From a virus (Duplodnaviria > Caudoviricetes): DNA of 39,237 nt. Within the stretch, counting starts at the first letter, position 1; each line of letters starts with the position of its first letter. Location of the stretch: the IMG/VR virus record IMGVR_UViG_3300032130_000005, positions 1 through 39,237 of that record. One strand, written 5' to 3'. The notes below the pieces were generated by a model that had not been told where the DNA came from, did not search any database, and saw nothing but the letters and a program-made list of their open reading frames with translations. This document shows positions 1 through 39,237 of the stretch, one piece after another. The translations under genes were made by a program, and so were the position numbers.

Positions 1-399
1 GTCGCCTTCTTCTCTATTTTCTGAGTGGTGAATGTCAAATTTTCCTCCTGGGTATCTTGATTCAAGTTTTCTGACATTTTCTTCAATTACCTCATTAGGA
101 TCAAGCCCAAGAGAGCGACAAGCACTAGACCAATACCACATAATATCACCCAATTCTCGTTTGAGATGAAATACAGTTTCATCATTAAGTGGTTTCCCTT
201 GGAACAAACATTTTTTAACAATTTCACTAAATTCACCTCCTTCACTTGACAATCCAATAGATGCTGTTAATAACAATGGAATGTTAATACCTGTTGCATT
301 TTCTAATTCTTGTACTCGTCCAAAAAATGCACCAGACTTGTTACTTTCTACTGATGTAACTTTCTCAACGAACTCTTCGTATCGTTTTAAATCCAACAT
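1..399 (-). CDS. mazG: MazG-like nucleoside triphosphate pyrophosphohydrolase (runs off the window edge; absent from ORF track)
   Basis: Manual translation from ATG at 399: MLDLKRYEEFVEKVTS...GLSSEGGEFSEIVKKCLFQGKP...KRELGDIMWY...ENVRKLESRYPGG. The ExxE...ExxD pattern is that of phage MazG. Confidence 0.9.
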   Translation of the reverse strand, partial: MLDLKRYEEFVEKVTSVESNKSGAFFGRVQELENATGINIPLLLTASIGLSSEGGEFSEIVKKCLFQGKPLNDETVFHLKRELGDIMWYWSSACRSLGLDPNEVIEENVRKLESRYPGGKFDIHHSENREEGD

Positions 400-414
400 A
401 AGCAAAGTACCTTT

Positions 415-822
415 TTAAATAATACTCTCTTGATCCATAACGCCAACGTATCCAGTATCTGGTTGTTCTGGTTGCCAACCTATAATACCATTAACATCGA
501 TTGTTCTTAAGACAACAACATCCTCTTCATCTGGAAGTTGCATATTGAATCCTCTAGTCCAACGTCCATGCTCTACTAAAATCCAATCACCAACATTATA
601 GTCGTCATTGTTTTCGTGTCCTTTAGCATAAATTTGTCCCCAACGAGGCTTAACTCCATGACTTTTACCATCATCTGACATAATAATAAGTCCGCCTTTG
701 GTCTTCATTTCACTAAAGTCCATATCGCGAACAATCACTCTATCATGCAATGGTCTAATGTGACCTTTATAGACTGTAACAGTCTTGGAAGGTCCTCCCA
801 TGCCACTTGGATTAAGTTCCAT
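415..822 (-). CDS. groES: Co-chaperonin GroES (Cpn10)
   Basis: IRPLHDRVIV...KTKGGLII mobile loop...VGDWILV GroES signature; N- and C-terminal extensions. Confidence 0.88.
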   Translation of the reverse strand: MELNPSGMGGPSKTVTVYKGHIRPLHDRVIVRDMDFSEMKTKGGLIIMSDDGKSHGVKPRWGQIYAKGHENNDDYNVGDWILVEHGRWTRGFNMQLPDEEDVVVLRTIDVNGIIGWQPEQPDTGYVGVMDQESII

Positions 823-824
823 TG

Positions 825-1250
825 TTAGTCACCTTTTTTTACAAAGTTACCATCGTCATCTTCAACCCAGTCTTCACCGCTTCGATCGTAGGGTTGATCT
901 TCAGTTTTAACTTTAACTGGTTCTGCTTCTTTAACTTTTGTTGTTTTAGAAACTTTAGCTTTAGTAGTTGCCTTTTTAGGTACTACTGTTGCTTCTTTTT
1001 CAACAACGTTAACTCCACGTCCAGGAACTTCATCTGGAACTGCATCTGGATGGTCTCTGTAATAGTCGGCCATAACTTCTTCACGTTTACGAACAATTTT
1101 GCCACCTGGGCCTAATTCGTCACCGCGAGCATTAACACGAACATTACCCACTGCTGGTGTTAATTCGTTTTTTTGGCGTAACAAATCCATATCAATTGCT
1201 TTACCTTGCATTGATAAATGTTGTTTACGACCTGTTTGTTTTATTGCCAT
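825..1250 (-). CDS. Hypothetical phage protein, likely late-expressed
   Basis: 141 aa ORF with AGGAG RBS and an upstream ATAAATA; K/T/E-rich low-complexity C-terminal half. Confidence 0.7.
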   Translation of the reverse strand: MAIKQTGRKQHLSMQGKAIDMDLLRQKNELTPAVGNVRVNARGDELGPGGKIVRKREEVMADYYRDHPDAVPDEVPGRGVNVVEKEATVVPKKATTKAKVSKTTKVKEAEPVKVKTEDQPYDRSGEDWVEDDDGNFVKKGD

Positions 1251-1271
1251 AGTAATCTCCTATTATGTACG

Positions 1272-1278
1272 TATTTAT
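1272..1278 (-). promoter_or_regulatory. T4-type late promoter core (ATAAATA)
   Basis: GATAAATA on the - strand, overlapping the stop of the DnaE fragment, upstream of 1250. Confidence 0.55.
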
Positions 1279-1802
1279 CTCATGAACTCATGCCAGTCTA
1301 GCTCATACTGGATTGAGTTAATTTTATGAATACCAATTAAGTATAGGATATAACTTGCTACACTAGATCCTCGTCCTACTCCCCATACTACGTTATTTTC
1401 TCGCATAATAGCTACCAAATATATAAGAAACCTTAGTAAGTCAAGTAGTCCACGTTTTTCGTACTCAATATATTCTTCATCAACTCGTTTAACTTCTTCT
1501 AGAGTTTCACATCTTTCTTCTAAATAATGACGTATATCTAATTTTTGGTATTTGTCTGGCATAAACCATTCTGATTGTAAGGCCTGATCAAAATGTTTTA
1601 AGTCATATGGAAGTGGTTGGTATTCTTTTAATGGTAAAAGTTCATTACCAATTTTATTAATAGATTCGTTATATAGTTCCGTGTCACGGCTTGACTCAAC
1701 TAAAATTTTAGAGAGCTTATCACCATTACCTTCATAAATTAGATTTATGATATCTTTAGTGGTGAACCGAGGTACACCTAGTTTATCTACTAGCATATTC
1801 AT
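1275..1802 (-). CDS. DNA polymerase III alpha (DnaE, family C) stand-alone fragment
   Basis: RVDEE..EY..RGLLDLLRFLIYLV..MRENNVVWGVGRGSSVASYILYLIGIHKINSIQYELDWHEF matches DnaE ...GPGRGSAAGSLVAY.LGIT..DP....LLFERF. The ORF ends before the PDxDxD motif. Confidence 0.85.
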   Translation of the reverse strand: MNMLVDKLGVPRFTTKDIINLIYEGNGDKLSKILVESSRDTELYNESINKIGNELLPLKEYQPLPYDLKHFDQALQSEWFMPDKYQKLDIRHYLEERCETLEEVKRVDEEYIEYEKRGLLDLLRFLIYLVAIMRENNVVWGVGRGSSVASYILYLIGIHKINSIQYELDWHEFMR

Positions 1803-1812
1803 TAAGTATATA

Positions 1813-2037
1813 TTAACTGATATCTATCAGTTTGTCAAGACCTTTATTGTCATTTTCTAGTCTTGCTTTAATTTGGCGATCACTTTGTTCTAGCTTGTGG
1901 CTATTAATCATAAGCTGTATTTGATTTCTTGCTTCAGGATTGCGTGTTTGGTAGTATTTCTTTGTTAATTCTGAAAGTTTTTCGTCAAGTTGCTTATCAG
2001 ACAGTTCTGGAAGATTTTGAGCAAATGGGTGTAACAT
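1813..2037 (-). CDS. Small helical/coiled-coil hypothetical protein
   Basis: 74 aa ORF in the operon, with a GGTAGG RBS. Confidence 0.65.
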   Translation of the reverse strand: MLHPFAQNLPELSDKQLDEKLSELTKKYYQTRNPEARNQIQLMINSHKLEQSDRQIKARLENDNKGLDKLIDIS

Positions 2038-2047
2038 ACCCTACCTA

Positions 2048-2614
2048 TTAAGTAAATGTACCAACGTAATGAGCGTATACTGTTGTACCACCATCAGATG
2101 TCCAAAAGTCAACAACCATTGGGTCTACTTCATCTTGAACTACAAATGGTGAAGGAAAACTTGCGTCATATTTAATAGCACCACCACCGCCTGTTGCCCA
2201 AGTAACTGTTCTAGAAGTACTGTCACCTAATGTATCTAGTAGCATTAGACGTATTTTACCAACTTTAGTTGCCTCTGGCCAATCTGTAAAAGTTAATGTA
2301 AGATTTCCCCCAATGGTGAATGTTTGGAAATTACCATTGGAAAAACTAATATTTTGAGGAGCAACAATGGTTCCACCAGCATACAGTTTTTCTGTATTAG
2401 ATGCAAAATTTCCACCAGTAATATCGTTACCTAGAAAATCATTGCCTTCATTTAGTTTTGCTGTGTTTGTTTGTAATGCTTCAATTTCACTTTTAGCCGC
2501 AGTAAAGTTGTTCTTTATAGTGCTAAAATTATTACGGAAGCCTTGACTATCATTATCCTGCCCTGCTATAGGATATGTAGCATCAATGCTTGTATTGTCA
2601 ATATTACTTGCCAT
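2048..2614 (-). CDS. Putative virion structural protein
   Basis: N-terminal YPIAGQDNDSQGFRNNF plus coiled coil, beta-rich C-terminus; late promoter and GAGG RBS upstream. Confidence 0.65.
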   Translation of the reverse strand: MASNIDNTSIDATYPIAGQDNDSQGFRNNFSTIKNNFTAAKSEIEALQTNTAKLNEGNDFLGNDITGGNFASNTEKLYAGGTIVAPQNISFSNGNFQTFTIGGNLTLTFTDWPEATKVGKIRLMLLDTLGDSTSRTVTWATGGGGAIKYDASFPSPFVVQDEVDPMVVDFWTSDGGTTVYAHYVGTFT

Positions 2615-2630
2615 TTGTGTTCCTCTCTAT

Positions 2631-2637
2631 TATTTAT
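2631..2637 (-). promoter_or_regulatory. T4-type late promoter core (ATAAATA)
   Basis: GCGATAAATAATAGAGAGGA upstream of 2614. Confidence 0.6.
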
Positions 2638-2642
2638 CGCTT

Positions 2643-5600
2643 TTAAACATTAAAGGCATAGTTCCCGAACGGTATATACTGCTCGTAACTATTTCCTGTG
2701 GTAGCATCAATTATATATCTATCAATTTCAAAATCTAAAGTTCTAAAATTAAATTCACTGTTAGCAATATTTAATGCTATTGTGGCACTTTCGCCTGGTT
2801 TACAAAAACATAATGGAATTGCTGTTACATAGCCTAATTCCTGTACAGAAGTACTTTGAGCTGTTGTCATCCATAATGGTAAGAAGTCGCGTTCTGTAAG
2901 ACCAACAGTTTTGATATTATCACGCATATTAGTAACATTACTAACATATCGTTTAGTATTAAAAGCATCACTAATTTGAACAGCATCACTATCAGTTTTA
3001 ATCGGTGTAAATCTAGGTCTCCATCTAAATGGATCACTAGTAGTTGTAGCAATAGTTCCAGAAATTACTTCACTTCCATTTTGTAATTCTACCACAATTG
3101 TTCCGTTTGCATCGAGTATTACTGTTCCACTATTTCTAGTAACAATTTCTAAATCATTTCCAAGTGCTAATATTTGGATAGTTTGTCCTAATGAATTTAT
3201 AATTGTAAATATGGAAACACCTGCACCTTCTTTAGTAACGTCATCAAATGATTCATATTCTACACTATCTACAGTAAGTTTATTTTTAGTTTTAATATCA
3301 AGTGTAGTTTTAACATCAGTTGTACCTGTTGAATCATAAGGGTCAATTACTTCTAAATAAACAACTTCATATTCAATAGTGTTTGTTCCTGCTGTTTTAG
3401 CCGTTGCTGTTTTAACTGCTCCAAGTTTAAATCTTTTTCTAGAATGATGTTTTCTTGATACAGCAACATATTCTTTAATATCTTTAGTTTCAACTCCTGC
3501 ATAGATTAACATTTTAATTTCTTTTTGTAATCCAAATGCTGGGTCGTCAGGTCTATAAATTTTATCAGGATCAAATATATTAGGATCGCTAATAAAGTTA
3601 TTATAAACTGTTCGTTGTGATGTTTTCATAAAAGGCTTAACATATAAATTACTGTAACTTATATTATCAGGATCTTTAACTATAATATTATATTCTGCGG
3701 TTAAGGCACTAAATCCAAAACGATCTCTTGCTTCAACAGTAAATTTAAATTTTCTATCAATAGTAGTTGTAGAACCGTCAAGCAATAGTAAATTATTATC
3801 AATTGTTGTTAAACCTTTTTGCCATTCGCCTGCAATATTAAGATTCCTAAATTGATTTACTTTACCAATAATTTCTCCGTTTGGATTTAATTTTAATCCT
3901 GGCGGTAATTCACCAGCAGTAATTCTATATAAAACTTTACTACTAATCGATTGGTTAATTATTCTTGCTTTTACACTAAATGTACTAATAAAGTTTGCTT
4001 TGATAGATCCTAGGTCAGGCATTGTTTCCCATATAATAGAACTTTCAATTTCGCCTAAGATTTTAACAGTAAATGTTTTCTTTTTCGAAGCTAATACAAC
4101 TGCTTGATCAGTAAAGCGTCTTGCATCAATTGTAAATTTATATTCTTTAGTAATCGCCGGTTGGTAAGGAACTCGCCCTGCAATTTCTCCTGTCTTAACA
4201 TCTAATGCCATCCCTGGGGGTAATACACTAGGACTTGCATCGTCATTATATTGTTCTAGTGAATAATTTAGTTCGCCTACAATAGTATTAGGATCAAATA
4301 CATCTAAGTATATTGTTACGAAATTATTTGCTCGTTTATAACCTATATTACCTGGTGTTAACCAAACTGGTGTTCTAAGGAATGTATTATCAGCTGTAAA
4401 TATTCCTGTCCCTATTTGCATAATAGTATTATCTGCACGTAAGAAATCATCTCCTACTAGGAATATTATAAATTTTCTTACTACTACTGTATCACCATCA
4501 CTAACACTTACTTTAAATTCAAAAAATCTATTAAGTTTCTTTGGACTACGTGTTTCAATAGCATAATCATATCCTGTAGTATCGTAAAAATAACTTTGAT
4601 ATCCATTAGCACTTCTTAATCCAAAGTCGAATGGAAAGCTATCAAATTGTGTAGTATCATAAAAGCCACTGCCTGATGCTAAATCTAATGCTAATATAGG
4701 ATCAACAATTCCTATAAGTCTACCTTCTTCAGTTAATTTTATTCCTGGTGGTAATGTACCATCTCCGTCTGCAATATAATATTCAAGTTTATCACCTGCT
4801 GGCAAATCTGGATCAATTGCAGAAAGTTGAAAATCAACAATACTGCTATCTATAATATAAAAAGAATTATTAGGTCCTATTGGAAGTCTACCTTCATTAG
4901 TTGTCCAAACAGGTACATCGGGTCCATTTACAATAATGTTAAATGTCCTATCAGCTATTCCTGAAGAGTTTGTTGCACGTAATACGAACTCAAATGTAGT
5001 ACTACGTTGAACTTCAAATGGTGTTCCAATAATTTGATTTTCAACTAATCTTAATCCTGGAGGTAATGTACCACTTATTAAACTTATAATACTAGTATTA
5101 AGATCAATAGTTGTAATAGATCCTGCTTCTAAATATATATCTGGAAGTGAGTTCATTGCATAAGTCATAAATGCTTGAACAATTTCCTGCATAAATGTTT
5201 CTACTGTATGTCCTGTATCGGTTTTATAATGTGTTACTCGTCCACCTAAGTAGCTATAATAGTAAGTATTATTTGTTCCGTAAAATACACCACCTGCATC
5301 TGGAATTATACTACCTGTATATCCCTGACTCTTTGCTAAAGCGAATGCAGAGTCTTGTGCAGATAAAAAGTTTACACCCGGAGATGCACCAGCAACACCG
5401 CCATTGTATGGAATAGTAGCATCAGTTGTTCCGTTAAGAATTAACATTTTTTTATCTTGTAATGGAATTGTAGCTGTATTATAATCGTTATGACCAGGCC
5501 CAGTTTGTGTTGACGGAAAGAAAAATGTATCGTTACGATATTGTGGATCAAATAATTGTGAACCAATAGTTACATATGAATCAATATTAGGATCGTTAAT

Positions 5601-6152
5601 TTCGATAAGTGTTCTGTTTACCATTCCTGCACCAGTATCAAACCCAACAAATTTTATTTTTCCTTCATCAACATTATTAAATCCTTTTAATGCTGTAATT
5701 AAATCTTTAAGCATATCAATATCAGGTGCTTTAGATGTTTCAGTTGCAATATTCCATGTATTATTGTATCCTGTTGGAGCAATTAAAATATGATCGCCTA
5801 AGTAGTTTTCCCAAGTAGTAATTTCATTACTACCTGTTCCACTGTCTCCGTGTAGTAATATAGCTACTGGTAGTTTTTTATCTGTAAGAGCAGGAATAGT
5901 AGGAATTCTAATAGCTACAGGATATGTATGTCCGCTAGGCTCTTGCGACCAAGTTTTAGTTATACCTAGATCTGTTGAATTTGTTAATGTAGGTAAAGCT
6001 AACCGACTTAAAGGTGTTAAGTCAGGTTTAAATCCTGTAATAATATCTGCACTAGATGGGTCTAAAGGCAGATTAACTATAGCAGTTACTCTTTCCTCTA
6101 GTGTTGCTAGTGTGTGTCCTGATAATTGATTCCAAACAGGTAAATTTGCCAT
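2643..6152 (-). CDS. Large virion/baseplate-type protein with putative Ig (He_PIG/cadherin-like) repeats and an inserted alpha/beta-hydrolase domain
   Basis: Four (G)xLPPGxxL...G.I.G Ig-type repeats. Residues about 65-330 carry LLHG, GFDTG, NGTTDATIPYNGG and TGH, typical of LpqC/PHB-depolymerase-like hydrolases. Confidence 0.7.
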   Translation of the reverse strand: MANLPVWNQLSGHTLATLEERVTAIVNLPLDPSSADIITGFKPDLTPLSRLALPTLTNSTDLGITKTWSQEPSGHTYPVAIRIPTIPALTDKKLPVAILLHGDSGTGSNEITTWENYLGDHILIAPTGYNNTWNIATETSKAPDIDMLKDLITALKGFNNVDEGKIKFVGFDTGAGMVNRTLIEINDPNIDSYVTIGSQLFDPQYRNDTFFFPSTQTGPGHNDYNTATIPLQDKKMLILNGTTDATIPYNGGVAGASPGVNFLSAQDSAFALAKSQGYTGSIIPDAGGVFYGTNNTYYYSYLGGRVTHYKTDTGHTVETFMQEIVQAFMTYAMNSLPDIYLEAGSITTIDLNTSIISLISGTLPPGLRLVENQIIGTPFEVQRSTTFEFVLRATNSSGIADRTFNIIVNGPDVPVWTTNEGRLPIGPNNSFYIIDSSIVDFQLSAIDPDLPAGDKLEYYIADGDGTLPPGIKLTEEGRLIGIVDPILALDLASGSGFYDTTQFDSFPFDFGLRSANGYQSYFYDTTGYDYAIETRSPKKLNRFFEFKVSVSDGDTVVVRKFIIFLVGDDFLRADNTIMQIGTGIFTADNTFLRTPVWLTPGNIGYKRANNFVTIYLDVFDPNTIVGELNYSLEQYNDDASPSVLPPGMALDVKTGEIAGRVPYQPAITKEYKFTIDARRFTDQAVVLASKKKTFTVKILGEIESSIIWETMPDLGSIKANFISTFSVKARIINQSISSKVLYRITAGELPPGLKLNPNGEIIGKVNQFRNLNIAGEWQKGLTTIDNNLLLLDGSTTTIDRKFKFTVEARDRFGFSALTAEYNIIVKDPDNISYSNLYVKPFMKTSQRTVYNNFISDPNIFDPDKIYRPDDPAFGLQKEIKMLIYAGVETKDIKEYVAVSRKHHSRKRFKLGAVKTATAKTAGTNTIEYEVVYLEVIDPYDSTGTTDVKTTLDIKTKNKLTVDSVEYESFDDVTKEGAGVSIFTIINSLGQTIQILALGNDLEIVTRNSGTVILDANGTIVVELQNGSEVISGTIATTTSDPFRWRPRFTPIKTDSDAVQISDAFNTKRYVSNVTNMRDNIKTVGLTERDFLPLWMTTAQSTSVQELGYVTAIPLCFCKPGESATIALNIANSEFNFRTLDFEIDRYIIDATTGNSYEQYIPFGNYAFNV

Positions 6153-6177
6153 ATGCTATATATCCCTTAACTTACAG

Positions 6178-6184
6178 TATTTAT
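6178..6184 (-). promoter_or_regulatory. T4-type late promoter core (ATAAATA)
   Basis: CCGATAAATACTG upstream of 6152. Confidence 0.6.
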
Positions 6185-6190
6185 CGGATA

Positions 6191-7216
6191 TTAAGTATAC
6201 TTGTCTAGATTGGATTCGAACTCATGTAGACGCTTCCATATACTGCGAAGCTCTGTAATTGTGGTCCAGTTTTCTAAAAATAATGCAAATCCACCATGAA
6301 CCTTCTGGAAAGCATTTGATACTTGTACAACTACGCCTAATAGTACAGCACCTGTAAATAAACTAGGCCCAACAATTAAGTACGGTACAATTATCATAAA
6401 TTGATCGTAAGTAATACGCCAAGTATCAAAGTACCCATAATGCATATAAAGTCTATGATAATTGAAGCGTATACCAGTGAATAAACTCCATAGTGTTTCC
6501 GGTTGTGCGTAATTGGCTTTATCATCTTCACCTAATACTAAATCTTTTCTAAATGCCGCTTCTACTTTTTGATTATTATATTCTAGTCCCGGAAGTTTCC
6601 AACCAACAAACCATGAAATAACAATACCACCTAATGATACAACTAGAGCAGTCCATACTAATGAACCTGGAATATCGCTAAAGAACGGAATTGTAACTGC
6701 ACTACTTAAAGCCCATAAGACAGGAATAAAAGCTACTAACGTCATTATAGCTCGTACAACTTGTAATCCTAAATTTTCAACAATGCGAGCAAATCTATTA
6801 CAGTCTTCTTGAATACGCTGACTAGCACCTTCTATTTCAGTTTTAACATTACGCCAACGTGGAATATAATTAAATGTTATTGCTTCTCGCCAACGTAATC
6901 CGTATAAACGAGTAAACCATCCTGTAGCAACTGCGAGTATTACATACGGAAATGCCAATACAGCAAACGAGGGTTCGCCTTGTAATCCATTGGTCCAATA
7001 TTCAAAACTAATTAATTTGTCGTAAAATAATGCTGTACCTACGTCAGCTTTATCTTTATATTCACCTGCTGTTTGTAATAAGTTATAGAAGCCACCATAC
7101 CATGTGTTTATGGCTACAGTTATTTGTACTTGTACCCATAAAGAAATAGCAAGTAAAGTGCCACCACCCCAGGCCCACAAAGCCCACTTTCGACTTTTGT
7201 AAAATGCGCCTATCAT
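6191..7216 (-). CDS. sbmA: SbmA/BacA-family inner-membrane peptide transporter
   Basis: VAINTWYGGFYNLLQ, IEGASQRIQED..RF, IMTLVAFIPVL, KLPGLEYNNQKVEAAFRKDLVLGEDD, WTTITELRSIWKRLHEFE all parallel E. coli SbmA motifs. Confidence 0.9.
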   Translation of the reverse strand: MIGAFYKSRKWALWAWGGGTLLAISLWVQVQITVAINTWYGGFYNLLQTAGEYKDKADVGTALFYDKLISFEYWTNGLQGEPSFAVLAFPYVILAVATGWFTRLYGLRWREAITFNYIPRWRNVKTEIEGASQRIQEDCNRFARIVENLGLQVVRAIMTLVAFIPVLWALSSAVTIPFFSDIPGSLVWTALVVSLGGIVISWFVGWKLPGLEYNNQKVEAAFRKDLVLGEDDKANYAQPETLWSLFTGIRFNYHRLYMHYGYFDTWRITYDQFMIIVPYLIVGPSLFTGAVLLGVVVQVSNAFQKVHGGFALFLENWTTITELRSIWKRLHEFESNLDKYT

Positions 7217-7230
7217 GTTGTGCTAAACGT

Positions 7231-8109
7231 CTAAACGCTACGTTGTTGTTTAGTAGAGTTACCAACTATATAAGGATAAACAGGTTGAAGGCTTGCGTCA
7301 ACTGTCATGTAATATGCCCACGTTCCGTTTGGATAGTCAGGAGTTTTATTGTATCGTCCGTTGTATGCATCTAAATGACCAGTACCTATTTGGTATTCGT
7401 GATCATTAATAAAAGTACCAGCCGCTTTTTCACCCCAGGTGTAACCACGTCCTGCTGGTTCTGTAGTATAGTGTTGATATGATGAAGTCATTCTAGTAAC
7501 TGCTGTTCCTAATTCTGCATTAGCATCACTATATGAATAAGGTCCGTAAATAGGATATCCATCGAAACAATATCCAAGTATCTTACTGTGACCATCTGTA
7601 TGTCTAAAATTATCACTACTGTAATCTGTTGCAGTATAATAGGTTGGTGTAGGAGTCGAACCTGCTAACATATTGGCATCCCAAGACGGATTTGATTCTG
7701 CTGAACCTGTTGGAAGAAACATAAACATTCCGGACATATAATGATATTGTCCGTTAATTTCTGGCCAACCACCTGCATCGTCACCGCCAAAGTTTGACCT
7801 AAATGCTACTGCATTATATTCAAAACCATCACCTGGTGCATCTGTACTTGGATCAAGTCCTGGTGGAACTGTTGTTGGACCTACTGAAGGATTAAAAAAT
7901 ACAACTCCATTGGACATAATGCCCATTGGTGTTAATGGAACTGTTACCTGTGCATTAGTAGTATTTTCTCCACCACGATATATAAAAGAATAATTATATG
8001 TTTGTGCAGTAGCACTATTTACGTTTGGTGTAAAACTATTAGTTCCAAAAGCATTTCCAAACGCCGCTGGATTAGGTAAACCATTTGATGTAATTGTTAA
8101 TGTCGCCAT
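7231..8109 (-). CDS. YHYH-domain protein
   Basis: GIMSNGVVFFNP, GQYHYM, HSKILGYCFDGYPIYGPY, LDAYNGR..TPDYPNGTWAYY, YPYIVG. Confidence 0.8.
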   Translation of the reverse strand: MATLTITSNGLPNPAAFGNAFGTNSFTPNVNSATAQTYNYSFIYRGGENTTNAQVTVPLTPMGIMSNGVVFFNPSVGPTTVPPGLDPSTDAPGDGFEYNAVAFRSNFGGDDAGGWPEINGQYHYMSGMFMFLPTGSAESNPSWDANMLAGSTPTPTYYTATDYSSDNFRHTDGHSKILGYCFDGYPIYGPYSYSDANAELGTAVTRMTSSYQHYTTEPAGRGYTWGEKAAGTFINDHEYQIGTGHLDAYNGRYNKTPDYPNGTWAYYMTVDASLQPVYPYIVGNSTKQQRSV

Positions 8110-8118
8110 ATCTTTTCC

Positions 8119-8826
8119 TTACGTTGTTATAGACCCTGCGTCAAAGTTCTTATCTTCTGGAACAAAGAAACTACCAAAGTCAACATCAGTTATTGCAATT
8201 AACCAATCAACAATACTAGTTACTGTATTATTAAAATAACCAAAGTTAAAACCTGCTGTATTAGGAGCAATTAATCTAATATCAACTCCGTGTACTAATC
8301 CAGTTAAATTTCCTGTTACTGGTCCAACAAAATTACTTGCTGTTAATGTTCCACCGTTAATAAGATTATTTCCGCTCGCATCTAGACTTCCTCCTAATAC
8401 AGGAGTAAGATCAGTAGATAGTTCAGTAGTTGTATCAACTGTTAAAACATTACCGCTTATAGATGTACTAGCACCTGTTCCGCCATATATATTTAATGTA
8501 TCACCATCAACTAATTGCTTAGATCCAGAATCAGATACAACATTTAATTGTTGTAATCCACCTGTTGCATTAACTGTAATTCCATTTGTTGAAGCTGTTA
8601 ATGTAATATTAGCACCAGAAACTAATTTTTTAAATTGTAAATCAACACCGGCTTTTTGATAAAATACACCTTCGCCAACGTTGCCTAAATTACTTGCAGT
8701 AGTTGATTCAGGAGCTCGTAGATCTAAATCATCAAAGTTTTGATTAACTTTAATAAATGCTTCACGCAGATCGTCACCTGTACCGTCGTTTGCTAGTGTT
8801 CCTATATTAATGTTCTGTATGGCCAT
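8119..8826 (-). CDS. Baseplate/fibre-associated protein with T4 gp9/gp10-like N-terminus
   Basis: MAIQNINIGTLANDGTGDDLREAFIKVNQNF; TPVLGGSLD fibre motif. Confidence 0.7.
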   Translation of the reverse strand: MAIQNINIGTLANDGTGDDLREAFIKVNQNFDDLDLRAPESTTASNLGNVGEGVFYQKAGVDLQFKKLVSGANITLTASTNGITVNATGGLQQLNVVSDSGSKQLVDGDTLNIYGGTGASTSISGNVLTVDTTTELSTDLTPVLGGSLDASGNNLINGGTLTASNFVGPVTGNLTGLVHGVDIRLIAPNTAGFNFGYFNNTVTSIVDWLIAITDVDFGSFFVPEDKNFDAGSITT

Positions 8827-8844
8827 TTTATCTCTCTTCTTATG

Positions 8845-8851
8845 TATTTAT
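8845..8851 (-). promoter_or_regulatory. T4-type late promoter core (ATAAATA)
   Basis: AATAAATACAT overlapping the protease stop codon, upstream of 8826. Confidence 0.55.
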
Positions 8852-10464
8852 TCCAAAGTACCACTGCCGCTAGTACCAGTCCAACCCCAAGGATTAGGAC
8901 TACTATAAGGCCAATGTAATGTTTTAGCAGGTGCTCCGTAACGTCTTGGAATAGCATTATAGGCATTAAAATCTGTTGCAGTACCGGTATCATAAGCATC
9001 AGTTGTAGCATGAATATTAAGAAAATCTTTGAATTGTTGTGCAGTTCCACCTGGATTCGCTTGTAACCATAATGCACCTATTCCAGTTATTTGTGGTGAC
9101 GCCATTGATGTTCCACCTATTCGCGCCATATAATGTGTAGAACTTCCAGGGTAAAGTTGTTTTGAACCATATGTACTTACTTGACTAGTTGCACTTGAAA
9201 TCTCTTGCCCACCTGCTATTATATCAATACGTGGTCCTCTTTCACTAGATTGTGTGATGAATTCTTGTCCCCCGTATCTATCTTGATCCATATTTGCTAC
9301 CCATACAGTATCATCACTATGCGGTGAACTAGGACGATTATAATATATAGGATTACCTGCCGCGATCCCCTGCCACGATTCATTTAATGTATAATAGCTA
9401 TCATAAATGTCACTATGATAAGGAGCATTAGGACCTGAACATGGATGATATCCATTGCCTGCCGCCTTAACACAAATTACACCTGAATCTGTTAATTGCT
9501 CTTGTTCAACATTACTTGAGAGATCGAACAAGGGATGTCTACTGTTTATTGCTCCGTATTGTGTAAATGTTCCAGAGGTCCATTGTTGAGGAGTAATACT
9601 TTGATCTACTCCTTGAAAAAATATACTTTGTACGGCGGCGTTATTGTTATTATTATAGTACCAACTTTGTCCCCAACTTTGATTTACAATGGTAGGACGT
9701 TTAAATCCGTTAGCTTGAACAGGTTTATTTTCATGCCAAATTCTTATGCAATCCCAAAGGTCATTCGAATTCATTGCCGATGTTCCACCAAATACTCTTA
9801 CAGAATAAATTTTTGCATTCTTGGCCCAACCATATGTTTTACCTGCGGCAATACCTGCTACGTGACTTCCGTGTTCTCCTGCCGGCTGACCGTCATTATA
9901 AGCGTTTGAATAGTGCGTTCCTGGCATTGATCCTGAAATAATCGTATTCCAATCAAACTGTTCAAATCTTGTAGTGCCTTCAGCATCATTCCATTCTGGA
10001 TGTCCTGTAGGATCAACACCATCGTCTTGTATTACAATGTCAACACCTGTACCATCTAATGTATAAGTATAATCTCCTGTGTATGTACTAGATTGTGTTG
10101 CCGCATCGTAGTCACTACGAATATGTCTTTTTAATGCCCAATTAACTGCATCTTGACTGTTAGTAGTTGTTCTATCAAACTGACCAGTCTGTGTTTCATA
10201 TAATTCTCTTGTCTCAGGATCTGGCAGAGTTGATACTGTGTATATTCGTGGGTCTTTTGATAACTCCGCCGCTTCAGCATCAGTTAACATATAATGAGTA
10301 ATTCTGTTATTGGCTTTTTTAGCATACGCTACATCAACAGTTCTAGTTGGAACGTGAGCACTAACAGCCGCATCACTAGTAGTATTTCTTTCTAAGTCAA
10401 CTTCTACTTGTGCAATATCAATGCCTTTTTTAGTAACGACTCTATATTCTTTTTCACCAGCCAT
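8848..10464 (-). CDS. S8 (subtilisin-like) serine protease
   Basis: Catalytic triad IVIQDDG / HGSHVAG / GTSMASP, oxyanion AAGN, N-terminal prodomain-like region. Confidence 0.92.
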   Translation of the reverse strand: MAGEKEYRVVTKKGIDIAQVEVDLERNTTSDAAVSAHVPTRTVDVAYAKKANNRITHYMLTDAEAAELSKDPRIYTVSTLPDPETRELYETQTGQFDRTTTNSQDAVNWALKRHIRSDYDAATQSSTYTGDYTYTLDGTGVDIVIQDDGVDPTGHPEWNDAEGTTRFEQFDWNTIISGSMPGTHYSNAYNDGQPAGEHGSHVAGIAAGKTYGWAKNAKIYSVRVFGGTSAMNSNDLWDCIRIWHENKPVQANGFKRPTIVNQSWGQSWYYNNNNNAAVQSIFFQGVDQSITPQQWTSGTFTQYGAINSRHPLFDLSSNVEQEQLTDSGVICVKAAGNGYHPCSGPNAPYHSDIYDSYYTLNESWQGIAAGNPIYYNRPSSPHSDDTVWVANMDQDRYGGQEFITQSSERGPRIDIIAGGQEISSATSQVSTYGSKQLYPGSSTHYMARIGGTSMASPQITGIGALWLQANPGGTAQQFKDFLNIHATTDAYDTGTATDFNAYNAIPRRYGAPAKTLHWPYSSPNPWGWTGTSGSGTLE

Positions 10465-11978
10465 TAACTTATCCCCGCAGTAGATGTTAAGGCTCTATTA
10501 GCCGCAAATGGAAAATAAGCTATTCTGTTTGGACCATTCTGTAAACTTTGATCATCTGAAAAGAAAGTAGTTGGAGTATTTTCATCTGTTGAACCTTGAA
10601 ACAGTAAACCAGTAACTGCATTGTCTTGCCACCATTTACGTAATTGTGCAGGTGTCCATCCAGGATTTAATTGTAATATTAAACAACTCATGCCAGATAT
10701 CTGCGGTGTAGCCATTGATGTTCCTGTGTTGTTATAACTATCTGTGTCATCGGCAGAACCAGCACTCATAATATTTGTTCCAGCCGCCCATAGGTCAACT
10801 CTAGGTCCTTTATCACTAGTATTTTCTGTTGCTTCAACTGTACCGTTTAAGGCACTATCTAAATTACCTACAACAATTGTTTCAGGTCCGATGTTACCTG
10901 CACCTCTATTATAATGGACAGGATTTCCTGCTGTTATCCCACCTGAAGCTACACTTCGTGTAATATAGTTGTCGTAATCAATGTCTCCGTCATAGCAAAG
11001 TTTTTGACGTTGATTTCCTGCACTTTTAATATAATGTACACCTTCGTCTTGCATTTCTTCAACTTCAACATTTAAGCTCTGTAAATTTGCATTAAATTTA
11101 CCATTGGAGTCCCCAACAGTTCCATACTGGTCTGCCTTAACTGAACCAACACTAGATCCTCTAAACTGAATATCTGTTACACTAGTAAAATATGCTTTAA
11201 ATCCCCAACTTGCTCCTACGACCGTTGGTCGTTTAAAACCAGTAACTGGATCTAAAGTTTTAGCTTTATGAAATTCTTTAATTGCATCAAACCAATATGC
11301 TTGACTAATAATGTTTATAGGTAAACAATATATTCTGGCATTTTTAGCCCAGCCATAATCTTTACCTACAGCCGTTCCACAACAATGAGTTGCATGACTA
11401 CTAGGACTAGATGCGGTATAATCTATAGCAGGAATAGAACCCATATTAGGAAGTGTATTCCATTGGAATTCTTCTAAACGACTAACGCCGTTTTTATCTT
11501 GCCATTGTTCGTGTGTAAATCTAAAGTAATCTTCTTGATGTATATAATCAACGCCGGTACCATCTAAATGATAATCATACGTTGTTCCAGCAGTAAGATC
11601 TTGAGTAACATTAAGTCCCCATAAGTTTGTGTTATTAACTTGTCTTAAAAATCCCCAGTTACCTCTTGCTGTTGAAGTAGAATCTCTAACCCAGTTTTCG
11701 TCTTGTTCGTAGTCTACCCAATCGGATGACCATTCAAGTGGAAGTTCAACACCTCTTACTCTAGAATCATTTGTAAGTTTTTTTGCTTCATCATCTGTAA
11801 GGGATATTTCAAAAATACGTTTACTAGTTGGCCTAGTGTTTACATTTTCAACTGTTCTATCAGGAATGATATTGCTGTCAACACTAGCATCAGCACTTGT
11901 ATCTCGATTAAGGTCGTTAATTATTTGGTCTTTATTAAAGCCCTTGTGTAAAGAAACAACATAATGTTTTTCACTCAT
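10464..11978 (-). CDS. S8 (subtilisin-like) serine protease paralogue with Glu at the triad Asp position
   Basis: HATHCCG, SAGN, GTSMATP; GTGVDYIHQED aligns to GTGVDIVIQDD of the neighbouring protease. Confidence 0.88.
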   Translation of the reverse strand: MSEKHYVVSLHKGFNKDQIINDLNRDTSADASVDSNIIPDRTVENVNTRPTSKRIFEISLTDDEAKKLTNDSRVRGVELPLEWSSDWVDYEQDENWVRDSTSTARGNWGFLRQVNNTNLWGLNVTQDLTAGTTYDYHLDGTGVDYIHQEDYFRFTHEQWQDKNGVSRLEEFQWNTLPNMGSIPAIDYTASSPSSHATHCCGTAVGKDYGWAKNARIYCLPINIISQAYWFDAIKEFHKAKTLDPVTGFKRPTVVGASWGFKAYFTSVTDIQFRGSSVGSVKADQYGTVGDSNGKFNANLQSLNVEVEEMQDEGVHYIKSAGNQRQKLCYDGDIDYDNYITRSVASGGITAGNPVHYNRGAGNIGPETIVVGNLDSALNGTVEATENTSDKGPRVDLWAAGTNIMSAGSADDTDSYNNTGTSMATPQISGMSCLILQLNPGWTPAQLRKWWQDNAVTGLLFQGSTDENTPTTFFSDDQSLQNGPNRIAYFPFAANRALTSTAGIS

Positions 11979-11981
11979 AGC

Positions 11982-14540
11982 TTATGCCATACCTAATAAT
12001 CTGAAAGTCCCGGAACTAAAAGTACCGTTAAAACAATGCAATTTTAGATCAGTGAAAGTCGCGACCGCACACATTCCTGACCACAGAACTGTACAAGGAC
12101 CATCATCGGTTGAAATTCCTTGTCCAGTCATCACCACTGCGTTTCCGTTTACTCTAAAATCTATATAGCCGCTCCATCTTAATGGAGATGCCCAAACGGC
12201 ATGAGGAGTTAAAACAACGTATTCTCCGTTCCCGCCTGTCAGAGTCGAGTTCCCGTCTGCAACAAATGTTCCTGAATTGTCAAATGAATTAATACCGTTT
12301 TGAGCCCAAGTATCTATACTTGAAAACCCGTCATTGCTTATTGATAACTCAGTTCTGGTATTGGCGCTCCTGACAACATCTTCCATTTCTAGTCGCACAA
12401 CACTATACGCGGCAAGATTTAGAGTTGACCATGTTAACGTCTGGGTGGTAGGAGTATCAGATTCAATTTCTGTCCAACCACCACCGCCACCGCCACTAGC
12501 ATTAATTGTAATATTGCCTTCTGTATCACTAGCCGTTGTAACATTAGTTCCGCCAATAAATTTAATACTTTCGTCGGTTGAAATAGTTCTTAATGTTGAA
12601 TCATCAGCACCTACACTAAATGAAAAATTGTTATTTGTTGGTGCCCAAATACTTCCATTCCAAAATACTAGTTGTTGGTCTGAATTATTATAAATTACAT
12701 CGCCTGGCTGTCCAACTAATCCTGCAATACCAGTAGTATCAAAAGATCCTAAACGTAATGGTGCCGCCTGTACAACAACGGCGTTTGCCGCGTCAAGAAT
12801 TAAATTACTTGCTGAAGTTATAGTTGGTATACCTGCACCTGAACTTACAACTGAGTCAGCTGTAACTGTAGTAGCAACTATATTAATACCAGTTAGTGTG
12901 TCAGTAGTTTTATTATATACTAAACCACCATCGCCTCCAAATGAGCTTGAATCGTTAAATTGTACTTGTGTATCAGAACCACCTGGTGTTCCACCACCAC
13001 CGCCTGTACTATTAATTGTAATTTCATCAGCCGCAGTTGTCATTGTTATGTTTGTACCCGCAACCAATGTCAATTCATCTGCCGCCGCACTTGCTACAAC
13101 ATCTGTTTGTCCTGAGATTTTAATTGTTTTGTATGAGTCTTCGTTTAATTCACCTGTACCCGATGGTGTTGACCAACTTAATGTTTCATTACCATCAGTA
13201 GTTAATACTTGATTTGTAGTACCATCGCCGTCTGGTAAAGTAAATGATTTACTAGCTGTTACAGTTCCTGCTGACTTAAATCCAATAAAGTGTGAATTGT
13301 CAGTATCATAATATCTAATTTCTTTAGTAGATGCTACTTTAAGATCACCTGCAAATGTAATTTCGTTTACACCATTTGCAACTGAACCTGATACATTTAA
13401 GTTAGTAGTATTAACTGTAGTTCCTGTAAATGAAGTTGCACTTAATACGTTTGTACTAGGATTATATGTTACTGAAGCGTCTGTTCTTAACTCTTGGCTT
13501 GAAGAGTCAGATACAGCAACAAAAGTTACAAACTGTGCCGCCGCTGTAGCATCTGGTGATGTAGTAACAGTTGCCGCATCAACGTTGTTTAATACTCGTG
13601 GCTCCCATTTTGATGTTGCACCTTTAAAACTTAAAACATAATCGTCAACTGGTGTTGTACTAACTGTATCAACATCAGCTAAATCATCAATATTTGATGG
13701 TGCCGCAATTGAACCCGGTCCCCAAGTACTAGCACCTGAATCATATGTTAATACTTGTCCGTTTGTTGCTCCAGCAACTCCAACATCTACAAGGTCACCT
13801 ATGTTGCCAATTGTAGTCGTTATGTTGCCTTCGGAATCACTAGCTGTTGTAATACCAGTACCACCAATAAATTTAATTGATTCAGTTGTTGAAATTGCTC
13901 TTAAAGTTGAGTCGTCAGCACCGACACTAAATGTAAATGAACTTGCATCTGCTTTCCATTTAAATGATGTAGTAGCATGATCATAATATAAAATATCGCC
14001 GTCGTTTGTACCAGTTACTGCATCAACATCGGTTAAAGCAGTAAACGTTGTTATGCCGCCAGCATCTACCTTCCACTTCCAAGAAGTAGAAGCATGATCA
14101 TAATATAAAATTTTTCCATCGTCACTTACTGTAACATCATCTACATCTTTTAATGCAGTTATAGTTTTTAGGCTTAGATCTAAATTTGAACCTGTTTGTG
14201 CATTAACTCTTGCATCAGTTTTAGCAAGTGTAAAATATTCATTGGTTACACCTTCACTAATAACATCTGTAGTAATTCCTGCCGCCAAGTAACCAACGTC
14301 ATTAGCGAAGGCACTTAAAGCTGATGGTACAGTTGGAATACTAGGCTTGTTTGTTAAATCATTATAGTCACCACTAAATGGATTATTAAATGAAACATTA
14401 TTAATTCTAATATCTGTCGCATTAATAGTTCCAGCATTAGTTACACCAGCTCCACCTAAATCAAGGTTATCTCCTACTGGTAATTCCTTAATTTTATTGC
14501 TGTCTAGTACATCAACTACTAGTGGTATTCTATTTGCCAT
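11982..14540 (-). CDS. Modular tail fibre / receptor-binding protein (852 aa)
   Basis: Repeated fibre modules (FSGDYNDLTNKP, ADDSTLR x2, ILYYDH..S.KWK x2, GSDTQVQFND), poly-Gly linker and C-terminal tip domain. Confidence 0.75.
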   Translation of the reverse strand: MANRIPLVVDVLDSNKIKELPVGDNLDLGGAGVTNAGTINATDIRINNVSFNNPFSGDYNDLTNKPSIPTVPSALSAFANDVGYLAAGITTDVISEGVTNEYFTLAKTDARVNAQTGSNLDLSLKTITALKDVDDVTVSDDGKILYYDHASTSWKWKVDAGGITTFTALTDVDAVTGTNDGDILYYDHATTSFKWKADASSFTFSVGADDSTLRAISTTESIKFIGGTGITTASDSEGNITTTIGNIGDLVDVGVAGATNGQVLTYDSGASTWGPGSIAAPSNIDDLADVDTVSTTPVDDYVLSFKGATSKWEPRVLNNVDAATVTTSPDATAAAQFVTFVAVSDSSSQELRTDASVTYNPSTNVLSATSFTGTTVNTTNLNVSGSVANGVNEITFAGDLKVASTKEIRYYDTDNSHFIGFKSAGTVTASKSFTLPDGDGTTNQVLTTDGNETLSWSTPSGTGELNEDSYKTIKISGQTDVVASAAADELTLVAGTNITMTTAADEITINSTGGGGGTPGGSDTQVQFNDSSSFGGDGGLVYNKTTDTLTGINIVATTVTADSVVSSGAGIPTITSASNLILDAANAVVVQAAPLRLGSFDTTGIAGLVGQPGDVIYNNSDQQLVFWNGSIWAPTNNNFSFSVGADDSTLRTISTDESIKFIGGTNVTTASDTEGNITINASGGGGGGWTEIESDTPTTQTLTWSTLNLAAYSVVRLEMEDVVRSANTRTELSISNDGFSSIDTWAQNGINSFDNSGTFVADGNSTLTGGNGEYVVLTPHAVWASPLRWSGYIDFRVNGNAVVMTGQGISTDDGPCTVLWSGMCAVATFTDLKLHCFNGTFSSGTFRLLGMA

Positions 14541-14561
14541 TTTGTTTTCCTATGTTACACA

Positions 14562-14568
14562 TATTTAT
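14562..14568 (-). promoter_or_regulatory. T4-type late promoter core (ATAAATA)
   Basis: AAATAAATATG upstream of 14540. Confidence 0.6.
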
Positions 14569-14579
14569 TTCCGCTTTCA

Positions 14580-17309
14580 TTACATCATCCCGCCTGAGTC
14601 ACCAGCGTGTCTTACATCTACTACATAATGAAACGAAAAGCCGTCTTTGCCAGTTGTATTGTCAGTTTTAACATGAAATCCAGACTCGCAGTGGTATTCA
14701 TAATCACCTTGTTTATTGTCTGTTGCCACACCGCCGTCCCAATAACTAATTTGATCGCTATTTCCTGCATTATCATAAAGTTTTATGTCTGGTTGAGAAC
14801 CATCACCTAGGTTACGCATACGTGATCCAAAAGTAACTGAAGTAGAAAGAATAGGAGTCTGAGAGCTAGGAGTATTAGTTTTAAAAACAACACTTCCTAT
14901 CTGTGTAGCTGTACCTGGATTATCAAAATCGCGATATGATTTACGGTAATAATATCCAACTTTATCTTTAACCAAAGGAATCGGATCACCTAAGTAATTA
15001 GTTGGTGCAGTATCTGTTTTATATAATGCTATTTGTGATAGATAAAATGTTCCACCTTGTGTTGCGCCATGATTGACTTGATTAGATGTTGCCCATAAAT
15101 ATCCATCTCCGCCCCAAGTCTCAGCTGTTCCATCAAAGTCGTCTCCTGATAAAAGTCCCCAATGTATTTTTAATCCTGCATTTATTTCATCAAAGTACCA
15201 AGTCCCTGTGGCATCAGTAGTAAAAGCTATATTTTTCTTTTCCCACGTATTAGCCGCACTAATAGTATATTCCATTGGCATCGCACGTTCAGGAGGTGCT
15301 TGACCATTCCTAAATCCAACAACATAAGTTCCTGTCATAGATGATTTAACCCAAAAAGATAACATTAAATCTTGACCGCCATGAAGCGATGCATAATCAC
15401 TTCCAGTAATTGTATATGTTAATCTACTATAATCACTAACTCCTACTGTGCCTCCATTATCACCTGAATTAAGCATTTTCAAACTATATTTAGATTGGTG
15501 TCCTGACTGTGCGGCAGTAGGTACGTCTGTAGATCGAGATGCAGTATATTCTACGTCACCAGTTTTTTCATATCGCATAAGTGTAGAAGTAAATTTTTGA
15601 TCGCCTTCTTCTCCAAGTACAATAGATGTTCGTTCTAGCCATTGAGTAAAATCGCCGTCAATTAAATAGTTTCGGAGATCTCCTCCTCCACCACCACCGC
15701 CACCTGCCGCCGTAAATGTTACTGTATCTGTGGTAGCATTAGTAGTAATTGTCATATTACTACCAGCTTCAAATGATAATGTATCTGTAGTTGTATCTGC
15801 TACAACATCTGATTGACCATCTATTGCTATTGTTTTGAATGCAAACTCATTAGCTTCTGCACCTACAGGTGCGTGTGCCGCCTGTGAATGTGTATATGAT
15901 GTATCGTAATTAGTTTTTAAAGTATTTGTTAGATTGTTCTGTGTAAGTCCACCATCACCTACTGTATAAGTTGTATCAGCATCTACTTTCCATTTAAATG
16001 ATGTTGATGAATGCTCGTAAAACAGTACTTTATTGTCATCGCCTGCTACTACTGAAGCAACGTCTGTTAAGTCAAATAAATTTGCTAATCCAATACGTGC
16101 ATCAGCTCTTGCATTTGTGTAATAAAGATTAGTTGAACCTTCTGACAAAGCATCTGTATCTGCTGGACCACCACCGCCTGTTGCATCTGCTTTCCATTTA
16201 AAAGAAGTAGTACCATGATCATAATATAAAATTTTACCATCATCACCGGCTACTACAGCATCTACATCTGTTAGTGTTGTTAAACCTGCTAAGGCTATAC
16301 GTGCATCTGCTCTAACATCTGTGTAATATAAATTCGTTCCTTCACTTAAATCTGTTGTTGATTTAGTTCCAATCCTTGTATCAAAATCTGAATCAAAACT
16401 TGTATAAATTGTGTCTGTGTCTGTGTCGTCTGCTGGTGCCCATCTTGTATTTCCATTATCCCATTTAAGGACTTGTCCATCTGTTGCCGCGGTTGTATGT
16501 ACATCTGTGTGAGAACTTAATACTCCTGTACTTGTTAAGTAACCTGCTCCTGAATGATCTCCCCAACCATATGCTGTATTCCAATTAGCACTACCGGCAT
16601 TTGTAATTCTTGCATCTGCTCTTACATCTGTAAAGTAAAGATTAACTGAACCTTCAGTTATGCCATCTGAGGTACCACTGTATGTTCCTGAACCACCATC
16701 TGTAATTCCATAACCTGCTAGTGTGGTTGGCGTACTTGTAATACTTGCAAAACTAAATGTTGTGTCACCTGCAAGTGCAGTTGTAGCCGATGTTCCTAAA
16801 GCCAATGCATCAGTAATTCCATATCCTGAAACTGTTGTTGGTGTACCGCTTAAAACTGCATATGGAATAGAACTATTAGCAGTATCAACTAGTAATGTTG
16901 AATCGTCACCTACTATTGGATTGTTTGATTTAATTCCACCACTAAATTGAAAATTACCAGTATTATCTACACTCATTGTAGAACTGCCTATATGAATAGT
17001 AGTTCCACTTAACCATAAATCTTTAAATCTGTATGAAGAAGAACCAATGTCGTAAGTGACATTTGTGTCAGGAATAATATTTCCTTTTACAGTTCCATCT
17101 AAATTTATTTTATTAGAAACAGCATCGATTAAAACTGTAGAGTCATCACCAAATACAGAACCTTTAATATCCATTGAATGGGAAATTGTACCATCGTGGT
17201 TTGCAAATAGTTCTGTAAAGTTAGCATTAACTTTAGTAAAGGCTGTACGGATTGGATCTCCGTCACCCTTGTTTGCACTTGTTCCTATATTAATATTTTG
17301 TTGTGCCAT
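14580..17309 (-). CDS. Modular tail fibre protein (909 aa) with gp9/gp10-like N-terminus and a carbohydrate-binding-like C-terminal domain
   Basis: INIGTSANKGDGDPIRTAF; PTTxxGYGITD x2; EGxxNLY(Y/F)TxxRADARI x3; G8 linker followed by RNYLIDGDFTQW...LSFWVKSS.TG...ANTWEKK. Confidence 0.78.
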   Translation of the reverse strand: MAQQNINIGTSANKGDGDPIRTAFTKVNANFTELFANHDGTISHSMDIKGSVFGDDSTVLIDAVSNKINLDGTVKGNIIPDTNVTYDIGSSSYRFKDLWLSGTTIHIGSSTMSVDNTGNFQFSGGIKSNNPIVGDDSTLLVDTANSSIPYAVLSGTPTTVSGYGITDALALGTSATTALAGDTTFSFASITSTPTTLAGYGITDGGSGTYSGTSDGITEGSVNLYFTDVRADARITNAGSANWNTAYGWGDHSGAGYLTSTGVLSSHTDVHTTAATDGQVLKWDNGNTRWAPADDTDTDTIYTSFDSDFDTRIGTKSTTDLSEGTNLYYTDVRADARIALAGLTTLTDVDAVVAGDDGKILYYDHGTTSFKWKADATGGGGPADTDALSEGSTNLYYTNARADARIGLANLFDLTDVASVVAGDDNKVLFYEHSSTSFKWKVDADTTYTVGDGGLTQNNLTNTLKTNYDTSYTHSQAAHAPVGAEANEFAFKTIAIDGQSDVVADTTTDTLSFEAGSNMTITTNATTDTVTFTAAGGGGGGGGDLRNYLIDGDFTQWLERTSIVLGEEGDQKFTSTLMRYEKTGDVEYTASRSTDVPTAAQSGHQSKYSLKMLNSGDNGGTVGVSDYSRLTYTITGSDYASLHGGQDLMLSFWVKSSMTGTYVVGFRNGQAPPERAMPMEYTISAANTWEKKNIAFTTDATGTWYFDEINAGLKIHWGLLSGDDFDGTAETWGGDGYLWATSNQVNHGATQGGTFYLSQIALYKTDTAPTNYLGDPIPLVKDKVGYYYRKSYRDFDNPGTATQIGSVVFKTNTPSSQTPILSTSVTFGSRMRNLGDGSQPDIKLYDNAGNSDQISYWDGGVATDNKQGDYEYHCESGFHVKTDNTTGKDGFSFHYVVDVRHAGDSGGMM
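16218..16267 (-). repeat. 50-bp perfect repeat, copy 1 (inverted relative to 32725-32774)
   Basis: ATGTAGATGCTGTAGTAGCCGGTGATGATGGTAAAATTTTATATTATGAT on the - strand. Confidence 0.9.
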
Positions 17310-20300
17310 TATACTCTTCCTACCACAACGAAGATTTCACCATCATCTGGAGTCGTTTTAGCTTCAAGTGATTTACCTATTACTGTACCAACTTTTGGAT
17401 TACTAGTTGCACAAGCAAAACCTTTATGTGAACTTGTTACAAGCATTTGGCCTTTTCTAACCATGCCTCTAACTTTAACTTTAATTCTACCTTGTAAGGC
17501 AATTGCTGTTACATTATTACCTTCTTGTTCTGAATTCATTAAGTATGCAGGATGTTCTGAAACAACACCAGCAACTCTATCATCTTCGTGTAAGTTTGTT
17601 ACAGTTATTTCATCATCACCGCCAAATATTACAACTGTGCCCGGTTCGTATACTGCATCTGCTGTATAATTTTCTGCCAAGTCAGCATATTGTGCCTGGG
17701 TAGAAGTACCATTAAATGTTGTTGCATAGATAGTATTATATTTGAGACTTGCTGAACCTATAATGTATGTGTCATCAAGTCCAGGTTCAAATCCTGTTGA
17801 TGTTGTTTTAAGTACAGTTGCACCGTCGGATATAAGACCAATTTGTCCTGCGGCAGTATATCCTGTATTTGCACCTATACTAATACCTGTACTATTTGCA
17901 TCAAGTTCCCCTGGTGCTTCAATAAATGAACTGTGTATCCAGTCAACACCTAATCTTGATTCTCCTGCTAGTGCCGAATTAGTTTGGAAGCTACCTTCTG
18001 TTGTACCAGTTGCTCCGATATCAAGACTTCCAGTCATGCTAACAGTTGGAGTAACTGTTCCAACTGCACTCATAAATGAAGCGGCACCTGGTGTATATAA
18101 ATTAACAGTAGTACCAGTAGTATCTATAATTAGGTATGTATCAACTTTAATTCCTTGTGAAGCTACGTTACCTAGTGCATCAGTTTTAACAATTTTGTTT
18201 GCTTCTCCAGTAGTAGTTGTTTCTCCTATTACTCCACCACCACCTAAAACAATATCTGAGTAAGAAACTTCTTTAATAGCACCAGCTGGTGCTGTTCCTG
18301 GCGTTGCACCATATGGTTCGTAAGTAGCATCATGATAACCTAATGCTACCTTGTCAGCAAGATTAATTATTTTATTAAAATTAAGACCAGCAGTGGTTAG
18401 TTCTACCCAACCGTCAGTTGCTGTAAAGCTATCACTATCAAAACTAGCAACACCTAAATCTGATTGTGTAATTCCTGTAGCATCTACTCGTGTAGTTGCC
18501 GCATTTAAGTTTAATTTACTTTGAGATATATCCGCCGCTGAGTTTACATCTGCATTTACAATCCTATCAGGTGCGTGTCTAAGTTCTAATGTTGCTCCAC
18601 TTCCAGTTCTAGCAACATGAAGTGTAACATCTGTAGCCGCGTCCTCTGTAGCCAATGCATATTCATCATATGGGCCTTGTTTATTTTGAGCTGTAACTCC
18701 ACCACCAGTATCAATAAGATCAGCTGTACTAAAGTTAATGCCTGATGTTAATGTGTATGTTAATAAATTATGTGCTACGCTATTAATTGAAACGTTTTCA
18801 ACATCAAGTACTGTACCAGTTGCACCAGTACCATTACCAGTAATAGTATCATTAATTTGGAAGTTACCACCACTAGCTGGCGCTGTATAAATTCTATATT
18901 TTCCTGTTGTTACAAGTAATTGTGCCGCGGCAATTGTATTAGTTTCGACATCAAGTAATTCTGGAATTGTATCACCAGCCGCAATTAAGCTGTCAACATA
19001 ACTCTTAGTCGCCGCATCTTGTTGATCGGCTGGATCTCTTAAGTTAGTAACTGTATATGTTCCACCTGCATTTTGGTCGCCAGTAAATGCTAATACGCCA
19101 TTTCTAGCTAATACACCTAAACCAATTGGAGTACTTACAGCCGCACCAGCATGATTAAATCCTAATCGTCTGTTTACATAACCTCTAACTGCTGATTCAG
19201 TTGGTACCGAATCACTAGCATTGTCAGTCATGCCGTCGTCTGCACTAAATTCACTAGCTACAACGCCACGTTTAAATCCTAAGCCATCTAAGTTACTTAA
19301 AGCAATACTTGCCGAGAATGTAACTGTTCCTGTACCTTGATCAACTGTAAAGAATCTACCTACTCTAAAGAAACCGTCTTGATCTGTACTTACATAGAAT
19401 ACTCTACCTTTATCACGTTCGACAACTTCTTTTTCTTGGTCTGCTAGTTGTAATGGAGCACCTAATGTTACGTTCGGGAAGTTTGTAGTATTAAAGCTAC
19501 CGGTACCAATGTCTAAGAAATCGTGTCCTGTTGCTCTACAAGTTGAAATATTAATAGTAATATCTCCACCTTCATCCTTTTGTAGTCCACATCTAAGTGT
19601 AACAAGTGTTGTAGTATTTCTTACTGTACTAACAAGTCCAACTGCTGATGCTGGAACGTTAATGTCTGAAGCCGGAAGATCTTCAATAACAATTGTAGCA
19701 AATGTAGTTCTATTAGTATAACTTTTAATAACATGAGTTTTACCATCCCAAGCAAAAATCATATCACCTGCATTTAATCTGTCAACATCTGCTTGTGCAG
19801 AAACAAGTTCAATAGCAATAACAGTATCACCTATTGTGTCACCCATTGTTGTACCGCTACCAGCAAATGTGTTATTTTGTGATTCGCCATTATCAACAAG
19901 TACTTTAATATATCTGTATGTACTATCAAAAGTAACCATTCTATCAGAGGCCCCTAATGCACCACCGATAGCATCTGTTAGACCGTAAGCAATAGTTCTA
20001 TATGTTACATCAACAGCTTCGTCAAATGTAATTGCTGTACTTGGTCTAGTAATAGTTGTGTCAACTCCACTAACATGAAAGTTTAAGTTATTTCTAATAA
20101 TAACTTTCTGGTCATGTGTTAGTGTGTCAAGCAATCCTGATTTTGTTGTATTATCTTGTCCTGTTGTAGCAACGTTTAATTGGTAAACAGCTTCATCTCT
20201 AACTGAATTTCTAAATGTAAATCCTGTAATGTTAGTTGAAGCACTTGTAGTATATGTATGTTTGTGTACTGTACCGCCACTAACCCAAGTGTGTACTAGT

Positions 20301-23300
20301 CCGCTTTTACCTGCATCAAATACCATAGTAGTTGTACTAGGTACATCATAAATTTTAAAGATACCTGAACTTTTTGAAGTATCTGGATATGTTTTTTCTC
20401 CAAATATACAACTTACTGTTGCACCAACAACTGCAATATCATCATTTCTATTATAACCGTGTGCTGACGCAACTGTAAGTGTAACTAGTCCAGTCACGTT
20501 ATCATAAACAAAATTAGTTAGTGTTAGTGCCGCACCAAATGGTACTAATGTAACAAGTTTAGATGTTCCGCCACTAACCCAAGTATGTTCAACGTTACTT
20601 GGTGGTAGGAAGAATCCTAATTTATCAGCATCAGGTTTTTTCGTAACATTAAAAATACCTGTTTGTGCAGGTGCTGGATAAACTTTAGTACCGTATGAAC
20701 AAGATGTTATAATACCAAATACATCTACAAAGTCTGCGGCATTAAGTCCGTGTGTTGCTGTAGTAATTGTAGCAATTCCAGTCACGTTATCATAAACAAA
20801 ATTTGTAATAGCTAATCTTGTAGTATCTGCTTTTTCAACTGTACCGCCACTAACCCAAGTAGTTACAGTATTACTTGCTCCTAAGTCAATTTCAAATTCT
20901 GTAGTAGATAAGTTTGAAGATTCAACCTCATAGTTTGTAGTAATAGTAACATTTGGATATATTTTATTTCCTTCAGGACAACTTATTAACATATCCCGTA
21001 TTTCAATTAAGTCGTCAATAGCTCTACCATTTGCAATTGCTGTAATTTCAGTTTGTGCACCTAAAATTGGTGTTGCTTGTACAGTTGAAATTTCGTACCT
21101 AGCTCTACCAACTGATCCACCGTGATCAATTTCAATTTCACTTTTTGCGTGTGGAAGATATTCACAATCACGAACAAATATTTTTAATCCATCCTCAGGA
21201 TGATCATATGTTGAACCGTCATCATAAATCCTAGCAGTTTGAACCATGTTGTCGGCAGTTGTAATTAAGTCTGGTTCTTCATTTGGATCTGATCCCGATG
21301 CTACAAGTCCGTACGTACCGTACGAGTTAGAACCGTTTAATGATCTAATATCACTACCGTTATTAGCAAAGTAGGCAACTTCACAATAATATGTAAACTG
21401 TGAAACTAATTCTGCAAGTCCACCGTTATTACAAATAGTACCATAACCTAAATCGTTAAGTTGAACAAAGTCATTTGCCAACATACTTCTCATACCAGAA
21501 GTTTGTAAAGTAATATCAGTTGGCATAGGTTGTGTAAACCCGCCGTTACTAATACCTGATGTTGGATTTAAAAGAAGTTTGGCAGTACCTGCCTCTTTAT
21601 CATAATTTGTAACAGCATCAACTTGATATCTAATACCGTCAATGTAAAATGGACTTGGTACTTGTGGTTTCTTTAATCGTAACCCTTGTCCAACTAAACT
21701 TTGTACGTTTAGTGTAAAATTGTCGTCTTTGCTATTAACTACTGTAGTAATGTTTCCAGAAAATCCGTCAATATATAGTCCGCCTCTAAATGCTTTTTTG
21801 TTTAGGCTTTTTGCAAAACTTGAGTTAGTTTGACCATAAGGTGATTTAGTTAAAATTGCACCATCTGGGTCAAGAACACCCATAAATCCACCGTGTCCTT
21901 CACAAGTTATATTTCTTAAAATAGTAGCATCATTTAATAAGAAGACATCCATGTCTTCGTTATTTTTTGGCACACTAGCTGAATTATCTTTGTCAGTTAA
22001 GTAATGATATCCGTAACTAGGATCATCAAAGTCTGGCAATCCAGTAAGACCATTTTCAATAACATCTTTTAAGAAATCTAATAATGTATCAGCCTTAGTT
22101 TGTGCTACTGCTTCACCATCATTAGGAGCATCTATAAATTGGGTTGTAACTGTTTGTGCTGATGTCCAGGCTGTATTAGTTAAAACCGCGCCAAAGATTT
22201 CTTTCATCTTACCTATTGCGGCTCCTGTTTCAACTTGTGCACCTGGTACTTGTGTTGTAGCACCAAACCAATATTTGTCAGCATTACGATGAACTCTTGA
22301 ATTACCACCCCATTTTATATCAAATAGAAGTCCGTCAATAATGTAACCCATGTCCCTTTCACATTTTTGACTATCACTTGATGTAAGGAAGCCAGAATAT
22401 GTTGTATTAATAAATGCAATAACTTCGTCTTTAACATATTCTTTGTTTAATGCTATTAAATTAGTTGCAAGGGGATTTAATTCTGTTTGTATAGCAATTC
22501 CATCAAAGACAGGATCTCTATAAAAATGTAAACCCTTCCAAGCACTTTCAGATACGCCTGGTTTAGGTTTAATAATACAACGTCTAAATTCATCACCTTT
22601 TATAGAAACATTATTGCTAACTTTAATTGGATAATGTTCAAAGTATGTTCCACTTTCTATGTGAATAGTAATTTGTGGTTGTTTAACATTGTAACCAAAT
22701 TCTAATTCTTCACCTATTGTATATTCTTTAGGTTCTAATAATTCTAGTTCAATTGTATCATTTGTTGCACCAATTGAATATTTTACAATTCGTCCCATGG
22801 CACCGGATGTTAAACCTCTTATAATTTTACCTGGAATAAGATCATTGTTTGTTACAATAGCTTGGTCGGCATATCCTTGGCCACCATTTGAAATCGTAAT
22901 TTCCCAAGTGCTACCTTCAACAAGTTGTGGTGCTGATGTATAACTAGGTCCTGTTATAAGTGCTATAACAATATCCCATTTGGCTCCAACAGCTACTTGC
23001 CCTGGAGCATCAACTATTTGTCCTGAATCAATTGTCTGTGTATATGTACTTTGGTATAAAGTTGTTTCAGCTGTATTTGTAATAACTTTATTATGTAAGG
23101 ATTTAGCAAATTGTTGTGCCGCAAGAGTTTGTACACTTTGTGATTGTCTTGCTCTTTGTCCACTTACAGTACTGTAATATCTAAACCCTGTATTTCTAGC
23201 ATGGTAGTTGGCTGTTACACCATCTAACATATCTAATACAATTCCATCTAATGTATAACCCAAGTCTCTTTCACATAAATCTCTTGAATATATGTGATCT

Positions 23301-25426
23301 GGGTATGTTTGGTTAATGTAAGCAACTGCTTCTGCAAGAATAAAGTTTCTGTTTGCATCTGTTAGTATTTTTACTTCTTCATATCCACTGCTATTTTTCA
23401 CACCAGTTGTAACTACTTGTGATTTATTGGCTCCAGAATTGTATGTAATGTCTTGTAGATAAGGACCAATTCCAGGTGGTGATGTAAAAATTATTTCTTC
23501 GGCTTTAAGTGCCGCGGCGTGTAAACTTTTGTATGCATAATTTAATGCTCTACCTTCACTACCGATAGGTACGCCACGCATTGTGTCATCACCGTTTGCA
23601 CTTACATATAAATTTGTTAGTGATGCGTATGCAGAATTATCAACATAATATTTTGATGCCGCTTGTAATACATTTGGATTTGTAGCAGGTATAACTGTTG
23701 GATCCGCTAATGGACCTGAATTTGCTATACAATCAGCAGTCGCACTTACAAATGCGTGTACTGATGTATCACTTGATATACCAACATTTATAGTAATTGA
23801 TGTTCCATCTACTGCCGTAATTGTAATTGGTGTATCGTAGACAGGGTCAGTAGTTCTTGGATATGTATGATTTGTTGCATGACTATCTGTAGCACAAGTA
23901 AATGTTAAACTGTCTTGAGCAATTGTAATTTTATTACCAACTTGATAATTGTGTGATCCAAGAGTTAATACCAGTACACCTGTTGCAGGTGTGTATACCG
24001 CGCCTGTCGGAGTGTAAGTTGTGTTATCAACAATCGAATTTATAGTAGCAACTAGTTCTGTTACTCTATCACCTGAACCTGATTCGCCAGCATTTGTTAT
24101 TATTTTTTGTGAAGTAGCTGATTGTTGTGATGCGTATGCAGTATTAGTTAAAATAAAATCCTTAATTATTTCTAATACTTTATTGTTAATTGCTATCGCA
24201 TAAGTTGATTCGCCTGCGGCTAATTGTGAAACAGCACCGTCCCAGTAAAGTTTAGCAGTTCTAATCGATTCTGAATTACCGCCATATTTGATATCATGTG
24301 CAATTGCATCAATATTATATTTTGTATCTCGTTCGCATTTTTCATGTCTAGCTGTAGTATGTACACCTGGGTTGTTTGTATCAAACCAATGCATTACTTC
24401 GTCAGCTACATATTCTTTATTTTGTGTTATAAGACTGTATGCATATGGTAATTGCGGAGTAGCATTTGCATGAGCACCTGGATGATCATGTAAGTATAAT
24501 GCTCCAGTCATTGTATCGCCTTCGCGTCTTACAACAGATTTTCTTGGAAGTGCTTCTGTAGAAATCCAGTTACCAGCTAATACTTCATCATATGAGGCAT
24601 CGTACATTGATTGTACACCACTACCACTGCCTGCTGGTACATTAATTTTTACTCTAGTACTATCGTCATTGTTTTGTGCTTCTGATTCAGATTCATGAAT
24701 ACTCATCTGCTCCGTTGAAACATATCTTAGATAATAAGTTGTTCCTGTTGATAATCCGGCCGCATCTGTTCCTGTTGAATTATATTTGTATGCTATACCA
24801 TTTGAACTTGATTCAAACCCATGTCCAGCACCACCGCCACCAACAATATTACCATCAGCAAATGAATCAATAAGAAAACTATAAGCATCAGCATTAAAAG
24901 GTTCAGACCTTGCTCTAATTTGTCCTGATGCACCTGGACCACCTGCTGATCTTAAATAACGAGCATCACTATATCCTCGTGTAATAACTAAATCATCAAT
25001 AGTGAATGTTGTTCCGTGTGCATTGTTTAATGCATTTATAGCCGCAGTTGAAATATTTGGATTAGCAATAGCTTGGTTGGCCGCATTTAATGGACCTCCA
25101 AGACTTGGAATAGTATCTGCACTAATAATAGTTCCAGTATTACTAATTGTAATTGTATCATTTGCTAATGAATCAACTGTAATACCTTGTCCGCCGGCAA
25201 TACTTTTCATTAGTATTTCATCGCCTGCGGCATTAGACATTGGTACTTTATATGCACCTAGTTGATCAGGAACGTCGCTTAATGATCTAAAAGATATCTG
25301 TCCGCCTTGGCCGAATACAGCATATAGTTCCGTAAAGTTTTCATTTGCTTTACGAAACGACTCTCTTATACTATCACCAGTACCGTCGTTACCTTCTACA
25401 CCAATATTAATATCTTGTTTTGCCAT
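17309..25426 (-). CDS. Giant virion fibre/structural protein (2705 aa): gp9/gp10-like N-terminus, CERD repeats, pectin-lyase-like beta-helix, C-terminal peptidase-G2-like autocleaving chaperone domain
   Basis: INIGVEGNDGTGDSIRESF; IESGTYFEHYPIKVSNNVSIKGD beta-helix start; ADLAENY...GTVV...GVVS..PAYLMN...ALQGRIKVKV.G.VRKG..LV at the C-terminus. Confidence 0.75.
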   Translation of the reverse strand: MAKQDINIGVEGNDGTGDSIRESFRKANENFTELYAVFGQGGQISFRSLSDVPDQLGAYKVPMSNAAGDEILMKSIAGGQGITVDSLANDTITISNTGTIISADTIPSLGGPLNAANQAIANPNISTAAINALNNAHGTTFTIDDLVITRGYSDARYLRSAGGPGASGQIRARSEPFNADAYSFLIDSFADGNIVGGGGAGHGFESSSNGIAYKYNSTGTDAAGLSTGTTYYLRYVSTEQMSIHESESEAQNNDDSTRVKINVPAGSGSGVQSMYDASYDEVLAGNWISTEALPRKSVVRREGDTMTGALYLHDHPGAHANATPQLPYAYSLITQNKEYVADEVMHWFDTNNPGVHTTARHEKCERDTKYNIDAIAHDIKYGGNSESIRTAKLYWDGAVSQLAAGESTYAIAINNKVLEIIKDFILTNTAYASQQSATSQKIITNAGESGSGDRVTELVATINSIVDNTTYTPTGAVYTPATGVLVLTLGSHNYQVGNKITIAQDSLTFTCATDSHATNHTYPRTTDPVYDTPITITAVDGTSITINVGISSDTSVHAFVSATADCIANSGPLADPTVIPATNPNVLQAASKYYVDNSAYASLTNLYVSANGDDTMRGVPIGSEGRALNYAYKSLHAAALKAEEIIFTSPPGIGPYLQDITYNSGANKSQVVTTGVKNSSGYEEVKILTDANRNFILAEAVAYINQTYPDHIYSRDLCERDLGYTLDGIVLDMLDGVTANYHARNTGFRYYSTVSGQRARQSQSVQTLAAQQFAKSLHNKVITNTAETTLYQSTYTQTIDSGQIVDAPGQVAVGAKWDIVIALITGPSYTSAPQLVEGSTWEITISNGGQGYADQAIVTNNDLIPGKIIRGLTSGAMGRIVKYSIGATNDTIELELLEPKEYTIGEELEFGYNVKQPQITIHIESGTYFEHYPIKVSNNVSIKGDEFRRCIIKPKPGVSESAWKGLHFYRDPVFDGIAIQTELNPLATNLIALNKEYVKDEVIAFINTTYSGFLTSSDSQKCERDMGYIIDGLLFDIKWGGNSRVHRNADKYWFGATTQVPGAQVETGAAIGKMKEIFGAVLTNTAWTSAQTVTTQFIDAPNDGEAVAQTKADTLLDFLKDVIENGLTGLPDFDDPSYGYHYLTDKDNSASVPKNNEDMDVFLLNDATILRNITCEGHGGFMGVLDPDGAILTKSPYGQTNSSFAKSLNKKAFRGGLYIDGFSGNITTVVNSKDDNFTLNVQSLVGQGLRLKKPQVPSPFYIDGIRYQVDAVTNYDKEAGTAKLLLNPTSGISNGGFTQPMPTDITLQTSGMRSMLANDFVQLNDLGYGTICNNGGLAELVSQFTYYCEVAYFANNGSDIRSLNGSNSYGTYGLVASGSDPNEEPDLITTADNMVQTARIYDDGSTYDHPEDGLKIFVRDCEYLPHAKSEIEIDHGGSVGRARYEISTVQATPILGAQTEITAIANGRAIDDLIEIRDMLISCPEGNKIYPNVTITTNYEVESSNLSTTEFEIDLGASNTVTTWVSGGTVEKADTTRLAITNFVYDNVTGIATITTATHGLNAADFVDVFGIITSCSYGTKVYPAPAQTGIFNVTKKPDADKLGFFLPPSNVEHTWVSGGTSKLVTLVPFGAALTLTNFVYDNVTGLVTLTVASAHGYNRNDDIAVVGATVSCIFGEKTYPDTSKSSGIFKIYDVPSTTTMVFDAGKSGLVHTWVSGGTVHKHTYTTSASTNITGFTFRNSVRDEAVYQLNVATTGQDNTTKSGLLDTLTHDQKVIIRNNLNFHVSGVDTTITRPSTAITFDEAVDVTYRTIAYGLTDAIGGALGASDRMVTFDSTYRYIKVLVDNGESQNNTFAGSGTTMGDTIGDTVIAIELVSAQADVDRLNAGDMIFAWDGKTHVIKSYTNRTTFATIVIEDLPASDINVPASAVGLVSTVRNTTTLVTLRCGLQKDEGGDITINISTCRATGHDFLDIGTGSFNTTNFPNVTLGAPLQLADQEKEVVERDKGRVFYVSTDQDGFFRVGRFFTVDQGTGTVTFSASIALSNLDGLGFKRGVVASEFSADDGMTDNASDSVPTESAVRGYVNRRLGFNHAGAAVSTPIGLGVLARNGVLAFTGDQNAGGTYTVTNLRDPADQQDAATKSYVDSLIAAGDTIPELLDVETNTIAAAQLLVTTGKYRIYTAPASGGNFQINDTITGNGTGATGTVLDVENVSINSVAHNLLTYTLTSGINFSTADLIDTGGGVTAQNKQGPYDEYALATEDAATDVTLHVARTGSGATLELRHAPDRIVNADVNSAADISQSKLNLNAATTRVDATGITQSDLGVASFDSDSFTATDGWVELTTAGLNFNKIINLADKVALGYHDATYEPYGATPGTAPAGAIKEVSYSDIVLGGGGVIGETTTTGEANKIVKTDALGNVASQGIKVDTYLIIDTTGTTVNLYTPGAASFMSAVGTVTPTVSMTGSLDIGATGTTEGSFQTNSALAGESRLGVDWIHSSFIEAPGELDANSTGISIGANTGYTAAGQIGLISDGATVLKTTSTGFEPGLDDTYIIGSASLKYNTIYATTFNGTSTQAQYADLAENYTADAVYEPGTVVIFGGDDEITVTNLHEDDRVAGVVSEHPAYLMNSEQEGNNVTAIALQGRIKVKVRGMVRKGQMLVTSSHKGFACATSNPKVGTVIGKSLEAKTTPDDGEIFVVVGRV
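20270..21000 (-). repeat. Three to four intragenic repeats of about 95 aa (TWVSGGT / NFVYDNVTG / SCxxGxKxYP)
   Basis: CCGCCACTAACCCAAGT occurs three times (about 20275, 20568, 20844); CCAGTCACGTTATCATAAACAAAATT occurs twice (about 20490, 20778). Confidence 0.8.
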
Positions 25427-25429
25427 TGT

Positions 25430-25753
25430 TTAAAATCCTACTGATTCACCACACCCGCAACTATTTTTTGTTGCTGGATTAGTAATATCAAAAAATGATC
25501 CAAATAATTCTTCTTTATAATTAATTGTTGAACCCATTAAGTACATTTGACTTAATGAATCAATTGCAAATTTGCCTTTTTCCAAGTTAATTATTTCGTC
25601 TTTATCTTCTACGGCGTCTGACATAGTCCAATCATATGTCATTCCTGCACATCCGCCACCCTTCATAGATAGGCGTACAACAGGTTTATTCTTAGCGGCC
25701 AGCATATAATTCATTTGGTCTATTGCTGATTCTGTTAATGTTACTATTGCCAT
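25430..25753 (-). CDS. iscA: A-type Fe-S cluster carrier (IscA/SufA/ErpA, HesB family); start reassigned to 25753
   Basis: VTLTESA...GGGCAGMTY...NPATKNSCGCGESV with three conserved Cys; AAAGGA RBS before the ATG at 25753. Confidence 0.9.
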   Translation of the reverse strand: MAIVTLTESAIDQMNYMLAAKNKPVVRLSMKGGGCAGMTYDWTMSDAVEDKDEIINLEKGKFAIDSLSQMYLMGSTINYKEELFGSFFDITNPATKNSCGCGESVGF

Positions 25754-25773
25754 ATTAGTTCCTTTGTTAATTG

Positions 25774-25814
25774 TATTTATCAATATGTCTAAAATCCTAA
25801 TGTAATTATAAATA
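25774..25814. promoter_or_regulatory. Divergent pair of late-type promoters
   Basis: GATAAATA on - (25774-25781) towards iscA and the giant fibre; TATAAATA on + (25807-25814) towards 25820. Confidence 0.6.
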
Positions 25815-25819
25815 GCTAT

Positions 25820-26107
25820 ATGTTTATAAGGACAGAACAAACTATACAATACTTTATGCGTAAGGGTATAAAGGGTGAACACCACCCTTATAAACGTAAA
25901 AAAACGTTGGTAGTATTTAAATGTGATAGTTGTAGTGAAGAATTTATACGTGATAAAGGGCGTATAGACCCTAAAAGATTATGTGATGATTATTCGCACG
26001 TTTGCCCGAACTGTGATCCTAAAAGATTTGCCCAAAAACGAGGTGTTGAACAACGTAAAAAATTGAACTTAAGAGTGGATAGCATGATCGACATCACAAA
26101 ACTATGA
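25820..26107 (+). CDS. Small basic Zn-ribbon protein
   Basis: CDSC...CPNC pair, K/R rich. Confidence 0.7.
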   Translation: MFIRTEQTIQYFMRKGIKGEHHPYKRKKTLVVFKCDSCSEEFIRDKGRIDPKRLCDDYSHVCPNCDPKRFAQKRGVEQRKKLNLRVDSMIDITKL

Positions 26108-26138
26108 TGCCGATCTACACTAATCTATAACTTGTAAA

Positions 26139-26303
26139 TTATTCAGATTTCCAAATATTGTATGCACCCCAAGCCAATGCTCCCCAAATAATAACTTTGG
26201 TAAGAGGCATAATGCCTAAGATAACAACTAACGCCGCACCACCGATTATAATTCCGTTCCATGATGTGCGTTCTTCTATTCTTCCTTTGATCCAATCAAA
26301 CAT
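26139..26303 (-). CDS. 54-aa two-TM membrane protein, holin-like (absent from ORF track)
   Basis: MFDWIKGRIEERTSWNGIIIGGAALVVILGIMPLTKVIIWGALAWGAYNIWKSE; AAGGAG RBS. Confidence 0.75.
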   Translation of the reverse strand: MFDWIKGRIEERTSWNGIIIGGAALVVILGIMPLTKVIIWGALAWGAYNIWKSE

Positions 26304-26315
26304 AATAATTACTCC

Positions 26316-26594
26316 TTACAATGCTTTGTGCAATTGACTTACTAATTTAGATTTAACAAGTCTACGGTCTAGCTCGATACCGTGCTTTCTTCCTAACTCT
26401 TCCATTTGCTTTTTGGTCATTTTAGAAAGTTGAGCTTTAGTATGAGATTTTGGTGTTTTCTTTACAGTTTTCACCTTAGGAGCCGTGAAGGTTTTATTAG
26501 ACCAATGTGTAACGTGGTCTGATATTTTAGTATCGCAACATTCTGGCTCTTTATGGATGTTTCCAGTAAAGATGTCTTTCAGCCATTTGAACAT
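26316..26594 (-). CDS. Hypothetical protein with C-terminal Rho-N/SAP/HeH-like helix-extension-helix
   Basis: LSKMTKKQMEELGRKHGIELDRRLVKSKLVSQL; AGGAGGAG RBS; CTAAATA at 26631-26637. Confidence 0.65.
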   Translation of the reverse strand: MFKWLKDIFTGNIHKEPECCDTKISDHVTHWSNKTFTAPKVKTVKKTPKSHTKAQLSKMTKKQMEELGRKHGIELDRRLVKSKLVSQLHKAL

Positions 26595-26650
26595 AGGGTA
26601 GTCTCCTCCTAGTTTAATAAGTCTGTAATATATTTAGTTGTTTTGTAGTC

Positions 26651-26854
26651 TTAAGTTGTAATATTGACGTTTTTACTCTTGCCCTTAGGGTCGCAAAAAG
26701 GCGGTATTTGTGTTTTTTCATGCAATCTGCTCTTTTTAAGGCCTGTTTCTGCTACTGATTCTACGGGTTTAATCTTATCTGTGGATAAAGTTCCAGCAAT
26801 TCTCATAACGTTTGCCATGAATCTTCCTATGCCATATGATCGATTAATTTTCAT
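26651..26854 (-). CDS. Hypothetical protein; start reassigned to ATG 26854
   Basis: ATGA overlap with the stop of the upstream 59-aa ORF; MKINRSYGIGRF...PKGKSKNVNITT. Confidence 0.5.
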   Translation of the reverse strand: MKINRSYGIGRFMANVMRIAGTLSTDKIKPVESVAETGLKKSRLHEKTQIPPFCDPKGKSKNVNITT

Positions 26855-27030
26855 TTTAAGTGTTCTTTTTGTCGCTCTCGTTCTGCTACGCACCATTCAT
26901 CATCTGGATTAAACATACAATCAAGTACTTTGCCTATTCCACCTAATGTAGGTTTTGCTTGTGTTCCATTACTTCCACATTCTGACAGTACCATTAGTAA
27001 TAATACAAGGATTATTATATTCTTTATCAT
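26851..27030 (-). CDS. 59-aa exported or lipoprotein-like protein (absent from ORF track)
   Basis: MIKNIIILVLLLMVLSECGSNG...DCMFNPDDEWCVAERERQKEHLK; hydrophobic signal followed by Cys; starts 3 nt after the GH73 stop. Confidence 0.65.
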   Translation of the reverse strand: MIKNIIILVLLLMVLSECGSNGTQAKPTLGGIGKVLDCMFNPDDEWCVAERERQKEHLK

Positions 27031-27033
27031 ATA

Positions 27034-27699
27034 TTAGTTTGCTGTTATCACCTTTAGTTTGTTTACAGTTGCTTTTAACAATGTAGTATAGTTTGGGTTT
27101 GTTGAAAATAAAGTTAATGTATCAATTAATTTATTATAATTATATACCCCTGCTATAACCATTTCTTCTCTTAATTCTCTAAAATCTTTGTATGCAGGAT
27201 GATTATTTAATAAGTCAACATAGTCTTGAATTGATTGACATTTTGTTTTATATACTTTAACTCCCCATACTGCTTTTGGATTGTCTTTAGGTTTTATTTG
27301 CGGAAGTTTGGGATCCCAAGTTCTAACACCAAATAAGGCATTCCCTTCAATTGCAAATCTGCTTGTACCCCATCCGGATTCTAATCCTGCTTGGGCTTCT
27401 ACAAGTAAAGATGGAATTCGTAAACTGTGGGGGGTTGTAAAGTTAATATAATTAACGCATTTTCGTACAGCTAAAACAAAACTGTCTTGATCAGTATAAA
27501 CAAATTCAGGTTCGTGTAATCCAAGTTTAACTGCTATTTTAGATTGTTCAAGTTCAACACGTTCTGTTATTTTATCAATAATATAATTATTTGGTTTAAA
27601 CGTTCCAAAGCCAAAAGATCCTATACCGAGCAATATAATTAGTATTACCCCAATGAAAATTTTAAATTTTTTATTATCTTTTAATTTCATCCTTTTCAT
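27034..27699 (-). CDS. GH73 glucosaminidase (Bax/FlgJ-like) with N-terminal membrane anchor
   Basis: AQAGLESGWGTSRFAIEGNALFGVRTW...Y..LLNNHPAY..FR...FSTNPNY; K-rich N-terminus plus TM segment IFIGVILIILLGIGSFGFG. Confidence 0.85.
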   Translation of the reverse strand: MKRMKLKDNKKFKIFIGVILIILLGIGSFGFGTFKPNNYIIDKITERVELEQSKIAVKLGLHEPEFVYTDQDSFVLAVRKCVNYINFTTPHSLRIPSLLVEAQAGLESGWGTSRFAIEGNALFGVRTWDPKLPQIKPKDNPKAVWGVKVYKTKCQSIQDYVDLLNNHPAYKDFRELREEMVIAGVYNYNKLIDTLTLFSTNPNYTTLLKATVNKLKVITAN

Positions 27700-27704
27700 A
27701 CTAT

Positions 27705-27733
27705 ACTATAGCATTATTTGGATCAATTGTCAA
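27705..27733 (-). promoter_or_regulatory. Sigma70-type promoter
   Basis: TTGACA-17 bp-TATAGT with an extended TGn. Confidence 0.75.
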
Positions 27734-27739
27734 TCAAAT

Positions 27740-28441
27740 TTAATACCAATTATCAGCACACCACGGATCTATGGAGTCTTTTGGATTTGGATCACCATGG
27801 AATACAGCCATACACGTTTCACTCAATATTTTGGGTGTGCCAGGAGTAGCAAAATTTCGTTTTCCAGTTACTCTAGACATTTCGGGTTTACCACGCATTT
27901 CCCATTTATAACTTTGGATCCATTCGTCAGGCCAAAAACAAAAATCCGATTTAACATTAGCAAATAACCAATCTTGGTCTCCATGGTATCTTGCTGAATG
28001 AGATTTTGGATTTTCCATAAACTTTTCATATACTTGGCTATGTTGTCCTGTTTCAAATCTGACAACACTTGAATTCATTCTATTCCAATTTGAATGAACA
28101 ACTCTATTAAAGTCTCGTATAACACAAAATTGGCCAGGATTATAAGTAAACAGCTTATCCATGTTTTTAAAAATAATTACATCTAAATCAATATAAAGAA
28201 TAGTTCCTTTTATTCCTAGACCAGGATTAAAGAACATTGGTTTGTACCACCAACCTTTGACATCAGGAATTGCTGGTAGTGGACGAATTTCTATACCGGA
28301 TTTTATACCAGCACCGTTTTCAGTAAAACAAGCAAAGTTAAAAGGTATAGTTAGATTTCTTGTAACCATGTTGTGCAAAACATTAACATATTCTGCACTA
28401 TATTTGTTACCGTGTTTTAAGCATACAACATAATTTGCCAC
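27740..28441 (-). CDS. GT-A fold glycosyltransferase (GT8-like); probable GTG start at 28441
   Basis: CLKHGNKY..EYV..L, WWYK, ILYIDLDVII (DxD), NSSV, GDQDWL, FHGDPNP; AGGAG 6 nt before the GTG. Confidence 0.8.
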   Translation of the reverse strand: MANYVVCLKHGNKYSAEYVNVLHNMVTRNLTIPFNFACFTENGAGIKSGIEIRPLPAIPDVKGWWYKPMFFNPGLGIKGTILYIDLDVIIFKNMDKLFTYNPGQFCVIRDFNRVVHSNWNRMNSSVVRFETGQHSQVYEKFMENPKSHSARYHGDQDWLFANVKSDFCFWPDEWIQSYKWEMRGKPEMSRVTGKRNFATPGTPKILSETCMAVFHGDPNPKDSIDPWCADNWY

Positions 28442-28451
28442 ATACTTCTCC

Positions 28452-28979
28452 TTATAATGCTGGCTTAGAAGGAACTGCTCCAATACTTAATGTAACTCTA
28501 GGGCAAAATGGCATTGATTTGTGTGGAGTTAATCTAGGAAGAAATAATGCATCACCAGTTTTTAAATGCCACATTTTATATTGATCACCTTCTTCAGTTG
28601 ATGTTGGCATACATACTTCACCATATCCTTGTATTAGTAATACAGATTCGTTGTCACGATGCATATAGATTGAGTGATGCCGATCTGAGAAACTCCAAAA
28701 GAAACTGCAATTAATTACTGTTTCAGTTTCAACTGCTGTATAATTAGTAACAAATTCTGTAAAGAAAGGTTTAATATGTTTATTATTTTCTACACTAGCT
28801 AAATGACTACCATACTGATCCATAACAGTATCATTATTGGTAACTCTAGAAACATATTGATTTTGTTGTAGTAATGTTTCAAAATTAATGATTGTTGCTT
28901 CGGGGAACACACCAGGCCAATATTTAACTTCTCTAGTACGTCGAGTTTCGTTTAGTTCTTTCCAAAATTGTTCACGCAT
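28452..28979 (-). CDS. JmjC/cupin-type 2OG-Fe(II) oxygenase
   Basis: HRD..SVLLIQGYG...GDALFLP..TPH...RVTLSIG (HxD...H). Confidence 0.75.
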   Translation of the reverse strand: MREQFWKELNETRRTREVKYWPGVFPEATIINFETLLQQNQYVSRVTNNDTVMDQYGSHLASVENNKHIKPFFTEFVTNYTAVETETVINCSFFWSFSDRHHSIYMHRDNESVLLIQGYGEVCMPTSTEEGDQYKMWHLKTGDALFLPRLTPHKSMPFCPRVTLSIGAVPSKPAL

Positions 28980-29423
28980 TTAATTTTCCACTATTGCACT
29001 ATTACTACCATGCTCAAACACTTCAACACTAGCAAGTCTTACACGACCTCCTGTGTCTTCATCTATAATTGGTGCTACATAATTATAAACGTGTTCTGCA
29101 AATTTTTCACAACCTACGCCATCCATTTGAATAACTTTAGCAAGACCTTTTTCTTCTAATGCTATAAAGTCGTTTAGATTAGGATCATTTTTATCAACAG
29201 CTAGTTTATGATCAAAATTATCTTCTAGATATTGTTTAATCCATTTACAATTGCCAAAATCATAAACCCAATTTTTATCATCTAGTTCGAATGCTTCAAA
29301 CTCAAATCGAAATCCTAAACTGTATCCATGAATTAATGAACAATGACTGTCTGCCAATGCTTGTCTAAACGCACAACTGAATCCTCTTTCGTTACCGTAT
29401 GTTTTTGTACTTTTATGTTTCAT
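28980..29423 (-). CDS. queD: 6-carboxy-tetrahydropterin synthase (QueD/PTPS family); start reassigned to ATG 29423
   Basis: SCAFRQ...HCSLIHGY...LDDKNWVYDFG...FDH...GCEKFAE...VEVFEHGSNSA; AAGGAG RBS. Confidence 0.85.
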   Translation of the reverse strand: MKHKSTKTYGNERGFSCAFRQALADSHCSLIHGYSLGFRFEFEAFELDDKNWVYDFGNCKWIKQYLEDNFDHKLAVDKNDPNLNDFIALEEKGLAKVIQMDGVGCEKFAEHVYNYVAPIIDEDTGGRVRLASVEVFEHGSNSAIVEN

Positions 29424-29481
29424 ATTTTCTCCTTTTAAACGGCGGAGTATTTTAAGAGGGTCGACGTAATAGTCCTCATTT
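29424..29481 (-). ncRNA. Candidate preQ1-I-like riboswitch / structured 5' leader of queD
   Basis: GAGG-ACUAUUACGUCGAC-CCUC-UUAAAAUAC-UCCGCCGUUUAA-AAGGAG: stem P1, A-rich tail and possible loop-tail pseudoknot, lying between the promoter and the SD. Confidence 0.5.
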
Positions 29482-29486
29482 GTAAT

Positions 29487-29515
29487 AGTATATAACAATT
29501 TTGTTTAGTTGTCAA
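29487..29515 (-). promoter_or_regulatory. Sigma70-type promoter for queD
   Basis: TTGACA(29515-29510)-17 bp-TATACT(29492-29487). Confidence 0.8.
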
Positions 29516-30152
29516 CCGGAATGTGATGTGTATTGAAACTAATTGTTAGCCGTTTATTGGTTTTATTATATAAACTTCTATGATATAACCAACTAGGAAA
29601 TAAAACGAGCATACCCGATCTTGGATGGAACTCCATTTTATCAGAAGTAAATTCAGTTGCGTTATTATGTATCTCTGCCATTTTTGGTCCTAGTATTGGA
29701 CTTGTAAAAACTATTGGAGCACTATCTTCTTCGCAATAAGGATAGTATGCTCCACTTACAATACTTAATTCATGTCTGTGTTCATTTACGTGTCCATCTT
29801 CTTCTTGAATATTAAACCAGCTTTTGGCAATAGTAGCTGGTTCTAATCCACACGTAACACAAAATTCGTCTACACAATTTTGAATGTCTTGTTTTAGTAT
29901 TTTAAATTCTGCACGATCTAAGAAGTTTGCTGTTTTATGAGTTTTACTAATAACATCAAAATATCTACTACTAGTTTTACCTTTGCCTACGTCAGCTGGC
30001 CATGACATTAGTATTTCTTGTGTAAAACTATTAATAGTATCAACAACTAGTTTTTGATCAGCATGATTCTCTAAATTCCATACTTGAACTAACGTTGGAA
30101 ATAATGAATAATCTGCTTTACGAAATTGTCCTTCAGGTATTGTCGCCTTCAT
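29505..30152 (-). CDS. Putative 2OG-Fe(II) oxygenase (TIGR02466-like)
   Basis: LFPT, SWFN, HRH, SGAYY, GMLVLFPSWLYH, RLTISFN. Confidence 0.85.
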   Translation of the reverse strand: MKATIPEGQFRKADYSLFPTLVQVWNLENHADQKLVVDTINSFTQEILMSWPADVGKGKTSSRYFDVISKTHKTANFLDRAEFKILKQDIQNCVDEFCVTCGLEPATIAKSWFNIQEEDGHVNEHRHELSIVSGAYYPYCEEDSAPIVFTSPILGPKMAEIHNNATEFTSDKMEFHPRSGMLVLFPSWLYHRSLYNKTNKRLTISFNTHHIPVDN

Positions 30153-30804
30153 GCTTTTCCATTCTATAATCTTTTACTGTTCGCATATAGCCCCTATCAG
30201 CGTTTCGAATTGTATTGAAACTTATTACATATCTTTTCTTAGGCTCTCGATACAATCGCAGAACAGGTTTTGGTTCAACGTAATGTTTTATCCAACTAGG
30301 AAATAGTACTAATAATCCAGTACGTGCTTGTATATCTAAATTATACTTACTGTAATATGTGTCTTTTATAATACAATCGTTCATACGTAATTGTTGTATT
30401 GGACTTTCAAGCATTAAAGGACTACTTCCTTCGTCAGCATACGGATAGTATGCTCCACTAATAACACTTCGTTCATGTCTATGAGCTTCAACTGAATTAC
30501 CTTCAGACATTGTATTAAACCAACTTGTTGAAATAAGGGTATAATCAATTCCTGCTTCTTCAGTATATGTGTCACAACATGATTGTATTGTTTTCCATAA
30601 GTCTACTAATCGCTTATCACTTAAAAATTGTTCGTTGCCGGTTATGTAACTACTATGTCCACCTTTTACTAATCTATGCTCGCCAATATCTTGCCAGTTC
30701 TCAATCATATCTATAGCAACTTCTTCACAAGGGTGTCCTTTAAGATCCCATGTGCTTATTAATGTTGGAAATGTTGCGAAATGTTTAGGTTCAGGTGGTC
30801 TCAT
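30133..30804 (-). CDS. Putative 2OG-Fe(II) oxygenase (TIGR02466-like), tandem paralogue; ATG 30804 preferred over TTG 30822
   Basis: TFPT, SWFN, HRH, SGAYY, GLLVLFPSWIKHYV, RYVISFN. Confidence 0.85.
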   Translation of the reverse strand: MRPPEPKHFATFPTLISTWDLKGHPCEEVAIDMIENWQDIGEHRLVKGGHSSYITGNEQFLSDKRLVDLWKTIQSCCDTYTEEAGIDYTLISTSWFNTMSEGNSVEAHRHERSVISGAYYPYADEGSSPLMLESPIQQLRMNDCIIKDTYYSKYNLDIQARTGLLVLFPSWIKHYVEPKPVLRLYREPKKRYVISFNTIRNADRGYMRTVKDYRMEKHEGDNT

Positions 30805-31375
30805 TATCAATCCCAAATTCAATTACCATTTTGTTACATACATTTTTTTGCTCTGTTGGCCATGGCTTATTATTATAATAAGTAAAATTAGCTTCAGGAA
30901 AATTTTCAAACACTTTATCAATTTGATATATCCAATAACTAGGATCTACTGGACTTGAATCTGCATCGTTATAATTCTCTGTGCCTTTATATATGTTATT
31001 ATAAAGTCCGGTATCTAAATCAAACCCAATCATATGTATTTCAGGTTTTTCACTCCATTTAGAAGCTATTATTGTTCCTAATAATACTGCATAAGGTCCA
31101 CTACCCCAATGCCATGGATCGTCAAGTTTTGTATTACCTTTATATGGAAGTTGTGGAACTAGCCCACATAATTTAAATTGATCTATCCAATCGGGTCTAG
31201 TATAGATAGCACCATAGTTACGTTCTTTTTGTGCTTCAGTAACCATACGACGATCACAACAAATTAAGTGGTTTATATAAAAGTCTCTAAAAATTGCGTT
31301 GCAACCAACCTTTATATCGCCACATTTATTGATATCTATATCTTTTCTACTCTCTCCGTTGCCAATCACAAGCAT
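30791..31375 (-). CDS. DUF115/MptE-/Maf-like Rossmann-type transferase
   Basis: LVIGNGESR, GCNA..RD, LICCD, SGPYA, IHMIGFD. Confidence 0.6.
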   Translation of the reverse strand: MLVIGNGESRKDIDINKCGDIKVGCNAIFRDFYINHLICCDRRMVTEAQKERNYGAIYTRPDWIDQFKLCGLVPQLPYKGNTKLDDPWHWGSGPYAVLLGTIIASKWSEKPEIHMIGFDLDTGLYNNIYKGTENYNDADSSPVDPSYWIYQIDKVFENFPEANFTYYNNKPWPTEQKNVCNKMVIEFGIDNETT

Positions 31376-31380
31376 GACAA

Positions 31381-31393
31381 TATTTAATAAATA
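31381..31393. promoter_or_regulatory. Overlapping back-to-back late-type promoters
   Basis: TATTTAATAAATA reads TTAAATA on - and ATAAATA on +. Confidence 0.55.
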
Positions 31394-31418
31394 TGTATAA
31401 CGATAGGAACAAAACCGA

Positions 31419-34250
31419 ATGACAGCATTTTATGATTTTTTTAGGTATATCAAGTTATACTCCACAGATGGCGTAACTTTAGAACACACTATTGAAGCTG
31501 ATGCAGTAACCGACTCTCTTAGCATAAGCAGAGGTACAGGAGTAGCATGGACAGGCGCTTCATCGGCTACAGATTCATTTAAAATAGACGTTGATTATAC
31601 ATTTGAAGTTCCTGTAACAACTACTACCCTTAGATTAACTGATGTTAATAGTAATGATCAAGATATAGCTCTTGTTGCCGGCACTAATATGAACCTTGTA
31701 CGTGACAATGCTAACCAATTAACAATTTCAGCATTAGTAGGTGGTATTAGTAAGGCTATTGATAATATTACACAGGCCAGCCCATGTAACATTGAAACAA
31801 CAAATGCCCACGATTTTACAGAAGGAACTCCAGTTACTATTACAGATGTAAATGGAATGACCCAGCTTAACGGTAATGAATATTATATGGATGTTCTAAC
31901 TAGTAAAATTTTTGCATTGTATTCTGACCCAGAATTAGCAACGCCTGTTGATAGTACAGGCTTTGGAGCATATACATCAGGTGGTGTTGCCACTGGTGAA
32001 TATGGAGGTGCAACTAAATTAAACGAACTAACAGATGTTAAGGCTGGTGCTGTTGATTTTACAGATAGTATAATGCTAGGGCATACAACAACTGGTACAT
32101 TAAGTAATGCTCATAGTAATATTTTTATAGGAAAAGATACAGGAAAAACTGTTACAAGCGGAAATCAAAATACTGTTGTTGGCCACAAAGCTGGAGAGAG
32201 TATACTAGATGGAAGTAACAACACGTTCATCGGTTCTACGGCAGGAGATGCTGTCACTACTGGAAGTTCCAATGTTATAATTGGTGACTATGCAGGTACA
32301 TCAGCATTAGCAGATACTGTTGCAATTTATACTGGTGGTGGAACTCAGCGACTTACTATTGATTCAACTGGTGCTACTGTTAATAGTAATGCTGTAATGC
32401 TTGGTGGTGTTGTAACATCACATTTAATTCCTGATACAGATATTACTTACGATTTAGGAAGTTCAACACACAAATTTAGAGACTTATACTTAGACGGTAC
32501 AAGTATTCATTTAGGTAGCACAATTTTAAAAGATAACGGTTCAGGTAGTTTACAAGTTAATATGACAAACGTATTACAAGTTGCCGCAGATGATTCAACT
32601 TTACGTATAATTGATAGTGGAGAATCAATTAAGTTTATTGGAGCAGGATCTGTTACAACGGCTACTGACGCAGAAGGTAATCTTACAATTACTGGAGACT
32701 ATGGCGGATTAACTGATAACACAAATGTAGATGCTGTAGTAGCCGGTGATGATGGTAAAATTTTATATTATGATTATGGCACGACATCATTTAAATGGAA
32801 AATATATAATGATACAAACTGGGATACAGCATATGGTTGGGGAGATCATACAGTTCCTGGATACCTAACAGGTACTGGAGTATTAAGTTCTCATACAGAT
32901 GTACACAATGCGGTACCAACAGCTGGACAAGTCCTTATGTGGGACGATGGAAATTCAAGATGGGCACCTGGAACAGACTTTGATACAGATCTTACAGGAA
33001 GTGTATTTGGAGACGATTCAACAGTACTAGTTGATGGTGTTAATAATGCTATTAATTTAGATGGCACTATAAAAGGCCATATGATACCAGCTGGTAACGA
33101 TATTTATGACATTGGAACAGCTGAATTTAAGATTAGGGATCTATATTTAGGTTCAAATTCCCTTTGGGTTGGTGATGAGCATAAGATTACAATTGATGGC
33201 GGAAAGAAAAAATTTAAGAAAAGGAAAAAAGGTATAGTACCAGCAGGTGTTCAAACTCTTTTGATAACATCTGTCTTTGCAGACGTGACTGCACTTAAGA
33301 TAGATTTTAAAGTTCAAATTCACGATCCTGTCCCAGCAACTATACTTGATCCAGACCATGTAGACTTTAATCCACCTACTAATAAGTGGCAAGAGTTTTT
33401 AGCATTACATGGTCACCCTAATAAATCGGCTGGAGACGTTTATGACAATACTTCAGATTTTGATGATGAAGGTCCAGATCAGTTAATAACAGAAGGTGAT
33501 CTTCTGTACCATGATGGTACAGACTATAAACGTTTACCTATTGGTTCTGCGGCTCAAGTACTTCTTGCAAATGGTTCTGGTACTGCTCCAGAATGGGGTA
33601 CTGTTAGTGCCGCTATAATTGTAGCTGAAGAAGGTAGTGACTTAACAACAAGTGCAACAAAATTAGATTTTGTTGGTTCAGGTGTTACTGCTAGTGGTAC
33701 AGGTGCAACAAAAACAATTACTATTCCTGGCGGTGGTGGCGGTGGTGGTTGGACAGCAATTGAAACTCAAACTGTATCTTCATCAGTGACATCAGTGACA
33801 TTTGGAAGTTTAGATCTTTCTGCTTATAGCACCGTGCGATTAGTAATAAGCGATCTTGTTCATAGTAACCATCAATTTACCTACCTAAAGTTAAGTAATA
33901 ACGGGTTCACAAGCAATGATACATGGTCCCAAAACGTAATGGCAATGTTTGACAATACCACAACATCCTATGATAGGCAGGCAAACAGTACAACGTTTAG
34001 CGACGGAGAATACCTTATTTTAACTTCTCATGTTGTATGGTTTGACCCGATAATAATGAGCGGCTGGTTAGATTTTGATTTAACAACAACCAATGTGGTT
34101 GCCAACGGACAAGGGGTTTCAAGAGATGACGGTGAGGGAGTAATTCTGTGGTCTGGAATTTGTGATGTTACAACTTTCACTGATTTAAAAATAGAAAAAT
34201 TTAGCGGCACGTTTGATTCTGGGACGTTTAAATTATTAGGTATGGCATAA
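31419..34250 (+). CDS. Modular tail fibre / receptor-binding protein (943 aa)
   Basis: E1-FCCH-like ITQASP...GMTQLNG segment, YadA-head-like NxxIG repeats, modules shared with the 852- and 909-aa fibres, poly-Gly linker and a tip paralogous to the 852-aa protein. Confidence 0.78.
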   Translation: MTAFYDFFRYIKLYSTDGVTLEHTIEADAVTDSLSISRGTGVAWTGASSATDSFKIDVDYTFEVPVTTTTLRLTDVNSNDQDIALVAGTNMNLVRDNANQLTISALVGGISKAIDNITQASPCNIETTNAHDFTEGTPVTITDVNGMTQLNGNEYYMDVLTSKIFALYSDPELATPVDSTGFGAYTSGGVATGEYGGATKLNELTDVKAGAVDFTDSIMLGHTTTGTLSNAHSNIFIGKDTGKTVTSGNQNTVVGHKAGESILDGSNNTFIGSTAGDAVTTGSSNVIIGDYAGTSALADTVAIYTGGGTQRLTIDSTGATVNSNAVMLGGVVTSHLIPDTDITYDLGSSTHKFRDLYLDGTSIHLGSTILKDNGSGSLQVNMTNVLQVAADDSTLRIIDSGESIKFIGAGSVTTATDAEGNLTITGDYGGLTDNTNVDAVVAGDDGKILYYDYGTTSFKWKIYNDTNWDTAYGWGDHTVPGYLTGTGVLSSHTDVHNAVPTAGQVLMWDDGNSRWAPGTDFDTDLTGSVFGDDSTVLVDGVNNAINLDGTIKGHMIPAGNDIYDIGTAEFKIRDLYLGSNSLWVGDEHKITIDGGKKKFKKRKKGIVPAGVQTLLITSVFADVTALKIDFKVQIHDPVPATILDPDHVDFNPPTNKWQEFLALHGHPNKSAGDVYDNTSDFDDEGPDQLITEGDLLYHDGTDYKRLPIGSAAQVLLANGSGTAPEWGTVSAAIIVAEEGSDLTTSATKLDFVGSGVTASGTGATKTITIPGGGGGGGWTAIETQTVSSSVTSVTFGSLDLSAYSTVRLVISDLVHSNHQFTYLKLSNNGFTSNDTWSQNVMAMFDNTTTSYDRQANSTTFSDGEYLILTSHVVWFDPIIMSGWLDFDLTTTNVVANGQGVSRDDGEGVILWSGICDVTTFTDLKIEKFSGTFDSGTFKLLGMA
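32725..32774 (+). repeat. 50-bp perfect repeat, copy 2 (inverted relative to 16218-16267)
   Basis: Identical 50-mer, same reading frame (VDAVVAGDDGKILYYD). Confidence 0.9.
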
Positions 34251-34260
34251 GGAAAAAGAT

Positions 34261-34497
34261 ATGGCAAATGAAAAGAAAATGGTAAATGGTGTAGTAAGTG
34301 AGTTAACTGACGAAGAACAAGCTACTCTAAATACTTCACGTGCAAAAATACAAGCTAAAATTGATGCAGATGCTTGGAAAGTTTCTAGAGTGTCTAGCTA
34401 CGGAAGTATAGGCGACCAGTTGGACGAAATTTATCATGACATAGATTCTTGGAAAGCAAGAATAGCCAAAGTTAAATCAGATAATCCAAAAACTTAA
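34261..34497 (+). CDS. Probable tail-fibre assembly chaperone
   Basis: R...YGSIGDQLDEIYHDIDSWKARIAKVKSDNPK motif, directly after the fibre gene. Confidence 0.6.
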   Translation: MANEKKMVNGVVSELTDEEQATLNTSRAKIQAKIDADAWKVSRVSSYGSIGDQLDEIYHDIDSWKARIAKVKSDNPKT

Positions 34498-34928
34498 ACT
34501 GACCTAATCTGGTCTTTTGCTATATATAGAAGTGGACAAGTATAGCATACCCATCCTTTAGAAATTACAATATAAAAATACGGATCTTTTGCCTCGTTAG
34601 CGTGACACGTTGAAAATGTCATTGTGCCTTTCTGTTCTTCAGGCTCTGATCGAGCATCGCAATTAGGTAACGCAAATTCGCTTTTAATTGTAAATCCCCA
34701 TGCTTCGTCGATAGTTCCATTTTTATCAAGATCCATATAGGTAGTAAGAGTATGTGGAAGTTCTTGAGCATTCCAAAACGCCATGTGCTGAAAGAAATCA
34801 AGTTTACTTGAAAACATTGTAGTAGGATCTACTTCTTTTTCAGGAGAAGTAATATAGTCTTTCCAGTTATTAGCGTACACTGGCGAGGATATAAACAGGC
34901 ACAATAGTACCATCAAAAGTTTTTTCAT
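34494..34928 (-). CDS. Exported hypothetical protein with a DxDxNG loop
   Basis: Signal peptide MKKLLMVLLCLFISSPVYA; DLDKNGTIDE; four Cys in the mature part. Confidence 0.65.
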   Translation of the reverse strand: MKKLLMVLLCLFISSPVYANNWKDYITSPEKEVDPTTMFSSKLDFFQHMAFWNAQELPHTLTTYMDLDKNGTIDEAWGFTIKSEFALPNCDARSEPEEQKGTMTFSTCHANEAKDPYFYIVISKGWVCYTCPLLYIAKDQIRSV

Positions 34929-34929
34929 A

Positions 34930-35271
34930 TTACTTCCTTTTTCTTTTTGTTGTTCTGATTTCTCTTAATTCTTCAGAATGGTTCTTTTTTACTTCGCCTA
35001 CATCTTTTTTAATTTCACGTAGGTGCATTTGGATATCGCCAAATCGATCATAACTTTCAGTAAAAAATTTATTAAGATTATGAATTGCGTCAATAACCCA
35101 CCACCACCAAAAGAATGCAACAGTTCCAAAAATAGTTGCAACTCCGATTAAGAGATAGTCGAGTGTTTCTTTGGCATCAAATGCCACAAGTAGTACTACT
35201 AATAATAGTGCAGTTAATGGAAGTATCCTTCCACACCAAGACCAAATCTTGGTTTTTAGGTTTAGTTGCAT
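34930..35271 (-). CDS. Two-TM membrane protein with coiled-coil, basic C-terminus
   Basis: Two hydrophobic segments, FFWWWW, C-terminal KRKRK. Confidence 0.7.
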   Translation of the reverse strand: MQLNLKTKIWSWCGRILPLTALLLVVLLVAFDAKETLDYLLIGVATIFGTVAFFWWWWVIDAIHNLNKFFTESYDRFGDIQMHLREIKKDVGEVKKNHSEELREIRTTKRKRK

Positions 35272-35275
35272 AGTG

Positions 35276-36397
35276 TTACCCCTCTATAACACCAAACGGT
35301 TTCCATTCTCCTGGTGTACCATTTTTAATACAGACCCATCCAACATGACTTGTTGGTTTTGGTTCTTGATTCCATACGATATCACCTTTGACGTAGATTC
35401 CATTATTTGGTGGTTGAACCCCAATTTCGAATTTCTTATTTTCAAATCTGACAGGCCCTGAGGTGCTAAAACATACGTCAGGATTATTAACTCCTACTCC
35501 TAATTTTCCTTTAACTGTTGTGATAGAATCAGCATCAGTACCAATTATAATTCTATTATTGGCAGTGAGTTTAATTCTAGTTTGATTGTCAGTAATTAGA
35601 TTCATGTCACTTGTAGTATAAGTTCCTACATTGGCAGAATCATATTCTGGGTCAACAATGAATTCAACTTCATTGCTACTAACACTTAATTGTCCGTTGC
35701 CTAACTCTGTGCCTATTCCAAATCTCATTTCATCTCCGTTATAAAAGATGAATTGATCTATTGTAAGACTGCCTTCAGTTTTAAGATTACGTAATGTGCC
35801 TACTTCAGTTAAACTAGATTTTGTTATATCAGGGCCTAATTCATTTGCACTTAATACTGTAACATTTCCGATTTTATATTCATGACCAGTATGTAGATCA
35901 AAGTCTTCACTAGACCAAATACGATCGTCTCCACCCTTCATTACTAATTGCTTGGTATGATCATATCCTGTCCATAATAGTCCTTTATTGTAAGGAGTAT
36001 CGTCTACTGAACATTCAAATACTAAAGGTGTTGTTCTTGCATTTCTAACATCGGCTTGTATTTCGTCAACTTCTATTTTAGAAGCCTTAATTGTGCCGCC
36101 TACAGTAAGGTCGTTTTCTACAGTAGTATCGCCGACTAATTTAGCAACTATTAAATTATCAGTATAAACACCTTCGTCTTTTATAACAAAGGTTTGTTTA
36201 GTTGCTTCGTCACGGATACCTGTACTTGCAAAGTGTGTGATTTTACCAGCACTTATTTTATTACCACTAAGGCTTCTATCAAGAATCTCTTGTGCTGGCA
36301 ATTCCCTATTTGCAATAGTTTCAAGTGCCTCACCTAGTTGTACAAGACCGTCTTTTACTGCTAAAATTTCAGAATCTTTAATGTCACGTGTGCTCAT
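35276..36397 (-). CDS. Putative virion structural/fibre-type protein
   Basis: SSLTEVGTLRNL, GKLGVGVNNP, C-terminal KGDIVWN..P.....GWVC...GTPGEWKPFG; ATAAATA upstream. Confidence 0.65.
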   Translation of the reverse strand: MSTRDIKDSEILAVKDGLVQLGEALETIANRELPAQEILDRSLSGNKISAGKITHFASTGIRDEATKQTFVIKDEGVYTDNLIVAKLVGDTTVENDLTVGGTIKASKIEVDEIQADVRNARTTPLVFECSVDDTPYNKGLLWTGYDHTKQLVMKGGDDRIWSSEDFDLHTGHEYKIGNVTVLSANELGPDITKSSLTEVGTLRNLKTEGSLTIDQFIFYNGDEMRFGIGTELGNGQLSVSSNEVEFIVDPEYDSANVGTYTTSDMNLITDNQTRIKLTANNRIIIGTDADSITTVKGKLGVGVNNPDVCFSTSGPVRFENKKFEIGVQPPNNGIYVKGDIVWNQEPKPTSHVGWVCIKNGTPGEWKPFGVIEG

Positions 36398-36402
36398 ACT
36401 AG

Positions 36403-36409
36403 TATTTAT
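36403..36409 (-). promoter_or_regulatory. T4-type late promoter core (ATAAATA), 5 nt before the ATG
   Basis: GATAAATA-CTAGT-ATG. Confidence 0.6.
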
Positions 36410-37710
36410 CTTACAGCCTTAAGAATAATAGTATCAGTATTGATCCTACCGTTTAGTTTAATGTCTACAGCATTGATATTATCTAGATATGTACGCAGTT
36501 TAATCTTTCCACAATCTTTAAATTCTTTAAGTTTTTCTTCTGGCTTTCTAAGCGTCTTTTGAATAGATGTATCTGTAGCAAAACCTGTAATAGTTGTACC
36601 CTTAACACTTAATCCAGTTCCTTCACGTTCTAAATGCATTGGATCAATGCTACTAGCGATATACCTTCCCATTTTGCGTGTTTTAACATTAAACACCCAT
36701 AGTTCTTCACATCCTATAATATCGATAGGATTAATACTAGCTAGTTGAAATTTATCATCCTGACGTTTATACCTTAATTTAGAAATCAGCTTTTCTTTGC
36801 TACGTGGTGCTCGTTTGCGTGTTTTACGATTAGCTTTAGCAGTATCAATAACTACGCCCAATGCACCCATAAAATTGTTAAATCCATCTAATTTAAGTTG
36901 TAGCCCTTTTTTATCATAGCATGAATAAGCCTCTTTAAGTTGTTCAGCCCAGTCCTGCTCTTTCTCGGTCATTGTTGCTAGTTGCTTTTTAGATAAAGGA
37001 TTTAGCAATTCGTTTAGCTCTGCTATTTCGTCTTTATAAAATTCTATCATTCTTCTAGCATGAGCTTGGGTTGTTTTAACGTCAAGAAAATGGTTGCGGA
37101 AGTTAAAACCTTTAGGATTAAATTTATGTGGATTATCAACCCAGCTTTCTAGCCATGTATCAATTGCGTCTAATTGTAAATATGTTTGCTGTTGAATACG
37201 TTCTTGAATAGTAGGCTTAGGACCCCCTACTAGTTTTACTTTTGTTTCGTCTTCTTTTTTCTTTTCTTCTATCACTTTTTCCCCGTCAGTGAACAATGCA
37301 TTTAATTGTTTATGTATCCAATCTGTTGATGGCTTATTTTCCCCCATCAATCCCGGCATACTATCTATATATGCCTGTCCGCCTGGATGAATGTCCGGCA
37401 TACCTCTATTTAACATTCTGCATAAAGAACCAGTAGTGCCGTTGAAACGCCAGTCTGGATTTTTACTTATAACTTTAGCCTTGTCAGCCCACTCCTTTTT
37501 TGACTTGCAATACTCTAAGATCCAAGTTTTGTAATGTGAACTTTTATAGTCGTAACGATAAAAATCCATGGCGGCAGTTTTTGCTTGATGAAATTTTTCA
37601 GCAGAAAGGCTTAGACCGTTTGAAAGATCTGGTTCGTTCCCTTTAGTTCTTGTACGGGATACTCTTTTTTTCTTACGTGGAGTTCCTCTAAGATTAAGTC
37701 GTCGAGCCAC
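36406..37710 (-). CDS. Hypothetical protein of large myoviruses (basic, 434 aa)
   Basis: GTG start with AGGAG RBS; C-terminal LWVFNVKTRK...VKGTTI...QKTLRKP...NGRIN block. Confidence 0.75.
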   Translation of the reverse strand: MARRLNLRGTPRKKKRVSRTRTKGNEPDLSNGLSLSAEKFHQAKTAAMDFYRYDYKSSHYKTWILEYCKSKKEWADKAKVISKNPDWRFNGTTGSLCRMLNRGMPDIHPGGQAYIDSMPGLMGENKPSTDWIHKQLNALFTDGEKVIEEKKKEDETKVKLVGGPKPTIQERIQQQTYLQLDAIDTWLESWVDNPHKFNPKGFNFRNHFLDVKTTQAHARRMIEFYKDEIAELNELLNPLSKKQLATMTEKEQDWAEQLKEAYSCYDKKGLQLKLDGFNNFMGALGVVIDTAKANRKTRKRAPRSKEKLISKLRYKRQDDKFQLASINPIDIIGCEELWVFNVKTRKMGRYIASSIDPMHLEREGTGLSVKGTTITGFATDTSIQKTLRKPEEKLKEFKDCGKIKLRTYLDNINAVDIKLNGRINTDTIILKAVR

Positions 37711-37746
37711 CCATTATCTCCTTTGAAAATAGTTTCATCACTAGCT

Positions 37747-37780
37747 ATTATATAGCAAGGAAAATAAAAAGCAAGGAAAA
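37747..37780 (-). promoter_or_regulatory. Sigma70-like promoter with an 11-bp direct repeat
   Basis: TTGCTT-16 bp-TATAAT; AGCAAGGAAAA at 37754-37764 and 37770-37780. Confidence 0.45.
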
Positions 37781-37792
37781 GTGAGTTTTTTC

Positions 37793-39124
37793 TTAGAGTT
37801 TTTCGCCCAATTCAAATCCTCTAAAGCATTTGAATCTTGGAAATCGTAAACTATAAGTGTTTGAATCTTGTGATTTAGTACGGGCATCTGCTCTAATTTC
37901 AATTAAAACATTAATGAGCTTATCACGGCTAGCCCAGAAGCTATCACGTTCAGCGTCAGTGAAACCGCTTCCACAGTTAAGGTGATAATTGTGTCCATCG
38001 TCTTCTCCTTCTACAATGACAGCACCTAAACGTCCTTCATTACGCCCGGTACCTTCTTCAACTGCAATTACTTTTAAGGTTACTTCGATAAATGGTTTTA
38101 GCTTTAACCAATACGCAGAACGTTTACATTCATACGGTGCATCTAGATCTTTAATCATGATACCCTCGTATCCACCGTCTACAGCCGCTTTGTTTACGTT
38201 TGTGTACGTTTTTTGTCCTGCCTGGGTCTCTAGGTCTACTATCTCATGATCCAGCACTTGTACGTGCTCTAAGGCGTCTTTATGTGTTTCGTACCAATGC
38301 TTTAACATTAGTGTTCGTTGTTCTTGTGGTTTATCCCAACCACCTTCCAAGAAATCTTTTAATGGAATAAAATCGAAAAGATGTAAAATGGCGTCTTTAG
38401 CCGTAACATTACTTTTACGATGAACTTGTTTCATTAAGTCTTGGAAGTTATCGCTCATTACTTCTCCATCCAAAACTAAATCATATGGTGGAGGAGATTT
38501 TTTAACGACAGTTTGAATTTCGTCAATAATATGTTGAAAGTTTATAAACTGTTTTCCATTTCTGCTAAATTGTTCTATCTTACCATCTTTACGAACGATT
38601 GTTAAAACTCTTACACCGTCTAATTTAACTTCTAGCATTTTTCTACCAGTAAGTTTCTTTTCGTGTTTTGCAGAGTCTTGTGCTAGTTGGCAAGTAAATC
38701 TTGGAACTTCGTATTTGTCAAATCCATTTTTCTTAGCAACATTGTTTACAGTTTTTTCACTTACACCACAACGTAAATCTTTAATTAGGATTCTACGATA
38801 AAATCCATTCCATTGTTCTGCGGTTGCTGAACTCATTACAAGTTCAATGGCATCACGTGCCGCATGACCTGTAAGTTCTCGCTTATTAAGTTTTTCTGCT
38901 AAATTCTTAAAGACTTTCCAATCACAGCCTTGAGCTGACATTACTGTATCTTTTGTAGGGACTTTTTTGACGCCGAATGTGTATAGAGGATCTAAACACA
39001 TTTTTACTCCATCGAAGAACTCATCTAGTCCTTCGTTCATTGCGTCTAATAGGATTGCTTCTTTAGATAGACGTGAATTGTCTGCCTCTAGTTTTTCAAT
39101 TACTGCCTGTGGTTGGGTTCTCAT
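37793..39124 (-). CDS. lig: ATP-dependent DNA ligase
   Basis: Motif I EVKLDGVR, LDGE, LFD, EGIMIK, WLKLK, CGSGFTD, LRFPRF. Confidence 0.95.
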   Translation of the reverse strand: MRTQPQAVIEKLEADNSRLSKEAILLDAMNEGLDEFFDGVKMCLDPLYTFGVKKVPTKDTVMSAQGCDWKVFKNLAEKLNKRELTGHAARDAIELVMSSATAEQWNGFYRRILIKDLRCGVSEKTVNNVAKKNGFDKYEVPRFTCQLAQDSAKHEKKLTGRKMLEVKLDGVRVLTIVRKDGKIEQFSRNGKQFINFQHIIDEIQTVVKKSPPPYDLVLDGEVMSDNFQDLMKQVHRKSNVTAKDAILHLFDFIPLKDFLEGGWDKPQEQRTLMLKHWYETHKDALEHVQVLDHEIVDLETQAGQKTYTNVNKAAVDGGYEGIMIKDLDAPYECKRSAYWLKLKPFIEVTLKVIAVEEGTGRNEGRLGAVIVEGEDDGHNYHLNCGSGFTDAERDSFWASRDKLINVLIEIRADARTKSQDSNTYSLRFPRFKCFRGFELGEKL

Positions 39125-39155
39125 TTTGTGCCTCTTTTATTAATTTTATACTTAT

Positions 39156-39184
39156 AGTATAACATCCTAGCACCAATTTGTCAA
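39156..39184 (-). promoter_or_regulatory. Sigma70-type early promoter for the ligase
   Basis: TTGACA-17 bp-TATACT with an extended TGn. Confidence 0.8.
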
Positions 39185-39237
39185 CCTCTTTTTATTCTTT
39201 TTTTGGACAGGCTTCTTCAGTAGCTTTTAAACCATAT

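Follow-up and report, generated by a model that had tools for sequence, protein, structure and literature searches.

The 39,237-nt sequence of IMGVR_UViG_3300032130_000005, a marine giant phage, analysed here (the window) contains no GCWGC, that is, neither GCAGC nor GCTGC, and this gap belongs to a larger set of missing words whose absence depends on whether the site contains a GA or GG step or has one directly on its 5' side. The gaps probably arose because a 7-deazaguanine mark specific for G before a purine (GR) shields most sites and host restriction purges the rest, where we infer both the modification and the enzymes.

Absence of GCWGC and recoding of alanine pairs

Exact counting returned 0 GCAGC and 0 GCTGC, the only missing pentamers of 1,024 in the window, alongside 65 GCSGC (48 GCCGC and 17 GCGGC). 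A sequence-only reading of this DNA had already noticed the absence of the former, the presence of more than 60 of the latter, and the retention of GATC (131 sites), GANTC (89), GGCC (31), and CCGG (29), all of which our counts confirmed. Its estimate of about 24 expected GCWGC proved too low. A Markov null predicts 40.5 in the window, and a synonymous-codon shuffle (35 ORFs, 38,820 nt, 300 shuffles) predicts 52.0 ± 3.3, with a minimum of 42; for GCSGC, the codon shuffle predicts 14.7. The first codon of Ala-Ala pairs is GCG in 43 cases and GCC in 16, accounting for 59/59 pairs in the window, and the Ala codons elsewhere are GCA (450), GCT (299), GCC (66), and GCG (33); that reading had noted the same contrast. 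The corresponding features are as follows.

1..39237 (no strand): absence of GCWGC, with 59/59 Ala-Ala pairs written GCS-GCN; 0 against 52 expected by codon shuffle
13081..13088, plus strand: tandem GCCGC, a recoded Ala-Ala pair on the minus strand (sequence check)
18924..18931, plus strand: second example (sequence check)
37793..39124, minus strand: ATP-dependent DNA ligase, the marker for finding relatives

The first example had been located correctly, and the second had been misplaced at 18904. The recoding falls on Ala-Ala because GCW-GCN is nearly the sole source of GCWGC in these genes: 49 of the 52 GCWGC sites in the codon-shuffle null lie in that frame. The pairs themselves are barely depleted in the window (59 seen, 64–69 expected), indicating that the protein was kept while the DNA word was altered. 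Both signs of Type II site avoidance are present, namely palindromic words of 4–6 bases falling below codon and Markov nulls, and synonymous loss with the protein retained. Ten records of related marine jumbo phages, 1.07 Mb in total, likewise have no GCWGC, and many further records show the gap. An assembly artefact was excluded, as the independent records L011, L001, and L305 match the window at 99.4–99.9%. The data support strong selection against GCWGC as a DNA word.

Flank dependence of the missing words

The earlier reading had proposed strong selection against one motif; the selection held, and the restriction to a single motif did not.

1..39237 (no strand): context-dependent purge of several words (500 codon shuffles)

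The window lacks RCATGY (0 vs 19.1 expected), HGCGCD (0 vs 15.9), RCASTGY (0 vs 11.5), RCTWAGY (0 vs 10.0), and unshielded GCNNGC (0 vs 9.1). Cores with a G-purine step in or beside them persist, as seen for CATG (85 vs 92.8 expected), CTWAG (39 vs 32.4), CASTG (21 vs 30.5), and GCGC (8 vs 14.4). GCGC, CGCG, CATG, CASTG, CTWAG, GCNNGC, and several hexamers are purged only where no G-purine lies in or beside the site. More than 10 different specificities are purged, in a mix that differs from record to record.

Flank matrices from seven records (766 kb) showed the same dependence. All 247 surviving GCGC sites are GGCGC/GCGCC, the R-core-Y form is never seen among 190/190 CGCG and 101/101 CTTAAG sites, and a 5' G on one strand accompanies 32/32 GTGCAC and 15/15 AAGCTT sites. 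The five records that purge CATG and CASTG likewise never show R-core-Y (1,042/1,042 and 257/257 sites), and CATG is rescued by every 3' GGN and GAN triplet, all four of each. In the relative G001, survival goes along with a central G-purine step: RCTWAGY stands at 0/110 expected and RCTSAGY at 37/47. At 20 loci with partial GCWGC loss, 66/92 survivors are G-flanked, compared with 605/2,042 in normal loci. In the core clade, a flanking G gives GCWGC no rescue (0/247 expected), and AGCT is wholly absent from 4/7 records and CTAG from 2/7, shielded contexts included; the sensitivity of each enzyme must therefore be assumed.

In a rule-free test of 243 cells (site-context classes), of which 100 were empty, GA+GG was the best of 55 dinucleotide rules (MCC 0.91; runner-up 0.55). 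Under this rule, unshielded cells held 0 of 1,605 expected sites and shielded cells 2,025 of 2,969, with 11 of the 100 empty cells counting as shielded. The window alone had 7/7 unshielded cells empty and 19/19 shielded cells filled. A ranking that included NN-degenerate families put AC/GT+AT on top (MCC 0.50), because these families mixed in non-target words. Out of sample (345 kb, four further records), unshielded sites stood at 0/726 of expectation for CATG, 0/102 for GCGC, 1/108 for CGCG, and 0/161 for CASTG.

As a positive control, we compared observed/expected values of depleted C....G hexamers by their 3' neighbour (A / G only / neither). These were 0.41/0.12/0.15 in Iggy, 0.51/0.32/0.16 in CAjan, 0.47/0.76/0.22 in Paride, 0.60/0.39/0.07 in the marine clade studied, and 0.66/0.48/0.49 in low-GC marine bacteria. 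The measured motif is GA only in Iggy (PMC10484667), which the test recovers, and GA and GGC in CAjan (PMC7544227). The bacterial control fell below 0.1 in 0/76 unshielded and 0/122 shielded classes. In phage 9g, the resistant sites described in section 6 of PMC5567051 have no flank pattern.

GCWGC can never contain a GR step, and every GCSGC contains GG on one strand; the cutter is therefore either a GCNGC enzyme blocked at GCGGC or a true GCWGC enzyme. We lean towards the former, which would make GCWGC the unshielded half of GCNGC, and regard the latter as a serious contender. Since a GCNGC cutter blocked at GCGGC leaves the same gap, the TseI/ApeKI label that the earlier reading attached to GCWGC is uncertain.

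Pathway genes and a predicted DpdA-like insertase

The only 7-deazaguanine pathway gene in the window encodes a QueD-like protein.

28980..29498, minus strand: QueD-like 6-carboxytetrahydropterin synthase (phrog_2389, E 2.5e-38; PF01242; TIGR03367, E 1e-9, under its cut-off)

Relatives at 80–84% DNA identity encode a TGT-fold protein, FolE, QueE, QueD, and a GT4-like glycosyltransferase. The precursor genes expected of a phage 7-deazaguanine system, FolE, QueD, and QueE, occur together in G001, G002, and G004. The DpdA-like gene lies outside the 39-kb window and was read from relatives G001–G004; its G001 product, P0001, was identified by fold alone, because searches of Pfam, PHROGs, NCBIfam, PADLOC, and PDB sequences gave no match. 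Its predicted structure has a pLDDT of 91.5, and its Foldseek PDB matches are all TGTs among the matches listed. The best five matches in VIA were arcTGT (Z 17.3; rmsd 4.8, 297 aligned), QTRT2 (16.9), bacterial TGT (15.8), DpdA 7ui4 (14.7; rmsd 4.2, 292 aligned), and Cap10 (14.2), followed by the next at Z 11.5. P0001 has the TGT-fold with catalytic aspartates, and D101, S102, G104, D146, G196, H260, and D293 are invariant among 95 homologs. P0001 thus appears to be a divergent DpdA-like TGT-fold protein, and by its modelled fold a predicted insertase. G010–G013 carry a DpdA homolog, and GCWGC is normal in 3/4 loci read, so the DpdA-like gene does not predict the gap.

QueC makes preQ0 and is required for dPreQ0, not by the 7-deazaguanine family overall. 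It was found in 0/5 records (one complete, PA5oct; one 92% complete), where the control was positive in 13/14 genomes. A QueC-like PHROG match in G001 (E 2.8e-4) was not confirmed by further QueC searches.

FolE, QueD, and QueE would make 7-carboxy-7-deazaguanine, for which host preQ0 may serve instead, and a DpdA-type transglycosylase would insert the 7-deazaguanine derivative at GA and GG. The mark would block host restriction enzymes at most sites, and its bulk would let a modified G that directly neighbours a site stop some of them as well. Selection through host restriction would then remove only the sites that the mark cannot shield. Type II enzymes would be distributed patchily in the host population, likely marine Alphaproteobacteria, and different phages would lose different words as a result.

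Several known systems resemble this arrangement. CAjan and Iggy, with DpdA1, share FolE, QueD, QueE, a TGT-fold insertase, a motif of G then purine, and the protection of some restriction sites and not others (PMC7544227, PMC10484667). However, their motifs were measured, whereas that of the marine clade covers all GA and GG and is read from missing words; the clade also has no QueC, and a GT4-like gene travels along. The large T4-like phage nt-1 (DpdA2, PMC6884629) contributes a 464-aa protein, presumably DpdA2 itself, that counts among the nearest named viral structures (E 2e-9). About 0.1% of G is modified in nt-1 (PMC6884629), whereas nearly all GR would have to be modified to leave the present footprint; a Schizotequatrovirus reaches 15% modified G (10.1101/2024.12.24.630238). 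At a threshold of E ≤ 0.001, the 95-sequence P0001 profile detects nothing in CAjan, Iggy, or nt-1, and sequence homology places P0001 in neither the DpdA1 nor the DpdA2 subfamily.

The profile does match PA5oct and Phosso. Wroclawvirus PA5oct/Paride have a DpdA-like gene (35%) with an adjacent GT4-like gene, QueE, QueD, and no QueC, and they share a GR-conditional purge at CTGCAG, CAGCTG, and GTGCAC; in contrast, their host is Pseudomonas and GCWGC is unpurged. QueE and QueD are named in PA5oct/Paride and the insertase is annotated as hypothetical (PMC12191111, PMC10761892). Modified G in GA and/or GG was proposed for PA5oct from digests in these sources, and the portion of PMC10761892 available to us makes no mention of DNA modification in Paride. 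PA5oct has only two ApaLI sites, both GGTGCACC, so an ApaLI digest tells little.

Synonymous removal of palindromic Type II sites from lytic phages was described for virulent dsDNA phages by Rusinov et al. 2018 (PMC6286503). There, sites are treated regardless of flanks, whereas here numerous words are lost together and absolutely, with the loss depending on whether a G-purine step lies alongside. The accessible part of PMC11094077 has GCWGC only within a primer. In the literature covered, we found no report of a deazaguanine phage that loses sites according to their flanks. The flank-dependent purge of words beyond GCWGC is new here.

Possible sources of the proposed restriction pressure

The host is likely alphaproteobacterial, as suggested by one gene in the window.

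6191..7216, minus strand: SbmA/BacA transporter gene, a host clue (best bacterial matches marine Rhodospirillales, 88%)

C5 methyltransferases of any specificity occur in 13/39 genomes of the SbmA-donor family. The Bsp6I family was present in 1/401 sampled Alphaproteobacteria, and an order-level search around that genome covered only 4 genomes. Of 80 bacterial SbmA loci, the 74 of at least 6 kb showed no GCWGC depletion. Marine MAGs are described as poor in R-M systems (PMC8919816).

On the phage side, no restriction-enzyme family was found in 426 protein scans of the window and a genome-spanning composite (G001, G008, G023, and G019), which covered ORFs from 60–100 aa upwards and in which many ORFs have no family. 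A Bsp6I-family enzyme was found in 0/5 phage records, a search whose positive control also gave no match. C5 methyltransferases were found in 0 of 7 records and N4/N6 methyltransferases in 0 of 5; a single record carries one Eco57I-like gene. A weak HNH-like ORF lies at L618:576-1334 (PADLOC E 0.004). A chlorovirus-type virus-encoded R-M system would comprise a site-specific endonuclease and its cognate methyltransferase; the ORFs scanned include no recognised restriction endonuclease family and no C5/N4 methyltransferase.

The earlier reading had offered host restriction, a phage nuclease, or a site that the phage's own modification cannot protect as causes; the first and third in combination fit the data best. 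The scans of the composite, in which unannotated ORFs remain, lend no support to a phage GCWGC nuclease. More broadly, the cutters might be encoded by the phage, degrading host DNA, or by competing phages, with the same shielding logic. Absolute zeros extend across 1.1 Mb, a pattern that constant self-exposure would produce, marine bacterial loci lack GCWGC depletion, and among the genes of the clade are a GIY-YIG nuclease, a Cas4-like PD-(D/E)XK nuclease, an SNase, and the HNH-like ORF; such a role was speculated for the Cas4-like nuclease of 9g (PMC5567051). However, each record purges a different mix of the many specificities, the scans found no restriction-enzyme family, and cultured DpdA phages of unrelated families have a similar footprint at classic six-base sites, and we think phage-borne cutters unlikely.

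Since GR on one strand is YC on the other, the counts cannot tell a modified G from a modified C. The mark could thus be a modified C in YC, for which a cytosine methyltransferase of phage or host would be responsible, with the DpdA-like gene serving elsewhere, for example in tRNA modification. The clade has tRNA and tmRNA genes, and m4C methyltransferases are reported as common in marine myoviruses (PMC8919816). This is more doubtful still, given the methyltransferase searches above and an Iggy footprint that tracks its measured G motif. The CxCxxC zinc motif is a feature of tRNA TGTs; P0001 lacks it, and its gene lies near a DNA polymerase gene. BisI-family 5mC-dependent Type IIM restriction, which requires a modified cytosine in GCNGC of the phage DNA, would leave the GA/GG rule unexplained, and no cytosine methyltransferase was found.

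Plain site avoidance, in which host enzymes natively read GCWGC, RCATGY, and the other flanked words of an unmodified genome, deserves even less credence. GCWGC (TseI) and RCATGY (NspI, PMC5567051) are real specificities, and virulent phages often avoid restriction sites (PMC6286503). However, separate enzymes would be needed for HGCGCD, RCGCGY, RCASTGY, RCTWAGY, HAAGCTTD, HGTGCACD, RCTTAAGY, and RCAATTGY, and these would have to conform to a single GA/GG rule by coincidence. For most of these words we know of no prototype enzyme. Mutational decay through GCWGC methylation and C-to-T deamination, without nuclease selection, was ruled out despite the depletion of methylated motifs in some marine bacteria (PMC8919816), as deamination would turn Ala-Ala into Val or Thr and give no absolute zeros, whereas Ala-Ala is kept and the wobble base shifted to rare codons instead.

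Returning to GR shielding with host restriction, a fuller version can be put forward tentatively. In the abundant marine jumbo clade and PA5oct/Paride, an undescribed DpdA subfamily might replace nearly every G before a purine (46% of Gs in the window) with 7-carboxy-7-deazaguanine, which the neighbouring GT4 might glycosylate to a new bulky base that shields from outside the site. GCWGC would be the unshielded half of GCNGC, and flank-resolved counts would provide a general, sequence-only reader of the motif and of the host restriction repertoire.

Although avoiding sites and modifying bases tend to be regarded as alternative ways to escape restriction, here the two appear complementary, base by base, with the boundary legible in the genome. 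The missing words are likely a map of DNA modification and give a GA+GG motif for uncultured viruses, by an approach checked on Iggy and CAjan, where motifs were measured. In PA5oct/Paride, the P0001 homolog, a protein at present listed as hypothetical, is probably the insertase. Specificities derived from avoidance (GCWGC, RCATGY, CTWAG) may be those of broader enzymes behind a modification mask. The findings imply that marine alphaproteobacterial populations exert strong restriction pressure with more than 10 Type II specificities, though single genomes rarely show R-M systems.

Selection against GCWGC

Exact counts over the 39-kb window gave no GCAGC, no GCTGC and 65 GCSGC, as the sequence-only reading had seen by eye (neither of the first two, more than 60 of the last). 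The codon-shuffled comparison it had proposed, performed on the 35 ORFs of the window with 300 synonymous shuffles, yielded 52.0 ± 3.3 expected GCWGC sites with a minimum of 42; its own simple estimate of about 24 was too low. The gap is real. In the shuffles, 49 of the 52.0 sites fell in the Ala-Ala frame. The proposed recoding was also observed, with GCG or GCC as the first codon in 59/59 Ala-Ala pairs; the two codons encode 99/848 of all other alanines. Because Ala-Ala is kept near its expected frequency while its codons are switched, the gap is selection acting on the DNA word; decay is ruled out by the rare wobble codons used instead, and protein constraint by an Ala-Ala frequency close to expectation. 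Separately, GGAGG/CCTCC occurred 14 times versus 53 under the codon null in the window's coding regions, and A runs were depleted too; these are likely translational signals with no tie to restriction.

The gap is a clade trait, one among many. GCWGC was absent from the window plus six long records (766,138 nt; 0 versus 749.5 expected) and from 345,008 nt of four further records. In a redundant set of 247 phage loci, each of at least 10 kb, 168 lacked GCWGC and none lacked GCSGC. GCWGC was partly depleted or normal in more distant relatives, and marine bacterial loci showed no comparable gaps. Among the seven pooled records, AGCT was wholly missing in four and CTAG in two. Seven distant loci (L121, L138, L144, L159, L325, L333, L359) purge other words: GCGC (0/24), TGCA (11/93 and 1/21), CTAG (0/44), AGCT (0/44), ACGT (1/50) and CATG (0/44), none of which contains a GA or GG step. 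The earlier idea of selection against one motif thus holds for selection on the GCWGC word and fails for its being the only one, as many others are purged too.

Flanking bases and site survival

Splitting palindromes by their flanking bases revealed that most are purged in certain contexts only. GCGC survivors had a 5′ G on one strand in 247/247 cases, and a 5′ G was present in all survivors of GTGCAC (32/32) and AAGCTT (15/15). A terminal G followed by A or G characterized every survivor of CGCG (190/190) and CTTAAG (101/101) and, in five records, of CATG (1,042/1,042) and CASTG (257/257). One rule covers these words: a site persists if G-then-purine (GR) lies inside it or directly 5′. A limit on this reading is that the counts would look the same for a mark on the C of YC, the complement of GR. 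When cores were picked without regard to any rule and 55 dinucleotide rules were compared, GA+GG came out ahead of all others (MCC 0.91, against 0.55 for the runner-up). Among core-plus-flank cells, 89 unshielded ones were empty and none filled (0 sites versus 1,605 expected), and 143 shielded ones were filled and 11 empty. A comparison built on NN-degenerate families, a poor design, ranked other rules first.

Against the codon null, the window lacked RCATGY (0 versus 19.1), HGCGCD (0 versus 15.9), RCASTGY (0 versus 11.5) and RCTWAGY (0 versus 10.0), and the control words were present (RCTAGY, 51 versus 38; HAGCTD, 80 versus 101; RCAWTGY, 19 versus 17). Four records fetched once the rule was fixed gave unshielded counts of CATG 0/726, GCGC 0/102, CGCG 1/108 and CASTG 0/161. 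The base after A-CATG, A-CAATTG and A-CTTAAG was A or G without exception. Since all four bases occur at the following position in CATG survivors, the motif would be GA and GG generally.

GCWGC cannot contain a GR step, and the centre of GCSGC is always GG on one strand. Central shielding has precedent in the same genomes: in G001, the closest long relative, RCTWAGY occurred 0 times versus 110 expected and RCTSAGY, with a central GA, 37 versus 47. Likewise, most GCNNGC cores survive when GA or GG lies within them (O/E 0.6–1.4). On these grounds, the gap can be read equally well as the work of a GCNGC enzyme that is blocked at GCGGC or of a GCWGC enzyme; we put the chances of the blocked GCNGC enzyme slightly above even, and those of a true GCWGC enzyme slightly below. 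A flanking G gives GCWGC no rescue in the core clade (0 versus 247 expected) and partial rescue in 20 more distant loci (G-flanked survivors, 66/92 versus 605/2,042 in normal loci). If a 7-deazaguanine mark at GR shields sites, the losses of AGCT, CTAG and flanked GCWGC would need enzymes insensitive to it.

A candidate writer of the proposed mark

FolE, QueE and QueD are encoded by G001, G002 and G004, and a conserved 513-aa protein, P0001, with the GT4-like P0002 by G001–G004; P0001 was read from these relatives, the window itself having no insertase gene. QueC was absent in 5/5 records. A YhhQ-family transporter was present in one record. Database scans gave P0001 no family match. Its predicted structure (pLDDT 91.5) retrieved TGTs only among the Foldseek matches listed, and a wide structure search was led by arcTGT, QTRT2, bacterial TGT, DpdA and Cap10 (Z 17.3–14.2) before a drop to 11.5. 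Motifs at D101, D146, G196, H260 and D293, invariant in 95 homologs, match the TGT catalytic motifs; P0001 has no CxCxxC zinc site. A search with its profile missed the DpdA proteins of CAjan, Iggy and nt-1, so P0001 would represent a divergent DpdA-like subfamily. As judged from sequence and model, it is a candidate writer of the proposed GR mark. Of 7,999 scored candidates, 7,845 were P0001 homologs. In the cultured phage Paride, the homolog lies directly ahead of a GT4 gene, close to the polymerase and QueE. Four more distant records (G010–G013) carry an insertase homolog, and the GCWGC gap was absent in 3/4 loci read, which weighs against the reading.

The measured DpdA motifs are GA and GGC for CAjan (PMC7544227) and GA only for Iggy (PMC10484667); the GA and all GG suggested here would be broader than the CAjan motif. 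As a footprint, we calculated observed/expected values of depleted C....G hexamers in three groups, those followed by A, those followed only by G and those followed by neither, given here in that order: Iggy 0.41/0.12/0.15 and CAjan 0.51/0.32/0.16 (both small counts), Paride 0.47/0.76/0.22, Phosso 0.56/0.74/0.19 (280 of 469 kb), this clade 0.60/0.39/0.07, G010 0.59/0.67/0.48 and bacteria 0.66/0.48/0.49. The footprint reproduces the measured contrast between GA-only and broader enzymes, with small counts for the two siphoviruses. PA5oct has two ApaLI sites, both GGTGCACC, a thin but fitting agreement with flank shielding. Two known systems count against these readings: nt-1 reportedly carries the modification at about 0.1% of its G (PMC6884629), although a related vibriophage reaches 15% (10.1101/2024.12.24.630238), and the 9g enzyme panel has no flank pattern (PMC5567051 section 6). 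DpdA modification is already known, as is restriction-site avoidance (PMC6286503). In the literature searched, we found no report of flank-conditional purging revealing a deazaguanine motif, and no named insertase for PA5oct.

The phage, its likely host and possible cutting enzymes

G000 is the 39-kb fragment only. G001 (199,810 nt, about 56% complete) shares 80–84% DNA identity with the window across the common region, and its T4-like capsid and portal genes and family B polymerase mark the virus as a jumbo phage of the T4-like type, about 350 kb in size. The following features were identified.

Window: tail fibres, baseplate parts, S8 proteases, GroES, MazG, SbmA, IscA, QueD, 2OG-Fe(II) oxygenases, ATP ligase
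Window 1275-1802: protein of 175 aa whose match covers just a portion of DNA polymerase III alpha (relatives use a family B polymerase)
Window 6191-7216: SbmA/BacA peptide transporter with 88% identity to genes of marine Rhodospirillales that sit in a bacterial context
Window 8848-11978: pair of S8 subtilase genes in tandem, within the tail-fibre block
G001 L094-L096, about 71-97 kb: dense group of radical SAM/SPASM genes, sugar dehydrogenases and aminotransferases
G003 L368:18782-19178: permuted (two-piece) tmRNA, divergent tag peptide
G008 L361:13453-13878: permuted (two-piece) tmRNA, divergent tag peptide
G008 L360:17340-18032, L361:632-1174: ferredoxin-dependent bilin reductase and heme oxygenase around a tryptophan-halogenase-like gene, then ClpS, DnaK, Hsp20
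G019 L618:576-1334: conserved 253-aa ORF, 72-87% across three records, weak HNH-type PADLOC match (E 0.004)
G019 L618:12458-L619:4387, G020 L625: metabolic block of class II tRNA synthetase-like, saccharopine and proline dehydrogenases, aldehyde dehydrogenase and TPP enzyme; G020 also has a pyruvate:ferredoxin oxidoreductase subunit
G023 L632:6189-6551: phage-encoded ribosomal protein L7/L12, close to coproporphyrinogen oxidase
G162 (bacterial) L633:192-2040: C5 methyltransferase and Bsp6I-family endonuclease adjoining a gyrB-like gene, small alphaproteobacterial genome

Permuted tmRNA is typical of Alphaproteobacteria; together with SbmA, these clues point to a marine alphaproteobacterial host.

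Family scans recognised no methyltransferase or restriction enzyme among the window's genes. The gene content of G001, G008, G023 and G019 overlaps around the genome, and selected proteins of this composite were scanned with Pfam (150, 135 and 106 proteins) and PADLOC (30), very long and short ORFs being left out and many ORFs unannotated. No restriction-enzyme family emerged from these scans, and an Eco57I-like methyltransferase turned up once, in one record; this does not favour the earlier suggestion of a phage nuclease specific for GCWGC, within a set in which many ORFs are unannotated; the 253-aa ORF with the HNH-type match is a possible phage nuclease. On the host side, C5 methyltransferases occurred in 13/39 genomes of the SbmA-donor family and a Bsp6I-family system, whose specificity we take to be GCNGC, in 1/401 sampled Alphaproteobacteria; as support for host cutters, both counts are weak. 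According to PMC8919816, marine MAGs have few R-M systems, and GCWGC methylation appears in a single Chloroflexi genome. Because more than 10 specificities occur in shifting mixtures, a patchy host repertoire fits the purging better than phage enzymes.

What the first reader, a model, noticed from the sequence alone, without database searches (positions are those of the whole stretch)
29423..29515. Phage queD preceded by a preQ1-I-riboswitch-like leader
Seen: a near-consensus sigma70 promoter (TTGACA-17-TATACT) should start a leader of about 57 nt, AAUGAGGACUAUUACGUCGACCCUCUUAAAAUACUCCGCCGUUUAAAAGGAGAAAAU-AUG. It has a GAGG/CCUC stem, a loop ending in AC and an A-rich tail. Loop ACGUCG can pair with downstream CGCCGU at 5 of 6 positions, which would give an H-type pseudoknot. 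CUCC or CUCUU could alternatively sequester the GGAG SD. Known: the B. subtilis queC preQ1-I aptamer has the layout AGAGG-loop..AC-CCUCU-AUAAAAAAC, and QueD is on the preQ0/preQ1 pathway. Inference: a divergent, phage-borne deazaguanine-sensing switch giving feedback control of precursor supply. The first loop base is A rather than the conserved U, so the ligand may differ (preQ0, CDG or a pterin). The stem is only 4 bp.
Basis: partly seen in the sequence, partly recalled or inferred. Interest (0 to 1): 0.82.

Follow-up and report, generated by a model that had tools for sequence, protein, structure and literature searches.

The report
Phage queD-leader pseudoknot, paired riboswitch candidate
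The short leader of this marine phage's queD gene holds a small RNA pseudoknot that hundreds of uncultured phage sequences keep through compensating base changes; it matches no Rfam family and is likely a new riboswitch that would switch the enzyme on, possibly paired with a sister element predicted to switch off the preceding enzyme FolE, but no ligand binding has been tested.

Summary
Promoter, GAGG/CCUC stem, loop-tail pairing with a U·C mismatch, and SD are at the stated places. The element is a conserved H-type pseudoknot found in hundreds of IMG/VR and metagenome stretches, practically always before a QueD/PTPS gene. P2 covaries strongly even where the search pattern fixed none of it (R-Y pair 76/76). 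It is not a preQ1-I member: no Rfam hit, the L1 uridine is mostly A, and the SD lies outside P2. Feedback by preQ1/preQ0 is unlikely: 0 of 14 carrier records encode QueC, while 10 carry DpdL-like and 8 DpdA3-like genes (predicted 7-deazaguanine DNA). Wiring points to translation ON, with only moderate support; the window's own anti-SD barely beats shuffles. A sister mini-pseudoknot whose loop can pair with the SD precedes folE in 11 of 23 carrier records. OFF on FolE plus ON on QueD would fit one ligand, their shared intermediate dihydroneopterin triphosphate (inference). This scan found both motifs before on other DNA, separately. Ligand binding is untested.

The parts
29510..29515 (-). sigma70-type -35 box TTGACA, inside the last codons of the upstream 2OG-Fe(II) oxygenase gene
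   Evidence: TTGAC within 60 nt upstream of P1 in 79 of 115 homologous leaders
29487..29492 (-). -10 box TATACT; transcription start predicted near 29481-29480 (not mapped)
29474..29477 (-). P1 5' strand GAGG
   Evidence: A-U to U-A change in 6 of 80 rows; 5 parsimony steps on each side and as a pair
29468..29473 (-). loop L1: conserved (A/U)CU followed by a variable 1-7 nt spacer
   Evidence: ACU 103, UCU 12 of 115
29462..29467 (-). P2 5' strand ACG-UCG (variable covarying P2a, then conserved UCR)
29460..29461 (-). loop L2 AC; C29460 is the candidate specificity base
   Evidence: C in 81 of 81 when left free in the pattern
29456..29459 (-). P1 3' strand CCUC
29445..29455 (-). loop L3, consensus three variable nt, AAA-N-A, YUC
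29439..29444 (-). P2 3' strand CGC-CGU
29444..29447 (-). predicted anti-SD CUCC, overlapping the end of L3 and the first base of P2 3'
29429..29432 (-). Shine-Dalgarno core GGAG
28980..29423 (-). QueD/PTPS-family gene, 147 aa, motif CxxxHGY
28452..28979 (-). JmjC/cupin-like gene starting right after the queD stop; possibly co-transcribed
   Evidence: one contig of an RNA library spans 28508-29314, which does not prove one transcript

Best explanation
The leader is a conserved H-type RNA pseudoknot in front of phage queD that likely acts as a metabolite-binding riboswitch and is predicted to turn translation on when it binds a guanine-faced intermediate of the phage's 7-deazaguanine pathway, most likely dihydroneopterin triphosphate (H2NTP) or its dephosphorylated form. 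Shown: the two helices, their covariation, the invariant unpaired bases, and the tie to QueD/PTPS genes. Predicted by folding: without ligand, P1 forms and the CUCC at the L3/P2 border pairs with the GGAG SD; in other members the P2 3' strand pairs with the SD or the AUG instead. Inferred: ligand is read by the invariant C before P1 3' on a G-C floor, as in preQ1-I, which locks the weak P2 and L3 and frees the ribosome site. Inferred: a smaller sister pseudoknot with the same core features pairs its loop with the SD of folE in the same phages. One ligand lying between FolE and QueD would then throttle its own synthesis and speed its removal. My odds: real cis-acting structure 0.97; small-molecule riboswitch about 0.7; ON if riboswitch about 0.7; H2NTP/dihydroneopterin if ON about 0.5.
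For: Covariation: 96.1% of cells paired, score 0.563 against 0.157 in shuffles and at most 0.155 in slid controls, 80 sequences. In the scan whose pattern fixed no P2 base, 76 of 92 distinct matches precede PTPS, and these show UCR 76/76, YUCYG 76/76, R-Y paired 76/76 (38 A-U, 38 G-C), and P2a paired 70, 75 and 74 of 76; the 16 others show UCR 3/16 and YUCYG 1/16. On a protein tree the R-Y pair changes 13 times on each side and 13 times as a pair. Invariant unpaired bases, as expected of a pocket: C 81/81, AAA-N-A 80/81, U.C 114/115 (both bases fixed in some patterns). Gene link: 92 of 98 distinct metagenome matches lie directly before PTPS and the other six are truncated, fused or interrupted PTPS loci; downstream proteins go down to 25% identity with the window's, which argues against recognition by the encoded protein. 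ON wiring: mean SD unpaired 0.40 free, 0.78 with the aptamer locked, 115 leaders; window 0.25 to 0.99; native aptamer 3' ends pair with their own platform better than swapped ends in 38 of 45. Pathway: the relative G001 (86% identical QueD) encodes FolE, a radical-SAM gene I label QueE-like, a protein 53% identical to ACP17 DpdL and one 35% identical to PA5oct DpdA3; DpdL-like in 10 of 14, DpdA3-like in 8 of 14 (G001 included), QueC 0 of 14. Sister motif: 98 of 108 distinct matches precede FolE, three P1 pairs 98/98 with the stem left free; present in 6 of 14 and 5 of 9 queD-motif records, reversed control 0. Precedent: THF-II riboswitches before folE bind dihydroneopterin (PMC6800512, passages).
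Against: No binding or expression data. Locking any upstream stretch frees the SD trivially: for the window the opening cost is 3.9 kcal/mol free, 0.2 locked, but still 3.1 with the aptamer 3' end shuffled; native beats shuffled in 34 of 45 long-type and only 20 of 45 short-type leaders (also -4.6 against -4.4). In the short type the SD is mostly open even when free (0.74 against 0.84). The Y of YUC is what pairing to an SD G would allow, so a ligand-bound kissing form that keeps the SD paired is not excluded for window-type leaders. P2a columns were not told apart from non-partner columns by the parsimony test. The loop-SD pairing of the folE motif was fixed in its pattern, so its OFF reading rests on complementarity only. 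The two complete carrier records lack the folE mini motif by exact pattern. The window is an 11% fragment and holds none of folE, queE, dpdL or dpdA; pathway content comes from relatives, most of them incomplete. DpdL's activity is itself only predicted (PMC10516641). 18 of 33 protein-found homologues with upstream DNA, all 46-66% identical, have no motif, so it is dispensable in other lineages.
Confidence: 0.5

Rival explanations
1. A riboswitch with the same fold but another guanine-faced ligand: free guanine (released when the DpdA transglycosylase swaps bases in DNA) or GTP turning queD on, or CDG/7-deazaguanine acting through a kissing form that keeps the SD paired (OFF).
For: A specificity C reads any guanine-like face (PMC11625349 section 8). 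DpdA-like genes and a phosphoribosyltransferase are present in carriers. YUC can pair with GAG of the SD with either C or U.
Against: Guanine or GTP would not explain an SD-pairing sister motif on folE, whose substrate is GTP. The fully covarying R-Y pair uses the last base of the CUCC anti-SD, and many members place the anti-SD or anti-AUG in the P2 3' strand itself, which cannot coexist with P2.
Confidence: 0.22
2. A protein-binding operator: a phage or host protein (QueD, FolE, DpdL or ribosomal protein S1) binds the pseudoknot and sets queD translation, as T4 gp32 does on its own leader (recalled).
For: Near restriction to phages (1 hit in 185,579 prokaryote genomes, on a phage-like contig); riboswitches are rare in phages (PMC5473149 passage); conserved loops also suit a protein site.
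Against: The motif precedes PTPS subfamilies as little as 25% identical; conserved bases sit where a preQ1-I pocket sits; at least four different expression platforms are attached to one core.
Confidence: 0.13
3. A divergent preQ1-I riboswitch that senses preQ1 or preQ0 and shuts queD off.
For: Same topology, G-C floor, C before P1 3', A-rich L3; QueD lies on the preQ0 route; the host could supply preQ1.
Against: No Rfam preQ1-I match even at E up to 10; L1 uridine replaced by A in 103 of 115; SD outside P2; no terminator-like site near the leader; QueC absent from 14 of 14 carrier records, two of them complete.
Confidence: 0.07
4. A ligand-independent structure, such as a 5' stabiliser, a translation enhancer or a folding timer.
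For: It begins a few bases after the predicted start; the short type leaves the SD largely open.
Against: Confinement to one enzyme family across unrelated gene neighbourhoods and invariant unpaired bases; P2 alone is marginal in the window (about -1 to -2 kcal/mol), as if it needed a partner.
Confidence: 0.08

Closest known systems
preQ1-I riboswitch, types I-III (Rfam RF00522, accession as given in earlier scan notes; PMC11625349, PMC10622847)
   Same: Small H-type pseudoknot; G-C closing pair of P1; C directly before P1 3' (AC or UC, as in types II/III and I); A-rich L3; sits in the leader of a gene of the 7-deazaguanine route.
   Different: No Rfam match; L1 starts with A in most members instead of the conserved U/UU; P2 is long (5-8 pairs), covarying, with an invariant U.C; L3 ends in YUC; SD is outside P2 and the wiring looks ON; found in phages that lack QueC.
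THF-II riboswitch (folE motif; PMC6800512)
   Same: Leader element on the FolE branch; binds reduced pterins including dihydroneopterin, the ligand class proposed here.
   Different: Two-helix hairpin with the RBS in P1, OFF, in Rhizobiales; no Rfam match to either phage motif.
preQ1-II riboswitch (Rfam RF01054)
   Same: Only Rfam model to ring at all (19.5 bits, E 0.72).
   Different: Far below the 47-bit cut-off; the match rests on the -10 box and the SD/AUG end, not on the core.
7-deazaguanine (dDG) DNA modification of Cellulophaga phage phiST and gene sets of ACP17 and PA5oct (PMC10516641)
   Same: FolE, QueD, QueE, DpdL and DpdA without QueC, as in carrier relatives such as G001.
   Different: The cultured phages checked (PA5oct, Paride, Phosso, BUCT-ZZ01 whole; regions of ACP17 and four others) carry no leader motif.
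DNAVirus_406 (Fremin et al. 2023, PMC10690425, supplementary tables)
   Same: A 66-nt candidate from 39 aquatic viral sequences within 25 bp of folE; may be the sister folE motif.
   Different: Its sequence could not be read; no candidate is listed before PTPS/QueD in the tables searched.

Membership tests
preQ1-I riboswitch | Scores against the Rfam model | tested here: not met
   No match at gathering score in the window, none for preQ1-I at E up to 10 in 29300-29600, none in 8 homologous loci at E up to 5
preQ1-I riboswitch | H-type pseudoknot with A-rich L3 | tested here: met
preQ1-I riboswitch | Cytosine specificity base just before P1 3' | tested here: met
   81 of 81 when left free; feature from PMC11625349 section 8
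preQ1-I riboswitch | G-C pocket floor closing P1 | tested here: met
   80 of 80 in A1, though fixed in most patterns; also in the 15 motif loci found by protein alone
preQ1-I riboswitch | Conserved U6 (UU in types I and III) in L1 reading the ligand's N9 edge | tested here: not met
   A in 103 of 115, U in 12, always followed by CU; A in the window
preQ1-I riboswitch | L3 adenine next to P2 reading N2/N3 | tested here: inconclusive
   L3 holds AAA-N-A but ends in YUC; register cannot be fixed without a structure
preQ1-I riboswitch | OFF control through SD in P2 or a terminator | tested here: not met
   SD 3-26 nt beyond P2 in 115 leaders; no terminator-like site near the window's leader
preQ1-I riboswitch | Binds preQ1 | not testable with these tools
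   needs in-line probing or ITC
preQ1-II riboswitch | Rfam score of 47 bits and four-helix HLout fold | tested here: not met
   19.5 bits from flanks only; two helices
THF-II riboswitch | Hairpin with RBS in P1 before folE; Rfam match | tested here: not met
QueD (CPH4 synthase) | PTPS fold family | tested here: met
   PF01242 64.6 bits over cut-off 22.4; PDB 7v0f at E 2e-5
QueD (CPH4 synthase) | Signature CxxxHGH and TIGR03367 cut-off | tested here: inconclusive
   Has CxxxHGY; 39 bits under cut-off 89. The same HGY occurs in the ACP17 gene that, by gene order, is the QueD of PMC10516641 table DS1, and in the Motura gene beside queC
DpdL (QueD paralogue) | LxxxHRHxF motif | tested here: not met
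   absent from P0001; present in the separate G001 protein

The most novel reading that the evidence does not exclude
A new, essentially phage-borne riboswitch class for dihydroneopterin triphosphate that comes as a pair: a ~25-nt version shuts folE off and a ~40-nt version turns queD on, so that jumbo aquatic phages meter GTP into 7-deazaguanine DNA modification with one metabolite and two RNAs of opposite logic.
Probability: 0.25. Interest if true: 0.9.

Novelty: new variant of a known kind. Interest (0 to 1): 0.72.

Why it matters
Riboswitches are reported to be rare in phages (PMC5473149; PMC9004378), yet this motif is estimated at several hundred IMG/VR stretches and its folE sister at about 2000. 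A validated ligand would add a riboswitch class, show how phages regulate the supply chain for anti-restriction DNA modification, and show how the preQ1-I scaffold changes ligand and polarity. Both RNAs are under 60 nt, and the candidate ligands can be listed, so the question is directly testable.

Tried and rejected
Rfam at gathering and E-value thresholds: nothing meaningful. Single-sequence folding: not significant. One search used a structure string with wrong columns; one search is the correct count. Cultured phages: blastn with two leader variants and with the folE motif, and model R1 on four whole genomes (best E 0.138) and on regions of ACP17, RHph_I1_18, 2.275.O, D479, Motura and PA5oct found no instance; R1 also missed the short type in G008, so these blanks are weak. 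GTDB: one exact long-type pattern only, one hit on a phage-like contig in a MAG; short-type and variant patterns were not scanned there. RNA libraries: contigs of four runs cover parts of queD and the next gene, one reaches 29445, none covers the aptamer; they give no strand, start or level. Parsimony on P2a columns did not separate partners from non-partners. No covariation was seen between the Y of YUC and the SD. Pfam TGT found nothing in 5 records, but it also misses the DpdA3-like protein. Rows dropped: of 146 motif strings, 17 lacked a downstream PTPS signature (2 truncated, the rest lacking the core) and L180 was removed as a false positive, leaving 115 distinct cores; alignment A1 used 80 of these 115; swap and opening tests used 45 of 115 long-type and 45 of 58 short-type leaders. 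McCown 2014 is not held.

Full report
Observation. The window is a 39-kb linear virus record estimated 11% complete, held at 97-100% of words by many marine metagenomes. On the minus strand a TTGACA-17-TATACT promoter precedes a 57-nt leader and a 147-aa PTPS/QueD-family gene. Alone, the leader is not unusually stable (z -0.68), and Rfam has nothing at gathering score; the only weak match is preQ1-II at 19.5 bits, carried by the -10 box and SD.

Conservation. Of 33 protein-found homologues with upstream DNA, all 14 at 77% identity or more carry the motif, as does one at 40%; 18 at 46-66% do not. Pattern scans of IMG/VR gave 114 matches with a strict pattern, the 62 distinct ones all before PTPS-type ORFs by my reading of the listing, and estimates of about 410 and 700 stretches with looser patterns. 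JGI metagenomes gave about 570. Of 98 distinct metagenome matches, 92 lie directly before PTPS; four are truncated, one precedes a PTPS with an N-terminal extension and one has two genes inserted before PTPS. GTDB gave one hit, on a contig with this phage's gene order inside a MAG. No cultured phage checked has it.

Structure. The consensus is P1 GAGG/CCUC, L1 (A/U)CU plus 1-7 nt, P2 made of a variable P2a, an invariant U.C, a C-G and an R-Y pair, L2 N-C, and L3 of three variable nt, AAA-N-A, YUC. On 80 sequences 96.1% of cells pair and the covariation score is 0.563 against 0.157 in shuffles. In the scan that fixed no P2 base, UCR and YUCYG appear in 76 of 76 PTPS-linked matches, R-Y pairs in 76 of 76 (38 A-U, 38 G-C), and P2a pairs in 70, 75 and 74 of 76. 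On a protein tree R-Y changes 13 times, always on both sides together, and P1 position 2 five times; the same test did not discriminate P2a partners from non-partners. With the candidate specificity C and L3 left free, C is present in 81 of 81 and AAA-N-A in 80 of 81. A short type with a 3-bp P1 and 8-nt L3 exists (about 150 stretches; 67 of 69 distinct matches scored as before PTPS).

Polarity. The SD lies 3-26 nt beyond P2, so the preQ1-I OFF mechanism does not apply. In the window the predicted free fold is P1 plus a CUCC/GGAG hairpin. Across 115 leaders the SD goes from 0.40 to 0.78 unpaired when the aptamer is locked, and several different platforms use the P2 3' strand or L3 end to pair with the SD or AUG. 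Controls temper this: native beats swapped ends in 38 of 45 and shuffled ends in 35 of 45; opening cost beats shuffled in 34 of 45 long-type but 20 of 45 short-type leaders, and in the window it is 3.9 against 3.1 kcal/mol. ON is the best reading, not a proven one. I saw the ON wording in earlier scan notes before running these tests.

Pathway. The window holds no other pathway gene. The relative G001 encodes FolE, a radical-SAM gene beside it that I label QueE-like (weak Pfam support), a protein 53% identical to ACP17 DpdL and one 35% identical to PA5oct QCG76197, listed as DpdA3 in table DS1 of PMC10516641. Among 14 carrier records, DpdL-like genes occur in 10 (both complete ones), DpdA3-like in 8, and QueC in none over cut-off; complete G003 has a DpdA2-like gene instead. 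By PMC10516641 (passages) this set points to CDG and 7-deazaguanine, not preQ0 or preQ1.

Sister element. Before folE in the same clade sits a mini pseudoknot: a 3-4 bp stem, loop AUCCWC, tail AAC(A)UC, then the SD. With the stem free, 98 of 108 distinct matches precede FolE and three pairs hold in 98 of 98 with several pair types. It shares with the queD motif an L1 starting with A, a P2 5' strand starting UC, L2 N-C and an L3 ending UC, but its loop is complementary to the SD; that pairing was fixed in the pattern and so not tested for covariation. It occurs in 6 of 14 long-type and 5 of 9 short-type carrier records, mostly fragments, and in neither complete record. The one metabolite that should lower FolE and raise QueD is H2NTP, product of the first and substrate of the second. 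This is inference; reduced-pterin sensing before folE has a precedent in THF-II (PMC6800512, passages).

Comparison and literature. Against the definers in PMC11625349 (section 8 part 1 and passages) and PMC10622847 (first part and passages), the RNA meets topology, floor and specificity C, and fails the L1 uridine, the OFF platform and the Rfam score. It works like a class I preQ1 scaffold but is not a member. Ten full-text searches, seen as listings, showed no paper describing it; most subscription papers are not held. In PMC10690425 I searched the main text and readable supplements: no candidate before PTPS/QueD, one before folE; its alignment archives were unreadable and may contain either motif. 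PMC5473149 and PMC9004378 (passages) call phage riboswitches rare. PMC4342423 (passages) was irrelevant.

Scan history and verdict. Earlier notes report the queD motif on at least nine other genomes and the folE motif on others, each separately; these are not independent support. Verdict: real feature, new variant of a known kind, interest 0.72; paired H2NTP model probability 0.25, interest 0.9 if true.

Noticed in passing
L649 (G001:C1:109161-109182) and loci L729-L848: Mini pseudoknot before phage folE: covarying 3-4 bp stem, loop complementary to the SD; about 2000 IMG/VR stretches estimated.
   Followed up: partly
L849:1384-1417 and loci L850-L969: Short type of the queD motif with 3-bp P1 and 8-nt L3, close in size to the folE motif; missed by model R1.
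   Followed up: partly
L546:444-1540: Two unrelated secreted-looking genes lie between a queD motif with a damaged P2 3' strand and the PTPS gene.
   Followed up: partly
L595:370-1113: PTPS with an N-terminal extension of about 95 aa behind an intact motif.
   Followed up: no
L391:8555-8635 (G003): The folE leader of complete record G003 lacks the mini motif but has a loop-like AUCC complementary to its SD region; possibly another folE element.
   Followed up: no
L389: Contig filed in a Crocinitomicaceae MAG has this phage's gene order and the motif; probably a binned phage contig, not a host link.
   Followed up: partly
window 39156-39184 and 27705-27733 (minus): Two more 11-of-12 sigma70 promoters, before the DNA ligase and the glucosaminidase genes.
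   Followed up: no
window 6191-7216, 8848-11978, 25430-25885, 29505-30822: Phage-borne SbmA/BacA transporter, two subtilases, an IscA-type Fe-S protein and two TIGR02466-like 2OG-Fe(II) oxygenases.
   Followed up: no
L400:5140-5206 and L410:2934-3000: PA5oct and Motura queD genes are preceded by plain hairpins unrelated to the motif.
   Followed up: no
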